From the IMG/VR virus record IMGVR_UViG_3300031951_000003, positions 248,001-312,000 of that record: a DNA stretch of 64,000 bases. One strand, written 5' to 3'. Made by a program: the position numbers and the translations under genes. Below the pieces are notes generated by a model. The model searched no databases. It saw only the letters and a program-made list of their open reading frames with translations, and had not been told where the DNA came from. How positions within the stretch are numbered: position 1 is the stretch's first letter; each line of letters starts with the position of its first letter. Of this stretch, positions 1 to 64,000 are shown piece by piece.

Positions 1-214
1 CGCACACAGTGTTGGACATATGTTATCAATAATCTCAAACCAAGTGCATGAATTTTTTTTCAAACACCAAATCGACCCAGTAACCTTTAAGTTTAAAGGA
101 GGTGATGTTGATGGTTTAATTATTAATGACCCTATGATATTAGAATTCCATTACAAATTAGATGAACTACATAAAGTTCTTTTATACATAACGATGAACT
201 ATGACCAACAGTAA
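1..214 (+). CDS. hypothetical protein (probably 5'-partial)
   Basis: Frame is open from the window start; overlaps the next gene. Confidence 0.6.
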   Translation, partial: AHSVGHMLSIISNQVHEFFFKHQIDPVTFKFKGGDVDGLIINDPMILEFHYKLDELHKVLLYITMNYDQQ

Positions 215-1058
215 GATTTATAGATTAGCCAAAAGGATGTTTAGTGACTTTACTAAACCACCTCAGACTCCAAATGATGTTTACAACACATTGACGGGAG
301 AAAAAAACTATTGGGATTACTTTAAGTATATGGGTCCTGACAACTTCATTAAATTATGTATTGCCACTTGGGGTGTTTCACAAAACATACCCCAAGAACA
401 AATAGAAGAATGGTATGATAAAGTCTTTTTTGCAACAGTCTTTTCAACGGAAGACGAAACCTACTACGATGAATGTGGTATGTGTGATGGAGGAGGACAT
501 GTACGATGTGATAACTGTAATGGAATAGGTGATTTGGAATGTGATGAGTGTGAGGGTGACCTTGAAGTCACTTGTCATTTTTGTGATGGTGATGGTAAAA
601 TAGATGGAGATGACGGACCTGAGGACTGTGATGAGTGCGAAGGTAAAGGACAAAGGGAGTGTGACGAATGTAATGGAACAGGTAAGGTTACATGTCACAT
701 ATGTGGTGGTGATGGGGATGTATATTGTGATGATTGTAATGGTGATGGAAATCTCGAAACCGATGAAAAACTATTTGACATTCAATTTATAGTTTGTTGG
801 AATAGAAACCTTTACGACTTATTCGAAATCAAAGAGGAAGAATTTGAAGAAGTTATACCAACAGATAGATTCTATAATAGTAAATCTATAATTATACTCG
901 GAGAAGTGACACAAGAACACGCTGAACTTTCTGATGAAGTAACCCCAGACCAAATATATTGTTTGGGACTTTATAATCAACTTCCAAATGTTAGATTTGA
1001 ACCGAGAAAACCTAAATTCTTCACAACACCAAGTTGGGACATAAGCCATCTCCAATAA
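201..1058 (+). CDS. protein with an extended DnaJ-type zinc-finger array (8 CxxCxGxG-type motifs), no J domain
   Basis: CGMCDGGG, CDNCNGIG, CDECEGDL, CHFCDGDG, CDECEGKG, CDECNGTG, CHICGGDG, CDDCNGDG; no HPD motif. Confidence 0.8.
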   Translation: MTNSKIYRLAKRMFSDFTKPPQTPNDVYNTLTGEKNYWDYFKYMGPDNFIKLCIATWGVSQNIPQEQIEEWYDKVFFATVFSTEDETYYDECGMCDGGGHVRCDNCNGIGDLECDECEGDLEVTCHFCDGDGKIDGDDGPEDCDECEGKGQRECDECNGTGKVTCHICGGDGDVYCDDCNGDGNLETDEKLFDIQFIVCWNRNLYDLFEIKEEEFEEVIPTDRFYNSKSIIILGEVTQEHAELSDEVTPDQIYCLGLYNQLPNVRFEPRKPKFFTTPSWDISHLQ

Positions 1059-1068
1059 TTTATATAGA

Positions 1069-1548
1069 ATGGATGTAAAATATTTTTTAAAGGTATTAGA
1101 AAAAGAGGGTTATCCAAATCCTGACATTCAATCTATTGCCAAGATGGTTGGATACAACTTAGATTATTTTCTCCTTGGTATAAGAGACAGAGTTGGTGAG
1201 GAAGGTGTAATCGATTTTTGTGAAAAAGCAATAAATAAATTGCAAGGTGAAGATGGAGTCAGGGTTGACTTGGGTGGAGACGAATATTGTTACATAAAAA
1301 TATTTCCACAATACTACGACGAGAGGGAATCGGAAAATGATGTGATTGCTAAAAGTAGTTGGGGCGATTCAAACATATTGAGTTCAGACCCAGAAACAGG
1401 TGATGAGAGCTACTTTACAATTCAAGTAGTAATCGACAATACAGACATGGGTGGTTGGAGTGACTTGGACGAGTTATTGGACCACATCAAAGAACAAGCC
1501 TACAACATAGTATTCCAAAACTGTGGTTTCGGTGTTTGGTGGGAATAA
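1069..1548 (+). CDS. acidic hypothetical protein
   Basis: 159-aa ORF; AATTTAT late-type box 5 nt before the ATG. Confidence 0.75.
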   Translation: MDVKYFLKVLEKEGYPNPDIQSIAKMVGYNLDYFLLGIRDRVGEEGVIDFCEKAINKLQGEDGVRVDLGGDEYCYIKIFPQYYDERESENDVIAKSSWGDSNILSSDPETGDESYFTIQVVIDNTDMGGWSDLDELLDHIKEQAYNIVFQNCGFGVWWE

Positions 1549-1575
1549 AAAAAAAAGGGGAGACCGAAGTCTCCC
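1546..1575 (-). terminator. intrinsic terminator for the minus-strand operon 1618-2476
   Basis: Minus strand reads GGGAGAC-TTCG-GTCTCCC followed by a long T run. Confidence 0.85.
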
Positions 1576-1579
1576 AATA

Positions 1580-1614
1580 GGGGCTGAACGGTTTTGCCAG
1601 CCACTCCACCACCA
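1580..1614. other. tmRNA-ends mini element (5' end fused directly to the 3' CTCCACCA)
   Basis: Plus strand GGGGCTGAACGGTTTTGCCAGC-CA-CTCCACCA-CCA; resembles both termini of Bacteroidota tmRNA (from memory). Confidence 0.5.
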
Positions 1615-1617
1615 AGT

Positions 1618-1917
1618 TTAACGAACTTGGAAACCTTTTGGAAATAATGTGTTGGCTAAAGAGGTAAGAGCCTCAGAACTTAAATATCCAACAACATCAT
1701 CGTTAGCTTCAGGTAAGTAATATTTTGTCACGAAATCACCAGTCTCACTGTCCATAATTGCAATTTCGAAATCATCTTTGAAATCACCATACAACCCTTG
1801 AGCACCCCCAACAATTGAGAGTCCAATTTTTCCATCAGTCATATATGTCTGACGTGCACCCTCAACCATATTTCTATGGGGTTTGGAGTGTTCTATAATA
1901 TTTTCAATCGTTATCAT
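1618..1917 (-). CDS. hypothetical phage protein
   Basis: 99-aa ORF, ATGA-coupled to the upstream gene. Confidence 0.75.
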   Translation of the reverse strand: MITIENIIEHSKPHRNMVEGARQTYMTDGKIGLSIVGGAQGLYGDFKDDFEIAIMDSETGDFVTKYYLPEANDDVVGYLSSEALTSLANTLFPKGFQVR

Positions 1918-2198
1918 AATCCTTTGAGTAATTGTCTTAATTTGATTTCTAAAAGTTCTAATGTGTTCTTATCCTTTGCGGTTTTATTTGGTTTTTTCCT
2001 TAACGAATCTATGAGTTCCTGTATAAAATCAGATTCACTTTTCTCTTGAACCACTTCGGCGTCCTGTATGTCACCCATAGGTTCATCTGCAGGTGTGTAA
2101 GGTAAGGAGCTTTTTTGCCCTTTTTTCTCACCCAATTTATAGGCACCATAAACCAAGGCACCAACTGCTACTATTTTTACTAAATCACTGAATTTCAT
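1914..2198 (-). CDS. hypothetical protein with N-terminal membrane anchor
   Basis: Hydrophobic N-terminus; ATGA overlaps on both sides. Confidence 0.75.
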   Translation of the reverse strand: MKFSDLVKIVAVGALVYGAYKLGEKKGQKSSLPYTPADEPMGDIQDAEVVQEKSESDFIQELIDSLRKKPNKTAKDKNTLELLEIKLRQLLKGL

Positions 2199-2476
2199 TT
2201 TGTTACCTCCGCTTCGATTTTAGATTTATTAATAAGATGGTCAGTTAAAGAATAGAAATCAAGTTTAGTCATAACAATTGAATTAACCAAATGTTTGTGT
2301 GGGATATGAACCAAGAAATCCACACCATTGAAGAAGGTTAAATCAGTTTTCATCTCAATTGAACTTTGAACCATTTTAAGAAAAAGTTTGAACTGAATTT
2401 GATTAACAAAAGTTTCATCCAAAAGGGTTCCGAAAGTTTCATGTAGAATTTTGATGTTGAGACCTGACATGTTCAT
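2195..2476 (-). CDS. hypothetical protein
   Basis: First gene after a host-type promoter. Confidence 0.75.
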   Translation of the reverse strand: MNMSGLNIKILHETFGTLLDETFVNQIQFKLFLKMVQSSIEMKTDLTFFNGVDFLVHIPHKHLVNSIVMTKLDFYSLTDHLINKSKIEAEVTK

Positions 2477-2491
2477 ATTCTTTAATTTCTA

Positions 2492-2522
2492 CAAAGATAA
2501 ACTTTTAAATTCAATTACCAAA
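2492..2522 (-). promoter_or_regulatory. Bacteroidota sigma-A-type promoter
   Basis: TTTG-N19-TATCTTTG on the minus strand. Confidence 0.75.
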
Positions 2523-2584
2523 AAAAATTACATTTTGGCTCCGTTTTTCAATCCTGAATGAAACTTGTTTGTATTTATCTAAGT

Positions 2585-4720
2585 ATGTCAAATCCCGTTA
2601 TAATTATTGGTCAACAAAGAATTGTAAAAAAAACTGAGAAAATTTCTTTTTCCAATCCTACTGACTCTGTCATAACAATAAATTATCAGAAGAGTTCGAA
2701 TTTTCAGTGGGTTTACCAAGACGAAATACTACCTCAACAATCCAAAAGGATTTGGGCTGTTCCATCATCAATACAAATTCCAAATTACTTTTCTGAGAAT
2801 TTAGTTAGTCAAGATGACGGAGATATATTAAACATGATACAGACATATTCTTTGGGGGATGTTGTGAATGTCAACACCGAATCTTGTTATGTATATGAAT
2901 ACCCATATCCGTTTCCAGTCACTTTAAGAATTTCAAGTGAATATGCCTTACCACCCAACGTTAATATAGATTATAGAATTGCAACATACAATCCTCCTTA
3001 CATCGACCCAACAGTGTTCAACGGTATTCCTTGGACAAATTTAGTAACGAATTTTCAAGTTGGTGAGTGTCCCAATTATAACTTAGCAGGAACTGTTTAT
3101 ATCTCTTCTCCTTCTTTGGCTATCCAATATAGAGTGAGGGACTTATCTGACAATAGATTGAATTACTATTACATTATTTACCCTGAAACCTGTTTCGGAC
3201 CTGGAGAGGACCCTTGTAACATCAATTCAATACCTAGAATTTGGGACTTATTATTTTCTGGTTGTTCTATAGATGGTATTTCGATTTATTTATTTGAACC
3301 ATCCCAAATTCCCTTCGCTCAAGATGTTTGGATGGTATTGAAATCTCCTCCAGGAAACATAACCAACTGCACTACCCCAACTCCAACATCGACCGTTACA
3401 CAAACACCAACCAACACTCAAACACCAACAAATACTTCTACACAAACTCCAACGCCAACTAACACTCAAACACCTACCAACACCTCTACCCCGACTCCAA
3501 CGCCAACTAACACTCAAACACCTACCAACACTCAAACACCTACCAACACTCAAACACCTACACAGACCCCTCCTGTTTACTATTATTCAGCTCTTCTATG
3601 TGGGGACCCATCTTTCTTGAGATATTTCCGTTCGTCGAATCCAAATTTAACCGACAGTTGTTCTGTAATTTACGGTTATTGTGATGAGGCACCTCATACT
3701 GAATGTGGGGGAGTTCCTCAATGTTTTGATAATGTAAGCCCTTCGGTTGTCGTGAATTCGAATGATGTTTTAGAATGTTTCGATAGTTGTGAGTGTTGTC
3801 AGGGACTTTGTCCAACACCATCCCCAACTCCTACAATAAACCCGACCTCAACACCAACACCGACCACGACACCATCTCTAACCCCTACATTGACCTCAAC
3901 TCCTACATTAACTCCTACATCGACCTCGACCTCTACACCAACACCAACAACCAGTCCGACAGTCACAGGCACACTTACTCCTACACCAACACAAACGAGA
4001 CTTGCCGATTGTTATCAAAAAATTTATTTCGATGTAACATTAACTGAAACTTTTTTCAGTTACACAGATTGTTGTAGTGGAGAAGTAAATATCCTGAGCG
4101 TTGAAGCTGGTGTTGATTCTTGGGGTGCACCCGAGGGTTGTATAGAATATGGTTCAGTAACTGTTATTTCAGGTGAGTTCAATAATTTGTATTATAATTC
4201 ACCTTGTGCGTGTCCGACACCCACACCAACATTGACAGCCTCTAATACTCCAACTCCAACAACTACTAACACACCAACATTGACCGCTTCTAATACTCCA
4301 ACTCCAACAACTACTAGTACACCAACTAACTCACCAACAACTACCAACTCACCTACACCAACGCTTACACAGACTCCGACGGCCTCTGTAACTCAAACTC
4401 CTACACCAACACAAACAGAACCAACAGTTACACAGTCTGTAACACCATCTCAAACACCTACGCAATCATTTGTATTTTACCCTTATTCAGTTACCTCAGG
4501 ACAAACTTTTGTATCGATAGATTGTAATCCTGTTGTTTTAACTCAGACCTTATATGCCGCAGAATCAAGTTGGTATACAATTACCAAATTTTATTCAGAT
4601 TCAAACCTAACAACACCATACAATGGTAATGACTTGTATTATACCAACAACACTTTAGGTTCCTCCGATTGGTATAGAATCGCAACGAATGGTTCAATAA
4701 CTGATAGCTACGGTTGTTAA
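2585..4720 (+). CDS. Pro/Thr-rich (mucin-like), Cys-rich virion surface/fibre protein
   Basis: TPTPT/TQTPTN linkers separate Cys-rich modules; start moved to ATG 2585, 6 nt after TATTTAT. Confidence 0.75.
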   Translation: MSNPVIIIGQQRIVKKTEKISFSNPTDSVITINYQKSSNFQWVYQDEILPQQSKRIWAVPSSIQIPNYFSENLVSQDDGDILNMIQTYSLGDVVNVNTESCYVYEYPYPFPVTLRISSEYALPPNVNIDYRIATYNPPYIDPTVFNGIPWTNLVTNFQVGECPNYNLAGTVYISSPSLAIQYRVRDLSDNRLNYYYIIYPETCFGPGEDPCNINSIPRIWDLLFSGCSIDGISIYLFEPSQIPFAQDVWMVLKSPPGNITNCTTPTPTSTVTQTPTNTQTPTNTSTQTPTPTNTQTPTNTSTPTPTPTNTQTPTNTQTPTNTQTPTQTPPVYYYSALLCGDPSFLRYFRSSNPNLTDSCSVIYGYCDEAPHTECGGVPQCFDNVSPSVVVNSNDVLECFDSCECCQGLCPTPSPTPTINPTSTPTPTTTPSLTPTLTSTPTLTPTSTSTSTPTPTTSPTVTGTLTPTPTQTRLADCYQKIYFDVTLTETFFSYTDCCSGEVNILSVEAGVDSWGAPEGCIEYGSVTVISGEFNNLYYNSPCACPTPTPTLTASNTPTPTTTNTPTLTASNTPTPTTTSTPTNSPTTTNSPTPTLTQTPTASVTQTPTPTQTEPTVTQSVTPSQTPTQSFVFYPYSVTSGQTFVSIDCNPVVLTQTLYAAESSWYTITKFYSDSNLTTPYNGNDLYYTNNTLGSSDWYRIATNGSITDSYGC

Positions 4721-4758
4721 AAAAACAAAAAACCCCACCAGTAGAAACTGACGGGGTT
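4719..4758 (-). terminator. intrinsic terminator ending the ncRNA transcript
   Basis: AACCCCGTCAG-loop-CTGGTGGGGTT (11 bp; the two G-U pairs form only on the minus strand) followed by TTTTGTTTTTTT. Confidence 0.85.
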
Positions 4759-4768
4759 GGCAAAAAAC

Positions 4769-5589
4769 TCTGAGAATACAAGTTTTGGTGAGAATCTTTG
4801 GAAGGATTATGATTTCCCTTCGTTTCCACTTCCTTTTGAGAAGTAATCCTCAGTCACGGTCAATTAGATTAACCAATCCTTAAGTTGTGTACCACTCTCT
4901 CGTTACTCATCACTCTTCGAGGTTGCCACCCCAATTAATCCTTGCGGGATTAGAGAACTTTCAAGAAAATCCTGTCGGGCTTGGGACCCTTCAAGGCTAA
5001 GAACATCTCTTAACTATGTAGTGACCTGTCGCACACAACTGACGAGCACTTTTCCTTGTTTAATTTTGAGTTTGTTAAACCTTAATTAACAAAGTTGGTT
5101 TACGGATGATGAAAGTAGCGGCCCGTCTGAAGCCATGCCATCTTTTGGACGACACGATACTAAGCTACTCTCTGAAGTCTCCCGACCTCCATATTTTGAG
5201 TCAACTTCATAACTAACCTCTTGGTAGAGAGAAAGTTAAGGTTCCATCAGCACCACCTGTTATGAAACTTACCTTGTTCGGTGTTAAGCCAACTCTAATA
5301 TTGAATCACGCAATTACTATGGTGGATGCCATAGTTTCTTACATTAATCCTTCAGGTTATTCTTATTGGTGTTCCCACCTCAATCAAACGACCCGTATCG
5401 CTTGATTACCCAACCACGTTCCCTACAGTGTCACCCTCAGTACTAAAGGTCAGATAATATCCTGATTGCCTACTCGAGTTCCCTTTCGGAAACCGCAGAC
5501 CTCCCAAACCAGGGAGTTCCACTTTATACTATTTTCATAGTTTATTTAATGACCATAGGCGGCCAATATCTTGAACAGAATGTCTCAGA
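4769..5589 (-). ncRNA. large structured non-coding RNA, probably GOLLD-like
   Basis: No credible ORF; many hairpins closed by GNRA loops on the minus strand (GTTTCC-GAAA-GGGAAC, GGTG-GGAA-CACC, GAGGTC-GGGA-GACTTC, ACTAT-GAAA-ATAGT); two domains joined by an AU-rich linker; 7-bp terminal stem; own promoter and terminator; tRNA nearby. Confidence 0.7.
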
Positions 5590-5638
5590 ATAAACCCGAA
5601 GGTTTCATCATCAACTAACTGTGAAGATAATATCTTAA

Positions 5639-5650
5639 TTCAAAGAACTT
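5639..5650 (-). promoter_or_regulatory. boxA-like antitermination site
   Basis: AAGTTCTTTGAA between the promoter and the large RNA. Confidence 0.55.
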
Positions 5651-5728
5651 TCAAATTTAAAGGGAAGAAGAATCTTGACGACCATCCGAAGTTGGAACAC
5701 TTACAACTCCTCCCCTTCAATTGTTTCA

Positions 5729-5760
5729 CAAAGTTAAGACACGTTTTTGGAACTGTCAAA
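5729..5760 (-). promoter_or_regulatory. Bacteroidota sigma-A-type promoter P3
   Basis: TTTG-N20-TAACTTTG. Confidence 0.8.
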
Positions 5761-5842
5761 TCTTTTTGAAACTTTTTTTGACTTTTTCTGATTCGATTCT
5801 AATACCCCCCACTCTTAATGGGACAGGTTCAAATTCAGTCTT

Positions 5843-5869
5843 TGTCAAAGAACATACGACTCTCATCGT
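5843..5869 (-). promoter_or_regulatory. boxB-like hairpin plus boxA-like site
   Basis: ACGAT-GAGA-GTCGT hairpin followed by TGTTCTTTGACA. Confidence 0.55.
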
Positions 5870-5877
5870 GTGTTTTA

Positions 5878-5909
5878 CAAAGATAAGAAGGTTTTTTTAA
5901 ACTCTCAAA
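5878..5909 (-). promoter_or_regulatory. Bacteroidota sigma-A-type promoter P2
   Basis: TTTG-N20-TATCTTTG. Confidence 0.8.
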
Positions 5910-5920
5910 TCTTTTTTTTG

Positions 5921-5993
5921 TTGCGTCGCCTTGGAATCGAACCAAGCTAAGTGGGCTTATGAGACCCATGGAACACCTTGCCCCCCGCCCGCA
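5921..5993 (-). tRNA. tRNA with CAT anticodon (Met/fMet-like), aberrant acceptor stem, no encoded CCA
   Basis: T arm CTTGG-TTCGATT-CCAAG; anticodon arm TGGGT-CTCATAA-GCCCA; D stem GGGG/TTCC; acceptor TGCGGGC/GCGACGCA is imperfect. Confidence 0.75.
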
Positions 5994-5998
5994 ATATA

Positions 5999-6070
5999 AT
6001 GATTAACTCCTACTTACCCCTCGGTCACCTATCCACGTCATGCGCTGGTTGAACCAGCAGGAGTCATCAT
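5999..6070 (-). ncRNA. small structured RNA element of unknown type
   Basis: Closing stem ATGAT-GACTCCT...AGGAGTT-AATCAT encloses hairpin GCTGG-TTCAA-CCAGC; GC-rich; lies between a boxA-like site and the tRNA. Confidence 0.45.
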
Positions 6071-6114
6071 TTCAATATTTTTAAGAACTATGTTGTTTTG
6101 AAAAAGAAGTCCCA

Positions 6115-6146
6115 CAAATATACGGAGATTTTCTCAAATAACCAAA
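6115..6146 (-). promoter_or_regulatory. Bacteroidota sigma-A-type promoter P1
   Basis: TTTG-N20-TATATTTG; boxA-like AGTTCTTAAAAA at 6078-6089 downstream. Confidence 0.8.
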
Positions 6147-6276
6147 TTCGTGGGACTATTATTTCGAGATTACTCTTTTATTCATCTCGAGTGTTTGGGG
6201 TGTTCGTCCTCTCGGACATGAACATATAAATATTCCGAAAAGTTCAAAAAGTAACCCTAAGAAAAAATATTTTTTT

Positions 6277-6381
6277 TTAGTGGTCCAAATCGTCAACCAT
6301 TCTTCTGAGTTGTCTCATCATATCGAACCATCCTATGATTCCTATAACGATGACAAACATAATTAAACCTAATACAATCAT
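6277..6381 (-). CDS. small membrane protein (34 aa)
   Basis: MIVLGLIMFVIVIGIIGWFD...; ATGA overlap with the Nudix stop; not in the ORF track. Confidence 0.55.
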   Translation of the reverse strand: MIVLGLIMFVIVIGIIGWFDMMRQLRRMVDDLDH

Positions 6382-6797
6382 TGTAAAATAATTTCAGCTA
6401 ATTTATACATATAGTCACCTGTGTTTTCAGCACGGATTTCATCGAAACTGAAATACTTCCAATCAGTATGTTCTTCTCCGTCAATGGCTTTCTCGAAATC
6501 TGGTTCAATACATTCTTCAACAATTAACAAATACACATACATCAACCCTTTAACTTTTTTACCGTCACGAGTGTGTCTTGGAATGAGTCCAATAAAAGTA
6601 ATTTCTTGGTCATCGATACTAACCGCTGTTTCTTCGAAAAATTCGCGTTTGGCACCTTCTTGTGTTGTTTCATTTTCTTCGAGTTTTCCACCTGGAATCG
6701 ACCACATACCTGGGAAAGAACCGAGATTGTTTCTTTTACATAGTAAAACTTTATCCTTACATTTTACCATAATTCCTACATAGCTTTGTTGTTTCAT
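6378..6797 (-). CDS. Nudix hydrolase
   Basis: Nudix box GGKLEENETTQEGAKREFFEET. Confidence 0.9.
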   Translation of the reverse strand: MKQQSYVGIMVKCKDKVLLCKRNNLGSFPGMWSIPGGKLEENETTQEGAKREFFEETAVSIDDQEITFIGLIPRHTRDGKKVKGLMYVYLLIVEECIEPDFEKAIDGEEHTDWKYFSFDEIRAENTGDYMYKLAEIILQ

Positions 6798-6811
6798 TGT
6801 ATTTATTAAAT

Positions 6812-7159
6812 ATGATTGTTGAAATTAATGAAAATTATTTTAATGTTAAAACATTGGTTGACCCAAAATCCCAAGCTATTGGGATGATGAGAAGAAAATT
6901 CGATGATTCATTCAATGGTTTATTATTTTTAATGGGTGGTAAAAAACAATGTTTTTGGATGAAAAATTGTATCATCCCACTTGATATAATAATGATAAAA
7001 AATAATGTTATTGTCAATATACATCACGACTGTCCTCCTTGTTTAGAGGAACCTTGTCCGAGTTATTGTGGAAATGGAAATATCGTATTAGAACTCGAGG
7101 GTGGGACCTGTGAAATGTTAGGGATTGAAGCTGGAGATACGGTAGAATATATCTTCTAA
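6812..7159 (+). CDS. DUF192-family protein
   Basis: GMM..R...GLLF...FWMKNCIIPLDI...VLEL.GG...GDTV pattern; start revised to ATG 6812. Confidence 0.85.
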   Translation: MIVEINENYFNVKTLVDPKSQAIGMMRRKFDDSFNGLLFLMGGKKQCFWMKNCIIPLDIIMIKNNVIVNIHHDCPPCLEEPCPSYCGNGNIVLELEGGTCEMLGIEAGDTVEYIF

Positions 7160-9312
7160 ACTGTGAAATCTCTCACAAAAAATTTACTTGACCTCATTCT
7201 CAAAAATATTGTTTTTGGTTTCTCAGGCACTGTTCCAAAAAATGGTATTGTGGTTGAACCTATACTAATATCTGAAATACCACCTGCTTTAGCAACATCT
7301 ACTGCAAAGGTTGCACAATTCGAATCACCACCCTCTGTCAAATCTATGAATGAGTAACTTCTTGGTTTACTAGCCTCGTTCACAGAGTCTGTGAAATTAG
7401 GTAATCTCATAACATTTGTCCACATTGTTAGATTTGGACCGTCTTTGAAAGTTTTGGCTTTACAAGTTCTTGCAACATCACCAGCATTTGTGAAGTTTCC
7501 TTGTGAATCTATAGTCGCAATTTTCCCCATTTCAGTTTTCAAAACCTTTCCGTTTCCATCGTTATCGTAAGGTCCAAACTCATATAATTTTACAATACCT
7601 GTATGGTCAACTAAAATACAACCTCCATGTCCAGTGGCATATATTTTGATTTCTCTCTTTCCAACTTGTTCATTCAAACCTAAATAATCCTCTACCCACT
7701 CCAATGCTCTTCCGTGGAATGCTAATATGCGAGCAATCCAAGAATCTGTCATTGAAGGTCTATATTTCGGAAAAACAAAGAACATAAAAAAACCTGATTG
7801 ATTTTTGTCTATGGGTTGAAGTGACTTAAAAACAAAATCATCCTTCTGTCTTGCAATTGATAAACTTGGTACTCTAATGTCCCCCGAAGAGGGATTGTAC
7901 TGTTCCTCCAATTTTGACTCAGATTGAGAAATTTTTTCCTTTAACTTTCTGAAGAAATCTGAAGCCAACATTTTTGTAAATTTTACATATGGTGCATCTT
8001 CTCTTTCAGGGTCATATCTATATTGACCTTCGGGTGGTCTTTTGGACCTACCAAGATAGTTCAATCCACTTATATTCGTGATACACTTGTGACCTCCAGA
8101 GTTTGCGTTGATTAATTCCCAAGCACTTACATTAATATTATCTAAGATACTTTTTTCTTCATCTGTTAATGATGTAAATGGTTTTGACATCATTTCTTTA
8201 AGTCTATTCAAAGCCTCTTCTCCTCTTTCTTGTTCTGCAAATTTTTCACCATAAACCGCATTAAAATCCTCGAATGTAAACCCAACACTTTCAGGGTTAA
8301 CACCTGTTTCACTAATCCATTTTATCGTTGATAACGGGACTTTTCTTTCCTTGAGTTGAGCTTCATACTTTGCAATGACCTCTTTAGCAATCTCTCCGAG
8401 ATTAACACCTTTGAGCTTCCTTTCCTTTTTAAAAGGATTGCATGATACTTGAAGTAATCCCATCGGCCATGCCATGATGAGAAAGTCTGCTTCAGGGTTA
8501 TTTCTAAATGGGGTATACCTGTCATAAGAGCCAGGCTTAACCATACTACCTCCACCATATTGGTAAATGATATTATCTTCAACATGGGGAAATCCTTTCA
8601 TTTGTTTTGCATAATCTTGTGCGTGTTTTTGTAGTTCTTCTGGTTTTGGTGCATTTGTATCTTTCATCCATGTTTTGATGTTACTAAGTATATTCATCAA
8701 AGATGGTTCTGAATTCATTACAAGTCGCTCCAAAAATCCTTTCTTGTTTTTGAATGCTAAAATGAGTTTGTTTATAACGAAACCCAATAACATTTTGTTT
8801 CTTTGTAACGGCTTTTCTTTATCTAATCTAAAAAGATAATTGACTACCTCCTCGGGACTTATATCTTGTCTAGCGAAATCTGCGGAGTCAACAGTGTTAA
8901 TCAATAAAACGTCAGATGAGGGAAATAAATCTTTGGGTGAAATTATTTGTGAGATTGTTTCCACGTTTGAACGTGCTTGTCTAAATGATTTCGAAGCACC
9001 TTTTTCCGCACCTATTTGTTTGTCATGATGGTCCGTGTGGATAACGAACATTGGTTTACCATGAGCAAAGTCAACCAAAACAGGCATGGTATCACCCTTA
9101 GCGTCATTCTTCTTAACCGCAAATTCTTTTTCCCCATATTGTATTACGTGAACATCTACCACATCAATACCATTGTTCTCAAGGTATTTTTTCATCGCAA
9201 TAGCAGTAGTTACACCATCTAAATCTTGGTGGAAATATATTTCAGCCTTCGGGTATCTTTTTCTTAATGCGGAAATATCTCTTAAACCTGTCTCAGTTAT
9301 TAGGTTCTTCAT
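7156..9312 (-). CDS. DHH-family phosphoesterase fused to a C-terminal His...Asn-Cys (permuted papain-like) domain
   Basis: HQDLDG, LVDF, TDHH and GGH motifs; C-terminal GHGG...YEFGPY...SNCATF. Confidence 0.7.
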   Translation of the reverse strand: MKNLITETGLRDISALRKRYPKAEIYFHQDLDGVTTAIAMKKYLENNGIDVVDVHVIQYGEKEFAVKKNDAKGDTMPVLVDFAHGKPMFVIHTDHHDKQIGAEKGASKSFRQARSNVETISQIISPKDLFPSSDVLLINTVDSADFARQDISPEEVVNYLFRLDKEKPLQRNKMLLGFVINKLILAFKNKKGFLERLVMNSEPSLMNILSNIKTWMKDTNAPKPEELQKHAQDYAKQMKGFPHVEDNIIYQYGGGSMVKPGSYDRYTPFRNNPEADFLIMAWPMGLLQVSCNPFKKERKLKGVNLGEIAKEVIAKYEAQLKERKVPLSTIKWISETGVNPESVGFTFEDFNAVYGEKFAEQERGEEALNRLKEMMSKPFTSLTDEEKSILDNINVSAWELINANSGGHKCITNISGLNYLGRSKRPPEGQYRYDPEREDAPYVKFTKMLASDFFRKLKEKISQSESKLEEQYNPSSGDIRVPSLSIARQKDDFVFKSLQPIDKNQSGFFMFFVFPKYRPSMTDSWIARILAFHGRALEWVEDYLGLNEQVGKREIKIYATGHGGCILVDHTGIVKLYEFGPYDNDGNGKVLKTEMGKIATIDSQGNFTNAGDVARTCKAKTFKDGPNLTMWTNVMRLPNFTDSVNEASKPRSYSFIDLTEGGDSNCATFAVDVAKAGGISDISIGSTTIPFFGTVPEKPKTIFLRMRSSKFFVRDFTV

Positions 9313-9683
9313 TAATATTTCAGAGTCAACAAGTATTTCGATTTATTAATCAAACCTAACATTTCATCTCTTAGATTCAATAAATCTGTATCATATCTCG
9401 AGTCCAATTGGTCAGAGATTCCAACTAAAAATTCTGTGATTCCGTCCATGAAATTCTGAATACTTAACTTACTGATGTCTTGAAACATCAATCCAAACTC
9501 AGGTTCAAATTCAGGTCTACCATACTTTCCCATCATGGTTTCAGTGAACTCATCAATGAGACCATCTAATCCCTCATAAATTGCACCGTAGGTTTTATGT
9601 TTTGCATCACCAAACGTCTGCCAGTGTAAAAATCTCCATTGAATTTGGATTTGGACTAATTTTTTTATCAATTCTTCTTTCAT
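9312..9683 (-). CDS. ferritin/Dps-like four-helix protein (DUF5856-like)
   Basis: LHWQT...AKHK...LIDEF.E..MGKYGR...LLNLRDEM...YLL. Confidence 0.75.
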   Translation of the reverse strand: MKEELIKKLVQIQIQWRFLHWQTFGDAKHKTYGAIYEGLDGLIDEFTETMMGKYGRPEFEPEFGLMFQDISKLSIQNFMDGITEFLVGISDQLDSRYDTDLLNLRDEMLGLINKSKYLLTLKY

Positions 9684-9698
9684 ATAATTTAAATATTA

Positions 9699-10913
9699 CT
9701 AAGGTAAAGGATTTAACGAACCCGAAAACATATTACTAAACATGTTTTGAACTGGATTATTTTCTTTCGGTTTTTCAGATGAACTTTGAGGTTTGTAAGC
9801 ACCAGAACCAAAAAGAGGTTGAATTTGCCCATACCCTACTTTACCTGAACCACCATCTTGACCTGCATCAGCGTTTATTGCTTGGTTAAAGTCCGACTCA
9901 AAATTATTTTGAGCTTCTTCTGTTTTATTATAGTTTTCCATATTTTTCAGAAGTTCGTCTTCACCAATTTTAGCCGCCAATTCATCGGGTCCGACAAAAT
10001 TTGCAATATTCATATAATCTAATAATCCCATCCACCATTTTGTTTGTCTCATTAAACTTCTTACGGATGCATTTCTATTCAATAGTTGAGGCATTCCTCT
10101 GAAAACACTTTTCCAAGACAAAATTCCTTTGGTTGTTCTATAACCTGAAAATAAACCTGGTGCTTCTTTAGCTAGTTTGGTAAGTTCTTCGAGTGCCGCT
10201 AGTTGTTTAGCTTTTGACCATACTCCAACAGATGTAGTTGCAGTTTTCAATCCTGTCATACCCCTCACTATTTCTTGACCTGTTTTTCTCAAAGGTGCTG
10301 TTGCTTTATTATAATTAGCGAATAAATCAAACCATTGTAAAACAGTTTTCTTTAACCCTCCCATCAATGGCATCGGAACTCTTTCGATATATCCTCTTAA
10401 CTTACCAGCGATTTTACTGAAAGCTGAAACAAATCTTCCTGTCACACCACCCATCGCGGTTATATTATCAAGCATTTTAGCCGCTTCGGCTGTTTTTCCT
10501 GCTTCAACCAAGGCGGTAACTTTTCTCAAATTCTTCACGCCAGGACCACCAATTTTGAGGGCTGCCATCATAGGTTTGGCAACGATGTCTCCAGCATATG
10601 GTAAAGCTGAAATGATTGATAATAATCCGAATAATTTATCTCCTTGTTTCAAATAAGAGATACCGTTTACTAAATCAACTACCCCTGTTGGGTCAAAAAT
10701 TCCAACGATATCACCAAGGGTGTTATACCACTTTGCTTCGTTTACTAATTTACCCTTTGATGGATATAGAACACACAGTGTTTCGACGATTTGTTTTTTT
10801 TCCTCTTTGGAAAACTTTGACCAACTTTCTTCGGCAAGCCTATAATTGTCTTGCTTGAGAATTTCTAAATTCAAAAGTTGGAGTTGTTTTTCAGAAATTA
10901 TAAATTCTGCCAT
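9699..10913 (-). CDS. probable internal virion protein with a pre-toxin-TG-like helical segment
   Basis: DIVGIFDPTGVVDLVNGISY..GD...LSIISALPYAGD; N-terminal IISE motif; TATTTAT promoter. Confidence 0.6.
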   Translation of the reverse strand: MAEFIISEKQLQLLNLEILKQDNYRLAEESWSKFSKEEKKQIVETLCVLYPSKGKLVNEAKWYNTLGDIVGIFDPTGVVDLVNGISYLKQGDKLFGLLSIISALPYAGDIVAKPMMAALKIGGPGVKNLRKVTALVEAGKTAEAAKMLDNITAMGGVTGRFVSAFSKIAGKLRGYIERVPMPLMGGLKKTVLQWFDLFANYNKATAPLRKTGQEIVRGMTGLKTATTSVGVWSKAKQLAALEELTKLAKEAPGLFSGYRTTKGILSWKSVFRGMPQLLNRNASVRSLMRQTKWWMGLLDYMNIANFVGPDELAAKIGEDELLKNMENYNKTEEAQNNFESDFNQAINADAGQDGGSGKVGYGQIQPLFGSGAYKPQSSSEKPKENNPVQNMFSNMFSGSLNPLP

Positions 10914-10945
10914 GGATACTTTTTCTTATAAATATCCCTCGGATA

Positions 10946-10972
10946 TAAAAAAAGGAGGTTAGACCTCCTTTT
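10946..10972 (-). terminator. intrinsic terminator
   Basis: AAAGGAGGT-CTA-ACCTCCTTT then a T run, at the methyltransferase stop. Confidence 0.7.
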
Positions 10973-11822
10973 CAAAATCAAGTTCTGGTTGATTTTTTTT
11001 ATCTATAAAATGTTGAACTCTTTTTCGAGCGACTTCCGCATAATTAGGACTGAGTTCAATCCCTATCCACCTTCTATCTAATATCTCTGCCGCACATGCA
11101 CTTGTTCCACTTCCCATGAATGGGTCAAGAACCAAATCGTTCTTATAGGTTAATATTTTTATGGCTTTCGCTGGAATATCCATTGAGAAGGTTGCCTTGG
11201 TAAGTTGTTTTGTATCAGCGAAATAGTCCCATTGACCATATACTAAATCCATAAACTCACGTTTTTGCTCCTCAGTATACATTGTCTTATTTCTTTTTTT
11301 TCCATCCTCACTCTCGATTTCCTCAACAACTCCAACCCATTGCGGCTCCCCCTTAATCTTTTTGATTCTATCTTTTTTATATGCTAAAATCACACATTCT
11401 TTCGGATTGTAGATATAAGGAGAGGACGGTGACATCCATGAGCCCCAAGCAGTGGTCTTACTTCTATGTGGTGAGTTTTCATTCAGGTCAACCAGTCCGT
11501 AAAACTTATAACCAATTTTTTGCATGATTGACCATAATTCCGAAACCATGAAAATTCTCCCACCTTTATCTTGTCTATTGATTTCATAAGGTATGTTCAG
11601 GGCAATTCTTCCGTCGTCTTTCAAAAGTCTGAAAGCTTGGGTCAACCATTTTTTTGAAAATTCCTTGTAATCTTCAAATTGAACGTCGTCGTCATGAACA
11701 TCGTATTCGATTCCAACACCATACGGTGGTGATGTTACAATTAAATCAATTGATTTCTCAGGTAGGGTCTTCATGACTTCAACACAATCTCCTTGAGTTA
11801 TTTTTCTTATATAATTTTCCAT
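10959..11822 (-). CDS. DNA N4-cytosine/N6-adenine methyltransferase (beta class)
   Basis: IVTSPPY catalytic motif near the N-terminus; VLDPFMGSGT SAM-binding motif near the C-terminus. Confidence 0.92.
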   Translation of the reverse strand: MENYIRKITQGDCVEVMKTLPEKSIDLIVTSPPYGVGIEYDVHDDDVQFEDYKEFSKKWLTQAFRLLKDDGRIALNIPYEINRQDKGGRIFMVSELWSIMQKIGYKFYGLVDLNENSPHRSKTTAWGSWMSPSSPYIYNPKECVILAYKKDRIKKIKGEPQWVGVVEEIESEDGKKRNKTMYTEEQKREFMDLVYGQWDYFADTKQLTKATFSMDIPAKAIKILTYKNDLVLDPFMGSGTSACAAEILDRRWIGIELSPNYAEVARKRVQHFIDKKNQPELDFEKEV

Positions 11823-12223
11823 TACAACTTTCCCTCTTGTTTCATTTGTTCTCTAATCTTTGTTGCAGAGATATCATGAATGTCCTGAGGTGGAACATGT
11901 TCAATAATATCATAACCTACTCCTCTTCCAAAATTGACAGATTCAATATCGGGTATGACAATTACTTTTACCGTTTGGTCACTGAGCAATTGCCATAATT
12001 CTTTTTTTATGTTCGCCTCAACTTCTTGAGCGGAAAAAGGATTTTTTTCATCAGGGGCAATATCCCTAATACAAATCAAAACATTTTTACCTTCGTTGAG
12101 TCTTTGGTCAATCAACCATCTGTGTCCAGCATGCCACGGTTGCCATCTTCCGATAAACATGGAATACTGTTTTGCCCCCGTGTTTTTTAACTTAGGGTCA
12201 CCCTCTACGTGAATTTTTTGCAT
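11822..12223 (-). CDS. HxGH nucleotidyltransferase (cytidylyltransferase-like; candidate minimal ATP sulfurylase)
   Basis: GRWQPWHAGH and ISATKIR motifs; overlaps the APS kinase gene. Confidence 0.8.
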   Translation of the reverse strand: MQKIHVEGDPKLKNTGAKQYSMFIGRWQPWHAGHRWLIDQRLNEGKNVLICIRDIAPDEKNPFSAQEVEANIKKELWQLLSDQTVKVIVIPDIESVNFGRGVGYDIIEHVPPQDIHDISATKIREQMKQEGKL

Positions 12224-12647
12224 AGTCTAAAACTTTTTTTGCAGATACCTCAACACTTTCATTTGTGGTGTCGATACTAAGATATCTTTCGGTAGGTGCC
12301 TCATATTCTTTAACAAAGAAACTTTCTCTTCCTCTTACCTCTGTTGTATGAATATAAACCTCAACCATATTATCCCCCATCTTCTGTTTGAACTTGTCTC
12401 GTTGGTCTTTGTAAGGGGAAACCAACGATACTAATACATCTTTACCTTTGTTGTGAAGGTATTGAGCGATTTGTTGTGCGAGTTCTATGTTCTTTCTTCT
12501 CCCTGTTTCAGAATAATCTTTATTATCGAATAAATCTCTTAGGTCATCACCGTCGATATGAAATATTCTATGGTCTCTAATGTCCAAGATTTCGTTACAG
12601 ATTGTTGTTTTGCCAGCACCAGGCTGTCCTGTTAACCAGTATATCAT
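12198..12647 (-). CDS. cysC: adenylylsulfate (APS) kinase
   Basis: WLTGQPGAGKTT, IDGDDLR, SLVSPY and YEAP motifs. Confidence 0.85.
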   Translation of the reverse strand: MIYWLTGQPGAGKTTICNEILDIRDHRIFHIDGDDLRDLFDNKDYSETGRRKNIELAQQIAQYLHNKGKDVLVSLVSPYKDQRDKFKQKMGDNMVEVYIHTTEVRGRESFFVKEYEAPTERYLSIDTTNESVEVSAKKVLDYAKNSRRG

Positions 12648-12826
12648 TTTTTGTCCTCCAATTGTTTTATTCTCAATTCATTAACGAATGATGAACCCAT
12701 CCAAAGAAGTGTAATGAACTGCCAAGTAAAGTCTTTACCATCAATAAAAGAAAGTATTATCGAACCTATCACACCAATAAAACCTAACAAGAAACAGGTC
12801 TTTGCTAGTAAACTCAATTTATTCAT
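12644..12826 (-). CDS. small two-TM membrane protein
   Basis: Two hydrophobic segments; coupled overlaps. Confidence 0.65.
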   Translation of the reverse strand: MNKLSLLAKTCFLLGFIGVIGSIILSFIDGKDFTWQFITLLWMGSSFVNELRIKQLEDKK

Positions 12827-13046
12827 TTTCTAAATTTTGTATTTTTCGGTTTAAGTAAAATGAAGCCTTTTTGAGGTCTTCTAATTCTTTTGAAGAATCT
12901 TTTTTACCGGCTCTTGCAACGTATTTGACTACATTGAAGAGATATGCATCTTTGTGTAACTCCCAAGCCTCACAAACTTTAATCACCTCGTAAGGATTTT
13001 CTTCTCCACCATAATGATTCGGGTGGTTTACCATTTCTTTACTCAT
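12819..13046 (-). CDS. DUF3310-family protein
   Basis: VNHPNHY...NVVKYVARAGKK...EDLKKA.FYL. Confidence 0.88.
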   Translation of the reverse strand: MSKEMVNHPNHYGGEENPYEVIKVCEAWELHKDAYLFNVVKYVARAGKKDSSKELEDLKKASFYLNRKIQNLENE

Positions 13047-13234
13047 TATCTAGCATTTAAAGTTGAATCTGAGATTTGACTGTGATTTGTGGGATATGAA
13101 TCCAATTCTTTTTTTATGAACTCTTCTTGGATGTGATTTTGATTTTCATAGTTAACCAAATAAATTATAATTGTTACCCAAGAAGCTAACAAAATAGACA
13201 AGTATATTTTAAGTCCATCATCTAATTTGTTCAT
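13046..13234 (-). CDS. small membrane protein
   Basis: One TM; start revised to ATG 13234, which overlaps the upstream TGA. Confidence 0.55.
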   Translation of the reverse strand: MNKLDDGLKIYLSILLASWVTIIIYLVNYENQNHIQEEFIKKELDSYPTNHSQISDSTLNAR

Positions 13235-13356
13235 TTTTTTGAGCCCCATTTGTTTTCCATGTATTCAATATATCTATGAGTCTTATTTCCATTATACAAC
13301 ATCCATACAATGTAATAGTCAAACCACCAATCTATTTTTTTTAATATTTTTTTCAA
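13231..13356 (-). CDS. small hypothetical protein (41 aa, TTG start)
   Basis: MKKILKKIDWWFDYYIVWMLYNG...; fills the operon gap with ATGA coupling; not in the ORF track. Confidence 0.55.
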   Translation of the reverse strand: MKKILKKIDWWFDYYIVWMLYNGNKTHRYIEYMENKWGSKK

Positions 13357-13361
13357 TGTAA

Positions 13362-13550
13362 TTAAATTTCTTCTACGTTTTGAACGTGAAAGTCTTCACC
13401 TCCTGATGTTTCTTTTTGCCAATGGTCGTCATTGTCATCAATCTCACCACTCTCAACCATTTCGATTGCCTCATCTTCAGTCTCGGCTTCAACGGTGTAG
13501 GTGACATATTCATCAATAGTTCTCACACCTACGATTGTGAATCTTTTCAT
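13362..13550 (-). CDS. small acidic hypothetical protein
   Basis: VEAETEDEAIEMV motif typical of small phage proteins. Confidence 0.7.
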   Translation of the reverse strand: MKRFTIVGVRTIDEYVTYTVEAETEDEAIEMVESGEIDDNDDHWQKETSGGEDFHVQNVEEI

Positions 13551-13551
13551 A

Positions 13552-13767
13552 TTATAAAAAGTATTTTTGTAATGTTTCTAATTTATCATCGGCATCCACC
13601 AACATTTGGAGTGCTTCTTCAGCATTTTTATAGAAATCTCCTGTAGAGTGGTCTCCAATTCCTGATGCATGATTTGATAACAATTCCAAAGTAAGTAATG
13701 CTTTGGCTTTTTGTGCTTCAGCTTCTAAACGAAGCATTTCGATTAAATGATTCTTAACGTTTCCCAT
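13552..13767 (-). CDS. hypothetical protein
   Basis: Helical ORF with GIGDHS motif, in operon. Confidence 0.7.
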   Translation of the reverse strand: MGNVKNHLIEMLRLEAEAQKAKALLTLELLSNHASGIGDHSTGDFYKNAEEALQMLVDADDKLETLQKYFL

Positions 13768-14000
13768 TATTGTTTGTTTTTATGTTTTTCAGATTTTTGA
13801 CCCTTCTTGTAGGGTTTCTTTTCTACTTGTTCGGTTACTTGCTCTGTAGTTTTAGTTTTACGGTTTACAAGTTTCCATTCTGATTTGGGAATATATGCCC
13901 ACATACTCCCAACCATGTTGTAAGCGGTTTTGTCATCAACTCTTTTGATGTCACCGACCTCAACGTCTTTCGATGCTTTTAAAGCTTTAATACACTTCAT
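13767..14000 (-). CDS. basic hypothetical protein
   Basis: Operonic ORF. Confidence 0.7.
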   Translation of the reverse strand: MKCIKALKASKDVEVGDIKRVDDKTAYNMVGSMWAYIPKSEWKLVNRKTKTTEQVTEQVEKKPYKKGQKSEKHKNKQ

Positions 14001-14199
14001 TGGTTTTTTCCTCCATGTTTTTTATAGTTAATAGAATTTCTTTTTCGTTTTTTCCACTTTTGTAATATTCATAAACTTTTGAACTCAGTTCATCTTCAAA
14101 AATTAACATATCACTTTTTCCATAATAATCTTTAAGACTATTGTTTTCAAGTGCTTTCAATGTGTATTCAGCTGAAATAATTCTTTTGTTGAATCCCAT
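13987..14199 (-). CDS. hypothetical protein
   Basis: TATTTTTG box 4 nt before the ATG. Confidence 0.7.
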   Translation of the reverse strand: MGFNKRIISAEYTLKALENNSLKDYYGKSDMLIFEDELSSKVYEYYKSGKNEKEILLTIKNMEEKTNEVY

Positions 14200-14217
14200 A
14201 AAACAAAAATAATAATT

Positions 14218-14997
14218 TTATAGTTCAGAGTCAAAATTATTTATTTTTTCTAAATTAACAATCTGAAAAACGTATGCCATTATTTTTCTTTTCATTATGG
14301 GTAAGAAAGTTTCCTCCATTGGGAAATCATTCGTGGACTTCAATTCAAAAATAGGTAAATCTTTAAAATGTTCTTCTTCATTCCAAGTTGAGAAGGTTTC
14401 TATAATTGAGTTCAACGTTACATCACTTGGTAATGTGTTGTATATGAGGTTTAAATAAATTTTACTATTGAAATTCTCGTTCTCGGGTTTTTTTATTTCA
14501 TATTCCCAAATGAAAATTTCATTCAAGGATTTTTTGAAATAGTAAACATACCCCTTCCCCGCGGCTAAATTATTTTTATTTCTTTTGAGACTGAGGTCCA
14601 TGTGGTCGTAAGCCATGTTCCAAATTGACTTAGCCATATTGAAGGCGTCAAATAATTTGTTACCAGAATATTTGATTGTCTTGTCAAGTTCATTGGATTC
14701 AGAATCACTTAATTGTCTTGGTTTTTTTTGAACCAATTCTTTAAGAAGAATCTCATCATCACATGACTCGAATGTCTTATTTGTAAGTAGTAACCTATTT
14801 TCTTTGACAAGTGATTGTATGTTAGCCAAATGAAGTGAAAGTTCTACAAAGTCAGGATAAATTTGTAGATTGTTGAAATTGTTTTCGCACTTCTGAAGGT
14901 AATCCAATAAAGTATATTTGTTGTATTCGAAGTCAACAGGTTTTTTCAACATCCAATCGGGCTTCAATCTGAACGGTTGTTTCTTTTGTCTAGCCAT
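14218..14997 (-). CDS. hypothetical protein
   Basis: 259-aa ORF. Confidence 0.8.
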   Translation of the reverse strand: MARQKKQPFRLKPDWMLKKPVDFEYNKYTLLDYLQKCENNFNNLQIYPDFVELSLHLANIQSLVKENRLLLTNKTFESCDDEILLKELVQKKPRQLSDSESNELDKTIKYSGNKLFDAFNMAKSIWNMAYDHMDLSLKRNKNNLAAGKGYVYYFKKSLNEIFIWEYEIKKPENENFNSKIYLNLIYNTLPSDVTLNSIIETFSTWNEEEHFKDLPIFELKSTNDFPMEETFLPIMKRKIMAYVFQIVNLEKINNFDSEL

Positions 14998-15023
14998 AAC
15001 AAAAAGATAATTTATTATAACTA

Positions 15024-16784
15024 TTAATCAATTCTCATTACGTAAAACCATTGGTCTTGAATTTTCACCTCATCAGCATTCCCATCGTAAGAATTAAGTG
15101 TTTGCCCAAATCCATCAGCATCTATCACCCCTTGTATAAATTCATCTTTGTCTATAAATTGTTCCCAGTCAATCCCATGCTCATTTAAAAAACCTTCGGG
15201 GTCTCTCATAACATCATCAACTAATTCATCAACTTTTTCTTCAACCAAATCATCAGGGAATTCTCCATCAGGGTCGTTCTCAATATCATCGATTTCATCC
15301 TGATATTCTACTATCAATTCACTTAGTTCATCTATTTTATCTTGAATCGAATCATCATCTCCCCCGTCCCCAATTAGTTCCTCAAATCTCTCAATTTCTA
15401 CTTCGGTTCTTTTTATTCTCATTTTGAGAATTTCGATTTCTTCTTTTTGTTTGGAAGATAATTGTCTCTCACTTTCATCCAAATAAACCTCAGGATTTTG
15501 ATATACATCGTCCCCTAAGTAGTCTCTTGCATAGTCCGCGACTTGTTCATCGTCAATGAAACCTCTCGCAAACCCACTACTGAAACCGCCATAACCAATA
15601 TCGTCAATTAATGAATCCACCCTTTCCTCACAACTTGATTGCATTTCACCCTCCGTTCCCACCGCATATTTTCTATCACTCAAACCTGCATCTATTACCT
15701 CAAATTCCGTGCAATCATAATACTCTCCTGTGGGTATTATGTTGTATACATCAATTTTTTCCTCTAATTCATTCAACTCATCCTCTAAGTCACTGATTTC
15801 GTCTAAAATGTCTGTTTCTACTTCCTCACTATTATCGTATTGGTTTTTAAGTCTCTCGATTTCATCTTTAAGTCTCTGAATTTCTATTCTGTCCTCATTT
15901 GTCAACGCTGAAACGTCACTTGTGTCAACCAACCAATCTAAAAGGGCGTGGGCTTTCAAACCCTCTTCAGGACAATCGGGACCAAGAGCCCATTCATTTT
16001 CCATCCTTCTCTCCTCAGCATCGTCTCTCATTTGCCTTAATATTCTTGCTTGTCTTAGTGCTTCTTGTCTCTCTTTTTCTTTTTTCGCGGCTTCTTTGTC
16101 ATTAAAAATCTTTATTTGTTCAGAATACTCTGAGTTCATGTATTCAGTTATCTGATTAATTATCTCATTGTATTTAGCGGTGCCCACATGAGCAGGATAT
16201 ATATTTGTTTGTTGGTCTGTGGCCGTGAAAAAACTTTTGTTACCGTCAAATTTGTTGAGCAAGGCTACTTTGTAGAATGGGTCAGATGAATCAGCACTTC
16301 TATCTAAAATATAAAACAATTTACCCTCTGTGTTATAATAATTGAATTGGTGGTCTGAACTTGCCACGGTGCACCACTTTGTTCCTTTACCGTAATAGCA
16401 TGAAGCCTGATGTGTTTGAGGATTCACAACAAAAAATCTTCCATCATCGAAAACAACTTTACCACCCTCAACTTGTTTATAATCTCTTCTTGGTCTGTTC
16501 GCATATTTTTGTAATTCATCACTGAGTTCGGAAACACTTTTATATGAATTAATATCAGTTTTAGGTAGGTTTGATGAAATCTTATCAAATTCTCTAAGTT
16601 TTCTGACTAAGTCTTGAAAGTTAGATTCAAAGTTCATCACCTCAAAGTTTTTGGCAACCCAATCCCAAAATTTTTGAGGAACGTTATCAATGATTTTTTT
16701 CAATTGCTCCTCAGAAAATTTCGTTCCATACTTAGCTTTGAGTTCTTCTGATTTGTTTTCTAATATTAATTCTAAAATTTTCAT
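15024..16784 (-). CDS. PcfJ-like 'YG..T.WCT' domain fused to a very acidic C-terminal region; probable head-packaged protein
   Basis: HQASCYYGKGTKWCT motif; D/E-rich C-terminal half; start at ATG 16784 (MKILELILE). Confidence 0.7.
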   Translation of the reverse strand: MKILELILENKSEELKAKYGTKFSEEQLKKIIDNVPQKFWDWVAKNFEVMNFESNFQDLVRKLREFDKISSNLPKTDINSYKSVSELSDELQKYANRPRRDYKQVEGGKVVFDDGRFFVVNPQTHQASCYYGKGTKWCTVASSDHQFNYYNTEGKLFYILDRSADSSDPFYKVALLNKFDGNKSFFTATDQQTNIYPAHVGTAKYNEIINQITEYMNSEYSEQIKIFNDKEAAKKEKERQEALRQARILRQMRDDAEERRMENEWALGPDCPEEGLKAHALLDWLVDTSDVSALTNEDRIEIQRLKDEIERLKNQYDNSEEVETDILDEISDLEDELNELEEKIDVYNIIPTGEYYDCTEFEVIDAGLSDRKYAVGTEGEMQSSCEERVDSLIDDIGYGGFSSGFARGFIDDEQVADYARDYLGDDVYQNPEVYLDESERQLSSKQKEEIEILKMRIKRTEVEIERFEELIGDGGDDDSIQDKIDELSELIVEYQDEIDDIENDPDGEFPDDLVEEKVDELVDDVMRDPEGFLNEHGIDWEQFIDKDEFIQGVIDADGFGQTLNSYDGNADEVKIQDQWFYVMRID

Positions 16785-16871
16785 CAAGTTTTCTTTAATA
16801 AATATCTTTTTTTAATTATAATTGGTTGGAAGTAATATTTATATAAATAAAAACTAAAAAATCTTTTTACC

Positions 16872-17051
16872 ATGGGATGCGGATGTAAAAACAAACAGAA
16901 TACCTCGCCTGAAGCTCAAAAGCTAGCTCAAGAGGCAGTTCAAAAAACAATTATGACCAAAAATCAAGAATTGAAAGAAACAGTTAAAAAAACTGTTGAA
17001 AAATATTATAACACCAACAAAGGACAAACTAACGGATACATTAGGGACTAA
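16872..17051 (+). CDS. small MGCGCK-motif protein (59 aa)
   Basis: Own TATTTAT box (16836-16842) and terminator; not in the ORF track. Confidence 0.7.
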   Translation: MGCGCKNKQNTSPEAQKLAQEAVQKTIMTKNQELKETVKKTVEKYYNTNKGQTNGYIRD

Positions 17052-17078
17052 TATGTCCACTTCACAAAAAAATAATTC

Positions 17079-17104
17079 AAGGGACAAAATTTGTCCCTTT
17101 TTTT
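17079..17104 (+). terminator. intrinsic terminator
   Basis: AAGGGACAAA-A-TTTGTCCCTT followed by a T run. Confidence 0.75.
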
Positions 17105-17117
17105 GTATTTATATGAT

Positions 17118-18128
17118 ATGGAAAATGAATATTCTATACGTGGTTTCTTGGAATCATTCAATAATAATGACTTGGATGTAAAAAAATATTTTGGTGATTA
17201 TGAAACATGGTTCAATGTGTTGAAGAAAAGAGGTTTGATGGGTGAAATCGACCCGAAGAATGCTGCGGGTTCCGAAGATTGGCAAAATGAATATCTTTTG
17301 TGGTTATACGATAATGATAGAGAAAAATATTACAAATGGATGAATGAGATTTTATCTGATGTTGTAATAGAAGGTAAAGATGTTTATTGGCAAGGTGACA
17401 GAGTTGATTTAGCAATTTTATTTTGTGATGATAGAAGAGACGGTCCGAGTAGAGATACAATTGAAAGTATTTTAGTTGGTGAGGATGTTTTCGAACCTTA
17501 TTGGGACACAACCGATGATGTTTACAGAGATGTCATTGAAGAACTAACCAAAGAGAATTTAGAAATTTTTAAAGAAAGGATTGTTAAAGAATTATCAGGT
17601 CAACAGTTGAGTCCTGATACGGAAGAAATGGAGTTAATAGCCACTGAGCAAGGACATGAAAATTATTGGACTATAGATTCAGAAAATGTGACGAGAATAA
17701 TCGACGATGAGGAGTCCATGAATAGTTTACTAAAAGATGAGCTTGCCGATGTAAAATCTGATTTATACTCTGTTCATTCTAATTCATATAATTCTGCTTA
17801 CGAAAGTGAGGTATATAATAGCATTTTCAATAAATTGGATGAATATTTCAACACCGAAAAAAAACAATGGATAAATGTTCCCCACCCATACAAAAAAGAA
17901 ACTGTGGTTGAAAAATTCAAAATACCAATATATGATTTCGAAGGTATCGTGAATGATTTTTTACATTCTAACAAAGGTTATGGAAATTCAGGAACACTTG
18001 ATTACCATGGAAGTTTTATAGAAATAATTAGGGAAGAAAAGGATTGTCTCAGATTGTGGTTTCCTGATTACCCTGACTCAAGATTGCTTGACAAAAACAT
18101 AAATGAAATATTTTCTGATTATTTTTAA
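17118..18128 (+). CDS. acidic hypothetical protein
   Basis: Start revised to ATG 17118, 5 nt after TATTTAT. Confidence 0.8.
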   Translation: MENEYSIRGFLESFNNNDLDVKKYFGDYETWFNVLKKRGLMGEIDPKNAAGSEDWQNEYLLWLYDNDREKYYKWMNEILSDVVIEGKDVYWQGDRVDLAILFCDDRRDGPSRDTIESILVGEDVFEPYWDTTDDVYRDVIEELTKENLEIFKERIVKELSGQQLSPDTEEMELIATEQGHENYWTIDSENVTRIIDDEESMNSLLKDELADVKSDLYSVHSNSYNSAYESEVYNSIFNKLDEYFNTEKKQWINVPHPYKKETVVEKFKIPIYDFEGIVNDFLHSNKGYGNSGTLDYHGSFIEIIREEKDCLRLWFPDYPDSRLLDKNINEIFSDYF

Positions 18129-18910
18129 TGGCTTACGTAAAATACATATTAGTTGAACAAAGAGGCTTTACTCCAAGAAAAACTCCTCCACCAAACATCA
18201 AAAATATTTTATCCCAAATAGAACTTTTCGAGATGTATCCAAAGATTTTTGCTCTTGTCATCAAAGACGACAAATTAAGAGCAAGAGTTTTTATGAGGTA
18301 TCAGGAGTTTTATGAGTCAGATTCCGAGACATTTAGAGGAAAAGGTTTCAAATGGTATGACTACGTGAAACATTACAAGAAAAAGACCAAGAAAGATTAT
18401 TTCTCTTATCATGAAGATTGGGCAGGTTATAATATCCCTTGTAACTCAATTGAATCTTGTATGAAAGTTATTCCAGACGTAAATTTTTATGATTTGATAA
18501 TGTTTAGTGTAATAGATACGATTAGAACGTTAGTAGGTGGAGAGGATTTCTATTTAATTGGTATTGACCAAAGTAATGGTGAAGACCCTTCACTTATTTT
18601 TCACGAAGTAGCACATGGTCTTTGGTTTTCATCTCCAATTTATAAGAACAAACAAATGAAAAACATAGAAAGACTCGAGCCAAATGTAAGAGAATCGGTA
18701 GCAAGAAAAATAACTGGTATGGGATATGGAGAAAATGTGGTAGATGATGAGATTCAAGCCTATTTATCTACAGGGATAGGAGATAACATGACAAGAATCA
18801 AAAACATCAAACAAGCTCAATTACCTTTCAAACAAGTATTTGATTCTTATACAGGTAAAATCAAACCTAATAAAATAAACATAGATTGGAGGACTGATTT
18901 GAATGCCTAA
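18128..18910 (+). CDS. HExxH zincin-like protein
   Basis: IFHEVAHG plus downstream DEIQAY. Confidence 0.65.
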   Translation: MAYVKYILVEQRGFTPRKTPPPNIKNILSQIELFEMYPKIFALVIKDDKLRARVFMRYQEFYESDSETFRGKGFKWYDYVKHYKKKTKKDYFSYHEDWAGYNIPCNSIESCMKVIPDVNFYDLIMFSVIDTIRTLVGGEDFYLIGIDQSNGEDPSLIFHEVAHGLWFSSPIYKNKQMKNIERLEPNVRESVARKITGMGYGENVVDDEIQAYLSTGIGDNMTRIKNIKQAQLPFKQVFDSYTGKIKPNKINIDWRTDLNA

Positions 18911-19754
18911 ATTCATCAACATATTATCCGATATTTTATCTGAAGCTAAAAGATATAAATTCACACCTGAATTACTACAAAAAATTAATTCGGTCGTAGA
19001 AAACCTTTGGAATGACCGAAACAAAAATTACGGTAATAAGAAAGAGGTTGTTGATGTTATCCCCTTCAAAACTGCAAATGGTGTTGACGGTTTGGTAAAA
19101 GTGATTGTTAATCCAAGATTGAAATACTTGGGATTTATGGGAACTAAACCGAGTAAATCTTATGACCCCGCAGACATTTATATCGAGGTAAATCCAAAAT
19201 ATTACGAATCTAAGAAAAATCTTTATCTTACAATCTATCATGAGATGATACACGCCAGTGACCCAACTCAAAGTAGTTCTTGGTCTCCAAAATATATGTT
19301 GAGCTATGATGAAAAGTCTGATGAAAAGTATTGGGGTCATCCAATAGAATTCTTTGCGATATCAAATGAGTTCTTGGAAGGTCTTGTAAGAGAATTTGAA
19401 AGAAGAGCAAAAAGATTAAGAAAAATTGAAAACAAAGAGATTTTGGATAAGTCTTTGAAAAATATTCTCAACTATTTTGCCAAGGGTGAGCCATTAAATA
19501 AGCTCAGTCAAGACATTCTTTTCAGAATCAATGACGAACACGTAGGACAAGATTCATTCAAAGTTCTTAAGAATCTGACCGCAGATATGCCCCATTTGGC
19601 GGACTTACTTCCTGAAAGAGGTGAGGAACCATATTATTTACACTATGTCGAATTGATTAAGAAATTTAATCCTGAAATATGGAAAAAGTTCCTAAGTATG
19701 TTCTACAATACAACTTTCGAGATTAGAGACATTATCAACAAAAACTATAAATAA
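18903..19754 (+). CDS. HExxH zincin-like protein
   Basis: IYHEMIHA plus downstream HPIEFFA. Confidence 0.65.
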   Translation: MPKFINILSDILSEAKRYKFTPELLQKINSVVENLWNDRNKNYGNKKEVVDVIPFKTANGVDGLVKVIVNPRLKYLGFMGTKPSKSYDPADIYIEVNPKYYESKKNLYLTIYHEMIHASDPTQSSSWSPKYMLSYDEKSDEKYWGHPIEFFAISNEFLEGLVREFERRAKRLRKIENKEILDKSLKNILNYFAKGEPLNKLSQDILFRINDEHVGQDSFKVLKNLTADMPHLADLLPERGEEPYYLHYVELIKKFNPEIWKKFLSMFYNTTFEIRDIINKNYK

Positions 19755-19783
19755 AAAAAAGGGATTTTTAAATCCCTTTTTTT
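19753..19783. terminator. bidirectional terminator between convergent genes
   Basis: A-run, GGGATTT-TT-AAATCCC-type hairpin, T-run. Confidence 0.8.
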
Positions 19784-22110
19784 CCGCTTGCTAACATTTC
19801 CAATTTTTCTAATTTCCTTTCATGGAAATCTAAAAGGGTGGATTGTTCTTTGATTGCCTCTAAACAAGCTGATATAATCGTTTCAAATCTTATTGATAAC
19901 ATTGTGGTTTCTGGGTCTTCATAAACGAGTTCAGGAAATACCAACTGCAACTCTTGTGCAATAAAACCTATCTGAAGTAACTCGGGTCTTTCATCATCTT
20001 TTATTAGATGGTAGGAAACACCTCTAGTCTTTAATATTTTGTCCAAACTATCTGTAATTGGTCTGATATTAGTTTTGAACCTTAAATCCGATGGTCCAGG
20101 TGCACCTGATGCACCTTGTGCCCCTGTTGGTCCTGTGCCACCTTGTGGACCAGTTCCACCACCTCCACCTTGAGCACCTTGTGGACCTGTTCCTCCTGTT
20201 CCACCACCAGTCCCTTGAGCACCTTGATTACCCGTAGGACCGGTTGGTCCTCCAGGACCTTGAGCACCTTGTGCACCTTGGTTTCCATTACCTTGTGATG
20301 GACCTTGGGCTCCTTGAGAACCAGTTCCACCTCCTCCACCAGGAGGTCCTGTGTGACCTTGAGCTCCCTGTGGACCTCGGTTACCCGTTGGTCCGCCAGG
20401 ACCCTGAGCACCTTGTGCTCCGCCAGGACCCTGAGCACCTTGTCCACCTTGAGAACCTTGAGCTCCTTGAGCTCCTGTTGCACCACCACCACCTTGAGAA
20501 CCTTGTCCTCCCTGTGAACCTTGGGCTCCTTGGTTTCCACCACTGCCTTGAGCTCCTTGCGCACCTTGTCCTCCTGCCGGTCCTTGTGCTCCTTGGTTAC
20601 CTTTACCACCTTGAGCTCCTTGCGCACCTTGTCCTCCTGCCGGTCCTTGTGCTCCTTGGGCTCCTCCTGGGCCTTGAGCTCCTTGCGCACCTTGTCCTCC
20701 TGTTGGTCCCTGAGCTCCTTGGTTACCTTTACCACCTTGTGCTCCTTGAGCACCTTGTCCTCCTTGAGAACCTTGTGAACCTGTGGCACCTACAGGCCCC
20801 TGTGCTCCTTGTGCTCCCTGTCCACCTTGTGAACCTTGACCACCTTTGGCACCTTGTGAACCTTGTCCTCCTTGAGCTCCTTGTCCACCTGTTGGTCCTT
20901 GTGCTCCTTGATTACCACCCGAACCTTGCGCTCCTTGAGCTCCTTGTCCACCTGTTGGTCCTGTAGCACCCTTACCACCTTGAGAACCTTGTCCTCCTTG
21001 AGCTCCTTGTCCACCTGTTGGTCCTTGAGCTCCTTGATTACCACCCGAACCTTGCGCTCCTTGAGCTCCTTGTCCACCCTGTGAGCCTTGGGAACCTGTG
21101 GCACCCGCAGAACCTACTGGACCTTGTGCTCCTTGGCCTCCCTGCGAACCTTGTGAGCCCGTGGCCCCTTGTGCACCTACTGGCCCTTGAGCTCCCTGTC
21201 CACCTTGTGAACCTTGGGAACCTGTGGCTCCTGCTGAACCAACGGGACCCTGAGCTCCCTGTCCACCTTGTGAACCTTGTGAACCTATGGCACCTTGTGA
21301 ACCTTGTCCACCTTGAGCTCCTTGTCCTCCCTGTGAACCTTGGGAACCTGTAGCTCCTTGTGACCCAACTGGTCCTTGTGCTCCTTGACCTCCTTGTGAC
21401 CCTTGGGAACCAACCGCTCCCTGAGAACCTGTGGCACCTTGAGCACCTTGACCTCCTTGTGAACCCTGAGAACCTGTAGCACCTTGTGACCCTACCGGCC
21501 CTTGAGCACCTTGTCCACCTTGTGAACCCTGAGAACCGACCGCTCCCTGTGAACCTGTGGCACCTTGAGCACCTTGACCTCCTTGTGAACCCTGAGAACC
21601 AGTATCGCCTTGTGCACCTATTGCACCCTGAGCACCTTGACCACCTTGTGCGCCTTGTGGACCTACAGCACCTTGGGAACCTTGTGAGCCAGTAATACCT
21701 TGAGCCCCTGTTGGACCTTGTGCTCCTTGACCCCCTTGTGAACCTTGAGCACCTTGACCACCTGTCACTCCCTGGGAACCTTGATTTCCTTGAGCACCTT
21801 GTCCCCCTTGAAAACCAATACTACCTTGAGCACCAGTTGGTTCTCTATTACCAACCCATCCTGTAGAGTTGATAAGTGTTCCTGCTGAATTTTTTAAACT
21901 AGTTGTTATCTTGAGGTTACTATTGTAAGTTACAAATGAAGGTTTATCACTTCTCCAAGCAAGATAAACAATATTACTATTATCTGTCCAATGCAAATGT
22001 AGTAGTGGTGAATCGTCTTCAAGCTTCAAATATGTTGAGGTTGAGCCAGAATCAACGAATTCGACCGTGGGAAACGCATAATCAGGATATATTATTATAT
22101 TTTCAGACAC
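19768..22110 (-). CDS. collagen-like fibre chain C with C-terminal intramolecular chaperone (peptidase S74 type)
   Basis: ~580 aa of Gly-X-Y; SDLRFKTNI cleavage motif; IGFIAQE. Confidence 0.9.
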
Positions 22111-24532
22111 TTAAATTATCTTTTAAAATTTTTATTCTCTCCATTATTGAGATTATTCTTTTCTGTTGTTCTTGAAGTGCACCAATACCCAAACTTACCA
22201 TAAGACCATATTCAACTGATTTAAAGCCCTCCTCGTCTGTCCAAACAACTTCTGGGACGATATCTTCAATTTGCTGTGCAATAAAACCTATTGTTTCACC
22301 AGTAAATGCACTTGGAAGAGATATTGCACGGTTCATTGATATTTTAGGATGGTCAACCCATTCGAATCTAACACCCTCAATACCTTTAACTTTTTCTAAT
22401 ACATTTGTTAAGGATTGAATATTATCTTTAAGTCTTTGGTCTGAAGGTGGACCCTGAGCTCCTTGAGCTCCTTGACCTCCTGTTGGACCAGTTCCACCCT
22501 GAGGACCTGTAGGTCCTACGTTACCTTGAGCACCTTGACCACCTTGGCCCCCACCTGAACCTGTAGCACCTTGGGCACCTTGACCCCCTTGACCACCACC
22601 CGAGCCTTGAGCCCCTTGGGCTCCCGTAGCTCCTGGTCCTCCACCAGGCCCCACTGCTCCTTGGGCACCTTGTCCTCCTGTTCCTCCTGTAGGTCCTGTT
22701 GGTCCCTGTGCTCCTTGGAATCCTGTTGCACCTCCCCCTCCTGTTCCACCTTGAGCCCCAACAGGACCCTGAGCGCCTTGAGCTCCCTGAGCACCACCCT
22801 GTGCTCCTTGAGCACCTGTGGAACCACCTCCACCTTGGCTTCCTTGAGCACCTGTAGTTCCACCTTGAGCTCCTTGAGCACCTGTTGGTCCTTGAGCACC
22901 TTGGTTACCTTGTGCACCTTGGTTACCACCTTGAGCTCCTTGGGCTCCTTGTGAACCTTGGACACCAGGAGCACCTTGTGCACCCGTATTTCCTCCTTGG
23001 GCTCCTTGAGCTCCTTGTGAACCTTGGACACCAGGAGCACCTTGTGCACCTGTTGAAGCTCCTTGAGCTCCCTGAGCCCCTTGAGAGCCCTGAACACCAG
23101 GAGCTCCCTGTGCTCCCGTTGAACCACCTTGAGCTCCTTGGGCTCCTTGGGCACCCTGATTACCTGTCGCACCTTGGGCACCTGTTGAACCACCTTGAGC
23201 ACCCTGTGAACCTTGTGCCCCTTGTGCTCCAGTATTACCTTGAGCTCCTGTATTGGCTCCTTGTGCTCCTTGAGCACCTTGTGGTCCTTGTGCACCTTGG
23301 TTTCCTTGTGCACCTGTATTGGCTCCTTGTGCTCCTTGAGAGCCTTGAGCTCCTTGAGCACCTGTATTACCTTGAGCTCCTGTATTGGCTCCTTGTGCAC
23401 CTTGAGCACCTTGTGGTCCTTGTGCACCTTGGTTTCCTTGTGCACCTGTTGAAGCACCCTGTGCACCTTGCGCTCCCTGTCCTCCTTGTGAGCCTTGACC
23501 ACCTTGAGCACCTGTTGTTCCTCCTTGGGCTCCTTGTGCTCCTGTTCCACCTTGAGCTCCTTGACCTCCTTGTGCCCCCGTGGTTCCCCCTTGGGCTCCT
23601 TGAGCACCCTGTCCTCCTTGTGAACCTTGAGCTCCTTGGGCTCCTGTTGTTCCTCCTTGTGCTCCTTGAGAACCTTGTGCACCTTGTGCTCCAGTTGAAC
23701 CCTGAGCACCTGTTGTTCCTCCTTGAGCTCCTTGAGCTCCTTGTCCTCCTTGTGCCCCCTGTGCACCCTGAGCACCTGTTGTTCCTCCTTGGGCTCCTTG
23801 TGCACCTTGTCCTCCTTGGGCTCCTTGTGCACCCTGAGCACCTGTATTAGCTCCCTGAGCTCCTTGTGAACCCTGTCCTCCTTGTGCTCCTTGAGCTCCT
23901 TGAGCACCAATTGTTCCACCTTGAGCACCTTGAGCACCTTGTCCTCCTTGTGCACCTTGTGAACCCTGAGCACCTGTGTTAGCTCCTTGAGCACCTTGAG
24001 CTCCTTGACCACCTTGAGCTCCTTGACCACCTTGAGCTCCCGTATCCGCTCCTTGAGCTCCCTGTGCTCCCTGTCCACCCGTAGCACCTTGAGCTCCTTG
24101 AGGTCCTATCGAACCTTGTGAACCTTGAGCACCTACATTTCCTATTGCTCCCTTAGCACCTTGAGAACCTTGCGCTCCTTGAGCACCTATTGACCCCTGA
24201 GAGCCTGTAGTTCCTGAAGCACCTTGTGCTCCTTGAGCACCGGTAAATCCAGATATACCCTCAGCAGGTCCTACCCATTCGCCAACTTCATTAATCATTT
24301 CTATACCACCCACATACAATCCATATATTCCTCCGGTGACCTTTGCACCATCAACGAGTAATTCAGCTCCGATAGTTGCTATGTTACTTTTTGTTGTTGA
24401 TGAAACTTGGATATTTCCAGAACCATTAACAGATAATTGTATTTTGTCCGCGGATGAAATCCCTTCAAATTCCATATGAGGGTTAGGGTTTCCACCACTT
24501 TTACCATTGGGATATATTATAACGTCAGACAT
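22103..24532 (-). CDS. collagen-like fibre chain B (periodically interrupted) with S74-type chaperone
   Basis: ~605 aa of Gly-X-Y with about 20 Gly-X-Y-Z stutters; SDQRLKDNI; IGFIAQQ. Confidence 0.9.
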
Positions 24533-27156
24533 TAATTAAGAAGGTTTTCAAGTTCATTTATTTGTTTTTCGATATCTGATATAAATACTTGTTGCTCTTT
24601 AATACCTTCAATCAAAACGGCGTTCATTCTATTATATTCAACAGTATAAAAACCATCAGAACCGATTTTAACTACTGTCGGGAAAAATTCTTTAACATTT
24701 TGAGCTATCAGACCAATCGAGTGAAGCTTGTTATTGTTTAATCTTTTAATGTAATCGCTTTTCGTCAACTTTTCATTCCAATCGTATTCTACGACTCTAA
24801 GTTCAAGAATTTTTTCAAGTGTATTATCAAGTGATTTAACATTATATTTGACTCTTCTATCAGAGCAGCTGCCCCCGTATGTAAAATAACCATTGAAGTT
24901 AGTAGAACCATAATACAAATATGTAACACCAATCGTAATTGAACCATAGGTCCACTGAAATGTTGAGTTTTGACAAGTTGTAACATCTGAAGCGAGTTGG
25001 ATGCTAAAATTTGCTTGCCAGTTAATATCTTGGGAATAAACTGTTCTGTTTTGACATGCCCCCGCGTTTACACAAATGGCGTAATAAGAATCACCACATA
25101 GATTCTGAACAAAACAAGAGGTGAACGAGCCAGGTCCTGTTGCACCTTGTGCACCTTGGGCTCCTTGTCCTCCCGTAGGACCCGTAGGACCCGTAGGACC
25201 ACCCGACCCTTGTGCACCTTGGTTACCCGTAGGACCAGTAGGACCACCTGGTCCTTGTGCACCTTGGTTACCTTGAGGTCCTGTTACACCTGGTGCACCT
25301 TGAGCACCTTGACCTCCGTTTGGACCTTTCGGTCCAGCAGCTCCTTGCGCCCCTTGGCTACCCGTAGCACCCCCACCACCTTGAGGACCTTGAGCACCTT
25401 GAGCACCCTGACCTCCTGTTCCACCTTGTGGTCCTGGAGCACCTTGAGCACCTTGATTTCCTGTTGCTCCTTGTGCACCTGGATGACCTGTAGCACCCTT
25501 ACCACCCTGTGAACCCTGAGCACCTGTTGCTCCCTGAGGACCAATTGCACCTGTATTACCCCCTGCACCTTGTGCACCTTGTGGTCCTGTGGCACCTTGT
25601 GCTCCTGGATGTCCTGTTCCTCCACCAGAACCTGTTGGACCTTGTGGTCCTGTGGCTCCCTGTGCTCCTGGATGTCCTGTTCCTCCACCTGAACCTTGAG
25701 GACCTTGTGGTCCTGTGGCTCCTTGTGCTCCTGGATGTCCTGTTCCTCCACCCGAACCTGTTGGACCTTGTGGTCCTGTGGCTCCTTGTGCTCCTGTATG
25801 ACCAACGGCACCTTGAGCACCTTGAGGTCCTGTTGGTCCTGTTGCTCCTTGAGCTCCTGGATGTCCTGTGGCTCCTTGAGCACCCGTCGAACCTGCATTA
25901 CCTGTAGCACCTTGAGCACCAGGGTGACCTGTGTTTCCTGTTGGCCCCTGTGCACCTTGTGGTCCTGTAGCACCTTGAGCACCCGCATGACCCGTCGCAC
26001 CTTGTGCCCCAGTAGAACCAGCATTCCCCGTAGCACCTTGTGCACCTGGATGACCTGTATTTCCTGTTGGTCCCTGTGCTCCTTGTGGTCCTGTAGCACC
26101 CTGAGCACCAGCATGACCCGTCGCACCTTGTGGTCCTTGAGCCCCTTGAGGACCTGTAGCACCTTGAGGTCCTACTGCACCTGTAGAACCTGTAGGTCCT
26201 TGTGCACCTGTATTACCTGTGGCTCCTTGTGGGCCAACATTTCCTTGTGCTCCTGTATTACCTTGTGCTCCTGTGTTACCTGTGGCTCCTTGTGGTCCTA
26301 CGTTACCTGTAGCCCCGGTAGCTCCCTGAGCCCCTGTGTTACCTGTGGCCCCTTGTGGTCCAACATTTCCTTGTGCTCCTGTATTACCTTGTGCTCCTGT
26401 ATTACCTGTGGCCCCTTGTGGACCAACATTTCCTTGTGCTCCTGTATTACCTTGTGCTCCTGTGTTACCTGTAGCTCCTTGAGCACCTGTATGACCCTGT
26501 GCACCTGTATTTCCTTGTGCTCCTGTATTACCTGTGGCCCCTTGTGGTCCAACATTTCCTTGAGCTCCCGTGTTACCTTGCGCTCCTGTGTTACCTGTGG
26601 CTCCTTGTGCACCTGTATTACCCTGTGCACCTGTATTTCCTTGTGCACCGGTATTTCCCGTGGCTCCTTGTGCACCTGTATTACCCTGTGCACCCTGGGT
26701 TGTGCCTTTAGCACCCTGTGCCCCTTGGGGTCCAACCTGACCTTGTGCACCTGTATCACCTTGTGCACCTTGTATTCCTTGTAACCCTTGTGCACCCAAA
26801 TTTCCCTGTGCACCCGTATCACCCTGTGCACCTGTATTGCCCTGCGCACCTTGGTGACCCTGAGCCCCTTGAGCTCCTGCAATACCTGTGGTTGGTCCAA
26901 TCCAATCCAAAGTTCCATCAATTACTTGAACTGAGTCAATAGCAAAATAATCAGAAACATTAAGCGTTACAACACCAATTGTTTGGCTAGAACGGTCAAT
27001 AACTAATTGATTAGTAACTGATGCTGAGCTAAGATTAATCTTACCCGTTGGCACAACTCTCCAAACACTTGTTCCACTGTTAACCCAATTTATATAAGGG
27101 ACTCTGTCTGGTGTTCTAGAAATGGAATTACTCGGAACTATTAAAATATCACCCAT
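24532..27156 (-). CDS. collagen-like fibre chain A with a Cys-containing tip domain and S74-type chaperone
   Basis: ~586 aa of Gly-X-Y; 88-aa insert; SDRRVKYNV; IGLIAQN. Confidence 0.9.
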
Positions 27157-27176
27157 GAATGTTTTTTTCTATTTAT

Positions 27177-27183
27177 ATAAATA
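27177..27183 (-). promoter_or_regulatory. putative phage late promoter (TATTTAT) for the collagen operon
   Basis: The same motif precedes most structural/head-type genes in the window. Confidence 0.6.
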
Positions 27184-27256
27184 CAAGTTGAATAGAATTT
27201 GTATTCATTTTTATTTTGGAAAATTTTATAATTGACACTATTATAATTATTAATTT

Positions 27257-27970
27257 ATGACATTAAAAAAAATAGGTAGCAAATCTTACGTTGTAAACTT
27301 ACTTTCAGACTACATTCTTTCTGAGATATCAACTGAAGAGAACTCAATAATAAAAGTAATCGACTGTGGTAATTTTTTTGTTATCAAAGGAAAAACCACT
27401 TCAAAAGAAGTTTTATTTTTACCAAACATAATTTCTAAATTTAATGAGAGATTCGAAATACCCTCTAAACTCACCCATACAATTGACTTAATTGAATATG
27501 ATTCTGATTTACCTGATGTAAAGTCAATTTCCCACACATACCACAGTAATACCTCCAACTGTTCATATAATCAAACCGAAATCGAAAAAAATGAGATTTC
27601 CGAAGAAACTGATGAATTAGTATACGTTTCTTCATTTCCCCACGGTTATTCCCTAACTCAGGGTAGATTACTTTATTATTATGGGAAAAAAATATTCTAC
27701 AACATTCCATCCAATTACCTTGTCACGAGTTTGGAATTTCATCTAACAAATGAGAGAAATGATGAAAATGAATTTGGATTCAGCGTTTACGATGGATTTT
27801 ACAAAACAAAGGATGAAGTGCTTCGTTCTGCGGTCTTAGATATATTTGATTTCAATATGGAGCCAATCGCCAAAGAAATAAAAAAAGTGGATTGGAGTAT
27901 CGAACTCACAGACCCACTTTACGAATATGATTTTTTGAAAGAAAAGGTTGAGGGATTTATTATTATATAA
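27257..27970 (+). CDS. hypothetical protein, possibly a degenerate SAM synthetase (MetK)-like fold
   Basis: VVNLLSDYIL...FVIKGKTTS and LDIFDFN...ELTDPLY echo the MetK N- and C-terminal segments; catalytic motifs absent. Confidence 0.4.
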   Translation: MTLKKIGSKSYVVNLLSDYILSEISTEENSIIKVIDCGNFFVIKGKTTSKEVLFLPNIISKFNERFEIPSKLTHTIDLIEYDSDLPDVKSISHTYHSNTSNCSYNQTEIEKNEISEETDELVYVSSFPHGYSLTQGRLLYYYGKKIFYNIPSNYLVTSLEFHLTNERNDENEFGFSVYDGFYKTKDEVLRSAVLDIFDFNMEPIAKEIKKVDWSIELTDPLYEYDFLKEKVEGFIII

Positions 27971-28262
27971 TACCTAATTTTTTTCTGTGTCCTTGTATAA
28001 TTTGAATTGCCTCAGTTAATTCATTATAATTTCTTTCTGGAGCATATAAATGAGGTTCATAATCTTTATCGTCACCTTCGATAATCATCAAAGCTGGAAC
28101 CATGTCATTTTCCGTCACTTCAGAATACATATTATATTCTTTGGAATACTCATCGATGTCTCGTTCAAAGAAGTCTATGTTTTCGGTTCTCAACATTTTT
28201 TTGAATTCATCACAATGAGGACATCCTTTCATTGTGTATACTATAACGTTTAAATTTTTCAT
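27963..28262 (-). CDS. glutaredoxin
   Basis: VYTMKGCPHC, MVP. Confidence 0.88.
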   Translation of the reverse strand: MKNLNVIVYTMKGCPHCDEFKKMLRTENIDFFERDIDEYSKEYNMYSEVTENDMVPALMIIEGDDKDYEPHLYAPERNYNELTEAIQIIQGHRKKLGII

Positions 28263-28263
28263 T

Positions 28264-28587
28264 TTAATCTAAAAGATTTAATACTTCGGGTGCAGTCATG
28301 ACACCAGGTTTAGAAAACACCTCTTTACCTTCTTTAAATATTTTAATTGTTGGAACACTTCTGATTTGAAGTTCGTTTACGACATACTCTCTATCGGAAT
28401 CAATATCCAACTTATAGATTGAATACTTGGGTGAACTTGTTGACTCACTAATCAGGGATTCGTTCACCTTTTCGAGATTGTATAACATTATTTTACAAGG
28501 TCCGCACCATGTTGCAAACAAATCCAATACAAAATTTTCTCCGTTGTTAATTTTTTGTTTAAGTTGTTCCGTTGTTATCTGTTCCAT
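28264..28587 (-). CDS. trxA: thioredoxin
   Basis: FATWCGPCK, IRSVPT. Confidence 0.92.
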   Translation of the reverse strand: MEQITTEQLKQKINNGENFVLDLFATWCGPCKIMLYNLEKVNESLISESTSSPKYSIYKLDIDSDREYVVNELQIRSVPTIKIFKEGKEVFSKPGVMTAPEVLNLLD

Positions 28588-28918
28588 CTTTGAAGGGTTT
28601 TAAAAGTTGAGTTGTTAAAAAAACAAGTTCTTTAAATTGTTCAGGTTTATAATAAATAGTGAGTCCAAACTCATCTTCTCCATTTACGTTTATTGTATTA
28701 ACTTGAAGATAGAACTTTTGAGCTGTTTCGTAAATGACTTCCTCCCATTTAGCTTTGCCTCGGTTGGAAACTACTCCTCTCTCATAAACTCTCTTAAGTT
28801 TTTTTTCATCCAAATACTTGATTAAATCATCTGGATATCTGTGAAAATCCAAAAGGGAAAAAATACCTTCTTTTTTTTCTAATTGATTAATAAAATCTGG
28901 TTTACCTAAAAATCCCAT
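28559..28918 (-). CDS. hypothetical protein
   Basis: Operonic ORF. Confidence 0.7.
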   Translation of the reverse strand: MGFLGKPDFINQLEKKEGIFSLLDFHRYPDDLIKYLDEKKLKRVYERGVVSNRGKAKWEEVIYETAQKFYLQVNTINVNGEDEFGLTIYYKPEQFKELVFLTTQLLKPFKDGTDNNGTT

Positions 28919-30519
28919 GTGTAATAATTGTTTGTTGTTTTTCTCTCAGTCCAAATCAAGTTTCCATCATCATCAAAATGAGAACCTGAGGAAAGTTTGA
29001 TTCCGTTGTTACAAACTTTTTCTATCGAGACTGTTTCGAATTTTTTATCCTCAAAGCAAGATAAGACAACTTCATCTAATTTCAATAGAACCTTACTCCA
29101 AGATGAATCAAGTTTTTGATTGAATTTTCCTAAAGTTTGAACTCTATCCACATGTATTTTGTCTATATTTTTCAGAAAAACAATTCTATATTCAATCGTT
29201 GCTCTTTCTGTGGAATCAATTGAATTTTTTCTAAGTGAAATTATCATGGAACCCGCTTTACCAATATATCCTTTTACACAGTTGGATTGATTAAAACTTT
29301 CATGATTATATTCTTCACTAGTTTTCAATAAGACAGGAAAAAAATCATCTAAAGGTTTTTCGATTCTGTCATAAAAATACTCAGGATAAAGTCTTATGTA
29401 AGACCCTTTACGATAATGGTCCAATTTATCAGTCCAATCCAAGTGTTCTGCTTGGAATTTATTGTAATCATTACCATCAGTCGTCCACCTTGTTTCAGTC
29501 TCACCGAATTCTTTTAAGGAAGTGTAGGTTCTTACATGGTCATTAAATGTCCAATTGTTCATTGTGTCATTGAGAATCATTCCTTTAAAAACAGAATAAA
29601 CTTTTTTCAATTCTTCGTTGGAAAGATAATTTTTGAAATTATCAGGTATTGATATGGATTTCCCTTGAGAACTTAGAATTTCTTTGATGATATCACCATC
29701 TTGATTTAACCAATCCTCTCCGAATAATTTCTTAGCACAAGTATAAAGTTCAACATTGAGAAAATTTACTTCATGTAGATATTTTTTAAGTTTTTTTCCT
29801 TTAAAACTCCAAACTTGCATAAATGTATCAACAATTTTCTTGTCATTTTTTTTCAAGATTTTTCTGTAATCCTTACCCCACATGAAATTCACATAAATCC
29901 AAAAATTATTTGGATACTTGAAACCCTTTTTGTCCAAATAGAATTTCATTAATTTTTCATCATTATCCAATTTATCCAAATTTAAATCTATTCTTTCGAA
30001 GAATTTATTAGCAACTTCGAAAATAACCTCAGATGAGTTGTCACAAAAATTGGAGAGATGATTTTTGATACTTGACAGTATAGAGGAAAAAGGGTTATTA
30101 GGAAAATAATTTCTTCGTATGGATTTAGTGAATTTTTTTTTCTTTTGGTAATTGTGCAAATATCCTCTATAAAAATCGCCCGTCTTTTTGTTTACGGTTA
30201 GAAATTCAACATTTTTAGAGACTTTGAACCATGGCTTCCCAACCCCTCTGGCCTTTCCACCATAGAAAAATTTCAAGGATAATTTATCATCTTTTTCTTC
30301 AATTACAATCATACTGTAATACCTGTTTACAGCATAGATGGGGTTGGCAAAATTCTTTACGAATGTTTCCTCATCGTGAAATTTGTTTTCAATTACGAAT
30401 AAAGGATGTCTCAAGTCCTCTGTTTCTCCAAAAACTATATTCCTCTCATTCAAAGATGAGTGGTCTCTATATTTTTCAGAAATGAATTTTGTAAAATTTA
30501 CTTTATAGATTTCAGTCAT
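28906..30519 (-). CDS. PcfJ-like domain protein
   Basis: C-terminal HESFNQSNCVKGY...RATIEY...VQTLGKFN. Confidence 0.7.
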   Translation of the reverse strand: MTEIYKVNFTKFISEKYRDHSSLNERNIVFGETEDLRHPLFVIENKFHDEETFVKNFANPIYAVNRYYSMIVIEEKDDKLSLKFFYGGKARGVGKPWFKVSKNVEFLTVNKKTGDFYRGYLHNYQKKKKFTKSIRRNYFPNNPFSSILSSIKNHLSNFCDNSSEVIFEVANKFFERIDLNLDKLDNDEKLMKFYLDKKGFKYPNNFWIYVNFMWGKDYRKILKKNDKKIVDTFMQVWSFKGKKLKKYLHEVNFLNVELYTCAKKLFGEDWLNQDGDIIKEILSSQGKSISIPDNFKNYLSNEELKKVYSVFKGMILNDTMNNWTFNDHVRTYTSLKEFGETETRWTTDGNDYNKFQAEHLDWTDKLDHYRKGSYIRLYPEYFYDRIEKPLDDFFPVLLKTSEEYNHESFNQSNCVKGYIGKAGSMIISLRKNSIDSTERATIEYRIVFLKNIDKIHVDRVQTLGKFNQKLDSSWSKVLLKLDEVVLSCFEDKKFETVSIEKVCNNGIKLSSGSHFDDDGNLIWTERKTTNNYYTWDF

Positions 30520-30535
30520 TAGTATACAAATATAA

Positions 30536-30563
30536 TAAAAAAAGAAGGGAGAAAACTCCCTTC
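30536..30563 (-). terminator. intrinsic terminator
   Basis: GAAGGGAG-TTTT-CTCCCTTC followed by a T run. Confidence 0.8.
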
Positions 30564-30568
30564 AAAAA

Positions 30569-31324
30569 TTAACCACAATATGATTCAGCCAATTCCCAAA
30601 GACCGGTGTTGATTTTATTAATGGTTTGGAAGTTTTTCAATTCCTTCATTGTAACCAAACGACCTCTCTTGGATTGATATTTAGTTCCACCACGGACAAA
30701 TTTTTCTTGAATCACATTAAAGACTTTCCAAACAGAATTACCGCTATCAGCATCTCTCTCGGGACGAAGTAATTCTTCAACGTTTATTGAGGTAGGAACT
30801 GAACCTTTTTCCCAACGAAGGAGGGATGCCTTATTCATCATATCAATTGTTCTTTCTTCGTTGAGTTCTGTCGTTTCCATACGACCTACAGCTCTTTGGA
30901 TAAGTGGGAGACGGTCAGCGAACTCATCAGTGATTTGACGAACAACCCCCATGTCAACACGCATATGTTTAACAGAAATACTGTCAGCAACTGATGTTGG
31001 AACAGTAAGACCATTTGAGCAAACCAAACGGAAAAGACCGGCGCTCACTGAAAAGGTGCTCATGCCATTGTGTGAATTTCGAATCACTGCCTCAACCAAT
31101 GAATCTCCGACTTGAGGTAATTCTCCATTTCTTAAACGTAGTTCGTGACTCGAAAAACGACCTTGACCTATTTGTTTTGCGGAATAGAGTCTCCAACCTT
31201 CACGGTCAAAATTTTCCAAAATTTCCATGGTTGGAACGAAGGTATACTTCTCAGACATTTTAGGGTCTGCACTTGTAGAGAAAACGGCGGGAACTGTGTT
31301 ACGAATAGAATCGAGTGTAATCAT
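30569..31324 (-). CDS. DUF932/DUF945-family protein
   Basis: SEKYTFVPT...NSHNG...AGLFRLVCSNGL...WKVFNVIQE...LWELAE. Confidence 0.88.
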   Translation of the reverse strand: MITLDSIRNTVPAVFSTSADPKMSEKYTFVPTMEILENFDREGWRLYSAKQIGQGRFSSHELRLRNGELPQVGDSLVEAVIRNSHNGMSTFSVSAGLFRLVCSNGLTVPTSVADSISVKHMRVDMGVVRQITDEFADRLPLIQRAVGRMETTELNEERTIDMMNKASLLRWEKGSVPTSINVEELLRPERDADSGNSVWKVFNVIQEKFVRGGTKYQSKRGRLVTMKELKNFQTINKINTGLWELAESYCG

Positions 31325-31342
31325 GTTTATTAATTTAGATTA

Positions 31343-31372
31343 CAAAGATACAGTATTAATTTGAATTACAAA
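31343..31372 (-). promoter_or_regulatory. Bacteroidota sigma-A-type promoter
   Basis: TTTG-N18-TATCTTTG. Confidence 0.65.
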
Positions 31373-31374
31373 AA

Positions 31375-31653
31375 TTAATTTAAACAAACTAGACCAAATT
31401 TAGTCTTGAAGAAAGGTGCAAATAATTCTTTAGTTTCGATTGGTTTCTGATTAAGCTCTCTACACACGTCAATGAGTTGTTTCTGAGTTAAACTAACCTC
31501 TTTACCATTTTCGATATTATCAAAGGCTACCTCACGAATCTTTACATAAAATTCTTCTTCCTTGTCTTTTGGAATAAGATTAAATAAGTCTTTTGGATTT
31601 TCCTTGAAAAACTTGACGATGTTATTCATATATATGTCAACATCTACGCTCAT
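31375..31653 (-). CDS. hypothetical protein
   Basis: Start revised to MSVDVDIY to avoid overlap with the upstream gene. Confidence 0.7.
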   Translation of the reverse strand: MSVDVDIYMNNIVKFFKENPKDLFNLIPKDKEEEFYVKIREVAFDNIENGKEVSLTQKQLIDVCRELNQKPIETKELFAPFFKTKFGLVCLN

Positions 31654-31663
31654 AGTGAAATGA

Positions 31664-32986
31664 TTATTCCTCACCTTCCAAATCCCACATATTGTTACCC
31701 ATGTCACTACCTTTTCTTTTGATACATTCAGGAACTTGACAATTGTCACTTCCTTTCAGATTAATAAAGAAAAGACTCGGCATGTTACACACACATTCAG
31801 GGATAGAAGTAAGTTGTTTGTTATTAATAAGTGCTAAGAACTTCAACTTTGGTAATTCACAAATTGAATCGGGCACAGTTTCAACACAATTATCAAGTAA
31901 TATCATTCTCAAGTCTTTGAATCTAGAAATCGATTCAGGAATGTTAATAATAATATTATTTTTGTCTCTATTTTGGATTTGAAATTCAGTCAAGGTAGAT
32001 GGTAAGTTATCTATCAAATCGTCTAAACCATAAAGGGCAATGAATTTTCCAATTGCACCATGAGAAAAACTATCAATAACAAGTTTTTCACCTCCAACAG
32101 TCAAACCTTTTGCAAATTCTGGTTTGAATAACGGTTTCAATTCAGACATTCTTCCATTGAGTAGCCCAACTAAATCTTGTTGACGGTCATCCTTGTCCAT
32201 AAATTGATTGGATGGGAAATGGAATTGAAATCTTTCAACAGGTAAACCTGTTTCAGAGGCTTTGTTAGGGTCATTTGGATTGAACACAACATATAATGGA
32301 CCGTCCTTAATATATCTATCAAACCAAGACAATCCAGGTGCAGAAGTGCACCATCTAGTCTCTCTATTATTTCCACCGTAAAAACATGCGGCTTCTTTTC
32401 CTGATAAACCCTTGTCTTCAATCTTAATCACTCTCCAATCTTCACCGTCATACATGAGTTCAGCACCAGGGTGAACTTCGGCAGTTTTTCTTTCTGCTTT
32501 AGTTGTTGTTGCCATCGTAAGGTCGAAGTCTTTAACTTCGTCATACAATTGGTCAGGAGTCAACTTCATTATATCCCTTTTTTCCAAAGGAATACGTTTG
32601 TAAAATCTTCCGAATTTCTTCAAATCATCTGTAACCTTATACAGGTCTTCCAAGAATGTTTCCTTTACTTGAGCAAGTTCTCTTTCATAACCCGTATCAC
32701 CAGGTTGTCTTTCAGTCTTAACGTTCAAGAAACTTTTGATGAGCCAGTTAACATACTTACCTGCCTTTATTTTTTCAAGTTCTTTGGAGTCTGCACTCTC
32801 AGGGTCAACGTTATTTAATTTAGTGGTAGGGTCTGCCTGCACCAATTTTAAAAATTCAGCCACGGTCATCTTGGGCTTTTGTTTTTTTCCCTTCTTGTCT
32901 TCAGTAGGTTTTGTTAAAGCATTTCTCAAAATCTCAAATCTTGATTGCTCCAACAAAATATCTTTAAGTAATGATGTAAATTTCAT
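31664..32986 (-). CDS. 'YG..T.WCT' domain protein with C-terminal leucine-rich repeats
   Basis: AACFYGG...TRWCTS; IPESISRFKDLRMILL / VPDSICELPKLKFLAL.NN / IPECVCNMPSLFFINL. Confidence 0.75.
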   Translation of the reverse strand: MKFTSLLKDILLEQSRFEILRNALTKPTEDKKGKKQKPKMTVAEFLKLVQADPTTKLNNVDPESADSKELEKIKAGKYVNWLIKSFLNVKTERQPGDTGYERELAQVKETFLEDLYKVTDDLKKFGRFYKRIPLEKRDIMKLTPDQLYDEVKDFDLTMATTTKAERKTAEVHPGAELMYDGEDWRVIKIEDKGLSGKEAACFYGGNNRETRWCTSAPGLSWFDRYIKDGPLYVVFNPNDPNKASETGLPVERFQFHFPSNQFMDKDDRQQDLVGLLNGRMSELKPLFKPEFAKGLTVGGEKLVIDSFSHGAIGKFIALYGLDDLIDNLPSTLTEFQIQNRDKNNIIINIPESISRFKDLRMILLDNCVETVPDSICELPKLKFLALINNKQLTSIPECVCNMPSLFFINLKGSDNCQVPECIKRKGSDMGNNMWDLEGEE

Positions 32987-33030
32987 CTACCACGAATTTA
33001 TTAATAAATATATTGATTACACAAAAATAA

Positions 33031-33870
33031 CTAATAATTCAATATCAAGAGCTCTTCACCCATATTTTGTTTCGTCCCTTTTTTCGCAGCAGCTGCTTTA
33101 GCAAACTTCTTCTTTTCCCATCTGAATCTATCTGTTGAATACCATTGACTTAAAAGGTCAAAATCGTAGTAAGATAAACTAAACTTACTTTGGACTGAAT
33201 TCAACACATTTGCCAATCTTTCGTGGTCTGCTCTGTCGAAATCATGGTTGGAATAGTAATTTTCAGTTTTCCAATATGGTGGGTCCAAGTAAATATAAGT
33301 TGACGGGGAGTCGTATTTCTCTATAACCTTTTGGAAATCCATATTTTCAACATGAGTAATCTTATTAAAGTGTTCGACCCATTTTGGATTAGATAGTTTG
33401 TCTCTGAAAGACAAATATTTTGAACGATACTTTCCCTTCAAATCTATAAAGTTAGAAGTTTCAGGTTTACTTCCACTGAACACTTGAGTGACAATGTAAA
33501 CGTATTTTGCAGCAACTTCGTAGTCAGGGTAATTTATAGTAAATCCCGATGAAAATAATTCAGTTTGATACTCTCTGAATCTATCCTTGTAACTTATGTC
33601 TGTAACTAATTTACCAAACTCTTGAACCGGTATGGTGTCCAAAACTCTTTGGAGTTCAGCAGGATTCTGAACACATTGAAATAGATTGTAGTTTAGTGGG
33701 TTGAAGTCATTGTAGACCACTCGTTTGAGGTTTGTGAATTTTTCTAAATTCATGTTGAAATAACACCAAAACATTCCCCCGAATGTTTCGACATATGTTT
33801 CCATATCCTCAGGATAGTATTCGACTATCCATTTTCCAATTTTTGATTTTCCTCCGATATAACTTAACAT
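33031..33870 (-). CDS. dam: Dam-type DNA adenine methyltransferase
   Basis: YIGGKS, YVETFGG, VYNDFN, YLDPPY. Confidence 0.9.
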   Translation of the reverse strand: MLSYIGGKSKIGKWIVEYYPEDMETYVETFGGMFWCYFNMNLEKFTNLKRVVYNDFNPLNYNLFQCVQNPAELQRVLDTIPVQEFGKLVTDISYKDRFREYQTELFSSGFTINYPDYEVAAKYVYIVTQVFSGSKPETSNFIDLKGKYRSKYLSFRDKLSNPKWVEHFNKITHVENMDFQKVIEKYDSPSTYIYLDPPYWKTENYYSNHDFDRADHERLANVLNSVQSKFSLSYYDFDLLSQWYSTDRFRWEKKKFAKAAAAKKGTKQNMGEELLILNY

Positions 33871-33906
33871 ATAAGAAATATAATAAAAAAAATCAAAAAA
33901 GCAAAT

Positions 33907-34083
33907 TTAGTTATAACAATTTTTGTAAGGTCTACATGAAGCTTTCTGAGTAAATCCCATATCTGAGCATGATGTAGATTTACAATATGATTTACTATAT
34001 TTCCTTGGTTTCTTAAATTTCTTTTGTTCTTTCTCGTCCAAATATTGGTAAAGAACTCTTTTAATAATTTGTTCCAAAATCAT
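33907..34083 (-). CDS. small Cys-containing basic protein (58 aa)
   Basis: MILEQIIKRVL...YC...C..MGFTQKASC...C; not in the ORF track. Confidence 0.7.
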   Translation of the reverse strand: MILEQIIKRVLYQYLDEKEQKKFKKPRKYSKSYCKSTSCSDMGFTQKASCRPYKNCYN

Positions 34084-34093
34084 AATTATAAAT

Positions 34094-34234
34094 ATGGCAT
34101 GTAGTAGTTGTAAATCAAATCGTCCAATAAATAGAGTTAAATGGGGCGTGTTAATTTTAGGAAGTTATATTGTTTTCTCATCTGTTTACGGAACAATCGA
34201 AATATTCAAAATTATAATAGAATTTTTTAAATAG
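34094..34234 (+). CDS. small MACSSCK membrane protein (46 aa)
   Basis: N-terminal CxxC plus one TM; not in the ORF track. Confidence 0.65.
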   Translation: MACSSCKSNRPINRVKWGVLILGSYIVFSSVYGTIEIFKIIIEFFK

Positions 34235-35147
34235 GTCTCTCGAATTTCAAATTGAGTTTAACATAAAAATCACCACCTTTATATCCTTTTCCTCTTAATC
34301 TTAAAGGTTTAGATGTGTCTATTATTTTTGGTGCTTGTAAATTTAAATCACCATCTGGATGTGGAATTAAAAATTTATCATTTTGTATTTGTTCCAAATT
34401 CAGTGTCAAATTATAAACCAAATCTGAATTAATCTTTTCAAACCCATCTTTCGGGACCATTTCCACTTGAATTACCAAATCCCCCATACCTCCGTTTTTG
34501 AAATCACCCAAGTTTGGTAGTTTGAGAAACTGTCCACTATCAATACCTTGTGGGACTTTGACCCTAATGCTATGAATGGTCTGACTTGTTCCTTTTCCAC
34601 CACACAAATAACACCTTTCAACTAAAATGGTTCCTTGACCATTGCAGTTCCCGCAAATTGTCCTTATTTGTTGAACCATGAATCCTGTCCCAAATGTTTT
34701 GATAAAGAAACCTTGACCACCGCAAGACCCACAGGTTTGATGCTGGCCCCCGTTACCTTGACAAGAATTACACGGAATATCTCTACTATATTGAATTTCC
34801 TTTTCCCCACCCAAATAGGATTCAATTGGTGAAACTTGAAGTCTCACAACTTTGTCTGGTGCATGCCTCGGTCTTTGTCCTTGGAAATGAGGATTGCGAC
34901 CAAACATGTTATCAAAGAAACTCTCAAAATTGGTTCCTTGATATGGGTTGGACTTTTGATTATTATACTGAGCTCTTTTTTCTCTGTCTCCCAAAACTTC
35001 GTAAGCTTCGTTTATCTCTTTAAATTTTTCAGCACCATCGGGATTGATGTCAGGATGAAATCTTTTTGAGAGGTTTCTGTAACTCTTTTTGATTTCATCT
35101 TCTGAGGCATTCTCTTCAACTTCTAGAATTTTGTAGTAATTTTTCAT
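34227..35147 (-). CDS. dnaJ: DnaJ chaperone
   Basis: J domain with HPD, four CxxCxGxG motifs, C-terminal domain. Confidence 0.95.
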   Translation of the reverse strand: MKNYYKILEVEENASEDEIKKSYRNLSKRFHPDINPDGAEKFKEINEAYEVLGDREKRAQYNNQKSNPYQGTNFESFFDNMFGRNPHFQGQRPRHAPDKVVRLQVSPIESYLGGEKEIQYSRDIPCNSCQGNGGQHQTCGSCGGQGFFIKTFGTGFMVQQIRTICGNCNGQGTILVERCYLCGGKGTSQTIHSIRVKVPQGIDSGQFLKLPNLGDFKNGGMGDLVIQVEMVPKDGFEKINSDLVYNLTLNLEQIQNDKFLIPHPDGDLNLQAPKIIDTSKPLRLRGKGYKGGDFYVKLNLKFERPI

Positions 35148-35149
35148 AT

Positions 35150-35794
35150 ATGGCTAATTACCTCGTGGTATTATTCAAGGATAAAAAAAAGAAAAGAATA
35201 ATAAATAAGTTTATCACCCCTTCCAAGGCTAAGGATTTTTTCAACAAAAAAATGAAAGAATCCAGTGACGTAATTTTTGATGTAAAATATGAATCAGGAA
35301 AGGAAGTCGACTATGAAATGGGTATAATACATATGAGTTCAAAACAAGAAGTGCCAATCTATCTAACCGACGATTTGGGTAGAAATTTGAGAGTAAAACT
35401 TGATGAACCTGGTATGACATTGATTTTAATATCTCCATACAAAAAGGAGGAAAAGGTTTTCGACATTCAAACGAAAAAGAAGATAGAAGTCCAAAGGTTG
35501 ATAAAAACTTATTTGAAGGGCGAAGGTGTAAAAATGATATCAATGTTGAATAATAAGGTTATCATTCAAGATGAGGAAAAAGTCTTTTTGTTCACTTTGA
35601 AAAATGAATCAGAAGCATCACGTTTTATTGATTGTCTATCAAATTACTTTTGGAAAATCAAAAGGGGTGATTGTCTGTTTGTTAAGGACTTTTCTAAACC
35701 ACAGAAAAAATACTTATATCAATTGTTGGAAAATAAAGGATTTGATAAGTCCATCTTATACAGAAGATTTACTTCTCTTCCTCATCAAGAATAA
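35150..35794 (+). CDS. hypothetical protein
   Basis: 214-aa ORF divergent from dnaJ. Confidence 0.75.
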   Translation: MANYLVVLFKDKKKKRIINKFITPSKAKDFFNKKMKESSDVIFDVKYESGKEVDYEMGIIHMSSKQEVPIYLTDDLGRNLRVKLDEPGMTLILISPYKKEEKVFDIQTKKKIEVQRLIKTYLKGEGVKMISMLNNKVIIQDEEKVFLFTLKNESEASRFIDCLSNYFWKIKRGDCLFVKDFSKPQKKYLYQLLENKGFDKSILYRRFTSLPHQE

Positions 35795-35999
35795 AGTGAA
35801 ATTCAGTTCCTGAGATGTCTATTGAAAATTGTTTGTGATGTCTTTCAATCTCTCTGAAATGATTAATGACTTTGGTATATTCTTCCTTTTTCAGCTCGAA
35901 TATCATTGTTGCTTTTCCGACAAAAACGTTTTGACAAGCGTCGGCAATCAAAGCTAACTTTTCTAATTCCCCAAAATCAGTATTTTTATTTTCTGCCAT
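35769..35999 (-). CDS. hypothetical protein
   Basis: Operonic ORF. Confidence 0.7.
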   Translation of the reverse strand: MAENKNTDFGELEKLALIADACQNVFVGKATMIFELKKEEYTKVINHFREIERHHKQFSIDISGTEFHFILDEEEK

Positions 36000-36151
36000 A
36001 AGGTTAGTTTTTTTGGTTTGGGAAATATGTCTTCTTTATTCAACTTTTTTATTTGACGTATGAAGCTTTCTTTTTCCCTTTCCAATTCTTTTTTATCCTT
36101 CGCTTTCTCGCTGTTCAGCCATTGTAATATCTTCTCCTGTCTCTGACTCAT
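35963..36151 (-). CDS. hypothetical protein
   Basis: Operonic ORF. Confidence 0.65.
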   Translation of the reverse strand: MSQRQEKILQWLNSEKAKDKKELEREKESFIRQIKKLNKEDIFPKPKKLTLWQKIKILILGN

Positions 36152-36542
36152 CGTTAATTTCTAATTCAGTTTGTTCTAATTCGAAATCGAAATATAATGT
36201 TTTAAGTTTATCTAAATCAGTCTTTTCGAAAGTTTCTTTCAACTGTTCTATTGTATGTTTGAAAAGTTTTTCTTTGATTTCTTTTTCTTTATTCAATTTA
36301 ATTATTTTTGAAATCTTAGACAAGGTAGAAGAGGTGTTGGCCTCATCCAAGGGTGTAACGAACGAAATCCCTTTTTTATTGGAATCCTCTGTTTCGAAAG
36401 AAACTACTTGTCCTTCCTCAACCATACTCTTTGGAATTACCCATTTAGAAGGAAACTCTATGTCGAAACTCAAATAGGTTTTGAGCTTCCTGATTGAACG
36501 TATGTATTCAATGAACGGGGCTATTTCTTTGTAAAAACTCAT
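36093..36542 (-). CDS. hypothetical protein
   Basis: Operonic ORF. Confidence 0.75.
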   Translation of the reverse strand: MSFYKEIAPFIEYIRSIRKLKTYLSFDIEFPSKWVIPKSMVEEGQVVSFETEDSNKKGISFVTPLDEANTSSTLSKISKIIKLNKEKEIKEKLFKHTIEQLKETFEKTDLDKLKTLYFDFELEQTELEINDESETGEDITMAEQRESEG

Positions 36543-36727
36543 TTCGTAATAAGATATGTTATTATGTAACTCAACGATAAACCTAAGAAGATAAGTTCCC
36601 TGTTACTATAAACCATTGGTTTTGGTTCTTTTTGTAACAGGGCGCTTAAAAATTTTGTGACATTTTTTAATGTTACTAATATTGTGAAAACAAATATAAA
36701 AATATATATCGTTTCAATATTATGCAT
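36539..36727 (-). CDS. small two-TM membrane protein
   Basis: Start revised to MHNIE. Confidence 0.65.
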   Translation of the reverse strand: MHNIETIYIFIFVFTILVTLKNVTKFLSALLQKEPKPMVYSNRELIFLGLSLSYIITYLITK

Positions 36728-36902
36728 TATCCTCTGTCTTTTTGTGTTCAAGAATTTCACCTCTGAGTTTCTGTAAAAGAGCTTTCAATTCTTGTGCAGA
36801 TTTTCTTGCTCTTGTTCCCGCACTCTTATTTCCTTTGAAAAACTTTGTTGTGTCAACTGAAAGTAGTTCGGTCAATTCTTTGATTTTTTCTAATGTTTCC
36901 AT
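36720..36902 (-). CDS. histone H1-like Hc1-family protein
   Basis: KFFKGNKSAGTRARK motif. Confidence 0.8.
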   Translation of the reverse strand: METLEKIKELTELLSVDTTKFFKGNKSAGTRARKSAQELKALLQKLRGEILEHKKTEDNA

Positions 36903-36982
36903 TTTTCTATGGTTATAGTTGTTTATTAATAGTTATAATATTAACTTTTTTACGTCTGGTGTAAATAGAATCAAGATTTTTT

Positions 36983-37450
36983 TCAAATCATATTTTTTTC
37001 CATTAACTTATATAGCTCGGTCAGTATGTCCAAGTCAGACTTACTAAAATCTTTTTCGACATCAAAAACATCATTGAGGAATTTGGGTATTGACATTTTT
37101 ACGTTATCTTGTTGTTGATTATAAAAACTGTCTGAAAAAAATTCTTTGAAATACTCTTTGTGGTCCCCTTCTCTGTTTATTTTAATATTTTCCGCTAGAA
37201 AATTCTCTAATAATTTATTCCAACACCACTCGAAATGTTTTTCTTTATCTTCTTGCGAAAGGTAAATCTTAGTTTCACCCTCGGTGTCTCCCATATAAGT
37301 GTTGATAATAATATGGTTTAAACTTTTGAATAGGTCACCATATAGCTCAATCTTTTCATAACTCATGTTATGAGTATTGAACCAAATCAAAACTTCATCT
37401 TTAGGTATTGTCTTGGACATCCAATTAAAAAAATTCTCCATAGAGTTCAT
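36983..37450 (-). CDS. hypothetical protein
   Basis: 155-aa ORF. Confidence 0.75.
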   Translation of the reverse strand: MNSMENFFNWMSKTIPKDEVLIWFNTHNMSYEKIELYGDLFKSLNHIIINTYMGDTEGETKIYLSQEDKEKHFEWCWNKLLENFLAENIKINREGDHKEYFKEFFSDSFYNQQQDNVKMSIPKFLNDVFDVEKDFSKSDLDILTELYKLMEKNMI

Positions 37451-37489
37451 CTATGGAGAATATAATAAATTAAATTTCAATGTGAATTT

Positions 37490-39277
37490 TTACTGAGTCT
37501 TTCTGTCGTAACTAATAAGATTTTTCATCTTTTCCATTTCTTCAGAAATTATTTTTGATTTCTTGTCCTCAGTTGATTCTAATTGGTTGAATATTTTTGC
37601 AGATTTTTCAGTTGATGATTTTATTTTTTTGAGACTTCCAGTTGACTTGGTCTCACCTGCAACGTCTACAGGTTGAGGTTGTCTTTTATAAGATGCGTTT
37701 TGTTGTTCTGCACCGTATAGGTTGTCCTTATAATTTTTCATGAACTTTTCACCTACCTCACTCGGGACCACGTTACCTAACGCTTTACCATCTTTGTCCT
37801 TGACAGCATTACCTGTTTTTGAATTTCCTTTCAAATACATTTCGATTTTTTCATCTTCAGGTTTGATTTCATCATAAACAAGATTTGTCATACCAGGGTA
37901 TGCGAATGCATCAATATATTCATCGACTGCTTCAGACGGATGATACTTTTTTGTTTTTTCTTTCATACCTGAAAGGTCATAATTACTCTCTGGAAACGCC
38001 TCAGGGTTTTCACTAAATTCACCATTCGAACCTGATTTGAGATAATCCTTCATTTTTTTCACAACACTCTTAGCATAATCTTCATTTTCTTTTTTCGACG
38101 CGTTAAGAGCTTTCATTGTTTTTTTCAAACCTTCGGGTTCTTTCTTTGAGATGTTTGATTTTTCCTTTTTTTCTTTTTGCTCGATGACAATATTTTCAAT
38201 CAAATCTATAAGTTCATTTTCAGTGAAAACGATTTTATTTTCATTTTCCTTTATTCCTTTGAGGGTCAGAACTAAATTAACTTGTTTCAAAGTTTTTAAG
38301 TCCGAAGAAGACAATTTTTTATCCCCTTCAGCTTTCTTCATTAATTCTTTTTTCAATGATTTCAATTTTGATTGAGGAATTTTCTCATCATCTGGGACAT
38401 TCAATTTCTTGTGAAGTGCACCTTTTTTAATATCAGTTTTTTGAATCCATTTTTTTTCAGATTCTTTAGTTTCTTTTTTGTGATTACATTTACAATTCAT
38501 CATACCACACTTCGCACACTTCTTACCTTTAGATTCTTTAACATGATATTTTTTTCCATCTACTTCAAAAGAATCTCTTCCGTCTTTTTTAGCATCCGCT
38601 AAAGCCCCTGTAAAAGCATTTCCTTCTTCAGTCTCAGCTTCTTCTTCTAAACCTTTCATGATTCTAATTTTCATTGGACCATATTTGTCCTTATACATGT
38701 CGAAAAATTTCTTACCTTCTTCACCAGGTGCAAACCAATTAGTTTTTTCACCAAATTTTTGGAACATAGGTTCGAACTCATCGTATTCTTCTTCATCAAA
38801 ATCGAAATCAAAATCTCCTATATGAGCTCTATCTTTTTCATCAAACCAACCATGTTCATCGCTAAATGAACCAAATATTTTGTTTTTGAGGTTAGCTTTC
38901 ATTTTATTGTCTTCCAATCCTTTACCAACGTAAGTTGGTTCATTCTGAGACAATTCTTCTGCATCCTCTTCAGCCTCTTCATCACCTTCGTAATCACCAT
39001 GTGTTGATTTATCTTTATCATAAAAAAACCATTCATCCATTTCTTCGGTTTCTTTAGTCTCTTTCTTTTTACTTCTTAATTTTTTGAAGTCTGCAGCATC
39101 TAATTTACCCTTTGGCTCTGCAACATCTAATTTCTTTTGACCTCCTTTGAGTCCTTCCTCAACTTCAATTTCCTGCCATTCACCTTTTTCTTCGGTAATT
39201 TGTTTAACCTTGCTCTCGATTTCCTCATTGAGGATTTTAGAAATAAGATTGTCAATATGTTTTTGAAACTTGTCCAT
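37490..39277 (-). CDS. charged, multi-motif probable internal head protein
   Basis: K/E-rich; short modules (GGQKKLD...DFKKLR; EGNAFTGAL...DGKKY; KWIQ...GALHKKL...EKIP) separated by xxE sites; TATTTAT promoter. Confidence 0.6.
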   Translation of the reverse strand: MDKFQKHIDNLISKILNEEIESKVKQITEEKGEWQEIEVEEGLKGGQKKLDVAEPKGKLDAADFKKLRSKKKETKETEEMDEWFFYDKDKSTHGDYEGDEEAEEDAEELSQNEPTYVGKGLEDNKMKANLKNKIFGSFSDEHGWFDEKDRAHIGDFDFDFDEEEYDEFEPMFQKFGEKTNWFAPGEEGKKFFDMYKDKYGPMKIRIMKGLEEEAETEEGNAFTGALADAKKDGRDSFEVDGKKYHVKESKGKKCAKCGMMNCKCNHKKETKESEKKWIQKTDIKKGALHKKLNVPDDEKIPQSKLKSLKKELMKKAEGDKKLSSSDLKTLKQVNLVLTLKGIKENENKIVFTENELIDLIENIVIEQKEKKEKSNISKKEPEGLKKTMKALNASKKENEDYAKSVVKKMKDYLKSGSNGEFSENPEAFPESNYDLSGMKEKTKKYHPSEAVDEYIDAFAYPGMTNLVYDEIKPEDEKIEMYLKGNSKTGNAVKDKDGKALGNVVPSEVGEKFMKNYKDNLYGAEQQNASYKRQPQPVDVAGETKSTGSLKKIKSSTEKSAKIFNQLESTEDKKSKIISEEMEKMKNLISYDRKTQ

Positions 39278-39303
39278 TATGTGTGTTTTTAATATAAATA
39301 TCT

Positions 39304-40509
39304 TTATTTTGGTCTTTTATTAATTTTCTCAAACTCGTGCTCCAATATTGTGATAATAACATTTTCACTGATTTTGAATTTTTTGGAAATTGATTTTATT
39401 GCTTCTTTTACAGACTCATTTTTCGTAATTTTCAAAGCATTTATGTCACCCTGATTACAATATGGGAATTTCGTGCATTTCTTTTTTACTTTTACAAATG
39501 AACCACCAGGGACTTGGGTTTTCCTACTTGGCCCCCAATCTTTTTTCTTTGTGGATTTAGCCCACATTGCAGGTGTTTCATAACCACCAACTGAACCCGA
39601 ACCTGTCGCTTCTTTTGTTTCAGCCTTTTCAATACCATTGAGGCCCATTGCATTTACTGCAATACCCTCTTTAAGTTTTGGAGTTTCAGCAAAACTCTTT
39701 CTTAGAAAATCACTGTCTTTAAATGCAATAGGACCCGCAAATGCCCCTGATGAACCTGACCCTGTCGCCTCCTTATTTTCAATTTTTTTTCCCAACCCAC
39801 ACTTTTGAAAAAAGTCATCGTAATCAAACTTTACACCTTCTTTCTTAAATTTTTGAACCATGTTTTTAGCAACCTTCATCTTATTTCCTTTATCATTAAT
39901 TTGATTCAGAATTTCAATGATTCCGTCCACCATATCTTTATCATTACCTTTCAACTCCTTATCTACTTTTTCATTCGTTTTCTCTTTGCCAGGTCTACCC
40001 CACTTTCTTTTCTTGATGTAAGGGTCATCTTTCGTTACATTGGGTAAACCGAAGTTAAACTCCTTATATCCTTGTTTGTATTTCGCTCTCTTCTTAAAAT
40101 CGATATAGTCTTTATCGGCTTGTAAATCTGTCGCAAATTGTCTTTTTGCGGTAACTTTATCGTCCTCCTTAGTTTCTATTTTACTCAACTTAGAATAATA
40201 TTTTGGGTCTTCATATAAGTGGTCCATAGCGATTTCTTTGGCCATGTTCTTATCCTTGGTGTGTTCAGTCTCAATTTTGACTCCTTTAAGAAATTCATGT
40301 GTAAGTTTTTTGACATCAACCTTGTGTTTGTGAGCAATGTCACCCAAACTCATTTTATCTGCCTTACCACCCTCTAGTTTCTCTTCTTTAAATGATTGTT
40401 TCAATCTAGTTGCATCTTTCATAGTTGAGGAATTCAACTTTACATTTGGTTGTGTTGTGAAAGCCTTGTCTATGGCTTTTTTGAATTGTTCTGCAGCATT
40501 AAATCCCAT
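39304..40509 (-). CDS. DUF5661-like domain protein, probable internal head protein
   Basis: KGVKIETEHT...AKEIAMDHL.EDPKYYSKL; repeated KEATGSG. Confidence 0.65.
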   Translation of the reverse strand: MGFNAAEQFKKAIDKAFTTQPNVKLNSSTMKDATRLKQSFKEEKLEGGKADKMSLGDIAHKHKVDVKKLTHEFLKGVKIETEHTKDKNMAKEIAMDHLYEDPKYYSKLSKIETKEDDKVTAKRQFATDLQADKDYIDFKKRAKYKQGYKEFNFGLPNVTKDDPYIKKRKWGRPGKEKTNEKVDKELKGNDKDMVDGIIEILNQINDKGNKMKVAKNMVQKFKKEGVKFDYDDFFQKCGLGKKIENKEATGSGSSGAFAGPIAFKDSDFLRKSFAETPKLKEGIAVNAMGLNGIEKAETKEATGSGSVGGYETPAMWAKSTKKKDWGPSRKTQVPGGSFVKVKKKCTKFPYCNQGDINALKITKNESVKEAIKSISKKFKISENVIITILEHEFEKINKRPK

Positions 40510-40510
40510 G

Positions 40511-40756
40511 TTAAGCGTTTTTCAATCTAGGTTCCCAATAACCTCTGTTGGTCCACATGAACTGGTAAAATTCACGGAACATCCTAAGAGTTATATCTTT
40601 TATATCACCTTCGAGTTTTCCTTTTTTGATTTCTTTTCTTATTGTATCAAGAAGTTTATCCTCGAATTGTTTGACAGTATTATTCTGCATAAAGTTTCTA
40701 ACCTCCTTGCGGACTAATGTTTCAATTTCTTTTATTTCTGAATTTGTAAATGCCAT
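40511..40756 (-). CDS. hypothetical protein
   Basis: Operonic ORF. Confidence 0.7.
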   Translation of the reverse strand: MAFTNSEIKEIETLVRKEVRNFMQNNTVKQFEDKLLDTIRKEIKKGKLEGDIKDITLRMFREFYQFMWTNRGYWEPRLKNA

Positions 40757-41166
40757 TATTTGGTTATTAAAAAGAACGTTAATACAGCAATCAGACCTGT
40801 GCCAAGGATAGAATTGAATTTACTTTTTACTTTCTCTTTCTTCAAATCAAATTCTAATTTTTTTGAATATCTTTCCATGATATCAAACTTTTGTTTCTCA
40901 GAATCAATTATTGTGAGATAATTCGTTTCTTTTGCTCTAAGAATTGTAATAACGCTGTCCTTGAGTCCTACTTTTTTCTCGGTTTCAATAAGTTGGAATT
41001 CAGTGAGTTTCAATTGTGCCTTTGCAGAATCTCCACTTATTAAGTCTTTCATTATTTGCTTAACCACAGGTAAGGGAAAACACTTTTCAGTCTTACTTGT
41101 ATCTATCTGTGAAAAAGCTATCGACTTCACGAGAAGTAAGCTTATCAATATTGCTAATTTTTTCAT
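40756..41166 (-). CDS. secreted coiled-coil protein with C-terminal TM (spanin-like candidate)
   Basis: Signal peptide ending AFS|Q; coiled coil; C-terminal hydrophobic helix; overlaps the upstream gene by 74 nt. Confidence 0.5.
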   Translation of the reverse strand: MKKLAILISLLLVKSIAFSQIDTSKTEKCFPLPVVKQIMKDLISGDSAKAQLKLTEFQLIETEKKVGLKDSVITILRAKETNYLTIIDSEKQKFDIMERYSKKLEFDLKKEKVKSKFNSILGTGLIAVLTFFLITK

Positions 41167-41455
41167 GATAAATTTCTTTGACAATTGTTTTTTGATTTTT
41201 TATTTTGCCGATAGTTTGGTCTACTTTTTCAATTTCATTGTTGAAATCAGAAATCTTGTTTTCCAATTTCAAATTATCTTCGTGAAGTTGCTTAATAACA
41301 ACATTGAGTGAATCAAGTTGTTGTTTTTGGTCGGCAGCCATTTGGACCCTTGGTGTCAGGAAAAATATTAAATAATAAAGGATGAACAATCCGAAAATAA
41401 CTTTAAGGATTGTTATGTAATGTTTCTTTAAGAAATTTAGAATTTTACTAATCAT
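41093..41455 (-). CDS. N-terminal TM plus coiled coil (i-spanin-like candidate)
   Basis: TM helix followed by heptad repeats. Confidence 0.5.
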   Translation of the reverse strand: MISKILNFLKKHYITILKVIFGLFILYYLIFFLTPRVQMAADQKQQLDSLNVVIKQLHEDNLKLENKISDFNNEIEKVDQTIGKIKNQKTIVKEIYHEKISNIDKLTSREVDSFFTDRYK

Positions 41456-41456
41456 A

Positions 41457-42038
41457 TTAAATTGGTGATTCTTTTGTTTTCTTTCTACTCGCCAAAACTT
41501 TACCCCATTTGGATTTGAATTTTTGGTAGAATTGTTGAAGTTTATTAATTAAATCCAGAAATTCTTGGTCAACCTTAACCATTTGTCCATTGATATAAAT
41601 TCCACTATCTTCCCCAATTGTGAAGATAAATTCCAAGTCTTCATCAATTAATTTCCCAGACCATTCAACATTATTTTGATAAACATTCAAGACATTGAAA
41701 TCTACAAGGTCAGAAACCTCTTCTACGAATTCATCCATGGTTTCTTGGAATGCAACTTTATCGTCTGTTGTAATATCCAATTCACTTCTGTCCTTACCAT
41801 GAAGGGCTAAGATTCCACCTGAAATTCTATATTTCTGAGTTTTGTCTTCAGGTGTTGGTTTTTCACCTTTCTCTTCATCAGAAACCGCAGTATCATATTG
41901 ATTGTCTCTTTCAATCCTTTTTTCAAGGTCTTTGGCGACATTGATTTGTGTCTCTTGTTCGAATATCAGTCTCGATTTTTTCAAAAGAGATTTGATTTCA
42001 TCGTATCTTTCTTCGTTAAGCATATTGTTCATTTTCAA
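41457..42038 (-). CDS. hypothetical protein
   Basis: 193-aa ORF. Confidence 0.75.
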   Translation of the reverse strand: MKMNNMLNEERYDEIKSLLKKSRLIFEQETQINVAKDLEKRIERDNQYDTAVSDEEKGEKPTPEDKTQKYRISGGILALHGKDRSELDITTDDKVAFQETMDEFVEEVSDLVDFNVLNVYQNNVEWSGKLIDEDLEFIFTIGEDSGIYINGQMVKVDQEFLDLINKLQQFYQKFKSKWGKVLASRKKTKESPI

Positions 42039-42621
42039 AATATTTTTGTAAGGTCTCGAATTGAAATGAAGGATTTAGGTCCGTATACATTGTGTCGATA
42101 TTACTCCTTGAAATTATTCCCTCCCAATCAGTAATCCCATCGATTTTTGTGTTATGACCTATTGACCTCAGTTTTATGTTAAGCGACTCTCCTAGCATTT
42201 TACACAGTTCAGCTGTTGATTCCATTTGAATGTCAGTGTAAGGTTGCCAAAAAAAGTAGTCTCTCCATTTTTTTTCATAAACCTTGTCATTATAAATACT
42301 TCCAATCCAGTTAATATAATGATTGGTTAATGGTTTCTTTTCCAACCATCCAAGGTTCTCAAGACATATTATGACTGAGTTCTTATTGATTTGTTCCTTA
42401 GGAAATATGTTCGAATGACCTAACTCTGGTAGAAGTTGTAAAACCTCACCCTTTCTTGTTACAACGTAGTTTGGGATTTTATCATATTGTCCATTATATC
42501 TAAATTTAAGGGAGACCAGGAATTCCCCGACCTCCCTTGAAGTATGACATAATATTATTTGATTTTTTTTCTTTTGTTTCCCAATCGGTTTGAAGTTTCC
42601 GTATTTTTGGATTTTAAGCAT
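42016..42621 (-). CDS. N-acetylmuramoyl-L-alanine amidase-like protein (Amidase_2 fold, possibly degenerate)
   Basis: IILCHT...NYVVTRKGEVLQL...NKNSVIICLEN...YTDIQ...DLNP. Confidence 0.7.
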   Translation of the reverse strand: MLKIQKYGNFKPIGKQKKKNQIILCHTSREVGEFLVSLKFRYNGQYDKIPNYVVTRKGEVLQLLPELGHSNIFPKEQINKNSVIICLENLGWLEKKPLTNHYINWIGSIYNDKVYEKKWRDYFFWQPYTDIQMESTAELCKMLGESLNIKLRSIGHNTKIDGITDWEGIISRSNIDTMYTDLNPSFQFETLQKYFENEQYA

Positions 42622-43333
42622 CTCTTCTCAAATAACTCAATACCTTTTTATTATTAGTTTCTTTAACTGAGGGTGTTTCATCATAAACAATTGGTTCTTG
42701 TAGGTTTCCAAACTTTTGTTCATTTAGTTTCCTCAGTTCTTCTTCAAGTTTTTTTAATTCATCTTCAGTTGGAGTGAATTTTTCTTTTTCGATTTCGGCC
42801 TCTTTCAGTCCAGCTTGTTTACTCAATTCTTCTATATCCAAGTCGAAATTATTGACCGGTAGTTTTCTTTTTTCTTCCTCTTCGAATTTCACAAGCATGT
42901 GTAGGAACGATAAGGATATCAATGGTAACATACCACCTGCGAACAAAGCCAAGAATCTTTTGTGTCCAACGAGGTCACCAGATTCTACACCTAAAAATGA
43001 AACGATGGGGTCAACCATATCAACCCAATCTTTGAAAGATTCGCTGTTTATATCAATATATTGATATGCAAAAAATATGTTTCCAATGAATTGTATCAAC
43101 GTAACAATGATGAATGGGAAATATACTTTTTTACCCATTTGAGCCGCAATTGCGGCTAACGCTGATAAAGCAGCGATTTCAATCCCTATTGAAAGATATA
43201 TCGACCAACTCAATGGATTAGAAATACCATACCAAGTTGTTACGTGAGAAATGGAAACAATAGCAACCGTAATAATCGGAACCAAGAAGGCAACGTATAT
43301 TAGGGTTTTAAAGTTTTTTTGTATCCAGTTCAT
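42614..43333 (-). CDS. four-TM membrane protein with charged C-terminus
   Basis: Four hydrophobic segments. Confidence 0.7.
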   Translation of the reverse strand: MNWIQKNFKTLIYVAFLVPIITVAIVSISHVTTWYGISNPLSWSIYLSIGIEIAALSALAAIAAQMGKKVYFPFIIVTLIQFIGNIFFAYQYIDINSESFKDWVDMVDPIVSFLGVESGDLVGHKRFLALFAGGMLPLISLSFLHMLVKFEEEEKRKLPVNNFDLDIEELSKQAGLKEAEIEKEKFTPTEDELKKLEEELRKLNEQKFGNLQEPIVYDETPSVKETNNKKVLSYLRRDA

Positions 43334-43614
43334 TATTTTTTATTTAATTTTTTTATTTCTTCTTCGATTTCAGTTTGTCTTCTTACATCAAGAAGTTTTC
43401 TATCTGTCGCTTGAATCATTCTTTTTTCAGCCTCAAGACCTGAAATCTTAAGTTCCTTATTCAACTCGGTTTTAGTATAAGTTGAATCTTTTATTGCTCT
43501 TATTTCTGATTTAATCCTACTTAAATCTCTTGAATCTCCACATCCCTTAAAAAAGGTTAATACCGCAATTACCAATACGATAACTGTGAAATTGTTTTGA
43601 ATAAATTTTTTCAT
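43333..43614 (-). CDS. membrane-anchored/lipoprotein-like coiled-coil protein
   Basis: Hydrophobic N-terminus ending FFKGC. Confidence 0.6.
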   Translation of the reverse strand: MKKFIQNNFTVIVLVIAVLTFFKGCGDSRDLSRIKSEIRAIKDSTYTKTELNKELKISGLEAEKRMIQATDRKLLDVRRQTEIEEEIKKLNKK

Positions 43615-43705
43615 AATTTTATAATTTTAATACAACTTAGATTTATAATTTTAATATCATAAAAATATAAAAGGTGTATCTAATAAATACACCCTTTACC
43701 TTTAA

Positions 43706-44503
43706 TTACATGTAGTCGAACAAACTACCCGTTTCATTCCTAAGTTTTCTGAGGGCTTTTTCTTTGATTTGTCTAACCCTTTCCTTAGTTAAATCAAAGT
43801 CATTACCAATATCTTCTAATGTTCTTGTTGAGCCAGATAACCCGAAATAATCTTGGATGATTACCTTTTCTCTTTCATCGAGAACATCGAGAAGTGAAAG
43901 TAATTTATCTTTAAGTGTTTGCTCTGAAGAAAGTCCTGAGTCCGCACTTTCAGCATTTGGATTTGGAACAACATCCAAAAGCGTATCTCCCTCTTCGTTA
44001 AGTGGGCTATCCAAGTTCACAATAGATGGTAGGTTGAGAAACTTCTCAGGAAGTTCAGTCCCCACCTTGTCAAGTTCTTTTTTCGCCTTATGTAGTTCTT
44101 GAACCACATTTACTGGTAGTCGAATTGTTCTAGCATTTTCATTCAAGGATTGAAGTATGGATTGTCTAATCCACCACACAGCGTATGATATGAATCTAAG
44201 ATTTTTTGACCAATCAAAATTCTCAATCGCTTTCATAAGACCATAATTACCTTCAGCGATAAGGTCAGGTAAATCTAACCCTTGGTTTTGATATTGTTTG
44301 GAAACAGTAATCACAAACCTTAAGTTACCCTCGAGAATTTCTTTTTTTATTTCTTCCTTCTCTTGGATTGAGATTCTACCTGATAACATTTTTCTAGAAA
44401 GTTCTCTTTCTCTCTCTACCGTCATTACCTTAAGTTTTCTTACTTCTTTAAGGTAGGCGTTAATTTCTTCCTGATTAATTGGGATTACACTTTTTTCCTT
44501 CAT
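43706..44503 (-). CDS. sigma-70 family RNA polymerase sigma factor, Bacteroidota RpoD-like (no region 1.1)
   Basis: NLRFV...QGLDLPDLIAEGN.GL.KA; RFISYAVWWIRQSI; TLEDIG..FDLTKERVRQIKEKAL. Confidence 0.93.
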   Translation of the reverse strand: MKEKSVIPINQEEINAYLKEVRKLKVMTVERERELSRKMLSGRISIQEKEEIKKEILEGNLRFVITVSKQYQNQGLDLPDLIAEGNYGLMKAIENFDWSKNLRFISYAVWWIRQSILQSLNENARTIRLPVNVVQELHKAKKELDKVGTELPEKFLNLPSIVNLDSPLNEEGDTLLDVVPNPNAESADSGLSSEQTLKDKLLSLLDVLDEREKVIIQDYFGLSGSTRTLEDIGNDFDLTKERVRQIKEKALRKLRNETGSLFDYM

Positions 44504-44506
44504 AGA

Positions 44507-45025
44507 TTAATTTTTACTATAACTCTTTAATATATCTTTTTCGAACTCTGTAAGATTTTCAAACCCTTTGTCAATCATCTTGTCCAAAATTTGGTCTAAG
44601 GATGGTTTAGGAAACAGGTTATTCTTTTCACCCAAAAGTAATGCCACAAAATCGTCATCTTCCTCTTCGTCCATGAAATCTAAATTCCTTTTAATTCTAT
44701 TAAGGTCGATATTCATCTCAACGTCATCACTTGAATTTTCTAAGTCTAAAAGATGACTTTCTATTTCTTTCGGCATAGACAATGTCATATTGTCATGTAA
44801 TTCTGTCAGAATAAATGCTTCGGTTATACCATAGAGAATTCCACGGATGTATTCAAATATTTCACTTTTTTCAACCTCAGAGGCAAAATGGAATATCAAA
44901 ATACCGTTTGTGTGTTGGAATTTCATGTGAGGTGAGTCAACAATAGGGGTTAATGATAGTGCTAACTCTTGACACATCTTCTCGTTTTCGAATTTACCAA
45001 TTACTGATAAAATGTATTTTTTCAT
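44507..45025 (-). CDS. hypothetical protein with DUF6576-like C-terminus
   Basis: LDQILDKMIDKGFENLTEFEKDIL. Confidence 0.6.
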   Translation of the reverse strand: MKKYILSVIGKFENEKMCQELALSLTPIVDSPHMKFQHTNGILIFHFASEVEKSEIFEYIRGILYGITEAFILTELHDNMTLSMPKEIESHLLDLENSSDDVEMNIDLNRIKRNLDFMDEEEDDDFVALLLGEKNNLFPKPSLDQILDKMIDKGFENLTEFEKDILKSYSKN

Positions 45026-45039
45026 AAAGCAAATATAGG

Positions 45040-45579
45040 TTAAACTCTCTTGGATAATCCAACTATTTGATAAAAATCTTTTTTTCCTTCACAATACTCT
45101 TTTACCAAAGTAAGTAGCCCGCGAAACATAAAAGCATCATCTGATTGTTTTTCACACTTTGAAAAAAGTTCAACAAATGCTGTAATTGTTTCAACTGTAT
45201 AATACCCATGACCCCTAAGTTGAGAGTGTTTATTACCCATAACTTGTGGGTGTTTCAAATCGTATGTATTTCTTTCTTGAATAGATGAGAACTTTTCGGA
45301 CTCATCGTAGATTTTTATGAGGTCATTAACAAAACTATATAGATAGTTCATTTTGAAAACTGAACTATGAGACCCTTTAACCAATAAGTCAACTATCCAA
45401 TGTGTGTGAGATGGGGTTCTCAACCTTTTTCCCTCTTCTTTATACTTAACCACAAAATCAAGCTCGGGGTTTTGACCTCGTTCGCCTTGATAAATAGCAA
45501 CTTCTGTAACTAAGTCAGTTTTCCAAACTTTGATTGGGTGATGTTCAACCCCTATTTTCTTGAATGTTAAATGTTTCAT
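45040..45579 (-). CDS. hypothetical protein
   Basis: 179-aa ORF coupled to the glycosylase gene. Confidence 0.75.
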   Translation of the reverse strand: MKHLTFKKIGVEHHPIKVWKTDLVTEVAIYQGERGQNPELDFVVKYKEEGKRLRTPSHTHWIVDLLVKGSHSSVFKMNYLYSFVNDLIKIYDESEKFSSIQERNTYDLKHPQVMGNKHSQLRGHGYYTVETITAFVELFSKCEKQSDDAFMFRGLLTLVKEYCEGKKDFYQIVGLSKRV

Positions 45580-46052
45580 AGATATACTCTTCCTTTTTTT
45601 CCTGAATGTTGTTCATACCATTTACCTTCATTATCCAACCATACGTAAGGGTCTGAAGGGTCTTCGGACCACCCATATTTTTGATAAAATTCAGGTTCTT
45701 TTTTCAAAAGATTGGCACGGTGAGATGAATGAAATCTTTCGTTTCCAATGAATGGTGGTATAATAACATCATTCTCAATGTATTGTTCAAAACTCATCGT
45801 ATTCTTGAATCCTCGACAAATCCATTCTGCAATTGAATAATTCATATACAATTTCAACGCAGGGACATAGTCTCTCCACATAACCGTGCAAGGATGGTTT
45901 AACCAACCTTTGTATGGTGTTCCATCTAACTTAGGCCTACGGGTGATTGCTGATATTATTTGATAAGTTTCAACTCTTTGTTTACCGAGACGTTTGTTGT
46001 CGAGGGATTTAAGAGATTTTCTCATATCGGAATATGGTAAGAAAATTTGCAT
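45576..46052 (-). CDS. pyrimidine-dimer DNA glycosylase / MSMEG_6728-like protein
   Basis: MQIFLPY...LDNKRLGKQRVE...NHP...MW...HSSHRANLL; start revised to 46052. Confidence 0.85.
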   Translation of the reverse strand: MQIFLPYSDMRKSLKSLDNKRLGKQRVETYQIISAITRRPKLDGTPYKGWLNHPCTVMWRDYVPALKLYMNYSIAEWICRGFKNTMSFEQYIENDVIIPPFIGNERFHSSHRANLLKKEPEFYQKYGWSEDPSDPYVWLDNEGKWYEQHSGKKGRVYL

Positions 46053-46080
46053 GCTGCAATGATACTGAATATTTTTACAA

Positions 46081-46851
46081 TTACAAAATTTGGTCCAACT
46101 TAATAATAAGTTCATTTTTGGGTATACTTCTTGGACCTGTAGTATCACCTGAACTAAATTGAATTTGTGATATTAAACGTTGAGCTGTTTGAGGGTCTTC
46201 GACTCTAAGAAAATAATGTGAAGTAATTGATACATCTGTATCAGTGAAAACATCTCCAGCATTGATACCAACTCTTCTGATTGCTAAATTCGCATGTTGT
46301 TTTGTGGTGAAAGTAAATTTTGTGGGAGAAAGTTTTATTTCTTTCTCTCTAAGAACTTCGGTTTTTTTCAAGATAACCCAAACACATGGGACCATGAAAT
46401 CTTTTCCTTCGAACGTAAAAATATCCTCAGTTAAATCCTGAATTAATGAAACCTCAAAGTTGAGAGGAATCTTGTCAATCATTGACCTTTTTTTGAAACC
46501 TTTGGGTAATATGAATGCGATTGTGTCTGCGTGAAGACAACACTTTTTTATAAATTTTAATGCAAGACTTGAATTTCTCCCAAATGGAGGATTACCAAAG
46601 AAAAGCACTTTACGATTCCCCAAGAAACTTAAATCCTTAGTCAAAAAATTACATTGTTCTATATCATCAGACTTAGGTTCAATGTCGTAGGCTATTTTGT
46701 CTTGGTGTTCCGCCAAATGAAAAAAAACACCCTCTCCTGCCGATGGCTCTATGATTGTATCATAATCAGTTAGATTCAGAGTCTCTAAACACCTTCGAGC
46801 GACCTCAGATTTTGTATAAAATTGGTCTAAACCATACTTACTTTTTGACAT
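46081..46851 (-). CDS. DNA adenine methyltransferase (gamma class)
   Basis: DQFYT, IIEPSAGEG, GNPPFG, FILP. Confidence 0.88.
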   Translation of the reverse strand: MSKSKYGLDQFYTKSEVARRCLETLNLTDYDTIIEPSAGEGVFFHLAEHQDKIAYDIEPKSDDIEQCNFLTKDLSFLGNRKVLFFGNPPFGRNSSLALKFIKKCCLHADTIAFILPKGFKKRSMIDKIPLNFEVSLIQDLTEDIFTFEGKDFMVPCVWVILKKTEVLREKEIKLSPTKFTFTTKQHANLAIRRVGINAGDVFTDTDVSITSHYFLRVEDPQTAQRLISQIQFSSGDTTGPRSIPKNELIIKLDQIL

Positions 46852-47356
46852 AATCTAAAAAAGTTTCCAAGTTTTTGTAAGAAACCGCAGATTGTATTCT
46901 ACGTTGGGTTTTATGGTCTCTTTTGAATCTAGGTTGAACGATTCTTTCTTCACCCCACTTTTCTTTCCACTCTTTTACTTCAGACTTCCAAGTGGTATCG
47001 TAGTCATAACTATTGGAAACAACATTTTTAATCCAATGTTTAAGTTCTTCGAAGTGTTCCCAAGTGAATAACTCTTTCCATTTTTCAACGTCTACTAATA
47101 TAACTTTTTCTTCAACAATGTTTGATTTTTTACCTTTCCAAACACCATACATTAAATAGAAGTCTTTATCTCTCGATACATTATTGAATATATCGGCCAA
47201 GGGAATTTCCGAATTTTGTTTGAAGGTTTTAACTACACATGGGGTTCCATCTTGACGATAGGCATCCCAAATACCCGTGTAGTTATCATCTGAAGATAGG
47301 TTATATCTTTCACAGAGTTGTCTTTGGTAATCAAAACCGTGACCTTGTCTTTCCAT
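46838..47356 (-). CDS. putative type II restriction endonuclease
   Basis: Overlaps the methyltransferase; RQGHGF N-terminus and a D...V.K pattern compatible with PD-(D/E)xK. Confidence 0.5.
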   Translation of the reverse strand: MERQGHGFDYQRQLCERYNLSSDDNYTGIWDAYRQDGTPCVVKTFKQNSEIPLADIFNNVSRDKDFYLMYGVWKGKKSNIVEEKVILVDVEKWKELFTWEHFEELKHWIKNVVSNSYDYDTTWKSEVKEWKEKWGEERIVQPRFKRDHKTQRRIQSAVSYKNLETFLDYVKK

Positions 47357-47374
47357 ATCGCAAATGTATGGCTT

Positions 47375-49753
47375 TTATTGAGAAACTTTAGAAATATTTT
47401 CCGTTTTTGAAATTCTAACCACATTATTAGCCCAATTGTTTACCAAAGGATTGTGCGTGATAACAAAAATCTTCTCGAAGTATTCTCTCATCTTAGAAAA
47501 AAACTCCCCTACCATTTCTAAGTTTTCGTTTGAAATCTTACCAAAAACTTCGTCCCATACAATAATGTTTGGTTTTGGTAATGAACACACTTTTGACAAC
47601 ACGGCTCTTAGTGCCATAGCAGCTATCGTTCTTTCATAACCAGACCCTGATGTCATTGGTTTTTCGATTCCAGTTGAATTATCAATCATCATGAATTCTA
47701 CCTCATTTTTATCGTTAATTCTTATTTCAAGATTGAAATAACAAGAATCCATGAGGAGTCTTTGAAGTTCTTGATTGATTAACGGCATCATCGTCTTCAT
47801 TATAATTTTCGAGATACCATTTTTACCAAATACCTCCAAATATATCTTATATATTTTTTCCCTTTCAAACTCCTCGGTAATTGTTTGAATCATTTCGAGA
47901 TTCTTATCGATTTGTTGTTTGAGGTTTTTTATTTGAAGTTGGTTAGATGTTATAGTTCTTTCGTAATCTCTCTTCTCATTAATTAAATCGTCTATCCTCA
48001 TTCCCGCCTTCACTAACTGAGCATCAATATCATTGTTCTTTTTAATCTTATCTTGAACTTCTTCATATCTTGTCAGTTTGTCTTGAGCTTGCTCGAGTTT
48101 AAGTTTCGTAGACTCCAAAGACAATTCATACTTTTCTTTTATGAGTTTGTTTCTTTCATACTCATCAAAGTCTTTTTTCAGTTGGGTGAAAGACTGTTCT
48201 TTTTTTTCTAAATCTCCGATTTCTTTTCTGAATTCCCTGACAAGTTTTTTATATCCTTCTAACTGTTCTATTTTTTTCTTTGTTAGGGATGCCTCCATTA
48301 ATTTGATTCCGCAGTGCTCGCACTGGATTCCATCCCCATACTTTTCTATCAATTCTTGTATTTCTTCAACTTTATTTTCTGCTAACACCAACTCACCATT
48401 TCTCGATTTGATTACATCTTTCACCGCGTCGTGTTGGTCTTCATGATAGAACTCTTTGGGCTCAATAATCTTAACTTCGTTTATTTGAGTTTGAATCGAC
48501 TTAGATGAATTTTTGAAGTTTTCTATTTCTGTCTTGAGAGTATTTGGATTTAGTCTAACAAGTTCTTGGTCTATGTCGTTATGCTTGGATTTAAGAAGAT
48601 TTTCTTTATAATCTTGACCCTTTTGAAGCCTGTTATCAACATCTTTCATTTTTTCCTGAGAATCGATAATTTGACTGTCGAGAACTTTTATTTCTTCATT
48701 TGACTCTGAATTGTTTTGCTTCAAAGTTTCAGTATTATATACATTGGACAACATACCTTTAGAAAAGTCAGAATAAATTTCTTTACCTGTTTCTTCTTTT
48801 TTCTTCAGGAATTCGAGCCCCAAAAATCTACTCAACACTTGTCCACGTGCTGTTGGCTTTGCCTCCAATAAATCCTCTAAATTCGAAGCGGTAGTCACAA
48901 TGGTCATCAAAAAGTCATCGATATTACCTATCGATTTTTTGATGAAGTCCTCAGTCTCTCTCCTTTGTTCACCAGTGAAGTTTTGAAGTTGTCCATCAGC
49001 GAGTTTTTTGAAAAACTCCAATTCAGTTTTAACATTCCATTCTCCTGACTTAGCCTTTTTTCTTTCAATTTGTCTTGCAATAACATATTCCTCACCATCA
49101 ATAACAATTTCACCTCTAACGGTTACTTTGTTTTTGTCAGAAAAACGGTTAAAGATTTCCTCTGCTTTCTGTGTTTTGGTTGTTGAGTTAAAGAATAAGA
49201 ACAATAATAAATCTACCGTCAATACAGTTTTTCCTCCAAAGTTTGGTGGGTCAGATTCAACTACTGTGATACCATTACACTTGTCAAAATCAATTACTTG
49301 ATTTTCCCCGTAAGAAAGAAAGTTACTAAACTCTATCTTTTTGATATACCATCTCTTGAAGGGGGTTACTTCGACCTCATTTATCAACATTCTATTTTCA
49401 ACCGCTAAGTCGATATTCATGACTTGGTCAAAATACTGATGTTGGTTTTTAGATTCCAAGAAATTTCTGACCAACTCTCTGAGATAGTTTTGGTCCATGA
49501 TATTCATGGTAACATCTATAGTTTGCTGGGTATCGTCTGTTGTTTTTACTTTGGTAATTACATTTACGTTTGTTGAGGCATACTTCTTCATGAAGTATTG
49601 CTTAACAGACTTGATTCTTTCTTGTGTAAAATTTTCAGAAGAGTCTTCCCAAATCACTTGAATGTAAGGGTTATCCAAAGCTGAAGTATCGAGTTTGTGT
49701 GACATCTCTTTGTAGTTAAATTCTGGTTTTGGATTGAACAAATCCCATTTCAT
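47375..49753 (-). CDS. sbcC: SbcC/Rad50 (gp46-like) ATPase with N-terminal extension
   Basis: FSNFLSYG, NFGGKT, coiled coils, CEHC hook, SGSGYE, IIVWDE, VITH. Confidence 0.92.
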   Translation of the reverse strand: MKWDLFNPKPEFNYKEMSHKLDTSALDNPYIQVIWEDSSENFTQERIKSVKQYFMKKYASTNVNVITKVKTTDDTQQTIDVTMNIMDQNYLRELVRNFLESKNQHQYFDQVMNIDLAVENRMLINEVEVTPFKRWYIKKIEFSNFLSYGENQVIDFDKCNGITVVESDPPNFGGKTVLTVDLLLFLFFNSTTKTQKAEEIFNRFSDKNKVTVRGEIVIDGEEYVIARQIERKKAKSGEWNVKTELEFFKKLADGQLQNFTGEQRRETEDFIKKSIGNIDDFLMTIVTTASNLEDLLEAKPTARGQVLSRFLGLEFLKKKEETGKEIYSDFSKGMLSNVYNTETLKQNNSESNEEIKVLDSQIIDSQEKMKDVDNRLQKGQDYKENLLKSKHNDIDQELVRLNPNTLKTEIENFKNSSKSIQTQINEVKIIEPKEFYHEDQHDAVKDVIKSRNGELVLAENKVEEIQELIEKYGDGIQCEHCGIKLMEASLTKKKIEQLEGYKKLVREFRKEIGDLEKKEQSFTQLKKDFDEYERNKLIKEKYELSLESTKLKLEQAQDKLTRYEEVQDKIKKNNDIDAQLVKAGMRIDDLINEKRDYERTITSNQLQIKNLKQQIDKNLEMIQTITEEFEREKIYKIYLEVFGKNGISKIIMKTMMPLINQELQRLLMDSCYFNLEIRINDKNEVEFMMIDNSTGIEKPMTSGSGYERTIAAMALRAVLSKVCSLPKPNIIVWDEVFGKISNENLEMVGEFFSKMREYFEKIFVITHNPLVNNWANNVVRISKTENISKVSQ

Positions 49754-49755
49754 TA

Positions 49756-49941
49756 TTATTGAGGTGTTGTTGTTAGACCTGATGTTTGAGCATCTTTCTT
49801 CTTCATTTCCTCTATCTGTAGTTTCATTTGTTCCTCAAACAATTTTTGCATAACATTTTTTTGTGCATTGATTTGAGTGTTTCTTGATTGAACTCTTTTT
49901 CTGTGAGCCTTTGCTCCACCTCTTTTTTTTGACGTTCCCAT
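49756..49941 (-). CDS. small basic protein
   Basis: SKKRGGAKAHRKRV. Confidence 0.7.
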   Translation of the reverse strand: MGTSKKRGGAKAHRKRVQSRNTQINAQKNVMQKLFEEQMKLQIEEMKKKDAQTSGLTTTPQ

Positions 49942-49944
49942 TTT

Positions 49945-50298
49945 TTAATTGTTTTGTTGTGGTCTATTTTGTTCAAACCACTCGATTATTGAATTAATTG
50001 CCCATACAGAACCAGAAGCCAACATCCCATCAAAAAACCACGATACAAATGGTGATACTTCAAGTATAGTATGAACTGGTGAATATAAGAAAATTCCGAA
50101 GAAAAATCCAACCCAAGTTGGTGTGCACATCATACATTTCAACATATCGGATAAGAAAACCCAAAATCCATTGAATAGTGTATGCTCGCTTGCCGCCAAT
50201 TTGTTTATTTTATTTCTCGGTCCGTTGAAAATGCTCCCATAAACCAAGATGTTGCTTATTCCATAAGTCATTATCATCCATAAAATTAATTGTGTCAT
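49945..50298 (-). CDS. DUF1360-like membrane protein
   Basis: LKCMMCTPTWVG motif with TM segments. Confidence 0.65.
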   Translation of the reverse strand: MTQLILWMIMTYGISNILVYGSIFNGPRNKINKLAASEHTLFNGFWVFLSDMLKCMMCTPTWVGFFFGIFLYSPVHTILEVSPFVSWFFDGMLASGSVWAINSIIEWFEQNRPQQNN

Positions 50299-50304
50299 AA
50301 AATA

Positions 50305-51120
50305 TTATTTATAAAGATTATCATCAAGATTCGAGCCCCTCAAGAACATTGCTTTTTTATCTTCTTGGAACTTTTGAATATCTTGAATTGTTTTTTCGTA
50401 TTCTTTTATTTTTTTGTCTTTTTCTATGTTGTCTTGTTTTAGTTTCTGAACTGTATTCTGTAAAGCATCCAGTTTAGGTTGTAAATCCCCTCCTGTGACT
50501 TTTTCAATCACCACTTCTTTGATGACCTCAATTGGAATTTCTTTAGTAACCTCCACTATTTTTTCCTGTATCACAACTTTGTCAACAGGGATTTCTTTTA
50601 CAACTTCAACAATCTTTGGTGGTTGATTTTCCAACTGTTGTATTTTGAACAACAACTCATTTATTTGAGTATCGTCTGAAACTTTTACGATTTTTTCAAT
50701 CACTTTTTCAACAGGCACCTCTTTTACTATTTCTTTGACCACAACTTTTTCAACAGGGATTTCTTTGATTACCTCGACCACATTTTCAACTACCTTTTCA
50801 ATTGGAATTTCTTTTATGACCTCAACAATTTTTTCTACAATAACCTCTTTGATAACTTCGACTGGTTTTTCAATCTCCACATATTCAATTTTGACAACTT
50901 CTTTTTCAATTTCCACCGGTATCTCAACTCTCTTTACAACTTCTTTGATGACTTCTTTTTCGGTCACTTTTGGTCCAGCATTTAACAAACCATATCTTTC
51001 AATGTTGAATCCAGTTGTAAAGGATTCCTTGACAACTGAGCTTATAAGTAAATCGTTGAGATTACAATAAGAAACCAATTCTTTAAGTTCATCTTTGGAA
51101 AGATTAAGTTTAACTTCCAT
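50305..51120 (-). CDS. V/I-E-K-P repeat protein with C-terminal coiled coil
   Basis: Repeats of VEVIKEIPVEKVV. Confidence 0.8.
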   Translation of the reverse strand: MEVKLNLSKDELKELVSYCNLNDLLISSVVKESFTTGFNIERYGLLNAGPKVTEKEVIKEVVKRVEIPVEIEKEVVKIEYVEIEKPVEVIKEVIVEKIVEVIKEIPIEKVVENVVEVIKEIPVEKVVVKEIVKEVPVEKVIEKIVKVSDDTQINELLFKIQQLENQPPKIVEVVKEIPVDKVVIQEKIVEVTKEIPIEVIKEVVIEKVTGGDLQPKLDALQNTVQKLKQDNIEKDKKIKEYEKTIQDIQKFQEDKKAMFLRGSNLDDNLYK

Positions 51121-51121
51121 C

Positions 51122-51901
51122 TTAATAATTAACTAACTTTTCAGTTCCCTTCTCTAAATTATCAATTGAATTAATATAGAATGAAAGGAAAGGTTTAGGG
51201 TTAGGTAAATCAATGAAAGTGTATTCGTCTTTTTCGATTTCGTATACTCCGTATCCGTGTTTCCTTACTGTTTCACCAAAGTTTTGTTGTATAGTGGAAC
51301 CAATCATATAAGCTTTCTTACCACCAGGTATGTCAAATATCTGCCTTTTGTGAATATCGCCACATAGAACTAAATCACACCCTTTGAATTTGTTCGAATC
51401 GAAACCATCCTCAAACTTATAACCAATATCAGTGTATAATCCTTGAACGGGTCCATGAAATAAACCTATATTAATTCTTTCTGACTTTTTTATTTCAGGT
51501 GGAATGTTATGCTCCATGAGAGAGAACACACACCAATTAATATTATCATCCTCATAAACACCTCTGTTTTTGAAATAAGAAATGTTTTCGTTTTTGAGTG
51601 AGTCTATTATCGGTGTCAATGCATCGAGACGAGTGTTGTTGTTTTCCAAAAAATCATGATTACCGATAATTACAATTGTTTTTGTTATTTCAGCACATTG
51701 AGCCAAAACCCAAGCAACAAATTCAACCAATTCAGGTGTCATTTGATTTTTGGAGTGAACCAAGTCACCTGTGAATACAATTCTATCAGGCGCAAGAGCT
51801 TTCCACTCGCTAAGTGCTTGCATCAAAATCCCACGATAAAGTTCGTGGTCTTTGAACAACCTAATATGAAGGTCAGAAAAATGGACTAATTTTTTAATCA
51901 T
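51122..51901 (-). CDS. sbcD: SbcD/Mre11 (gp47-like) nuclease, catalytic domain only
   Basis: SDLH, GDLVH, GNHD, FHG, GDIH metallophosphoesterase motifs. Confidence 0.9.
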   Translation of the reverse strand: MIKKLVHFSDLHIRLFKDHELYRGILMQALSEWKALAPDRIVFTGDLVHSKNQMTPELVEFVAWVLAQCAEITKTIVIIGNHDFLENNNTRLDALTPIIDSLKNENISYFKNRGVYEDDNINWCVFSLMEHNIPPEIKKSERINIGLFHGPVQGLYTDIGYKFEDGFDSNKFKGCDLVLCGDIHKRQIFDIPGGKKAYMIGSTIQQNFGETVRKHGYGVYEIEKDEYTFIDLPNPKPFLSFYINSIDNLEKGTEKLVNY

Positions 51902-52130
51902 TAATTAATGATTTTGTTTCTTCTTCAAATGGATTAAATCCTTTATTAACATGTCCACAACTATCACACTTTGTTACTGAGAAGGGAACATTTGTGTCTT
52001 CTCGGGAACCTGTCATCAGTGCAGGAACTCTTTTTAGAAGTAATACTTCACGGAAAAAAATCCCACCACAGTTCTCACACTTGACGTTGTCACATTGTCT
52101 CAAATCAATTTTTGGGGTTAAATCTTGCAT
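51894..52130 (-). CDS. zinc-ribbon protein
   Basis: CENC...CDSCG. Confidence 0.7.
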   Translation of the reverse strand: MQDLTPKIDLRQCDNVKCENCGGIFFREVLLLKRVPALMTGSREDTNVPFSVTKCDSCGHVNKGFNPFEEETKSLIND

Positions 52131-52161
52131 ACAGTTTTTATTTAAAATATAGTAAAAATTA

Positions 52162-53004
52162 TTATTTATTCAAATATTTTTTGATGTCCATACCCATCAC
52201 AGTTTCGATTACTTTTTTTGGAACTCTGAACTCTTCAAATTGTGTATCTTCTCTGAGATGTGCAATAATACAACCATAAACTTTGATATTTTCATATTTG
52301 GAACCCTTTAACATTTTCAATAAGAGTTTTCCATAAAGAGGTAATTGAACAAAATAATGTCCCAAGGCATTATTCGGTAATTCCTCGAAAGGTTCATACA
52401 TTCTTTCTGTGTAATCATTTTCAAGGAAGTTTTTTGGTTTATTTGTTTTCCAATCTGTAATTAACAATCCGAAGTCATTTTTATTAACATTATGGGTTAA
52501 CCATACTTTATCAGGTTGACCCGTATAACCAAGTTCAGGGTCTCCGAGAACCATCTCGGTATCTAACAATACAACTTCTCTTTGTTCCAATAAATCCAAA
52601 TATCTTTTACCCGCAACTATCATTTTATCACTTTTCATGAGTTGGGTTAAATCGCATTCGAAAACAGGTTTTCTAACCTCTTTATAGGAACCATATCTCT
52701 TAATGGCTTCTTCTTCCAAAACGAAGTGCACTCTACTTCCCAAATTCGTGGAATAAGAACCAGCTGCCGCCCATTCCTCGATAAGTTGTTGTTGTTTTTC
52801 AGGGTCACCACCAGCTTTATTATACGCAGCTTCCTCGGTGGGAAATGGCTTATAAAAATGTTTCAAGACTTTCGAAACTGATGGCCAACTTGTCTTACCA
52901 TCCATTGTGTATATATGTTTTTCTTCTTGGAAAGTAAGACCTAATTCGTCTTGTCTTCGGGAAATTATTTCCCTTAATTCATTGGCTACGTTACTTAATT
53001 TCAT
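52162..53004 (-). CDS. PD-(D/E)xK exonuclease
   Basis: PSVS, GSRVH, E...GQPD...DWKT...QL..Y. Confidence 0.85.
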   Translation of the reverse strand: MKLSNVANELREIISRRQDELGLTFQEEKHIYTMDGKTSWPSVSKVLKHFYKPFPTEEAAYNKAGGDPEKQQQLIEEWAAAGSYSTNLGSRVHFVLEEEAIKRYGSYKEVRKPVFECDLTQLMKSDKMIVAGKRYLDLLEQREVVLLDTEMVLGDPELGYTGQPDKVWLTHNVNKNDFGLLITDWKTNKPKNFLENDYTERMYEPFEELPNNALGHYFVQLPLYGKLLLKMLKGSKYENIKVYGCIIAHLREDTQFEEFRVPKKVIETVMGMDIKKYLNK

Positions 53005-53908
53005 AATAGAATTCTTCGATGTTACCTTTCAAATCACAAACGTCTTTGTCTTTAGGTAATTTAACAATTTTTATTTTATTATACAAACGACCTCCATTCA
53101 GTTCGTGATACATTTTGAGACCGTCATCCCAAGCATCACCATCGACACATATTGTAATATTTCCATTTGCCCTTGTATAAAGGGTTTCGAAAATGAGTTT
53201 ACTCATTTTTTTACCAAGCATCACTAACGGGTTTGGAAGAAAGAATGAGTCAAAGGCACCTTCTACGAGGTATATTTCCTTATCCCAATCAATTAGTTTT
53301 TCATTGAATATGATTTCGTCTTTAGGGACTGAAGCAGGATTTTTGTATTTCATCTTTTTATTAACCCATGCTCTACCAACAAAATAATTCAAGACACCTT
53401 CTTTGTCAAAAGACGGTATAATTACTCTATATGCAAAATCTCCTTGAACCGTATATCCAATCTTATATTTTTCAATCATTTCATCTGATATACCACGAGA
53501 TTGAAGGTATTTGTAAGCTTCAATATGAGGAATGAATCTAGGATTTGAATCTTTAAATAAAGTGAACCCTTCAGGTAGTCTTAATCTGAGTCTTTTTTTA
53601 TCCTCCTGTTTGAACTCTTCGGGTTTGATAAGATTGTAAACTTTCTTTTGTTGTTTTGTTGCATGTCCATCGAAAAGTTTACCCAAGGGTCCGTGTGTTC
53701 CGTGAGTTTCACCACAAGCCCAACATTTGTAAACGTGTCGGATATAGTTAATCTCAAGGTTTCCTTTACCGTCTCCTTTATCCAAACCTTTTTCATCCGC
53801 ACAGACAGGGCAGTCAAAAGATATTTGCCCCTTTGATTCATAGTGCTGATTAGGTTCACCTAAAAAATCACTAAGGAGTTCAACTAAAACCTCTATTTCA
53901 TCACTCAT
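52991..53908 (-). CDS. dnaG: DNA primase (zinc finger plus TOPRIM)
   Basis: CPVC...CWAC, YLQSRGI, RVIIP, KYKNP, LVEGAFD, DGD. Confidence 0.9.
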   Translation of the reverse strand: MSDEIEVLVELLSDFLGEPNQHYESKGQISFDCPVCADEKGLDKGDGKGNLEINYIRHVYKCWACGETHGTHGPLGKLFDGHATKQQKKVYNLIKPEEFKQEDKKRLRLRLPEGFTLFKDSNPRFIPHIEAYKYLQSRGISDEMIEKYKIGYTVQGDFAYRVIIPSFDKEGVLNYFVGRAWVNKKMKYKNPASVPKDEIIFNEKLIDWDKEIYLVEGAFDSFFLPNPLVMLGKKMSKLIFETLYTRANGNITICVDGDAWDDGLKMYHELNGGRLYNKIKIVKLPKDKDVCDLKGNIEEFYYEIK

Positions 53909-54066
53909 ATGTCGATATCTTTAGGTGCTTCTGCCACAACGTGTTTTCTCCACCATTTTTTTACCGGATGATTTTCATCAAAATTTTTTTCTATGAAACC
54001 AGCAAAAATGAAGAAAACGACCGTTATAATAAGAAGCGTGACCCAAATGTAAAAAAATATTATCAT
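53905..54066 (-). CDS. small membrane protein (53 aa)
   Basis: ATGA coupling at both ends; not in the ORF track. Confidence 0.65.
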   Translation of the reverse strand: MIIFFYIWVTLLIITVVFFIFAGFIEKNFDENHPVKKWWRKHVVAEAPKDIDI

Positions 54067-54431
54067 TTCCAAATAATTTTCTTAATCAAATCATAATAGG
54101 GTATTTCAATATCGAAATACTTTAAGTAAGTTTTAACATCAAAAAAAATGTTTCGTCTTATGAATCGATTGACTTTAATTTTTGAAACTCTTCCCCCATT
54201 TGGAAAAACGTCAGTCATGACTGAAGAACTATACCAATCTTTTTTCCTATTATAGTGAACGAAAATTTGCCCTTCGAATATTATATCTACTTCTTCGAGG
54301 TGAGAGTATGAACGGTAGTTTTTGATTGTAAAAGTTCCTTTGAGTTGTGAGTTGGATATGGGTATCTTGTTACCAAATTTTTTTACAACTTTGGAAATTG
54401 ACTTTGTGTGTGGTGTTCTCAACATGTGCAT
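54063..54431 (-). CDS. hypothetical protein
   Basis: Directly behind a host promoter. Confidence 0.7.
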   Translation of the reverse strand: MHMLRTPHTKSISKVVKKFGNKIPISNSQLKGTFTIKNYRSYSHLEEVDIIFEGQIFVHYNRKKDWYSSSVMTDVFPNGGRVSKIKVNRFIRRNIFFDVKTYLKYFDIEIPYYDLIKKIIWK

Positions 54432-54435
54432 ACCA

Positions 54436-54467
54436 CAAAGATATGCTTTGTTCTTTAAATCACCAAA
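54436..54467 (-). promoter_or_regulatory. Bacteroidota sigma-A-type promoter for the replication operon
   Basis: TTTG-N20-TATCTTTG. Confidence 0.75.
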
Positions 54468-55062
54468 TTTCTTTCATCTTCATGTAACCTAGTGCTGCAC
54501 AGTAAGCGTCTGTTTGGTCGAAGTTTTCTTTTTTAAGGGTGTTGTTTTTTGTGTATAACCAAGTAATTTGTGGTTCTCTTTTCGCAATCAACTCCCATAT
54601 GATAACTTTTTTATCTATGTCTTTAGGAAAACCCCCGAACAATACAAATTTACCTTTATCATTTTTCTGAACTAAGTGTGGGAATGCAAATTTTCTTGAG
54701 TTGTAAGTAGACATAAATTCAGGAACTACTCCTAAGATATCATACACTTCTTTACAAATCAAAGTGTTGAACCTCATAAGAGTTCCAACCGTATACACGT
54801 TGTTTGAATTAAGTAGTGGTTCCTCGATAATGACATTTTGGATTCCTAATCCTACATATTCAGAAAGTTTGTTCCTAAAAATGCCCGATTTGAGAATGAG
54901 TTCCTCGATTTTATTTTCACTTTTTGGTTTTGGGACCGGTGAAATATGTGTAAGTTCTAATAAATTTTTTGATTCAATATCAAACAAAGCCCATCCAATA
55001 GTTTTGGTGGACACATCCAATCCTAAAATCTTAGGGGAGTCTTTAACAATATTTTTAGCCAT
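54460..55062 (-). CDS. RuvC-like Holliday junction resolvase
   Basis: ILGLDVSTKTIGWA, VIIEE, DQTDAY. Confidence 0.8.
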   Translation of the reverse strand: MAKNIVKDSPKILGLDVSTKTIGWALFDIESKNLLELTHISPVPKPKSENKIEELILKSGIFRNKLSEYVGLGIQNVIIEEPLLNSNNVYTVGTLMRFNTLICKEVYDILGVVPEFMSTYNSRKFAFPHLVQKNDKGKFVLFGGFPKDIDKKVIIWELIAKREPQITWLYTKNNTLKKENFDQTDAYCAALGYMKMKEIW

Positions 55063-55063
55063 A

Positions 55064-57307
55064 TTAAAAATCTAATTTCACTACGTATTGTTGAATACCT
55101 TGTCTCAATTCGGGAGACTGTAGCTTAGATATAACAATAAGGTCTTTATTGGAATCGTAAAGACCAATTTCGGTAACATATGAAGTAGTTCCACTTGTCC
55201 ATGTTGGGTTAGAAGTGTTAGTGAATTGATTTCTTCCCAAATTTATCAAGTATCTCATCTCATATATTGTTGCCGAAATATCTGTTGTGAAATTACCATA
55301 GAAGTAATACTCATCACCAAAATTCAAATAATCTGTTTGATTGTTTGTTGGAATGTCTATGTAAGAGGCGAGGTTATATATATCACTGTTTGTAACTGCA
55401 CTTTGATACGTTGCCAAATCTATTTGGAATGTTGTGCCTGTCAATCCTGACATTGTAATATATCCATTAACCGATGAACCAGATATTTGGTCTGTAACAT
55501 CAATGTATTTCCAATCAGTTGGACTTGGTCTAGTGTCACCTGAAACCATTTGACAAAGAATCATCAATGAGTTTGCACAATATCCTGTCAGATTAATAGC
55601 CGTAGAAGAAGGTGAAGGTTGATTCAAAAATTGAAACTCTGGTCCGAATCTGACAGCAACATTTTGACTTGTGTCTGTGCAACCTGTTGAAGGTCCAACA
55701 ATTTTCGAATAATAATTACAGTGTAATGAATCAGTAAATCCTGTATTGTTGAATCTATAGGTTACCCAAAGTGTTTGTGTATCAGCAGTAAGTAAACCTG
55801 TGGCGGTTGAGTTGTTCGTGAAACAAGTATTAGGTGCCAAATAAGAAAGTTTAGGTGCTGATAGAGTCCAGTTTCTATTAGCCTTATAAGACATAGCCGC
55901 TATTACCTCCTCATCGTCAATTACAATGGTCTGTGAATCAGGGAAAACCTTGCCAATTCTATTCAAATTACCATTACTATCAGGATTTGTATCCCAAAGA
56001 TGATAATAACGAATACCAGGGTCGTTCATATCAATGTTTTTGGTTGATTTGATATAGTATGGTTTACATAAATCATAACCTGGTGGGTCGATAAAGAATG
56101 TTTGACCAATTGTGTTTCCTGTCGACTTATGCCACATCAAAGTAGGTATTGTAACCTTAAGGTGTCTCGCTAAACCTGTTTGATTCGAAGGGTTCTGTGG
56201 GTCATAAGGAATAGTTGAAAACTTCTCGCCATAAACATGGTCAATATCTTGATTAGTGTAGTGTATGATTGCAATTGCTTTTTGGTCTTGGGGTCTAACA
56301 ACTACTTTCTCATCAAACGAATTGTAATAAAAAACTTGACTTGTATCGGTTTGACCTGAAGGCTCTTGATATCCCAAATATTCTTTAGTCCCGATGTAAG
56401 TTACTGAACCGTATTTTGTATAATCTTCATAAGCGTTACTGAAAAGACCAGCAGGACTTTCTGACCAAGGAATATTCATGTTCCAAATTAAAGTATTTTC
56501 ACGGTTTGAAACATCACATGGTGATTCAAAATTAATAGTGTCAGTCTGCCAATAAGGTGCTGGTGTTATGAAATCATAAAGAACAGTCATACCTGAAGGA
56601 TATATCAGAACTCTTGCATATTCTCCTGATAATGAAAAAGAACTTAAATCTGGAACACTTCTATCTAAGGTAAGTGTCCATGGAGTTGTTCCAGAGGTTC
56701 CTGTTGAAGGGCTTATGTTTTGAATTTTATATGTGAAAACAGGATAGTTACCTACAAAACCTGTAAGTCCTACTCCGAGTATTAATGTAACAAAATCACC
56801 TATTGAGGGTGTTCCTGATGATGGCTCGAGTGTAAGTGGGTTTGTATCTAATTCGATGTCTATCGTTGTTTGACCTGTGAGCGTATCTTGTGCAACCCAA
56901 TAGTTAGAAGTTATTGTATATGCAGATGAAGTTTGTGCCGTCCAACTACCTTGAGTTCCTCCCGTCATGAAAAATCCTTTTTCACCAGCAGAATTATAAA
57001 CTTCTTGAAATGTAGAATCCATGTAAGGTATTCCGTATGTGTTACCGATACCACCCTGAACATAGTAAGGATATTTCACATTTTCTTTGTTGGACTGAGG
57101 GGAACCTGTGTCATTTTGAGCATTGAAATCAGGCATCAAAATGTTATTATTAGTTTGATTATAGTTAGGAACGGCCTGATAATTAACTTCACTATCCCCT
57201 ATTTGGAAATAAGAAATGTTGAAATTCCCTTGTGATATCTTTCTACGACCAACGTCAGTTAATCTTGTGTTAATTAGACCCGAAGTATTTTTAATTATAT
57301 AAGCCAT
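55064..57307 (-). CDS. baseplate/tail structural protein
   Basis: LTDVGRRKI..GNF.I.YF..GDSEV N-terminus and YVTEIGLYD...L..ISKL..P C-terminus typical of tail-fibre anchor proteins. Confidence 0.7.
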   Translation of the reverse strand: MAYIIKNTSGLINTRLTDVGRRKISQGNFNISYFQIGDSEVNYQAVPNYNQTNNNILMPDFNAQNDTGSPQSNKENVKYPYYVQGGIGNTYGIPYMDSTFQEVYNSAGEKGFFMTGGTQGSWTAQTSSAYTITSNYWVAQDTLTGQTTIDIELDTNPLTLEPSSGTPSIGDFVTLILGVGLTGFVGNYPVFTYKIQNISPSTGTSGTTPWTLTLDRSVPDLSSFSLSGEYARVLIYPSGMTVLYDFITPAPYWQTDTINFESPCDVSNRENTLIWNMNIPWSESPAGLFSNAYEDYTKYGSVTYIGTKEYLGYQEPSGQTDTSQVFYYNSFDEKVVVRPQDQKAIAIIHYTNQDIDHVYGEKFSTIPYDPQNPSNQTGLARHLKVTIPTLMWHKSTGNTIGQTFFIDPPGYDLCKPYYIKSTKNIDMNDPGIRYYHLWDTNPDSNGNLNRIGKVFPDSQTIVIDDEEVIAAMSYKANRNWTLSAPKLSYLAPNTCFTNNSTATGLLTADTQTLWVTYRFNNTGFTDSLHCNYYSKIVGPSTGCTDTSQNVAVRFGPEFQFLNQPSPSSTAINLTGYCANSLMILCQMVSGDTRPSPTDWKYIDVTDQISGSSVNGYITMSGLTGTTFQIDLATYQSAVTNSDIYNLASYIDIPTNNQTDYLNFGDEYYFYGNFTTDISATIYEMRYLINLGRNQFTNTSNPTWTSGTTSYVTEIGLYDSNKDLIVISKLQSPELRQGIQQYVVKLDF

Positions 57308-57337
57308 TACGAATAAATATTTGTCATCCTTTTTTTA

Positions 57338-60187
57338 TTAATCCTGTGCACATTTACAGCTCGCGTTTGAACATTGTTTTGATGAACAAGAGATAAGAGA
57401 ATTATCTACGCTGTCAATACAATAAGCAACTATTGTTGGGTCAGGTCCTGGACTTCCTGAAACGTTGTCTATCATATTACCCGAAGAATTTCCACTTGTT
57501 ATTGTTACGGTTTTATAAAATACCCCATAGTTACTCGTCTCAATCTGAATCGAAAAACTAGTATCAATTGTCACAATGTTTTGCGTAGTAATTACTATGT
57601 CCACTGCGGGTTCACCCAAATTAGTAGTTGGTGTCACAATCAAACTTGTCACAGGATTACAAACAATACTTCCACCATCACTATTATAAACCATCTTGAA
57701 CACATCACCTGCAACAAGATTAATCGGGTTATACATAACAACACTAACACTTTCATTTATTCCCGCAGAACAGAATCCGTTGAAAATACCCGAGCCAACT
57801 TCAACGTCATTCAGCATTGCTTTAACCTCAACATAATAATTGTCGCTTGTTGGTGTTTGGAAGTTTGCCTGCATGTATTGAACATTATTATTTGGGGATA
57901 TACCACACGGATATGTGGATAGTCCTGAATCAATTGTAAGAACACCACCAGTAGGGCTATATCTGAAATTTTGGAAACAACCCACCTTATTTGGTCCTGA
58001 ACAAATTAATCCTCCAACTAATTGATTCATGTTGAGATAAATGTTACCACTTTGAATAACACCTTGACATGTTACACATTCAGGTGTATCAACCTGACCT
58101 TGATAGGTGATTGAGTTGTTATTCACCTGTGTTTTTTCTGTATCACCTACCGCTGAACAACAAGTGCATCCTTTGATGACTACATCAGAAACTTGAAAAG
58201 AAATTGTCTGTTGTAGATTAGTTGTGCAGTTGGACTGAGCTCCAACTTGACCATCGGTTATTGTTAATATCGAAGTAGTAGAACCTGAAACAGTGCTAAA
58301 ATTTGAGAGTTCCAACGAATATTGGTCAGTCTCAGTATCAATTCTTTGTGTCTCGGGATTACAGTTTGGTCTACTTCCAATAACAGTATCTATGTCTGTG
58401 GAGAAAGGTGTCTTTGTTGAACCATTTTGTAGAATAGTAAAGTTGTCTACACAAGTTCCTGTTCCTGGTCCATTGAATGTCTTGATAGATGATGTTGTCA
58501 AATTGAAATTAACCACAACTCCATTAGGTATAGGCGGAACCGAAGTAACATAAAAATATGTTGTTTTCGTTGAAATATTATTTGAAGATACCTCAGTGTT
58601 TAATTGTGGTTGTGTTATAATATTAATTTGATATGTTTGTGGACTTCCCACTGAACTTATTTGAACCGATTGATTAACTATATTATTCGCGGCATCTATA
58701 ACTCTAATATTGTATGTGTTCGGGCAAAGATTTGTAAAAATATTTGAGGTTTGATATGATACCCCGTTATTAATCGAATATTGATATGGTGCTAATCCAA
58801 ATCTCGCACTAACCGTTATTGAACCATCACAGTTCGTTTGGTTGTTGCAAGACGCATCTTGTTTTGTTGTTGTCACTTGAAGTGGTATTATTGTAGGACA
58901 AGAACCTAAAGTTACATTTATAGTATAAGTTTGTGTTCCACCAAGTAAACTCCAACCACCTAAAGGTGGTAATGAAGTGGTTGAGGACGCAAAAATACCT
59001 CCCCCCACAGGGTTTATTGGTGTTATCAAATCTGAACCAACAAGTTCCCATCTTGTTCCTTTCCACACAATGTTCTGTGAATTACTACTTGTCCATCTTG
59101 GTTTACCATTAGACGTTCCATTTTGACTGAACGTTGTTGGTCCTACAACGTTAGAATTGTTGTATGCCAAGAAACAAATGTTGGCGTAAACTGGTGGAGG
59201 TGTTGTGGATGGCGTTACAGTTGGGGATGGAGTTGGACTTGCTGTCGGTAAAAGTATGGAGCAAACTGTGTTTGCAGTATAGTCACCGTAATAATCAACA
59301 ACGGTAACAGGATAATAACCAGGTCCTATGTTAGTTAAAGTTCTTGTTCTTTGACCATTTGCCCAATAAATTGAATACGGACTTGTTCCTCCTGTGATGT
59401 TCAAAGTGAGAATCCCATCATATGATTCTGAGTTTGAAGGCATTTTGAGAAGATTACAATTCACACCCAAATCGAAAAGGGTAAACGGTTCACAATTGTT
59501 TTTCGGACGATAAACTGGTGTTGGGTTAGGTGTTGGTGTTTGACTTGGTGTTACATTTGGTGTCAGACTTGGCGTTTGAGTAGGGGTCGGTGTAGTTGTG
59601 AGAGTAGTTGTTGGTGAGGCTGTTTGTGTTGGTGTTGGGGTCAGGCACGCTGTGGTTGCAGGCTCGTTCAATAAAACTACACCACTATAAACTTGAGTAT
59701 AATCTAACGAAACAAGGACTTCAAAACTTTCACCTTTTTGGAAATTACCACAACAATCTGTATACCAAAATATTCCAGTTGTATAAGCACTTCCACACAC
59801 TATTGGGGTGGATGATGGGGTCTGCGTTGGTGTAGGGGTATTAGTGGGAGTTTTGGTAGGGGTCGGTGTTTGGGTTGGAGTTTTAGTTTGCGTAATAGTT
59901 TGTGTTGGTGTTGGTGGTGGGGTTTGAGATTGGGTTGGCGGGGGGGTTTGAGTCGGTGTTTGTGTAGGGGTTTGGCTCGAAGAAGGAATAGGGGGCGTGG
60001 GACAAGCACCGAGAACTGTGAGTATTATGAACTCACCTGGAGCTTGACCTGGCACAGTATAGGAACAAACAGTTATTGTGCCGCTCGGTGGAATTGTAGG
60101 AATAGGATTCAATTCACAGTCAAACCCTATAGGAGTTGCAGGTAAAATTGCGGACCCATTTGTTATTTGATAGTTAATACAAGCCAT
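57338..60187 (-). CDS. Pro/Thr-rich, Cys-rich tail/surface protein with two SprB-like repeats
   Basis: DGILTLNITGGTSPYSIYWANG...GPGYYPVTVVD and DGSITVSA..GLAPYQYSINNG...FTNLCPNTYNIRVID. Confidence 0.75.
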   Translation of the reverse strand: MACINYQITNGSAILPATPIGFDCELNPIPTIPPSGTITVCSYTVPGQAPGEFIILTVLGACPTPPIPSSSQTPTQTPTQTPPPTQSQTPPPTPTQTITQTKTPTQTPTPTKTPTNTPTPTQTPSSTPIVCGSAYTTGIFWYTDCCGNFQKGESFEVLVSLDYTQVYSGVVLLNEPATTACLTPTPTQTASPTTTLTTTPTPTQTPSLTPNVTPSQTPTPNPTPVYRPKNNCEPFTLFDLGVNCNLLKMPSNSESYDGILTLNITGGTSPYSIYWANGQRTRTLTNIGPGYYPVTVVDYYGDYTANTVCSILLPTASPTPSPTVTPSTTPPPVYANICFLAYNNSNVVGPTTFSQNGTSNGKPRWTSSNSQNIVWKGTRWELVGSDLITPINPVGGGIFASSTTSLPPLGGWSLLGGTQTYTINVTLGSCPTIIPLQVTTTKQDASCNNQTNCDGSITVSARFGLAPYQYSINNGVSYQTSNIFTNLCPNTYNIRVIDAANNIVNQSVQISSVGSPQTYQINIITQPQLNTEVSSNNISTKTTYFYVTSVPPIPNGVVVNFNLTTSSIKTFNGPGTGTCVDNFTILQNGSTKTPFSTDIDTVIGSRPNCNPETQRIDTETDQYSLELSNFSTVSGSTTSILTITDGQVGAQSNCTTNLQQTISFQVSDVVIKGCTCCSAVGDTEKTQVNNNSITYQGQVDTPECVTCQGVIQSGNIYLNMNQLVGGLICSGPNKVGCFQNFRYSPTGGVLTIDSGLSTYPCGISPNNNVQYMQANFQTPTSDNYYVEVKAMLNDVEVGSGIFNGFCSAGINESVSVVMYNPINLVAGDVFKMVYNSDGGSIVCNPVTSLIVTPTTNLGEPAVDIVITTQNIVTIDTSFSIQIETSNYGVFYKTVTITSGNSSGNMIDNVSGSPGPDPTIVAYCIDSVDNSLISCSSKQCSNASCKCAQD

Positions 60188-60218
60188 TAATTTATAATTA
60201 TCTTTTCCATTTTTTTAT

Positions 60219-61559
60219 TTATGAACATCCACCACAATCTACGCTATCAGTGCAAATAGTTACACTACTACAAGGTTGAATTGATGTAACCCCACCTGAA
60301 AAATCACCCGACCCAGCTCGGATGCACCTTTCGACTTTTGAACCTGCAGAAAGTGGTTCACCAACTACTGAACCATCACATAAAGTATATTGTATTGTTG
60401 AACCCACAACATCTTGATTTTCAAAGTAATAACACAAACATGGACAAACATAAGTTCCACAAGAGCTTATATCATCGAAATTAGTTATTGCCACTACAAC
60501 ACCATTTAAGATTTCCATAACATAAAGTGGTGGTGACGATATATCAGGATTTGCTGGATACGTAGATGGTCCGTATACATATTTTCCTGTAAGAGTTGTG
60601 TTTACAAAAAATATTCCAAAAAGATTATAATATAATTGACTGCCAGGTCCTAAAGTAGTTGAAGAATTGTAATAATACCCTGCGTTTCCATCTACCTCAA
60701 CTAATGGGTCGAAAGCTTCTATAAAATCACATTTCACTTCTTCTTTTGTTTTTGATGTCCAATTTATTTCTGACCCACATATAGTTGCCCCATATGATAA
60801 AAGAAACTCAACAAATGAAGGTGTAACCGTTGGCGTTTGTGAAGGGGTTTCTGTTTGGGTAGGAGTTTGAGGAGGTGTTTCAGATTGGGTAGGAGTTTGG
60901 GTTTGGGATGGAGTTTGAGTTTGTGTTGGTGTCGATGGAACACAAAGTGAAAAAGATACTATTTTACCTTGGGAATCAATTACCACTTGATATAATGTTC
61001 CTCCGAAAGAAATGATATATGTGTTCCCACCCCCATTCAAAGGGTTATATAATACCCCGTTTAGAAGTGTTTGGTAAATTGTGGCACCTACAACAGGGAC
61101 TAAATTTGCCTCTGAAATGTATGTATAATAACCTGTTAGATTGAGTGGTGATGAACAACTATCAGCTGTCGGGTGAAAAACAACAAGAGGTGTTGCGGTT
61201 GGTGTTGATGATATAGTTGCTGTATTCGAGGTAGTGGGTGAATTTGTTGGTGTCATGGATGGCGTTTGGGTTGGTGACAAGGTAGGTGAATACGACGGGG
61301 TTGGTGTCATGGTTGGGGTTTTAGTGACATTTGGTGTTGGTGTGGGAGTTATATCTATAGGAATCTCATCAATACAACCTTGGGTATCTTCAATTTTAAT
61401 AACAATTGTTGATTCACTATATGGTGATGGGACATAGAATGAGAATGGAAATGTTGCAACCGACGCAACAAATTGACAGTCGCCACCACCCGAGTTACAA
61501 TAATATATGTCAACTGGTGTATTTGCAGTTACAGATTGGATAGTTACAAATTGACTCAT
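60219..61559 (-). CDS. Pro/Thr-rich, Cys-rich tail/surface protein
   Basis: TPT linkers; N-terminal domain paralogous to 61556-61774; start revised to 61559. Confidence 0.75.
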   Translation of the reverse strand: MSQFVTIQSVTANTPVDIYYCNSGGGDCQFVASVATFPFSFYVPSPYSESTIVIKIEDTQGCIDEIPIDITPTPTPNVTKTPTMTPTPSYSPTLSPTQTPSMTPTNSPTTSNTATISSTPTATPLVVFHPTADSCSSPLNLTGYYTYISEANLVPVVGATIYQTLLNGVLYNPLNGGGNTYIISFGGTLYQVVIDSQGKIVSFSLCVPSTPTQTQTPSQTQTPTQSETPPQTPTQTETPSQTPTVTPSFVEFLLSYGATICGSEINWTSKTKEEVKCDFIEAFDPLVEVDGNAGYYYNSSTTLGPGSQLYYNLFGIFFVNTTLTGKYVYGPSTYPANPDISSPPLYVMEILNGVVVAITNFDDISSCGTYVCPCLCYYFENQDVVGSTIQYTLCDGSVVGEPLSAGSKVERCIRAGSGDFSGGVTSIQPCSSVTICTDSVDCGGCS

Positions 61560-61774
61560 GCTACATAAGTTACTCCTGAGATTATGCAATTCTGCGAATC
61601 AATTACTTTCAACATGTAAGCCAGTCCAGTATCATATGGTTGTGGTATATCAAAATCATATGGAAGAGTTGTTATAGTATTAATATAAAAGCAACCACTA
61701 CCGTTTGGTTGACAGATATAAATGTCAAATGGTGATTGTCCTGTTATACCATTTATTGTAACTTGAACTGCCAT
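61556..61774 (-). CDS. small beta-rich structural module
   Basis: VTINGITGQSPFDIYIC...C...LPYDF.IP.PY...KVIDSQNC. Confidence 0.75.
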   Translation of the reverse strand: MAVQVTINGITGQSPFDIYICQPNGSGCFYINTITTLPYDFDIPQPYDTGLAYMLKVIDSQNCIISGVTYVA

Positions 61775-61775
61775 C

Positions 61776-64000
61776 TTATGTTGTTCGTTTTATAAAAATT
61801 TTATACAAAGTTCCTGTCACTGATGGGAAAACAATTGTGTAACATCCTACAAGAGGTTTGTAATTGAATGGTGGATTTGTAAGTTGAACTGAATTCAACA
61901 CGAAACCGCCATACTTGTTACATTCAACAACTTTTGTTGTTTGTGAGTTACCTGAAAGGAGATACCAAGTTCCACTGACATCAACAAACCCACATTGTGC
62001 ACCGTAACGAATGTATTGTCCGAATTCATTACCAATATCAAACGGAAGGGTGGTTAGGTTAATTTCATCAGGTGTGCTAGATAAGACGAAGTTCATATTA
62101 TAAGTTCCGTCTCCATTATTTTCCAAACTTACATTCAAATAAACCTCAACTTCATCAACACTACTCAAACACGTATCACAACTCAAATAGGTTTTATCAG
62201 GTGCTGAAGCAAAGTAATCTCCATCGAATCTTTGTGAGGTTGCAATTTTGATAGGTGCAAAATAATTACAATCAAATTCACCCTCATAGGTCCAACAATT
62301 TCCATCAGCATCTTTAAATTGTCTTCCAACTGTAGTCTGTATTGGTGATTGTTGTGTTTGAATCATATATGTTCTGACTGTATTTGGACTAATTGGAATA
62401 CAACTTGAATAAACATATACCAAACAAGGGGTTTCACTTGGCGTTGGGGTCATCGTTGAAGTAGGACTATAAGACGGTGTTTGTGATGGAGTCTGAGTTT
62501 GGGTTGGCGTTGATGAATAACTTGGCCTTGGTGTTGCTGTTGGTGTAAGACCAGGAGTTGTTGTCTGTGTTGGAGTTGGCGTGAATGTAGGAGTCGAGGA
62601 CGAAGTTTGTGTCGGCGTAATTGTCATCGTTGGTGTTGATGTAGGTGTTGATGTTATCGTCGTTGAAGGTGATGGTGAAGGGACTGTTGAACATTTCGAA
62701 CAATCGTTTCCAAAAATATCAATTATCGAGTCTACGTTCGTGTTAGATGATAAGTTTGAATCATCCCTCAAATACTTCAAGCAAAGAATTGTTTCATTAA
62801 TAACCGCCGAGAATACCATCTCAGTTTGGATTGGAATTTCCTCAAACACAAGTGGGTCAGAAGTGTAGAAATAATTTTCAGTTCCACATTGATTCAATAC
62901 CTTAACCGAAACACAACTGAATGTTTCTTCAAATATATTGAAGGTAACTTGTCCATCCGCAGGAACTGTTCTTGTCAGTGTTATCGTTGGTGTGTTTGAA
63001 GGGGTTGGGGTTGAATCAGGAACATAATTAATCTCAAAGTCGACACTTTTCCCAAGACATATCAATCCTGTTGGTGATGGAGTTGGCGTTACACCTATGG
63101 AAGTGAAAATGAAATTCACATCGTCACAAGGAACTGACGGACTTGGTGTTGGGACTGGTTCCCAATCACAGTCAAAGTATGCATTGAAATCGAAGGTGTC
63201 ACAATTTATTGGCGTTGGAGTTGGAGTTGGACAAACTCCTGGTTCAAAAGAACCGAAAGATATATCAGGACACGCAGAGTAACATGGAGACGAGCCCTTC
63301 AATAAACAAGTCCCACCGAGAGAGGTGCTCAGACACCAATAACTCTCAGTAACTGATGTAAAATAATAAATGTAACCCAAGCTGACGCTTCCACCAGAAT
63401 AGGAGATTCTACCATTATAAGTTGCACCTGAAACGTAAAGTCCATTGTAATTCAACAAAGAAGGTAGGGTTGTAGTAAAGCAAAATTCACCCGAATCACA
63501 AGCCGCTGGTGTCGAAGATACTGTCGGAGTGTTTGTTGGTGTTGAATACGGGGTTGGCGTTGGTGTGTTCAATAGACAAGCTCTACAACTACCCCAATCA
63601 GGTGCACCCAAATCAGGTCCACCAGGACCTGAAAACTCTTCGAATCTATAACATCTATTGTTATATTCATAAACCGCTCCTTGATAAGCGGTATCTTCAT
63701 CAACATTGGCATAAAATATTTCTTCAGTGGAACAGTCAATCAATAATGCAGCAACACTCGCAACTCTTGGACAAAGTGTAGAACCGCAACCTGTTACATT
63801 TGTAAATGTAACCGATGTTCCATCATATATTGGACCACTTCCCGAATCAACAACTGTCGCACATCCTTCATATTCTGTAGAACCTGTGATAAGATAGACA
63901 TCGTCAACCACAACTGCAACTGGTAAATCCTCAAATCTGAATAAAGTCCCTGAAACACAATCACGGAACCCTATTAGGTTTTGTGTCGGTGTTTGAGTGT
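61776..64000 (-). CDS. Pro/Thr-rich, Cys-rich tail/surface protein (5'-partial)
   Basis: Frame stays open from 63911 to the window end; TPT linkers with Cys modules. Confidence 0.8.

What the first reader, a model, noticed from the sequence alone, without database searches (positions are those of the whole stretch)
7156..42038. Family of unrelated late proteins sharing N-terminal (I/L)-x-E leader peptides: probable head-packaged, injected cargo
Seen: MKNLITE (DHH), MAEFIISE (TG-like), MKILELILE, MAYVKYILVEQ, MPKFINILSDILSEA, MKFTSLLKDILLEQ, MILEQ…YLDE, ISKILNEE / IENIVIEQ and RLIFEQ, mostly behind TATTTAT. Established: the T4 prohead protease cleaves after (I/L)-x-E, and short leaders ending in such sites target internal proteins to the capsid. 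Inference: a portable targeting tag loads a varied arsenal (phosphoesterase, zincins, LRR, acidic proteins) that is delivered with the DNA.
Basis: partly seen in the sequence, partly recalled or inferred. Interest (0 to 1): 0.62.

Follow-up and report, generated by a model that had tools for sequence, protein, structure and literature searches.

The report
Capsid-targeting leader peptides in jumbo phage
A 321-kb T4-like freshwater phage puts short, stereotyped N-terminal leaders ending in (I/L)-x-Glu on about 40 unrelated late proteins. These leaders are most likely tags that load the proteins into the capsid and are then cut off by the head protease, but the examples inside this window are only the weak fringe of that system.

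Summary
N-terminal (I/L)-x-E is enriched genome-wide (121 against 63 expected) and in late genes (57% against 33%).

The nine window examples are individually weak. Only two touch the stereotyped leader profiles, at E 0.008 and 0.039. Some of the listed sites are internal, and two of the proteins share a domain.

The idea itself holds up much better just outside the window. The genome encodes a T4 gp21-type protease with the catalytic His and Ser conserved. Its gp23-type capsid protein has L-I-N-E|A aligned with the T4 Glu65|Ala66 cleavage site.

At genome 183-241 kb and in the head module, 35-45 late proteins per genome carry a few leader classes, for example MKKIIRLTESDL..VKRVIKE|Q. In 93 distinct proteins conservation ends right after an invariant Glu. 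The bodies are unrelated (PPK2, C39 peptidase, PG-binding and others). The class-B leader occurs in 8,461 protein clusters from metagenomes, almost always at residue 1. Eight of nine large records that carry it have the same protease type.

Pfam, PHROGs and the paper searches do not describe it. Packaging, cleavage and injection remain inferred.

The parts
7156..9312 (-). 718-aa protein starting MKNLITE. Weak DHH N-terminal domain plus a TseH-like NlpC/P60 C-terminal domain. Last gene of the operon headed by 9699-10913.
   Evidence: Pfam PF25218 33 bits and PF01368 21 bits, the latter below its cut-off. The G004 orthologue starts MRKIISE. T4 Alt starts MELITE. Leader profile E 0.55 only.
9699..10913 (-). 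404-aa conserved all-helical protein with a class-A-like N-terminus (MAEFIISEKQL).
   Evidence: Leader profile E 0.039. In 22 homologues Glu8 varies, but E44 and E59 are invariant, and E59 sits in [LIV][IVL]xE just before the conserved core. phiKZ_IP scores 18.5 bits, below its cut-off.
10928..10934 (-). TATTTAT late-type promoter motif, 14 nt before the ATG of 9699-10913.
15024..16784 (-). 586-aa protein starting MKILELILEN, with a shared 'WCT' domain and an acidic C-terminal half.
   Evidence: Leader profile E 0.008. Its acidic half is homologous to a G001 protein that carries a significant class-B-like leader (AB profile 1.3e-4) and to a G004 protein with yet another N-terminus ending IISEQ. 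It shares a domain with 31664-32986.
16798..16804 (-). TATTTAT motif, 13 nt before the ATG of 15024-16784.
17106..17112 (+). TATTTAT motif heading the operon 17118-18128, 18128-18910, 18903-19754.
18128..18910 (+). 260-aa HExxH protein starting MAYVKYILVEQ.
   Evidence: Sequence. No Pfam family. No leader-profile match.
18903..19754 (+). 283-aa HExxH protein starting MPKFINILSDILSE.
   Evidence: Weak SprT-like and Peptidase_M91 hits, E 0.003-0.005. Leader profile E 1.7.
31664..32986 (-). 440-aa protein starting MKFTSLLKDILLEQ, with the shared 'WCT' domain and C-terminal leucine-rich repeats. TATTTAT at 33004-33010.
   Evidence: Weak LRR hits. More than 3,500 homologues, whose N-termini keep [IV][ILV][LM]EQ. 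The G004 orthologue has VILEN. Leader profile E 3.2.
33907..34083 (-). 58-aa ORF starting MILEQ. TATTTAT at 34088-34094, 4 nt before the ATG.
   Evidence: leader profile E 0.14
37490..39277 (-). 595-aa charged protein with an N-terminus ..NLISKILNE|E. TATTTAT at 39294-39300.
   Evidence: KIL[NS]E at residues about 14-18 is kept in 15 relatives at 49-71% identity and in the distant G001 and G004 homologues.
41457..42032 (-). 191-aa acidic protein with RLIFEQ at residues 21-26.
   Evidence: Sequence. The site is poorly kept in the G001 homologue. No leader-profile match.

Best explanation
The window belongs to a 321-kb freshwater jumbo phage that builds its head the T4 way. It has a gp23-type capsid protein, a portal, an acidic scaffold and a gp21-type (Peptidase S77) prohead protease.

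In this phage and its relatives, about 35-45 late genes per genome start with one of a few stereotyped amphipathic leaders. Most of these genes have their own TATTTAT promoter. All leader classes end in hydrophobic-(I/L)-x-Glu followed by Gln or Asn. The commonest class (class B) has a second conserved L-T-E site inside it.

I infer the following mechanism:
- The leader docks the protein onto the scaffolding core of the prohead, as the 10-residue capsid targeting sequence of the T4 internal proteins does.
- The prohead protease then cuts after the conserved Glu residues. This frees the mature protein inside the capsid and breaks the leader into small peptides.
- At least some of the cargo leaves with the DNA at infection. 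The cargo includes PPK2, a C39-type cysteine peptidase, peptidoglycan-binding and NlpC/P60-like proteins, and many small proteins of unknown function.

What is shown:
- the head-gene families and the conserved capsid-protein cleavage site;
- the leader families and their sharp boundary at Glu;
- the unrelated bodies;
- the peptide-level conservation;
- the almost exclusively N-terminal position;
- the shared late promoter motif;
- the co-occurrence with the protease.

What is inferred: binding to the core, cleavage and ejection.

The nine window proteins are not members of the stereotyped classes. At best they carry minimal propeptides like that of T4 Alt (MELITE). I put the chance for each at about 0.3-0.5. 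9699-10913, 15024-16784, 37490-39277 and 7156-9312 are the better candidates.
For: Head system:
- S77 protease at genome 107417-108133(-), 77 bits. The His85 and Ser140 columns (T4 numbering; that these are the catalytic residues is my recollection of the T4 gp21 literature) are invariant, and G-I-L-I-E aligns with the T4 L-L-I-E9 site.
- gp23-family capsid protein, 207 bits. Its L-I-N-E|A aligns with the column of T4 F-L-T-E65|A.
- T4 gp21 cuts after L/I-x-E. Its propeptides are 7-65 residues long, and the capsid targeting sequence is portable (PMC9026906; PMC3012670).

Leaders:
- Among proteins with no body homology, 548 pairs share at least 11 of 24 N-terminal residues. The same test gives 1 pair for internal segments and 0 for C-terminal segments.
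- The clusters hold 90, 32, 15 and 6 proteins across four genomes.
- 160 leader-profile hits are N-terminal against 7 internal, giving 35-45 proteins per genome.
- In 93 distinct class-B proteins the information content is at least 3 bits at most positions. This runs up to a 100% conserved Glu with I or L at P3. Gln follows in 70%, and then the content drops below 0.8 bits.
- At columns with the same residue, 42% of cases use a different codon.
- Bodies belong to different Pfam families.
- Homologous bodies carry different leader classes.

Spread and linkage:
- 8,461 clusters at 50% identity match at E <= 0.001, and 141 of the best 150 match at the N-terminus.
- 8 of 9 large records that carry the leader have an S77 protease.
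- The TATTTAT motif is shared with the head and tail genes.
- The N-terminal motif is enriched in late genes in all four genomes.
Against: - There are no virion proteomics, N-terminal sequencing or expression data.
- No cultured relative carries the leaders.
- The leaders show no sequence similarity to the T4 capsid targeting sequence.
- The substrate pocket of the protease was not analysed, so its specificity is inferred from one aligned capsid-protein site.
- The protease-leader complex prediction gave no answer.
- About 40 different cargo species per capsid is far more than the three T4 internal proteins plus Alt.
- The window candidates do not match the leader profiles.
- In the 9699-10913 family the proposed Glu8 is replaced in many homologues.
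- My gene calls are crude: longest ATG-initiated ORFs only.
Confidence: 0.55

Rival explanations
1. For the nine window proteins specifically, the (I/L)-x-E strings are chance or ordinary amphipathic N-terminal helices in an AT-rich proteome rich in I, L, K and E. On this reading they are not targeting leaders. The real leader system is confined to the stereotyped classes elsewhere in the genome.
For: - The motif occurs in 33% of non-late N-termini, and the stricter form in 13-16%.
- Seven of the nine have leader-profile E above 0.1.
- They share at most 9 of 24 residues with non-homologous proteins.
- Glu8 is not conserved in the 9699-10913 family.
- In 7156-9312 the DHH motif starts at about residue 28, so residues 1-22 may simply be the first helix of that fold.
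Against: - A residual twofold excess of the motif remains in late genes after the stereotyped leaders are removed (27% against 13%, p 1.6e-8).
- KIL[NS]E, [IV][ILV][LM]EQ and [IL]I[ST]E are kept in distant orthologues.
- A homologue of 15024-16784 carries a significant class-B-like leader.
Confidence: 0.4
2. The stereotyped leaders are shared partner-binding helices with no link to the capsid. They might bind a common chaperone, inhibitor or immunity protein, serve as a degradation signal, or direct proteins to the tail, the baseplate or another phage-made structure. The terminal Glu would then be conserved for binding, not for cleavage.
For: - Nothing here shows where the proteins go.
- The leader can occur internally in some metagenomic proteins.
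- The complex test gave no support.
- The number of cargo species is very high for one capsid.
Against: - All leader classes differ in sequence yet converge on hydrophobic-(I/L)-x-E followed by Q or N exactly where conservation ends.
- That is the T4 protease motif and resembles the aligned capsid-protein site.
- The leader co-occurs with the S77 protease.
- Two leader genes sit inside the head module next to the capsid gene.
Confidence: 0.2
3. The conserved 5' ends act at the nucleic-acid level. They could be a translation-initiation context for leaderless late mRNAs, or homology blocks that drive cassette shuffling like the promoter-stem-loop cassettes of T4-type phages. The peptide would then be a by-product.
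For: - TATTTAT ends only 4-6 nt before the ATG in about half of the late genes, so many late mRNAs may be leaderless.
- Each leader gene has its own promoter, and the genes are arrayed in tandem.
Against: - 42% of identical-residue columns use different codons, and third codon positions are far less conserved than second positions (0.54 against 0.81).
- Structural genes with the same promoter lack the leaders.
- In-frame internal copies exist.
Confidence: 0.05

Closest known systems
[quoted passage not shown]
   Same: A short N-terminal leader on otherwise unrelated, fast-evolving proteins. It ends in (L/I)-x-E, is removed by the gp21-type prohead protease, and is made late with the head genes. 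The same protease and capsid-protein families are present here.
   Different: - There is no sequence similarity to MKTYQEFIAE.
- The commonest leader here is 22 residues long, with two conserved Glu sites.
- There are at least four leader classes rather than one.
- There are 35-45 carriers per genome rather than three.
- The cargo includes sizeable enzymes.
- Packaging and cleavage are not demonstrated here.
T4 Alt (ADP-ribosyltransferase packaged in the head and injected)
   Same: A large enzyme with a very short N-terminal propeptide. The T4 record reads MELITE, and PMC9026906 gives a 7-residue propeptide. Window 7156-9312 starts MKNLITE, and class A starts MKYIITE.
   Different: There is no body homology. 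The window enzyme looks like a DHH and NlpC/P60-type hydrolase. C-terminal processing, as in Alt, was not examined.
Head, inner-body and ejection proteins of phiKZ, 201phi2-1 and SPN3US processed by gp175/gp245
   Same: These are jumbo phages with dozens of head proteins, many carrying propeptides cut after Glu by a gp21-related protease. Their propeptides hold redundant sites (PMC9026906).
   Different: - Their cleavage motif is S/A-x-E rather than (I/L)-x-E.
- No stereotyped portable leader is described for them in the papers I read.
- The present phage has a much closer T4-type protease and capsid protein.
- PF12699 matches fall below its cut-off.
Phage P1 Dar anti-restriction proteins loaded into the capsid
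   Same: Head-packaged, injected counter-defence proteins whose N-terminal regions are needed for packaging. This is from my own knowledge. PMC9024508 appeared in the paper search but I did not read it.
   Different: Different head lineage and no S77-type processing motif. Not compared here by sequence.

Membership tests
T4-type CTS/propeptide substrates of the gp21 prohead protease | The phage encodes a gp21-family (Peptidase S77) protease with the catalytic His and Ser. | tested here: met
   PF03420 at 77 bits. The His85 and Ser140 columns (T4 numbering) are invariant in an alignment with T4 gp21.
T4-type CTS/propeptide substrates of the gp21 prohead protease | gp23-type major capsid protein whose propeptide ends at (L/I)-x-E in the T4 position. 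| tested here: met
   PF07068 at 207 bits. L-I-N-E|A aligns with T4 F-L-T-E65|A, and the site is conserved in G001, G003, G004 and phage immuto.
T4-type CTS/propeptide substrates of the gp21 prohead protease | N-terminal leader that ends in (L/I)-x-E. | tested here: met
   Present in all nine window proteins as strings. In class B the Glu is 100% conserved, with I or L at P3 in 97%.
T4-type CTS/propeptide substrates of the gp21 prohead protease | The same leader on proteins whose mature parts are unrelated (genome-wide classes). | tested here: met
T4-type CTS/propeptide substrates of the gp21 prohead protease | The same leader on proteins whose mature parts are unrelated (the nine window proteins). 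| tested here: inconclusive
   Two reach the leader profiles marginally (E 0.008 and 0.039) and seven do not. They share at most 9 of 24 residues with non-homologous proteins. Orthologues keep the motif.
T4-type CTS/propeptide substrates of the gp21 prohead protease | Sequence similarity to the T4 CTS (MKTYQEFIAE). | tested here: not met
   The T4 IPI, IPII, IPIII and Alt N-termini score E above 3 against all four leader profiles. The leaders work like the CTS but are not homologous members by sequence.
T4-type CTS/propeptide substrates of the gp21 prohead protease | Late expression together with the head genes. | tested here: inconclusive
   The TATTTAT motif is shared with the scaffold, protease, portal and tail genes. 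There are no transcript data.
T4-type CTS/propeptide substrates of the gp21 prohead protease | Protein present in the capsid, N-terminus processed, ejected with the DNA. | not testable with these tools
   No isolate and no proteome. The complex prediction gave no answer.
phiKZ-like internal head proteins (PF12699) | Match to the family profile above its gathering score. | tested here: not met
   9699-10913 scores 18.5 bits against a cut-off of 27. The best match in the whole genome is 11.8 bits, and control genomes also give hits at that level.
Sec or lipoprotein signal peptides | Hydrophobic core after a basic N-terminus. | tested here: not met
   The leaders are charged and amphipathic. True signal peptides in these genomes form separate clusters (clusters 4 and 6).

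The most novel reading that the evidence does not exclude
The 22-residue class-B leader and its sister classes are a previously unannotated, metagenome-wide 'address label for the capsid'. On this reading, thousands of distinct proteins in abundant freshwater T4-like jumbo phages are loaded into the head through it, released by the prohead protease, and injected as a large, rapidly changing arsenal of take-over and counter-defence effectors amounting to about 10% of the genes of each phage.
Probability: 0.45. Interest if true: 0.8.

Novelty: new variant of a known kind. Interest (0 to 1): 0.66.

Why it matters
If the leaders are capsid-targeting propeptides, they give a sequence-only way to list the injected proteins of a large group of uncultured phages. 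That means 8,461 protein clusters for one leader class alone. Most have no known function and would be prime candidates for anti-defence or host take-over factors.

It would also show that the T4 internal-protein principle scales from three proteins to dozens per virion. And it would provide a ready-made tag for packaging foreign proteins into phages of Bacteroidota-like hosts.

For annotation, the leader classes deserve profile models of their own. None exists in Pfam or PHROGs.

Tried and rejected
- Megablast of the window against GenBank phages found no match.
- tblastn of the 24-residue leader against GenBank phages found no match.
- The head-module leader protein matched cultured phages only through an unrelated small C-terminal motif.
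- The leader profile gave nothing in phages immuto, Mel-JY01 and RM378, and one weak hit in a 484-kb uncultured phage.
- The first leader alignment was too diverse for the search for related loci.
- Complex prediction of the protease with the first 45 residues of a class-B protein gave no answer (score 0.00), which is evidence neither for nor against binding.
- The AlphaFold2 model of 9699-10913 is poor (pLDDT 61, pTM 0.38; all helical), and the BFVD search had nothing at E below 0.05. I draw no fold conclusion from it.
- The Atlas search on the domain shared by 31664-32986 and 15024-16784 returned only viral hypothetical proteins, with a sub-threshold PcfJ lead.
- Ranking all proteins by [IL]xE density does not single out the head-core proteins. 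The top ranks are spurious antisense ORFs of the collagen genes.
- The isoelectric point of the cargo is only slightly higher than that of other proteins (7.1 against 6.0), which is not diagnostic.
- Paper searches for the leader strings found nothing relevant.

Full report
**What the window is.** The window is bases 248001-312000 of a 321,139-bp virus record with direct terminal repeats. The DNA is about 33% G+C. It recurs in freshwater and lake metagenomes from at least nine studies. GenBank phages hold no close relative. By capsid protein, the nearest are an uncultured huge phage, Microcystis phage Mel-JY01, Flavobacterium phage immuto and Rhodothermus phage RM378, at 37-45% identity. Signal peptides of the Bacteroidota style and an SprB repeat point to a Bacteroidota host.

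**The head system is of the T4 type.** At genome 100-116 kb lie several head genes:
- a gp23-family capsid protein (PF07068, 207 bits);
- an acidic 525-aa scaffold-like protein;
- a Peptidase S77 (gp21-family) prohead protease (77 bits);
- genes that by position and size look like the portal and the large terminase.

Aligned with T4 gp21, the His85 and Ser140 columns are invariant. That these are the catalytic pair is my recollection of the T4 literature. The protease's own G-I-L-I-E aligns with T4 L-L-I-E9. Aligned with T4 gp23, the capsid protein has L-I-N-E|A in the column of the T4 maturation site F-L-T-E65|A. The site is conserved in three related jumbo genomes and in phage immuto. T4 gp21 cuts after L/I-x-E, removes N-terminal propeptides of 7 to 65 residues, and the 10-residue leader of the internal proteins is a portable capsid targeting sequence (PMC9026906; PMC3012670). 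A T4-like specificity for this phage is therefore a reasonable inference, but it rests on one aligned site.

**Checking the observation.**
- TATTTAT is a strong upstream signal. 108 of 398 crude gene calls have it within 60 nt, against 6.5 expected.
- It ends 4-25 nt before the ATG. It precedes the scaffold, protease, portal and large tail and baseplate genes, so I read it as the late promoter.
- Five of the nine candidates have it directly. Three more follow in tightly packed operons headed by it. 41457-42032 lies further down a gene string whose only such motif is at 43683-43689.
- [IL]xE with the Glu at residues 5-13 occurs 121 times against 63 expected from position-specific composition. 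The controls E-x-[IL], [IL]-E and [IL]-x-x-E are flat.
- Late genes carry an N-terminal [IL]xE in 57% of cases against 33% for the rest. The stricter two-hydrophobic form gives 37% against 16%. The same holds in three related genomes.

So the signal is real at genome scale, but a single occurrence says little.

**The strong signal lies beside the window.** Listing the N-termini genome-wide showed dozens of small and medium late genes, mostly at 183-241 kb. Two of them sit next to the capsid gene. They carry a few stereotyped starts:
- class A: MKYIITESQ...(I/L)xEQ;
- class B: M-x-K-I-(I/V)-(K/R)-L-T-E-S-D-L...V-I-K-E-Q;
- class C: MNLQENI.R.KE.MG...;
- smaller classes.

I fetched three related jumbo genomes: G001 (296 kb), G004 (294 kb) and G003 (269 kb). 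The results across the four genomes were:
- Among 1,242 proteins, pairs with no body homology share at least 11 of 24 N-terminal residues 548 times. Internal 24-mers do so once, and C-terminal 24-mers never.
- The resulting clusters hold 90 (A+B), 32 (C), 15 and 6 proteins. Ordinary signal peptides form separate clusters, which serves as a built-in positive control that the method finds targeting signals.
- Profiles of the four classes hit 160 N-termini and only 7 internal places. That is 35-45 proteins per genome, about a tenth of the genes.

**Properties of the leaders.**
- In 93 distinct class-B proteins from four genomes and 80 IMG/VR loci, most positions carry at least 3 bits of information. 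This runs up to a Glu that is conserved in 100% of them although it was not part of the selection pattern. The P3 residue is I or L in 97%, and Gln follows in 70%. From the next residue on, conservation falls below 0.8 bits.
- All classes differ in sequence, yet each ends in hydrophobic-(I/L)-x-E followed by Q or N. Class B has a second invariant L-T-E.
- After the first 35 residues are trimmed, most carriers show no BLAST similarity to one another.
- Their bodies include PPK2 (238 bits), a C39-type peptidase that starts at residue 29 right after the leader, a peptidoglycan-binding domain, MORN repeats and a nucleoside deoxyribosyltransferase.
- Homologous bodies can carry different leader classes.
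- Conservation is at the peptide level. 42% of columns with the same residue use different codons, and third codon positions are 54% identical against 81% for second positions.

**Spread.** The class-B profile finds 8,461 cluster representatives at E <= 0.001 among 1.84 billion proteins. Of the best 150, 141 match at the N-terminus. A few proteins carry a second in-frame copy further in. All hits come from metagenomes and are unnamed. Pfam and PHROGs have no model for the leaders, and string searches of the paper library found nothing. Eight of nine large records that carry the leader encode an S77 protease. The exception is a fragment estimated at 49% complete. Cultured relatives lack the leader.

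**What this means for the nine window proteins.** They are not members of the stereotyped classes.
- Only 15024-16784 (E 0.008) and 9699-10913 (E 0.039) touch the A+B profile. None shares more than 9 of 24 N-terminal residues with a non-homologous protein.
- After the stereotyped carriers are removed, late genes still have twice the background rate of an N-terminal hydrophobic-hydrophobic-x-E (27% against 13%, p 1.6e-8). Roughly half of such late proteins may therefore carry a meaningful site.
- 37490-39277 keeps KIL(N/S)E near residue 17 in 15 relatives and in two distant homologues.
- 31664-32986 keeps its site ending in EQ across its listed homologues.
- The orthologue of 7156-9312 reads MRKIISE, which recalls T4 Alt MELITE.
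- The acidic half of 15024-16784 is joined to a significant class-B-like leader in G001.
- In the 9699-10913 family the Glu of IISE is often replaced. E59, in (L/I/V)(I/V/L)xE just before the conserved core, is invariant and is the better candidate site.
- 41457-42032 and the two HExxH proteins have nothing beyond the string itself.
- The cargo labels are only partly borne out. DHH is weak, but a TseH-like NlpC/P60 domain is present. LRR and zincin hits are weak. 'TG-like' is unsupported.

**Mechanism and rivals.** The best reading is a scaled-up, non-homologous analogue of the T4 capsid targeting sequence. An amphipathic leader docks late proteins on the prohead core, and the S77 protease cuts after the conserved Glu residues. 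The two sites would break the leader into small peptides, as happens with T4 and phiKZ propeptides.

The rivals are:
- a shared partner-binding helix unrelated to the capsid;
- chance, for the window cases only;
- a nucleic-acid-level role, which the codon data argue against.

None of packaging, cleavage or ejection was or could be tested here. A protease-leader complex prediction gave no answer.

**Verdict.** The finding points to a real and apparently undescribed leader system. Its clear members lie just outside the stated interval.

Noticed in passing
window 4767-5172 (-): A full-length GOLLD RNA (Rfam RF02032, 322 bits, model positions 1-416 of 416) lies in the ORF-free gap between 4829 and 6378. 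No tRNA gene was found in the window.
   Followed up: partly
genome-wide; in the window for example 17106-17112 (+) and 34088-34094 (-): The TATTTAT late-type motif ends only 4-6 nt before the ATG in about half of the roughly 108 genes that have it. Many late mRNAs are therefore probably leaderless. A second group has a 12-17 nt A-rich spacer.
   Followed up: partly
window 19768-27156 (-): Three large collagen-repeat proteins lie here. At least the 874-aa one has a Peptidase_S74 chaperone domain at its C-terminus. G+C is 48-54% against a 33% background, and the antisense frames give long spurious ORFs.
   Followed up: partly
window 57338-60187 (-); clusters 4 and 6: An SprB repeat sits in a 949-aa protein, and several phage proteins have Bacteroidota-style signal peptides. 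Together these suggest a Bacteroidota host. The DNA recurs in freshwater and lake metagenomes of at least nine studies.
   Followed up: partly
related genome G003 (loci L123-L136): 31291-31773 and 233494-233940; 33213-34976 and 236064-237947: This 269-kb relative encodes two S77 proteases and two gp23-like capsid proteins that are only 29% identical. It has either two head modules or an assembly chimera.
   Followed up: no
proteins P0197, P0203, P0204, P0207, P0226: Some metagenomic proteins carry the class-B leader twice, at the N-terminus and again in frame 100-300 residues further in, without a start codon. They may be polyprotein-like fusions that would be cut into pieces if the leader is a cleavage module.
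   Followed up: partly
window 42016-42621 (-), 43706-44503 (-), 34227-35147 (-), 30569-31324 (-), 9312-9683 (-): Amidase_2 endolysin, a phage sigma-70 factor (regions 2 and 4), a DnaJ-like protein with a zinc-finger region, DUF932 and DUF5856.
   Followed up: no
window 15024-16784 (-), 31664-32986 (-); genome 129781-131262 (+), 162271-163260 (+): Four paralogues share an unannotated domain with a conserved W-C-T motif. More than 3,500 close homologues of the LRR-bearing one exist in metagenomes. An Atlas lead to PcfJ is below any threshold.
   Followed up: partly

What the first reader, a model, noticed from the sequence alone, without database searches (positions are those of the whole stretch)
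14199..54443. Systematic leaderless mRNAs: promoter box exactly 4 nt before the start codon
Seen: an 8-nt TAnnTTTG box or a one-mismatch variant ends exactly 4 nt upstream of the ATG for genes starting at 14199 (TATTTTTG), 14997 (TATCTTTT), 33870 (TATATTTC), 45025 (TATATTTG), 46052 (TATCATTG), 47356 (TACATTTG) and 54431 (TATCTTTG). The late box shows the same geometry (7-mer plus 5 nt) at 6812, 17118, 57307 and, as the variant AATTTAT, 1069. Established: the Bacteroidota TSS lies a few nt after the -7 box. Inference: the A of ATG is +1, so many phage mRNAs would be leaderless and could escape a shut-off of canonical initiation.
Basis: partly seen in the sequence, partly recalled or inferred. 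Interest (0 to 1): 0.6.

Follow-up and report, generated by a model that had tools for sequence, protein, structure and literature searches.

The report
Leaderless genes in Bacteroidota jumbo phage
In a 321-kb freshwater phage that infects Bacteroidota, and in its relatives, promoter boxes sit so close to many start codons that about one gene in seven should be transcribed without any leader; this is a known way of expressing genes, here predicted from sequence alone for an uncultured phage family.

Summary
All eleven sites read as described, and the predicted peak exists genome-wide. The window lies in a 321,139-bp phage with terminal repeats. Its genes carry two upstream motifs. One is the host-type Bacteroidota promoter (TTG-N19-20-TAnnTTTG). 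The other is a phage-specific 7-mer, TATTTAT, with no -35 partner. TAnnTTTG ends exactly 4 nt before the start codon in 7 genes (shuffles give 0.4). TATTTAT ends 4-6 nt before it in 50 genes (shuffles give 0.8). Distances of 7-11 nt are almost empty, and a second mode lies at 12-17 nt. Two diverged relatives (304 and 309 kb) show the same two-state pattern, and orthologues keep their state. In the leadered promoters a conserved A sits exactly where the ATG's A sits in the short class. Published Flavobacterium data put the transcription start 4-5 nt after the box. The best reading is therefore leaderless mRNAs for about 15% of genes, or 44% of promoter-proximal genes. No RNA data exist, so start sites are inferred. 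The idea of escaping a translation shut-off has no support. One Cytophagales genome shows the same host-type geometry, and the pattern persists in a relative that lacks the phage's ribosomal protein bS21. Thermus phage phiYS40 is a precedent.

The parts
14204..14211 (-). Host-type -7 box TATTTTTG. It ends 4 nt before the ATG at 14199 (gene 13987-14199, 70 aa). The -33 TTG lies at 14232-14234, spacer 20.
   Evidence: the start agrees with the public gene call
15002..15009 (-). One-mismatch -7 box TATCTTTT. It ends 4 nt before the ATG at 14997 (gene 14218-14997, 259 aa). The -33 TTG lies at 15029-15031, spacer 19.
   Evidence: the start agrees with the public gene call
33875..33882 (-). One-mismatch -7 box TATATTTC. 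It ends 4 nt before the ATG at 33870 (Dam-type DNA methyltransferase, 33031-33870). The -33 TTG lies at 33902-33904, spacer 19.
45030..45037 (-). -7 box TATATTTG. It ends 4 nt before the ATG at 45025 (DUF6576 protein, 44507-45025), the first gene of the operon that holds the phage sigma factor. Most orthologues in relatives carry the box 14-20 nt upstream instead.
43706..44503 (-). Phage sigma-70-family factor, 265 aa, RpoD/RpoS-like, with regions 1.2, 2 and 4. It lies 3 nt downstream of the 45025 gene. It is the candidate reader of the TATTTAT promoters.
46057..46064 (-). One-mismatch -7 box TATCATTG. It ends 4 nt before the ATG at 46052 (pyrimidine-dimer glycosylase, 45576-46052). The -33 TTG lies at 46084-46086, spacer 19. 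About 20 diverged orthologues carry canonical TAnnTTTG at exactly 4 nt, with varying spacer sequence.
47361..47368 (-). -7 box TACATTTG. It ends 4 nt before the ATG at 47356 (gene 46838-47356, 172 aa). No -33 TTG was found.
54436..54443 (-). -7 box TATCTTTG. It ends 4 nt before the ATG at 54431 (gene 54063-54431, 122 aa). The -33 TTG lies at 54464-54466, spacer 20. A second in-frame ATG lies two codons downstream.
6800..6806 (+). Phage-specific box TATTTAT, 5 nt before the ATG at 6812 (gene 6812-7159). It lies in a 14-bp divergent intergenic region.
17079..17112 (+). Terminator hairpin at 17079-17099 with its T run, followed directly by TATTTAT at 17106-17112, 5 nt before the ATG at 17118 (gene 17118-18128). 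Two relatives keep the same layout.
57313..57319 (-). TATTTAT, 5 nt before the ATG at 57307 (gene 55064-57307, 747 aa). The orthologue in G002 has it at the same distance; in G001 it lies at 7-11 nt.
2572..2578 (+). TATTTAT, 6 nt before the ATG at 2585 (gene 2585-4720).
34088..34094 (-). TATTTAT, 4 nt before the ATG at 34083 (gene 33907-34083, 58 aa).
1057..1063 (+). Variant AATTTAT, 5 nt before the ATG at 1069. It cannot be told from chance, because one-mismatch 7-mers show no positional peak.
10928..10934 (-). Example of the leadered state: TATTTAT 14 nt before the ATG at 10913. Other leadered sites in the window are 16798-16804 (d=13), 33004-33010 (d=17), 39294-39300 (d=16) and 27177-27183 (d=20, tail fibre). 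Host-type leadered boxes lie at 2492-2499 (d=15) and 31343-31350 (d=18).

Best explanation
The phage uses the host RNA polymerase with two kinds of promoter.
1. The ordinary Bacteroidota sigma-A promoter, TTG-N19-20-TAnnTTTG. It sits in front of early-looking genes, including the operon of the phage's own RpoD-like sigma factor.
2. A phage-specific element resembling a -10 box, TATTTAT, with no -35 partner. It sits in front of structural and many other genes. It is probably read by the phage sigma factor; this step is inferred.

In both kinds, transcription should start on an A about 5 nt after the box. Genes come in two discrete states.
- In the first state the A of the ATG is that start nucleotide, so the mRNA has no leader and must be translated from a 5'-terminal AUG. 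This applies to 57 of 385 genes, which is 44% of genes with a recognisable promoter.
- In the second state the ATG lies about 8-12 nt further on, behind a short A-rich leader.

Intermediate leaders of 1-6 nt are avoided, as expected if they serve neither initiation route.

Shown here: the motifs, their positions, the statistics and the conservation. Inferred: the transcription start sites, the sigma assignment and the mode of translation.
For: 1. The host-type boxes are canonical promoters. They have a -33 TTG at 19-20 nt. Published start sites in F. johnsoniae lie 4-5 nt after TAnnTTTG, with the box at -12 to -5.

2. The positional peaks are sharp.
- TAnnTTTG at d=4: 7, 10 and 10 genes in G000, G001 and G002, against 0.3-0.5 in shuffles.
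- TATTTAT at d=4-6: 50, 29 and 44 genes, against about 1 in shuffles.
- d=7-11 is nearly empty in G000 and G002 (2 and 1 genes) but holds 10 in G001. A second mode lies at 12-17.

3. In 120 leadered TATTTAT promoters, A is conserved at +5, +6 and +7 after the box (85%, 91%, 86%). In 51 leadered sigma-A promoters, A is 73% at +5, the known start position. These are the positions the ATG's A takes in the short class.

4. Orthologues at 52-62% protein identity keep their state: 15 of 21 in G002 and 7 of 15 in G001. Most that switch jump to d=13-15 (3 of 36 land in between). Spacers vary: 44 distinct spacers among 49 genes, which fall in 47 protein families.

5. The denV-like gene keeps the box at exactly 4 nt in about 20 relatives, with different spacers and different upstream neighbours. 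In 822 distinct upstream regions from 80 related loci, d=4 has 28 cases, d=5 has 3 and d=0-3 has none.

6. The features expected of leaderless genes are present.
- ATG is the start in 152 of 154 short-class genes.
- There is no upstream in-frame ATG in 55 of 57.
- A pyrimidine stands at -1 in 83%, against 53% in genes without a motif.
- The first 42 nt are less structured (p=3e-5).
- Shine-Dalgarno cores occur in only 1-3% of genes.

7. TATTTAT behaves as a DNA-level signal. About 70% of copies lie in the 9% of the genome that is non-coding. It is depleted in coding sequence on both strands. It often abuts a terminator. It stands on both strands in 33-bp divergent intergenic regions. It shows no positional peak in two Bacteroidota genomes or in crAss001.

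8. The phage encodes a sigma factor. Pfam detects no RNA polymerase subunit.

9. Reading a -10-like signal about 10 bp before the start codon as a leaderless gene is established practice (PMC3160421 and PMC12340547).
Against: - No transcription start is mapped. No RNA run holds this phage.
- For TATTTAT the start position is inferred only from internal consistency.
- Its spread of 4-6 nt means that with a rigid start site some mRNAs would carry a 1-2-nt leader or would begin inside the ATG.
- The sigma assignment is a guess. The factor has a region 4, yet no -35 element is seen.
- A divergent phage polymerase missed by Pfam cannot be excluded.
- As far as I found, efficient leaderless translation has not been shown directly in Bacteroidota. 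Start-site maps there give only 3.7-5.5% short leaders.
- One predicted leaderless gene starts with GTG (G000 230045), which probably reflects a wrong start call.
- The public gene call for 46052 is longer than mine.
Confidence: 0.7

Rival explanations
1. The promoters are real but the mRNAs are only nearly leaderless. The polymerase starts 1-3 nt before the ATG, or at several positions, so the mRNAs carry tiny leaders and are translated poorly or by another route.
For: The TATTTAT-to-ATG distance spreads over 4-6 nt. F. johnsoniae start sites lie 4 or 5 nt after the box. No start sites are mapped.
Against: The host-type class is sharp at exactly 4 nt: 28 cases against 3 at 5 nt, across 80 loci. 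T at -1 followed by A at +1 is the preferred pyrimidine-purine start context, and 83% of short-class genes have a pyrimidine there. The conserved A window in leadered promoters spans the same three positions, +5 to +7. This suggests that the polymerase picks the A.
Confidence: 0.15
2. TATTTAT is an RNA-level signal inside longer transcripts rather than a promoter. It could be a translation enhancer placed like a Shine-Dalgarno sequence, perhaps read by ribosomes carrying the phage's bS21, or it could be a processing site.
For: A distance of 4-6 nt resembles Shine-Dalgarno spacing. The phage encodes bS21. Chen et al. proposed that phage bS21 selects phage mRNAs.
Against: - The distance distribution is bimodal with an empty gap, unlike a ribosome-binding site.
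- The motif sits right after terminators and in 14-33-bp divergent intergenic regions.
- It is also depleted on the antisense strand of genes.
- The relative G002 lacks bS21 yet has 44 such genes.
- Late genes have no other candidate promoter motif.
Confidence: 0.07
3. The pattern is an artefact: AT-rich short intergenic regions combined with wrongly placed start codons produce an apparent pattern.
For: Intergenic gaps are short (median 25 nt) and AT-rich. My gene caller is home-made.
Against: - Dinucleotide shuffles give 0.4 and 0.8 genes against 7 and 50 observed.
- One-mismatch and reversed motifs are flat.
- Starts were chosen without looking upstream, and they agree with public gene calls and with Pfam alignments that begin at residue 1-4.
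- The same pipeline gives d=19-30 in crAss001 and a flat profile in a Cyclobacteriaceae genome.
- The pattern is conserved in orthologues.
Confidence: 0.03
4. It can hold together with the best explanation. The leaderless state lets phage mRNAs keep being translated after the phage, or a host defence, shuts off canonical initiation.
For: There is a precedent in Thermus phage phiYS40. Most of its middle and late mRNAs are leaderless, and infection raises IF2 and lowers IF3 (PMC3594737). [quoted passage not shown]
Against: - Nothing here points to a shut-off. No phage IF3 was found.
- About half of the TATTTAT genes, including portal, tail sheath and tail fibre, are leadered.
- Early host-type promoters show the same two states.
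- One Cytophagales genome has the same geometry in about 4% of its own genes, so leaderless mRNAs would not be unique to the phage.
Confidence: 0.1

Closest known systems
Bacteroidota primary-sigma (sigma-ABfr) promoters: -33 TTTG and -7 TAnnTTTG
   Same: The phage has the same two elements with the same 19-20-nt spacing. T follows the box and A stands at +5.
   Different: In hosts most such promoters give leaders averaging about 33 nt (F. johnsoniae; medians 24-32 nt in other species), and only 3.7-5.5% are leaderless. In the phage, d=4 is the single commonest distance.
Leaderless ('TA-led') genes recognised by a -10-like signal about 10-12 bp before the start codon, in Actinobacteria and Deinococcus-Thermus (PMC3160421, PMC12340547)
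   Same: The signature is the same: a promoter -10 element abutting the ORF, an ATG start and no Shine-Dalgarno sequence.
   Different: Here the genome is a phage of Bacteroidota. The motifs are TAnnTTTG and a phage-specific TATTTAT rather than TANNNT.
Thermus phage phiYS40, whose middle and late mRNAs are leaderless (Sevostyanova et al. 2007, as summarised in PMC3594737)
   Same: It is a large lytic phage in which a major share of later transcripts are leaderless and are read from -10-type promoters by the host polymerase.
   Different: The Thermus host itself uses many leaderless mRNAs. In phiYS40 the start sites were mapped and changes in initiation factors were measured. Here everything is predicted, and only about half of the TATTTAT genes are in the leaderless state.
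T4-type late promoters: TATAAATA at -10, no -35, read by a phage sigma (own knowledge)
   Same: Late structural genes are preceded by a single AT-rich 7-8-mer resembling a -10 box, with no -35. The phage has a T4-like portal and tail sheath.
   Different: The sequence differs (TATTTAT). The only sigma found is RpoD/RpoS-like with a region 4, unlike gp55. T4 late mRNAs have leaders with Shine-Dalgarno sequences.
bS21-encoding freshwater Bacteroidetes phages (Chen et al. 2022, PMC9723584)
   Same: It comes from lake metagenomes. A bS21 gene lies on the opposite strand within the structural block, next to the portal gene. The bS21 gene's closest bacterial relatives are Bacteroidota.
   Different: That paper does not mention promoters, leaders or sigma factors. 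GC content here is 35.2%, against 31.0-33.7% in that paper.

Membership tests
Bacteroidota sigma-A promoter | -7 element TAnnTTTG | tested here: met
   Four exact and three one-mismatch boxes lie at the named window sites. About 30 exact boxes lie in intergenic regions genome-wide.
Bacteroidota sigma-A promoter | -33 TTTG/TTG about 19-21 nt upstream of the -7 element | tested here: met
   The spacer is 19-20 nt at five of the seven window sites, 22 nt at 45025, and absent at 47356. Most intergenic boxes have it.
Bacteroidota sigma-A promoter | Transcription starts 4-5 nt after the box | not testable with these tools
   No RNA run is on record. Indirect support: A is 73% at +5 in 51 leadered promoters.
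Leaderless (TA-led) genes | -10-like signal with a sharp positional peak about 10-12 bp before the start codon, above shuffled controls | tested here: met
   7-10 genes (host-type box) and 29-50 genes (TATTTAT) per genome, against 0.3-1.3 in shuffles.
Leaderless (TA-led) genes | The mRNA 5' end coincides with the A of AUG | not testable with these tools
   No RNA data exist.
Leaderless (TA-led) genes | AUG start codon and no Shine-Dalgarno sequence | tested here: met
   ATG is the start in 152 of 154 genes. Shine-Dalgarno cores occur in 1-3% of genes.
phiYS40-type leaderless late programme | Most middle and late transcripts are leaderless | tested here: inconclusive
   49 TATTTAT genes are in the leaderless state and 46 in the leadered state in G000. 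Portal, sheath and tail fibre are leadered.
phiYS40-type leaderless late programme | Infection shifts initiation factors (IF2 up, IF3 down) | not testable with these tools
   I only checked whether the phage has its own IF3, and it does not.
T4-type late promoter | A single -10-like element with no -35 | tested here: met
   The logo of 82 sites shows information only in A-TATTTAT-T.
T4-type late promoter | Read by a gp55-type sigma that lacks region 4 | not tested
   The only sigma found has regions 2 and 4. I did not search for gp55 itself.
bS21-encoding Bacteroidetes phages (Chen et al. 2022) | A bS21 gene on the opposite strand within the structural gene block | tested here: met
   bS21 lies at G000:108720-108872 on the + strand, among minus-strand genes that include the T4-like portal at 109615-111453.
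bS21-encoding Bacteroidetes phages (Chen et al. 2022) | Genome of 293-331 kb with GC 31.0-33.7% | tested here: inconclusive
   The genome is 321 kb, which fits. GC is 35.2%, slightly above the range. Relatives have 31.0% and 31.6%.

The most novel reading that the evidence does not exclude
This widespread family of lake phages runs a dedicated translation programme. Its own sigma factor places +1 on the AUG, or 8-12 nt before it behind an A-rich leader. These unusually short 5' ends are what let phage-modified ribosomes (through bS21 or another factor) or 70S initiation favour phage mRNAs over host mRNAs, which carry leaders of about 25-30 nt. That would give the hypothesis of Chen et al. 2022 a concrete mRNA feature to act on, and it would be the first such case in Bacteroidota.
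Probability: 0.12. Interest if true: 0.8.

Novelty: new member of a known kind. Interest (0 to 1): 0.5.

Why it matters
Bacteroidota start translation without Shine-Dalgarno pairing, and how their phages get their mRNAs translated is largely unknown.

- These 300-kb phages are abundant in lakes. The stretch I searched occurs in runs from 16 studies.
- They have no cultured member.
- The only published functional idea about them concerns their ribosomal protein bS21.

A sequence-level map of their two promoter classes, together with the two-state leader rule (no leader, or 8 nt and more), gives three things.
1. Direct predictions for existing lake metatranscriptomes.
2. Better start-codon annotation. 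Public calls misplace at least one start.
3. Compact promoter parts for Bacteroidota genetics.

It also shows that leaderless expression is not confined to Actinobacteria, Deinococcus-Thermus and their phages.

Tried and rejected
- **RNA evidence.** I did not use read laying, because DNA contigs cannot show a transcription start.
- **Close annotated relatives.** A nucleotide search of the phage collection found nothing. The sigma protein finds only hits below 40% identity.
- **Phage-encoded RNA polymerase.** Pfam Rpb2_6, Rpb1_2 and the T7-type RNA_pol family found nothing. The T7-type model rang in no control genome either, so that blank says little. PHROGs named no polymerase among 18 large proteins.
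- **E. coli-type promoters.** They are not enriched: 77 against 74 in shuffles.
- **Link between bS21 and the leaderless state.** Rejected as a requirement. G002 has no bS21 by HMM or by tblastn, yet has 56 genes with leaderless geometry.
- **'A general trait of Bacteroidota phages'.** Rejected. The eight sigma-A-type promoters of crAss001 lie 19-30 nt from their start codons.
- **'Host-type leaderless promoters are phage-specific'.** Rejected. A Cytophagales genome has 13 of 338 genes with that geometry.
- **Functional enrichment of leaderless genes.** Pfam named too few of 20 proteins to say anything.
- **Antisense depletion of TATTTAT.** It is real but overstated by my shuffles, because the reverse complement contains TAA.

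Full report
**What the window is**

The window is bases 248,001-312,000 of a 321,139-bp IMG/VR virus record with direct terminal repeats and 35% GC. Lake and freshwater metagenomes from 16 studies hold the 10-kb stretch of it that I searched. None of the holders is an RNA run.

The phage has a T4-like portal, a tail sheath, collagen-like tail fibres and a DNA polymerase. It also encodes a sigma-70-family factor and a ribosomal protein bS21. The closest bacterial relatives of that bS21 are all Bacteroidota.

Size, habitat and the position of bS21 match the bS21-encoding freshwater Bacteroidetes phages of Chen et al. 2022. That paper says nothing about promoters, leaders or sigma factors. No cultured relative is in the phage collection.

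**Checking the observation**

Most window genes lie on the minus strand, and the finding's coordinates are the A of each ATG. Every box reads as described. Five of the seven host-type boxes also have a TTG 19-20 nt upstream, which is the Bacteroidota -33 element.

I called genes with a codon-usage model that does not look upstream. It gave 385 genes covering 93% of the genome. Public gene calls on an identical contig agree with the starts at 14199, 14997, 45025, 47356, 54431, 6812 and 17118.

For 46052 the public call is 21 codons longer. However, Pfam Pyr_excise aligns from residue 1 of the short form, and all orthologues begin at that ATG.

The exact box TAnnTTTG ends 4 nt before the start codon in 7 genes. 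Dinucleotide shuffles give a mean of 0.37 and a maximum of 4 in 200. Distances of 7-14 nt are nearly empty, and a second group begins at 15-21 nt.

Counting the first ATG of every ORF of at least 60 aa gives 9 at d=4, and the reversed motif is flat.

The 'late box' is far more abundant than the finding suggests.
- TATTTAT precedes 112 genes.
- It lies at 4, 5 and 6 nt in 20, 22 and 8 genes (shuffles give 0.77).
- It lies at 7-11 nt in 2 genes.
- It lies at 12-17 nt in 32 genes.
- One-mismatch versions are flat, so the AATTTAT at 1069 is not supported.

**Replication and conservation**

A search with the sigma protein found 80 related loci at 63-100% identity. I fetched two complete relatives. 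G001 is 304 kb with 66% sigma identity, and G002 is 309 kb with 78%.

Both show the same two-state distributions for both motifs. The host-type box stands at d=4 in 10 genes in each. TATTTAT stands at d=4-6 in 29 and 44 genes.

Reciprocal-best orthologues, at a mean of 52-62% identity, keep their state. TATTTAT-leaderless genes stay leaderless in 15 of 21 cases in G002 and 7 of 15 in G001. Leadered genes stay leadered in 16 of 21 and 13 of 16 cases. Only one orthologue pair changed promoter type.

Where the state changes, the distance usually jumps between 4-6 and 13-15 nt; 3 of 36 orthologues land in between. The spacer sequence is free: 44 distinct spacers among 49 genes, which belong to 47 protein families.

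The denV-like gene has TAnnTTTG at exactly 4 nt in about 20 diverged relatives, with different upstream neighbours. The orthologues of the 45025 gene mostly carry the box 14-20 nt upstream. Across 822 distinct upstream regions from the 80 loci, d=4 has 28 cases, d=5 has 3 and d=0-3 has none.

**Where transcription should start**

In F. johnsoniae the -7 element occupies -12 to -5, with 4 or 5 nt to the start site (PMC6847099). A box followed by 4 nt and ATG therefore puts +1 on the A.

An internal check agrees with this. In 51 leadered host-type promoters, A is 73% at +5 after the box. In 120 leadered TATTTAT promoters, A is 85%, 91% and 86% at +5, +6 and +7. This signal is anchored to the box, not to the ATG. 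In the short class, those are exactly the positions the ATG's A occupies.

The short class also has the other expected features.
- ATG is the start in 152 of 154 genes.
- No upstream in-frame ATG exists in 55 of 57 genes.
- A pyrimidine stands at -1 in 83% of genes, against 53% in genes without a motif.
- The first 42 nt are less folded (p=3e-5).
- Shine-Dalgarno cores are almost absent, at 1-3% of genes.

**Is TATTTAT a promoter?**

- It has no -35 partner.
- It often follows a terminator hairpin directly, as at 17079-17112.
- It stands on both strands in 14-33-bp divergent intergenic regions.
- It is concentrated in the 9% of the genome that is non-coding, and it is depleted in coding sequence on both strands.
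- It precedes the portal, sheath and tail-fibre genes.
- It shows no positional peak in two Bacteroidota genomes or in crAss001.

The phage's RpoD/RpoS-like sigma lies in an operon behind a host-type promoter, both here and in relatives. That suggests a cascade from host sigma to phage sigma to TATTTAT genes. This assignment is inferred.

**Controls that temper the claim**

I ran the same pipeline on 400 kb from each of two Bacteroidota chromosomes. A Cyclobacteriaceae genome had 1 of 396 genes with the host-type box at 4-5 nt. A Cytophagales genome had 13 of 338, against 0.47 in shuffles.

The host-type leaderless geometry is therefore not special to the phage. It matches the 3.7-5.5% of short leaders seen in published start-site maps. 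What is special is the TATTTAT class. It brings the total to 57 of 385 genes (15%), or 44% of the 130 genes with a recognisable promoter.

crAss001, another Bacteroidota phage, has its eight host-type promoters 19-30 nt from the start codons. The trait is therefore not general among Bacteroidota phages.

**The shut-off idea**

There is a precedent. Most middle and late mRNAs of Thermus phage phiYS40 are leaderless, and infection shifts IF2 and IF3 (PMC3594737). Nothing here supports a comparable shut-off.
- The phage has no IF3 of its own.
- Early and late promoters both show the two states.
- The most abundant structural genes are leadered.
- G002 lacks bS21 by HMM and by tblastn, yet has 56 genes with leaderless geometry.

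**Verdict**

The leaderless reading is the best explanation, with confidence 0.7, but it rests on geometry, statistics and conservation rather than on mapped RNA ends.

It is a new member of a known kind. Reading a -10 element that abuts an ORF as a leaderless gene is established practice (PMC3160421 and PMC12340547), and leaderless late genes are known in Thermus phages. New here are the host phylum, the phage-specific TATTTAT promoter and the clean two-state rule across an uncultured but abundant phage family.

I did not use read laying, the large protein searches, structure prediction or complex prediction.

Noticed in passing
whole phage genome (G000); in the window for example 10928-10934, 16798-16804, 39294-39300: TATTTAT, usually as A/G-TATTTAT-A/T, is the dominant upstream motif of the phage. 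It precedes 112 of 385 genes and has no -35 partner. In the leadered state it is followed by a conserved AAA at +5 to +7 and a short A-rich leader of about 8-12 nt, much shorter than typical host leaders.
   Followed up: yes
window 43706-44503 (-): A phage-encoded RpoD/RpoS-like sigma factor with regions 1.2, 2 and 4, scoring below every NCBIfam cut-off. It is conserved at 63-100% identity in at least 80 viral contigs and is always preceded by a DUF6576 gene with a host-type promoter.
   Followed up: partly
G000:C1:108720-108872 (+), outside the window: A ribosomal protein bS21 gene on the opposite strand within the structural block, next to the T4-like portal. Its closest bacterial relatives are Cytophagales, Cyclobacteriaceae and Lewinellaceae at 51-61% identity. 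The relative G002 has none.
   Followed up: partly
L238-L257 (G006, Cytophagales chromosome, 1.0-1.4 Mb); G007 (Lewinellaceae): A Cytophagales genome has 13 of 338 genes with TAnnTTTG 4-5 nt before the start codon (shuffles give 0.5). A Lewinellaceae genome shows many copies of the form TACCTTTG-CGGC/CGCC/CCCC-ATG. Some Bacteroidota lineages may use leaderless genes more than the model species do.
   Followed up: partly
window 45576-46148 (-): The public gene call for the pyrimidine-dimer glycosylase starts 63 nt too far upstream (179 aa, overlapping its neighbour by 35 nt). Pfam, the orthologues and the promoter box all point to the ATG at 46052 (158 aa).
   Followed up: yes
window 19768-27156 (-): Three tandem collagen-like tail-fibre genes of 780, 809 and 874 aa. 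Their repetitive sequence opens many spurious ORFs on both strands. The first gene is driven by TATTTAT 20 nt upstream of 27156.
   Followed up: partly
window 34227-35147 (-), 36720-36902 (-), 12198-12647 (-), 7156-9312 (-): Precomputed Pfam hits on the public gene calls name a full DnaJ chaperone (J domain, zinc finger and C-terminal domain), an Hc1 histone-like protein of 60 aa, an APS-kinase/zeta-toxin-like protein, and a TseH-like protein of 718 aa.
   Followed up: no
G000 about 199-217 kb, outside the window: An array of small paralogous genes, each preceded by a terminator hairpin, a TTTTTGGG(A) stretch and TATTTAT. The array mixes leaderless and leadered states.
   Followed up: no
G000 230045 (-), outside the window: The only host-type box at d=4 that is followed by GTG rather than ATG. 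It is probably a wrong start call, or else an exception to the rule that leaderless genes start with AUG.
   Followed up: no

What the first reader, a model, noticed from the sequence alone, without database searches (positions are those of the whole stretch)
19768..27156. Candidate 1:1:1 heterotrimeric phage collagen: three divergent chains with matched triplet counts, each with its own autocleaving C-terminal chaperone
Seen: three translationally coupled genes behind one TATTTAT box. Each has a ~90-aa N-domain that starts M-x-x-(I/V/N)-I-(I/V)..P and ends in W-(V/I)-G, then a Pro-poor Gly-X-Y rod, then an S74-type chaperone with the SD.R.K motif intact. By hand count the rods span about 580, 605 and 586 aa. 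After subtracting the ~20 extra stutter residues of the middle chain they are about 193, 195 and 195 Gly-units, although their repeat sequences differ ([12 protein letters not shown]..., GGTTGAQ..., GATGNTGAQ...). All three share a 7-unit super-repeat. Only the first-transcribed chain carries an extra tip domain. Established: S74-type chaperones trimerise fibres and then cleave themselves off; characterised prokaryotic and phage collagens are generally described as homotrimers, whereas animal heterotrimeric collagens select chains through cleavable C-propeptides. Inference: matched length is hard to maintain in recombination-prone repeats unless the chains must be in register, so this may be a procollagen-like heterotrimer (~170 nm at 0.29 nm per residue) with a single asymmetric receptor tip.
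Basis: partly seen in the sequence, partly recalled or inferred. Interest (0 to 1): 0.88.

Follow-up and report, generated by a model that had tools for sequence, protein, structure and literature searches.

The report
Three length-locked phage collagen chains
A 321-kb uncultured freshwater phage and about 36 relatives carry three different collagen-rod genes whose triplet counts change together from 98 to about 365, and whose self-cleaving end domains carry matching charges, so they may form the first natural heterotrimeric collagen known outside animals.

Summary
Three translationally coupled minus-strand genes each encode a ~90-aa N-domain, a Gly-X-Y rod and a Peptidase_S74 chaperone. These are A (24532-27156), B (22103-24532) and C (19768-22110). 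The rods hold 195, 195 and 193(+1 Gly-less) triplets. All three share a 7-triplet super-repeat in the same phase. B has 20 extra single residues. Only A has a tip.

In 37 related phage clusters the trio is always present. The three rod lengths co-vary from 98 to ~365 triplets (r = 0.99 over the first 19 loci), usually within 0-2 triplets. Two ~92%-identical phages differ by exactly 14 triplets in all three genes. Mismatches are mostly one or two repeat units, and several occur between near-identical genomes.

What is matched is the triplet count, not the physical length. In the chaperone's nucleating coiled coil, one g/e' pair is like-charged in A (E/E) and B (R/K) and opposite in C (K/E). It is never like-charged in 28 single-gene S74 controls. 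One cyclic ABC order makes every pair attractive.

A 1:1:1 heterotrimer is the best explanation (~0.6) but co-assembly is unproven. B's periodic extra residues remain awkward for it.

The parts
27157..27256 (-). Upstream intergenic region with TTGTATTTATATAAATAG (about 27169-27186). It is the only non-coding gap before the three genes and has no Shine-Dalgarno sequence.
   Evidence: Promoter function was not tested; the sigma-70 scan is uninformative.
26887..27156 (-). Chain A N-domain (aa 1-90), predicted all-beta, no known family
25129..26886 (-). Chain A collagen rod: 195 Gly-X-Y triplets plus 1 inserted Gln (586 aa)
24865..25128 (-). Chain A tip domain, about 88 aa, Cys-rich and hypervariable between phages. 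It is found in A only.
24535..24864 (-). Chain A Peptidase_S74 chaperone (SDRRVK). The C-terminal helix has g20/e25 = Q/E here and E/E in most relatives.
24260..24532 (-). Chain B N-domain (aa 1-91)
22445..24259 (-). Chain B collagen rod: 195 triplets plus 20 single-residue insertions, one every 7 triplets (605 aa)
22106..22444 (-). Chain B Peptidase_S74 chaperone (SDQRLK), directly after the last triplet. g20/e25 = R/K.
21835..22110 (-). Chain C N-domain (aa 1-92). The GTG start overlaps the end of B by 8 nt.
20089..21834 (-). Chain C collagen rod: 193 triplets plus one Gly-less QGN triplet (582 aa). The Ser of the last GPS triplet is the S74 cleavage Ser.
19771..20088 (-). Chain C Peptidase_S74 chaperone (SDLRFK). 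g20/e25 = K/E, and core position d17 is polar.
19753..19784 (-). Terminator-like hairpin with a T-run, straddling the C stop codon, between convergent genes

Best explanation
The three genes most likely encode the three chains of one 1:1:1 heterotrimeric collagen-like virion fibre, about 170 nm long.

Proposed mechanism.
1. Coupled translation supplies equal amounts of A, B and C. (Gene arrangement shown; equal output inferred.)
2. The C-terminal helices of the three different S74 chaperones associate into one triple coiled coil. Its conserved g/e' charge pattern is A acidic/acidic, B basic/basic, C basic/acidic. This pattern selects the ABC combination in one cyclic order and disfavours AAA and BBB. 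(Pattern shown; selection inferred.)
3. The coiled coil sets the register at the C-terminal ends of the rods, which then zip up towards the N-terminus. This is why the three chains must hold the same number of triplets. (Inferred.)
4. Each chaperone then cuts itself off at its Ser. The result is a rod with three different N-domains at the virion end and a single tip domain, from A, at the far end. (Motifs shown; cleavage inferred.)

The fibre type, whether tail or head, is not established.
For: - Exact match in the window: 195/195/193+1 triplets, with the same 7-triplet phase and the same sub-block layout in three rods. Their DNA is no more alike at aligned positions than at shifted ones.
- Co-variation: across 53 loci forming 37 phage clusters, the trio is present wherever the contig reaches. 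In the first 19 loci, lengths run from 98/99/98 to about 362/365/365 with pairwise r = 0.99-0.997; 12 of those 19 match within 2 triplets. A permutation test on 18 of them gives p < 1e-5.
- Independent changes: a tree of the terminal domains shows many length changes, each concordant in all three genes.
- Closest pair: L056 (144/143/142) and L136 (158/157/156) have flanks ~92% identical. L136 gained exactly 14 triplets in each of the three genes, in the same rod region.
- Triplet count is what is matched, not residue span. B is always longer by its inserted residues. A carries a PA14 insert in L067 and other inserts in L055, yet its triplet total still matches C.
- The super-repeat period is shared by the three chains of each phage: 7 or 14 in most, 13 in all three chains of L061, 28 in all three of L104.
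- In every locus, B and C end at the collagen once cleaved. Only A has a tip.
- Charge code: the S74 domain ends in a central triple coiled coil, where folding is thought to start (PMC4690869). At heptad pair g20/e25, A is like-charged in 20 of 36 and never opposite. B is like-charged in 35 of 36. C is opposite in 30 of 31. Of 28 single-gene S74 controls, 14 are opposite and none like-charged. Mean score at this layer: ABC +2.47, ACB -0.6, AAA -1.6, BBB -3.0.
- Precedent: three consecutive paralogous genes of virophage DSLV2 form a 1:1:1 heterotrimeric fibre (PMC12724248).
Against: - No physical or modelled evidence of co-assembly. The tools offered no multimer prediction.
- B carries one extra residue every 7 or 14 triplets in every lineage. 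In a mixed helix each of these must bulge out. In a B homotrimer they would sit naturally at one level.
- Length mismatches of about 13-15 or 28-29 triplets occur in some loci (L059, L060, L067, L177, L129, L148, L164), so exact matching is not absolute, unless these are assembly collapses.
- C scores +2.8 as a homotrimer at the tested layer.
- The charge argument rests on one heptad layer, on a heptad assignment read from the sequence, and on counts not corrected for shared ancestry.
- Coincidence of interruption positions between chains was not significant once regional clustering was controlled for.
- All characterised prokaryotic collagens are homotrimers (PMC8968730).
Confidence: 0.6

Rival explanations
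1. The genes encode three separate homotrimeric fibres (A3 with a trimeric tip; B3 and C3 as tipless rods). These must have equal length because they work side by side on the virion, for example bundled or anchored at neighbouring sites.
For: - All characterised S74 fibres and prokaryotic collagens are homotrimers (PMC8968730; PMC4690869).
- B's periodic single-residue insertions are easy to fit when all three chains have them at one level.
- One-unit mismatches are seen between near-identical genomes, so they may be tolerated.
- C is self-compatible at the tested coiled-coil layer.
Against: - The match is in triplet number, often to within one triplet (about 0.9 nm in 85-310 nm). It is not in physical length: B3 would be about 3% longer, and A's globular inserts are not compensated.
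- Small changes of 1-4 triplets are also mirrored in all three genes (L069, L070, L068, L061, L136).
- Tipless B3 and C3 rods have no obvious function.
- No lineage has lost or duplicated a member, unlike usual receptor-binding fibre sets.
- A and B have like charges at g20/e25, a state found in none of 28 single-gene controls.
Confidence: 0.25
2. The chains form another mixed assembly, not a single ABC helix. Examples are A and B chains in 2:1 or 1:2 trimers alongside C homotrimers, or homotrimeric rods held together only through hetero-oligomeric N-domains or chaperones.
For: A/B charge complementarity together with C self-complementarity fits A/B pairing with C acting alone. A-C lengths agree slightly better than either agrees with B.
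Against: C's length tracks A and B as tightly as they track each other (r = 0.997 with both A and B). C is tipless. C's polar core residue at d17 is less suited to a C-only core. Overlapping stop and start codons suggest equal dosage.
Confidence: 0.1
3. No functional coupling exists. Equal lengths are left over from an ancestral triplication, or are artefacts of assembling repeats.
For: The three genes are paralogs with the same architecture. Repeats are prone to assembly error. Some mismatches look like one collapsed unit.
Against: Lengths differ 3.7-fold between phages and always change concordantly. The ~92%-identical L056/L136 pair differs by 14 triplets in all three genes. Assembly errors would create mismatches, not matches. 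Eight independent assemblies of the window phage are identical. Between-gene rod DNA identity (56-63%) rules out recent gene conversion.
Confidence: 0.03

Closest known systems
Phage fibres and tailspikes with a C-terminal Peptidase_S74 intramolecular chaperone (K1F endosialidase, T5 pb1, phi29 gp12, S16-type gp37), including collagen-like phage tail fibres
   Same: The Pfam S74 domain is above cut-off in all three chains. The Ser...Lys (S, +5 K) motif and the C-terminal heptad helix are present. A's tip plus S74 is about 30% identical to the C-termini of T-even distal long-tail-fibre subunits. PHROG collagen tail-fibre families also hit.
   Different: The known examples are single genes forming homotrimers. 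Here three diverged paralogs (about 30% identity) are kept as a fixed trio. Their coiled-coil charges are complementary between chains rather than within one chain. Two of the three have no fibre domain other than collagen.
Animal heterotrimeric collagens and C1q (procollagen I, type IV, C1q A/B/C)
   Same: Three distinct chains with equal triple-helix length. A C-terminal non-collagenous domain could select and register the chains, and in procollagen it is removed afterwards. One-chain-only interruptions occur: from my own recollection, not checked here, the C1q A chain has a single inserted Thr.
   Different: There is no sequence relationship in the terminal domains. Removal here would be self-catalysed by S74, not by an external protease. 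The rods lack hydroxyproline chemistry, are Pro-poor and Gln/Thr/Ala-rich, and are nearly uncharged, so axial charge pairs in the rod cannot specify register.
Pasteuria ramosa collagen-like protein gene triplets (groups 1-2-3; McElroy 2011, as described in PMC13233619)
   Same: Three collagen-like genes of three paralog groups sit in a fixed order and the same orientation.
   Different: It is a bacterial spore-surface system, whose solved homolog of the C-terminal domain is BclA (PMC7743900), not S74. No length co-variation or chain-selection code is reported in the passages read. Its trimer composition is also unproven.
Virophage DSLV2 tripartite tail fibre (PMC12724248)
   Same: Three consecutive paralogous fibre genes whose products co-purify as a 1:1:1 heterotrimer.
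   Different: It is a gp37-like beta-structured fibre of about 16 nm. It is not collagen and has no S74 chaperone.

Membership tests
Collagen triple-helix repeat proteins (PF01391) | Uninterrupted or nearly uninterrupted Gly-X-Y repeats scoring above the Pfam cut-off | tested here: met
   Scores of 243, 115 and 136 bits against a cut-off of 27.2. Counts are 195, 195 and 193 triplets.
Collagen triple-helix repeat proteins (PF01391) | The chains actually fold into a triple helix | not testable with these tools
   This needs circular-dichroism melting, protease resistance or electron microscopy.
Peptidase_S74 intramolecular chaperone (PF13884) | Domain match above the curated cut-off at the C-terminus | tested here: met
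   Scores of 52.3, 48.8 and 60.0 bits against a cut-off of 22. There is also a weak PDB match to 6f45.
Peptidase_S74 intramolecular chaperone (PF13884) | Cleavage Ser with Lys five residues downstream (as Ser1264/Lys1269 in T5 pb1) | tested here: met
   SDRRVK, SDQRLK and SDLRFK. In the 19 A-chain sequences, S, D and K are invariant. The T5 motif is taken from PMC4690869.
Peptidase_S74 intramolecular chaperone (PF13884) | C-terminal helix with heptad pattern able to form the central triple coiled coil | tested here: met
   Positions a (idx 7, 14, 21, 28) are hydrophobic. Positions d (3, 10, 17, 24) include a conserved Gln at d10 in all three paralogs. AlphaFold2 models a 33-residue terminal helix.
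Peptidase_S74 intramolecular chaperone (PF13884) | Self-cleavage after trimerisation | not testable with these tools
   This needs expression of wild type and a Ser-to-Ala mutant.
Heterotrimeric collagens (functional class) | Distinct chains with equal triple-helix length, kept equal through evolution | tested here: met
   Pairwise r = 0.99-0.997 over the first 19 loci, spanning 98 to about 365 triplets. L056/L136 show a concerted gain of 14 triplets in all three genes.
Heterotrimeric collagens (functional class) | A non-collagenous domain that selects the chain combination | tested here: inconclusive
   The g20/e25 charge code favours ABC and disfavours AAA and BBB, but C is self-compatible and only one layer was assessed.
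Heterotrimeric collagens (functional class) | Physical 1:1:1 co-assembly in one helix | not testable with these tools
   No multimer prediction was available. This needs pull-down and native mass spectrometry.
Pasteuria-type CLP gene triplets | Three collagen-like genes of three paralog groups in fixed order and orientation | tested here: met
   The order is A-B-C in nearly all loci and B-A-C in the L062/L153 lineage. L104 has a third order, with A in the middle and an unrelated gap before the last gene.
Pasteuria-type CLP gene triplets | Homologous terminal domains (BclA-like C-terminal domain) | tested here: not met
   The C-termini here are S74 chaperones. The N-domains have no family match. 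This is an analogy, not membership.

The most novel reading that the evidence does not exclude
These phages make a true ABC heterotrimeric collagen. It would be the first natural one outside animals. Chain choice, cyclic order and register would be set by a charge code in three diverged, self-removing S74 chaperones. Selection would be strong enough that every change in rod length is copied into all three genes. B's periodic extra residue, and in some lineages C's periodic missing residue half a period away, would be built-in single-chain bulges that give the rod regular flexible or marked sites every 6-12 nm.
Probability: 0.55. Interest if true: 0.9.

Novelty: new variant of a known kind. Interest (0 to 1): 0.82.

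Why it matters
Making collagen heterotrimers with defined composition and register in bacteria is an unsolved practical problem. The review read here says prokaryotic collagens are homotrimers and that correct stoichiometry and stagger are hard to obtain (PMC8968730). If these phages do assemble ABC rods, their three S74 domains would be a natural, self-removing, hydroxyproline-independent tag set for heterotrimerisation and registration.

The family is also a rare natural experiment. It has dozens of lineages, a 3.7-fold range in length and single-unit mutational steps. It shows how selection keeps recombination-prone repeats in separate genes in step.

For phage biology, it would add a fibre with a single asymmetric receptor tip to a field where fibres are assumed to be homotrimers.

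Tried and rejected
- Positional homology between rods at DNA level. Identity at aligned rows equals identity at shifted rows (56-63%), so there has been no recent gene conversion.
- Coincidence of interruption positions between chains. A circular-shift control gave p = 0.0006 for A versus C. With local shifts that preserve the clustering of interruptions near the C-terminus, offset 0 is not exceptional. This is not used as evidence. Individual striking cases are reported only as anecdotes: B and C interruptions exactly 7 triplets out of phase in the L059/L063/L177/L178 clade, and A and C interruptions coinciding in L177.
- AlphaFold2 of A's tip plus S74 as a monomer: mean pLDDT 68.8, with the tip at 66-86. 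Foldseek against the PDB gave nothing below E = 0.1. I wanted the distance between the tip's N- and C-termini, which an ABC model requires to be short.
- AlphaFold2 of the N-domain: pLDDT 79.6, eight beta-strands. No significant match in the PDB or BFVD; only weak tail-fibre hits at E > 0.2.
- Pfam and PHROGs on the N-domains and the tip: nothing.
- Host or cultured relative: no DNA or N-domain match in 50,697 phage records. The genome-contig scan returned only short or mis-binned MAG contigs.
- Net charge of whole N-domains and rods: no clear pattern.
- Pro or hydrophobic residues in A and C at the level of B's insertions: no consistent enrichment. The unit phases of the three chains are locked to each other (C's GG-triplet falls 3 triplets before B's insertion in 75% of cases), but shared ancestry could explain that.
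Full report
**What is in the window.** Three adjacent minus-strand ORFs fill 19768-27156. They are A (24532-27156, 874 aa), B (22103-24532, 809 aa) and C (19768-22110, 780 aa, GTG start). The region stands out at 48-54% G+C against a background of about 33%. The A stop and the B start share a base (TAATG), and the end of B overlaps the C start by 8 nt. The only non-coding gap is upstream of A. It holds TTGTATTTATATAAATAG about 20 nt before the ATG and has no Shine-Dalgarno sequence. A terminator-like hairpin straddles the C stop codon. Pfam finds Collagen and Peptidase_S74 above the curated cut-offs in all three proteins. The cleavage motifs are SDRRVK, SDQRLK and SDLRFK.

**Exact counts.** A has 195 triplets plus one inserted Gln (586 aa). 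B has 195 triplets plus 20 inserted single residues, mostly Thr, exactly every 7 triplets from triplet 24 to 157 (605 aa). C has 193 triplets plus one Gly-less QGN triplet (582 aa). Written in rows of seven triplets, all three rods show the same plan. There are 21 irregular triplets, then twenty 7-triplet units in the same phase, then about 34 irregular, more Pro-rich triplets. Triplets 84-111 have a 14-triplet period in all three chains.

At DNA level, units within one gene are 70-98% identical. Between genes, aligned rows are no more alike than shifted rows (56-63%). The rods are therefore old paralogs with no recent gene conversion between them. The N-domains are about 23% identical (A versus B, E = 1e-6; C is barely detectable). 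The S74 domains are about 30% identical. The rods are Pro-poor (7.7, 2.8 and 5.2%), rich in Gln, Ala and Thr, and have only 2-6 charged residues each.

**Source.** The window is part of a 321-kb uncultured jumbo phage (IMG/VR UViG_3300032050_000001). Eight independent assemblies are base-identical over the 20 kb around the locus, so the repeat counts are reproducible. No cultured phage has similar DNA, a similar neighbouring protein or a similar N-domain. Related contigs come mostly from metagenome records. The few that are binned sit in Betaproteobacteria and Aquiluna MAGs, taxa I know as freshwater organisms; the sample sources themselves were not looked up. The host is unknown. An SprB-repeat protein and the absence of Shine-Dalgarno sequences hint at Bacteroidota.

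I used a neighbouring gene and then an alignment of A-type C-termini to fetch related loci from viral and metagenome collections. I parsed every collagen gene in them. I counted triplet-equivalents as follows: the rod span, minus each one-residue insertion, with each two-residue interruption counted as a triplet lacking one residue.

Fifty-three loci with at least two complete rods collapse to 37 phage clusters at 95% or more identity in the terminal domains. Wherever the contig reaches far enough there is exactly one A (tip plus S74, C-terminus of about 190-205 aa), one B (periodic extra residues, 112-116 aa C-terminus) and one C (103-113 aa C-terminus). The order is nearly always A-B-C.

Examples of A/B/C triplet-equivalents:
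- L072: 98/99/98
- L065: 118/120/118
- L063: 142/142/141
- L056: 144/143/142
- L069: 154/154/154
- L070: 155/155/154
- L068: 158/158/157
- L061: 161/161/160
- window: 195/195/194
- L066: 215/216/215
- L071: 225/224/223
- L064: 270/270/269
- L153: 361/356/362
- L104: 362/365/365

Over the first 19 loci the pairwise correlations are 0.990-0.997, and 12 of the 19 match within 2 triplets. Shuffling lengths among 18 of these loci never approaches the observed agreement (mean within-locus range 5.4 against 67; p < 1e-5). A tree of the concatenated terminal domains shows that sister lineages often differ greatly in length, for example 144 versus 174, 215 versus 270 versus 118, and 195 versus 225. The difference is always concordant in the three genes, so there have been many independent concerted changes.

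The clearest case is L056 versus L136. Their flanks are about 92% identical and their proteins 89-95% identical. L136 has 42 extra residues in A, 22+22 in B and 30+12 in C. That is exactly 14 triplets in each gene, all in the same part of the rod.

**Exceptions.** Mismatches exist:
- L059: 157/172/170
- L060: 131/160/145
- L067: 173/159/172
- L177: 152/139/166
- several partial loci

Most are close to 13-15 or 28-29 triplets, which is one or two super-repeat units. Some separate almost identical genomes. L176, L182 and L183 are 99.5% identical, yet B is 172 or 159 and C is 171 or 158, through 117-123-nt indels. L063 and L190 are 98.9% identical, yet C is 141 or 127. These are either collapsed repeats in short-read assemblies or real, short-lived variants. 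Either way, mismatches appear as very recent differences, while older divergence is matched. That is what purifying selection on equal length predicts.

**What exactly is matched.** It is the number of triplets, not the physical length. B is longer than A by 6-31 residues in the matched loci because of its inserted residues, yet its triplet count equals A's. In L067, A's rod is split by a PA14 domain (Pfam E = 2.7e-11) into 91+82 triplets, which still equals C's 172. In L055, A has two globular inserts, and its collagen segments still sum to about 134-139 against 140 and 139. Small changes of 1-4 triplets are also mirrored in all three genes (154, 155, 158, 161 and the L136 set). The super-repeat period is shared within a phage too: 7 or 14 in most, 13 in all three chains of L061, and 28 in all three chains of L104. 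Separate flexible fibres that only need a similar reach would not need agreement to within one triplet (about 0.9 nm). They would also be expected to compensate for inserts.

**The ends of the chains.** In B and C the cleavage Ser follows the last triplet directly (GPP-SD, GP-SD), so the mature chains would be an N-domain plus a bare rod. Only A keeps a distal domain. This domain is about 88 aa with conserved Cys residues and is otherwise hypervariable, as expected of a receptor-binding part.

**A chain-selection signature.** In T5 pb1 the S74 chaperone ends in a central triple coiled coil made by the three C-terminal helices. Inter-helix salt bridges are thought to secure registration, and folding is proposed to start there (PMC4690869).

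I aligned this helix for 31-37 sequences of each paralog. Heptad positions a and d are hydrophobic, and all three paralogs have a conserved Gln at d10. C has a polar residue (Ser, Lys or Asn) at d17, where A and B have Ile.

At the g20/e25 pair:
- A is E or Q at g20 (35 of 36) and E at e25 (34 of 36).
- B is R (36 of 37) and K (35 of 37).
- C is K or R (30 of 31) and E (31 of 31).

A is therefore like-charged in 20 of 36 sequences and never opposite. B is like-charged in 35 of 36. C is opposite in 30 of 31. As a control I took 28 distinct single-gene S74 helices from unrelated loci fetched in the same scans. Fourteen are opposite-charged, 14 are not doubly charged and none is like-charged. Fisher tests give 7e-10 for A and 1.5e-12 for B, not corrected for shared ancestry.

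I scored this layer within 30 loci, with +1 for an attractive pair, -1 for a repulsive pair and a maximum of 3:
- cyclic order A-B-C: +2.47
- reverse order: -0.6
- AAA: -1.6
- BBB: -3.0
- CCC: +2.8

The whole C-terminal 40 residues are acidic in A in 19 of 19 loci and neutral to basic in B in 18 of 19. This is the pattern expected if an ancestral self-complementary pair was split among paralogs to enforce a mixed trimer. It rests on one layer and on a heptad assignment read from the sequence.

**Interpretation.** The best explanation is a 1:1:1 heterotrimeric collagen-like fibre. Its chains would be chosen and registered by three complementary self-cleaving chaperones (confidence about 0.6).
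- Shown: the gene arrangement, the motifs, the exact counts, the co-variation, the triplet-level nature of the match, tipless B and C, and the charge pattern.
- Inferred: that the helices pair as ABC, that the rods fold in one helix, and that cleavage occurs.

The main difficulty is B's extra residue every 7 or 14 triplets. In a mixed helix each must bulge, whereas a B homotrimer would accommodate them at one level. From my own recollection, not checked here, the C1q A chain has a single inserted Thr in a heterotrimeric helix, so a one-chain insertion is not unprecedented. Twenty to forty-two periodic ones would be new.

The main rival is three homotrimeric fibres kept equal in length (about 0.25). 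It explains B's insertions. It does not explain the single-triplet precision, the lack of compensation for inserts, the tipless rods or the like-charged helices. Other mixed assemblies are possible (about 0.1). Chance, ancestry alone or assembly artefact is excluded by the concerted changes (about 0.03).

**Comparison with known systems.** Collagen-like phage fibres and S74 chaperones are well known, and membership of both Pfam families is met. The fixed trio, the length coupling and the inter-chain charge code are not described in anything I found. [quoted passage not shown] The nearest analogies are:
- Pasteuria ramosa CLP gene triplets: same gene arrangement, different terminal domains, trimer composition unproven (PMC13233619).
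- The DSLV2 virophage fibre: three consecutive paralogs shown to co-purify 1:1:1, but not collagen (PMC12724248).
- Animal procollagens and C1q: same logic, no homology.

**Dead ends.** Interruption positions in different chains do not coincide more than local clustering predicts. Monomer AlphaFold2 models of the tip plus S74 and of the N-domain gave moderate confidence and no fold assignment. No host could be assigned.

Noticed in passing
L067:8450-8995 (A-chain rod); also L055:7307-10378, L134/L143/L144, L194 and L138: In some relatives the A chain alone carries globular domains inside or before its rod. L067 has a PA14 carbohydrate-binding domain (Pfam E = 2.7e-11). L055-like phages have inserts of about 240 and 90 aa with no family match. 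The L062/L153 lineage has a similar ~350-aa extension on B instead.
   Followed up: partly
L059, L063, L177, L178 (rods of B and C): In this clade B has one extra residue every 14 triplets and C has a two-residue interruption every 14 triplets, exactly 7 triplets out of phase with B. Per period the chains have 42, 43 and 41 residues. In L177, A's Gly-less triplets (86, 100, 114, 129) coincide with C's interruptions (86, 100, 114, 128).
   Followed up: partly
L104:2568-16204: This is a divergent member with rods of about 1050 aa. All three chains carry the same 28-triplet pattern of four two-residue interruptions, offset between chains by about 7, 10 and 11 triplets. The gene order differs, and an unrelated 2.2-kb gap separates the second and third genes.
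   Followed up: no
L069 versus L068: The terminal domains are 90% identical but the rods only about 60% identical. The rods therefore evolve much faster than the ends, or are exchanged, while still keeping equal length.
   Followed up: partly
window 34227-35147 (-): The phage encodes a full-length DnaJ: J domain, CXXCXGXG zinc-finger region and C-terminal domain.
   Followed up: no
window 43706-44503 (-); 10959-11822 (-); 33031-33870 (-): The phage encodes its own sigma-70 family factor (regions 2 and 4) and two DNA methyltransferases (an N6_N4 type and a Dam-like D12 class).
   Followed up: no
window 57338-60187 (-); 7156-9312 (-): A 949-aa protein has SprB repeats, which are typical of gliding Bacteroidota. 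A 718-aa protein has a TseH-like domain, with a weak below-cut-off hit to a DHH N-terminal domain. These are possible host-range or cell-wall-acting virion proteins.
   Followed up: no
window 2558-4720 (+); 60219-61589 (-); 61776-63911 (-): Three large paralogous proteins all match the same PHROG of unknown function (phrog_15511).
   Followed up: no
window 47375-49753 (-) and 51122-51901 (-): An SbcC/Rad50-like ATPase (weak match) and a calcineurin-like phosphoesterase lie close together. They may be an SbcCD-type nuclease pair. A primase-like protein lies at 52991-53908.
   Followed up: no
L018-L022, L025-L027, L029-L030, L033-L046: About two dozen further phage contigs encode the neighbouring 537-aa protein (35-49% identity) but have no collagen/S74 trio within 10 kb. 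In those relatives the trio is either elsewhere in the genome or absent.
   Followed up: partly
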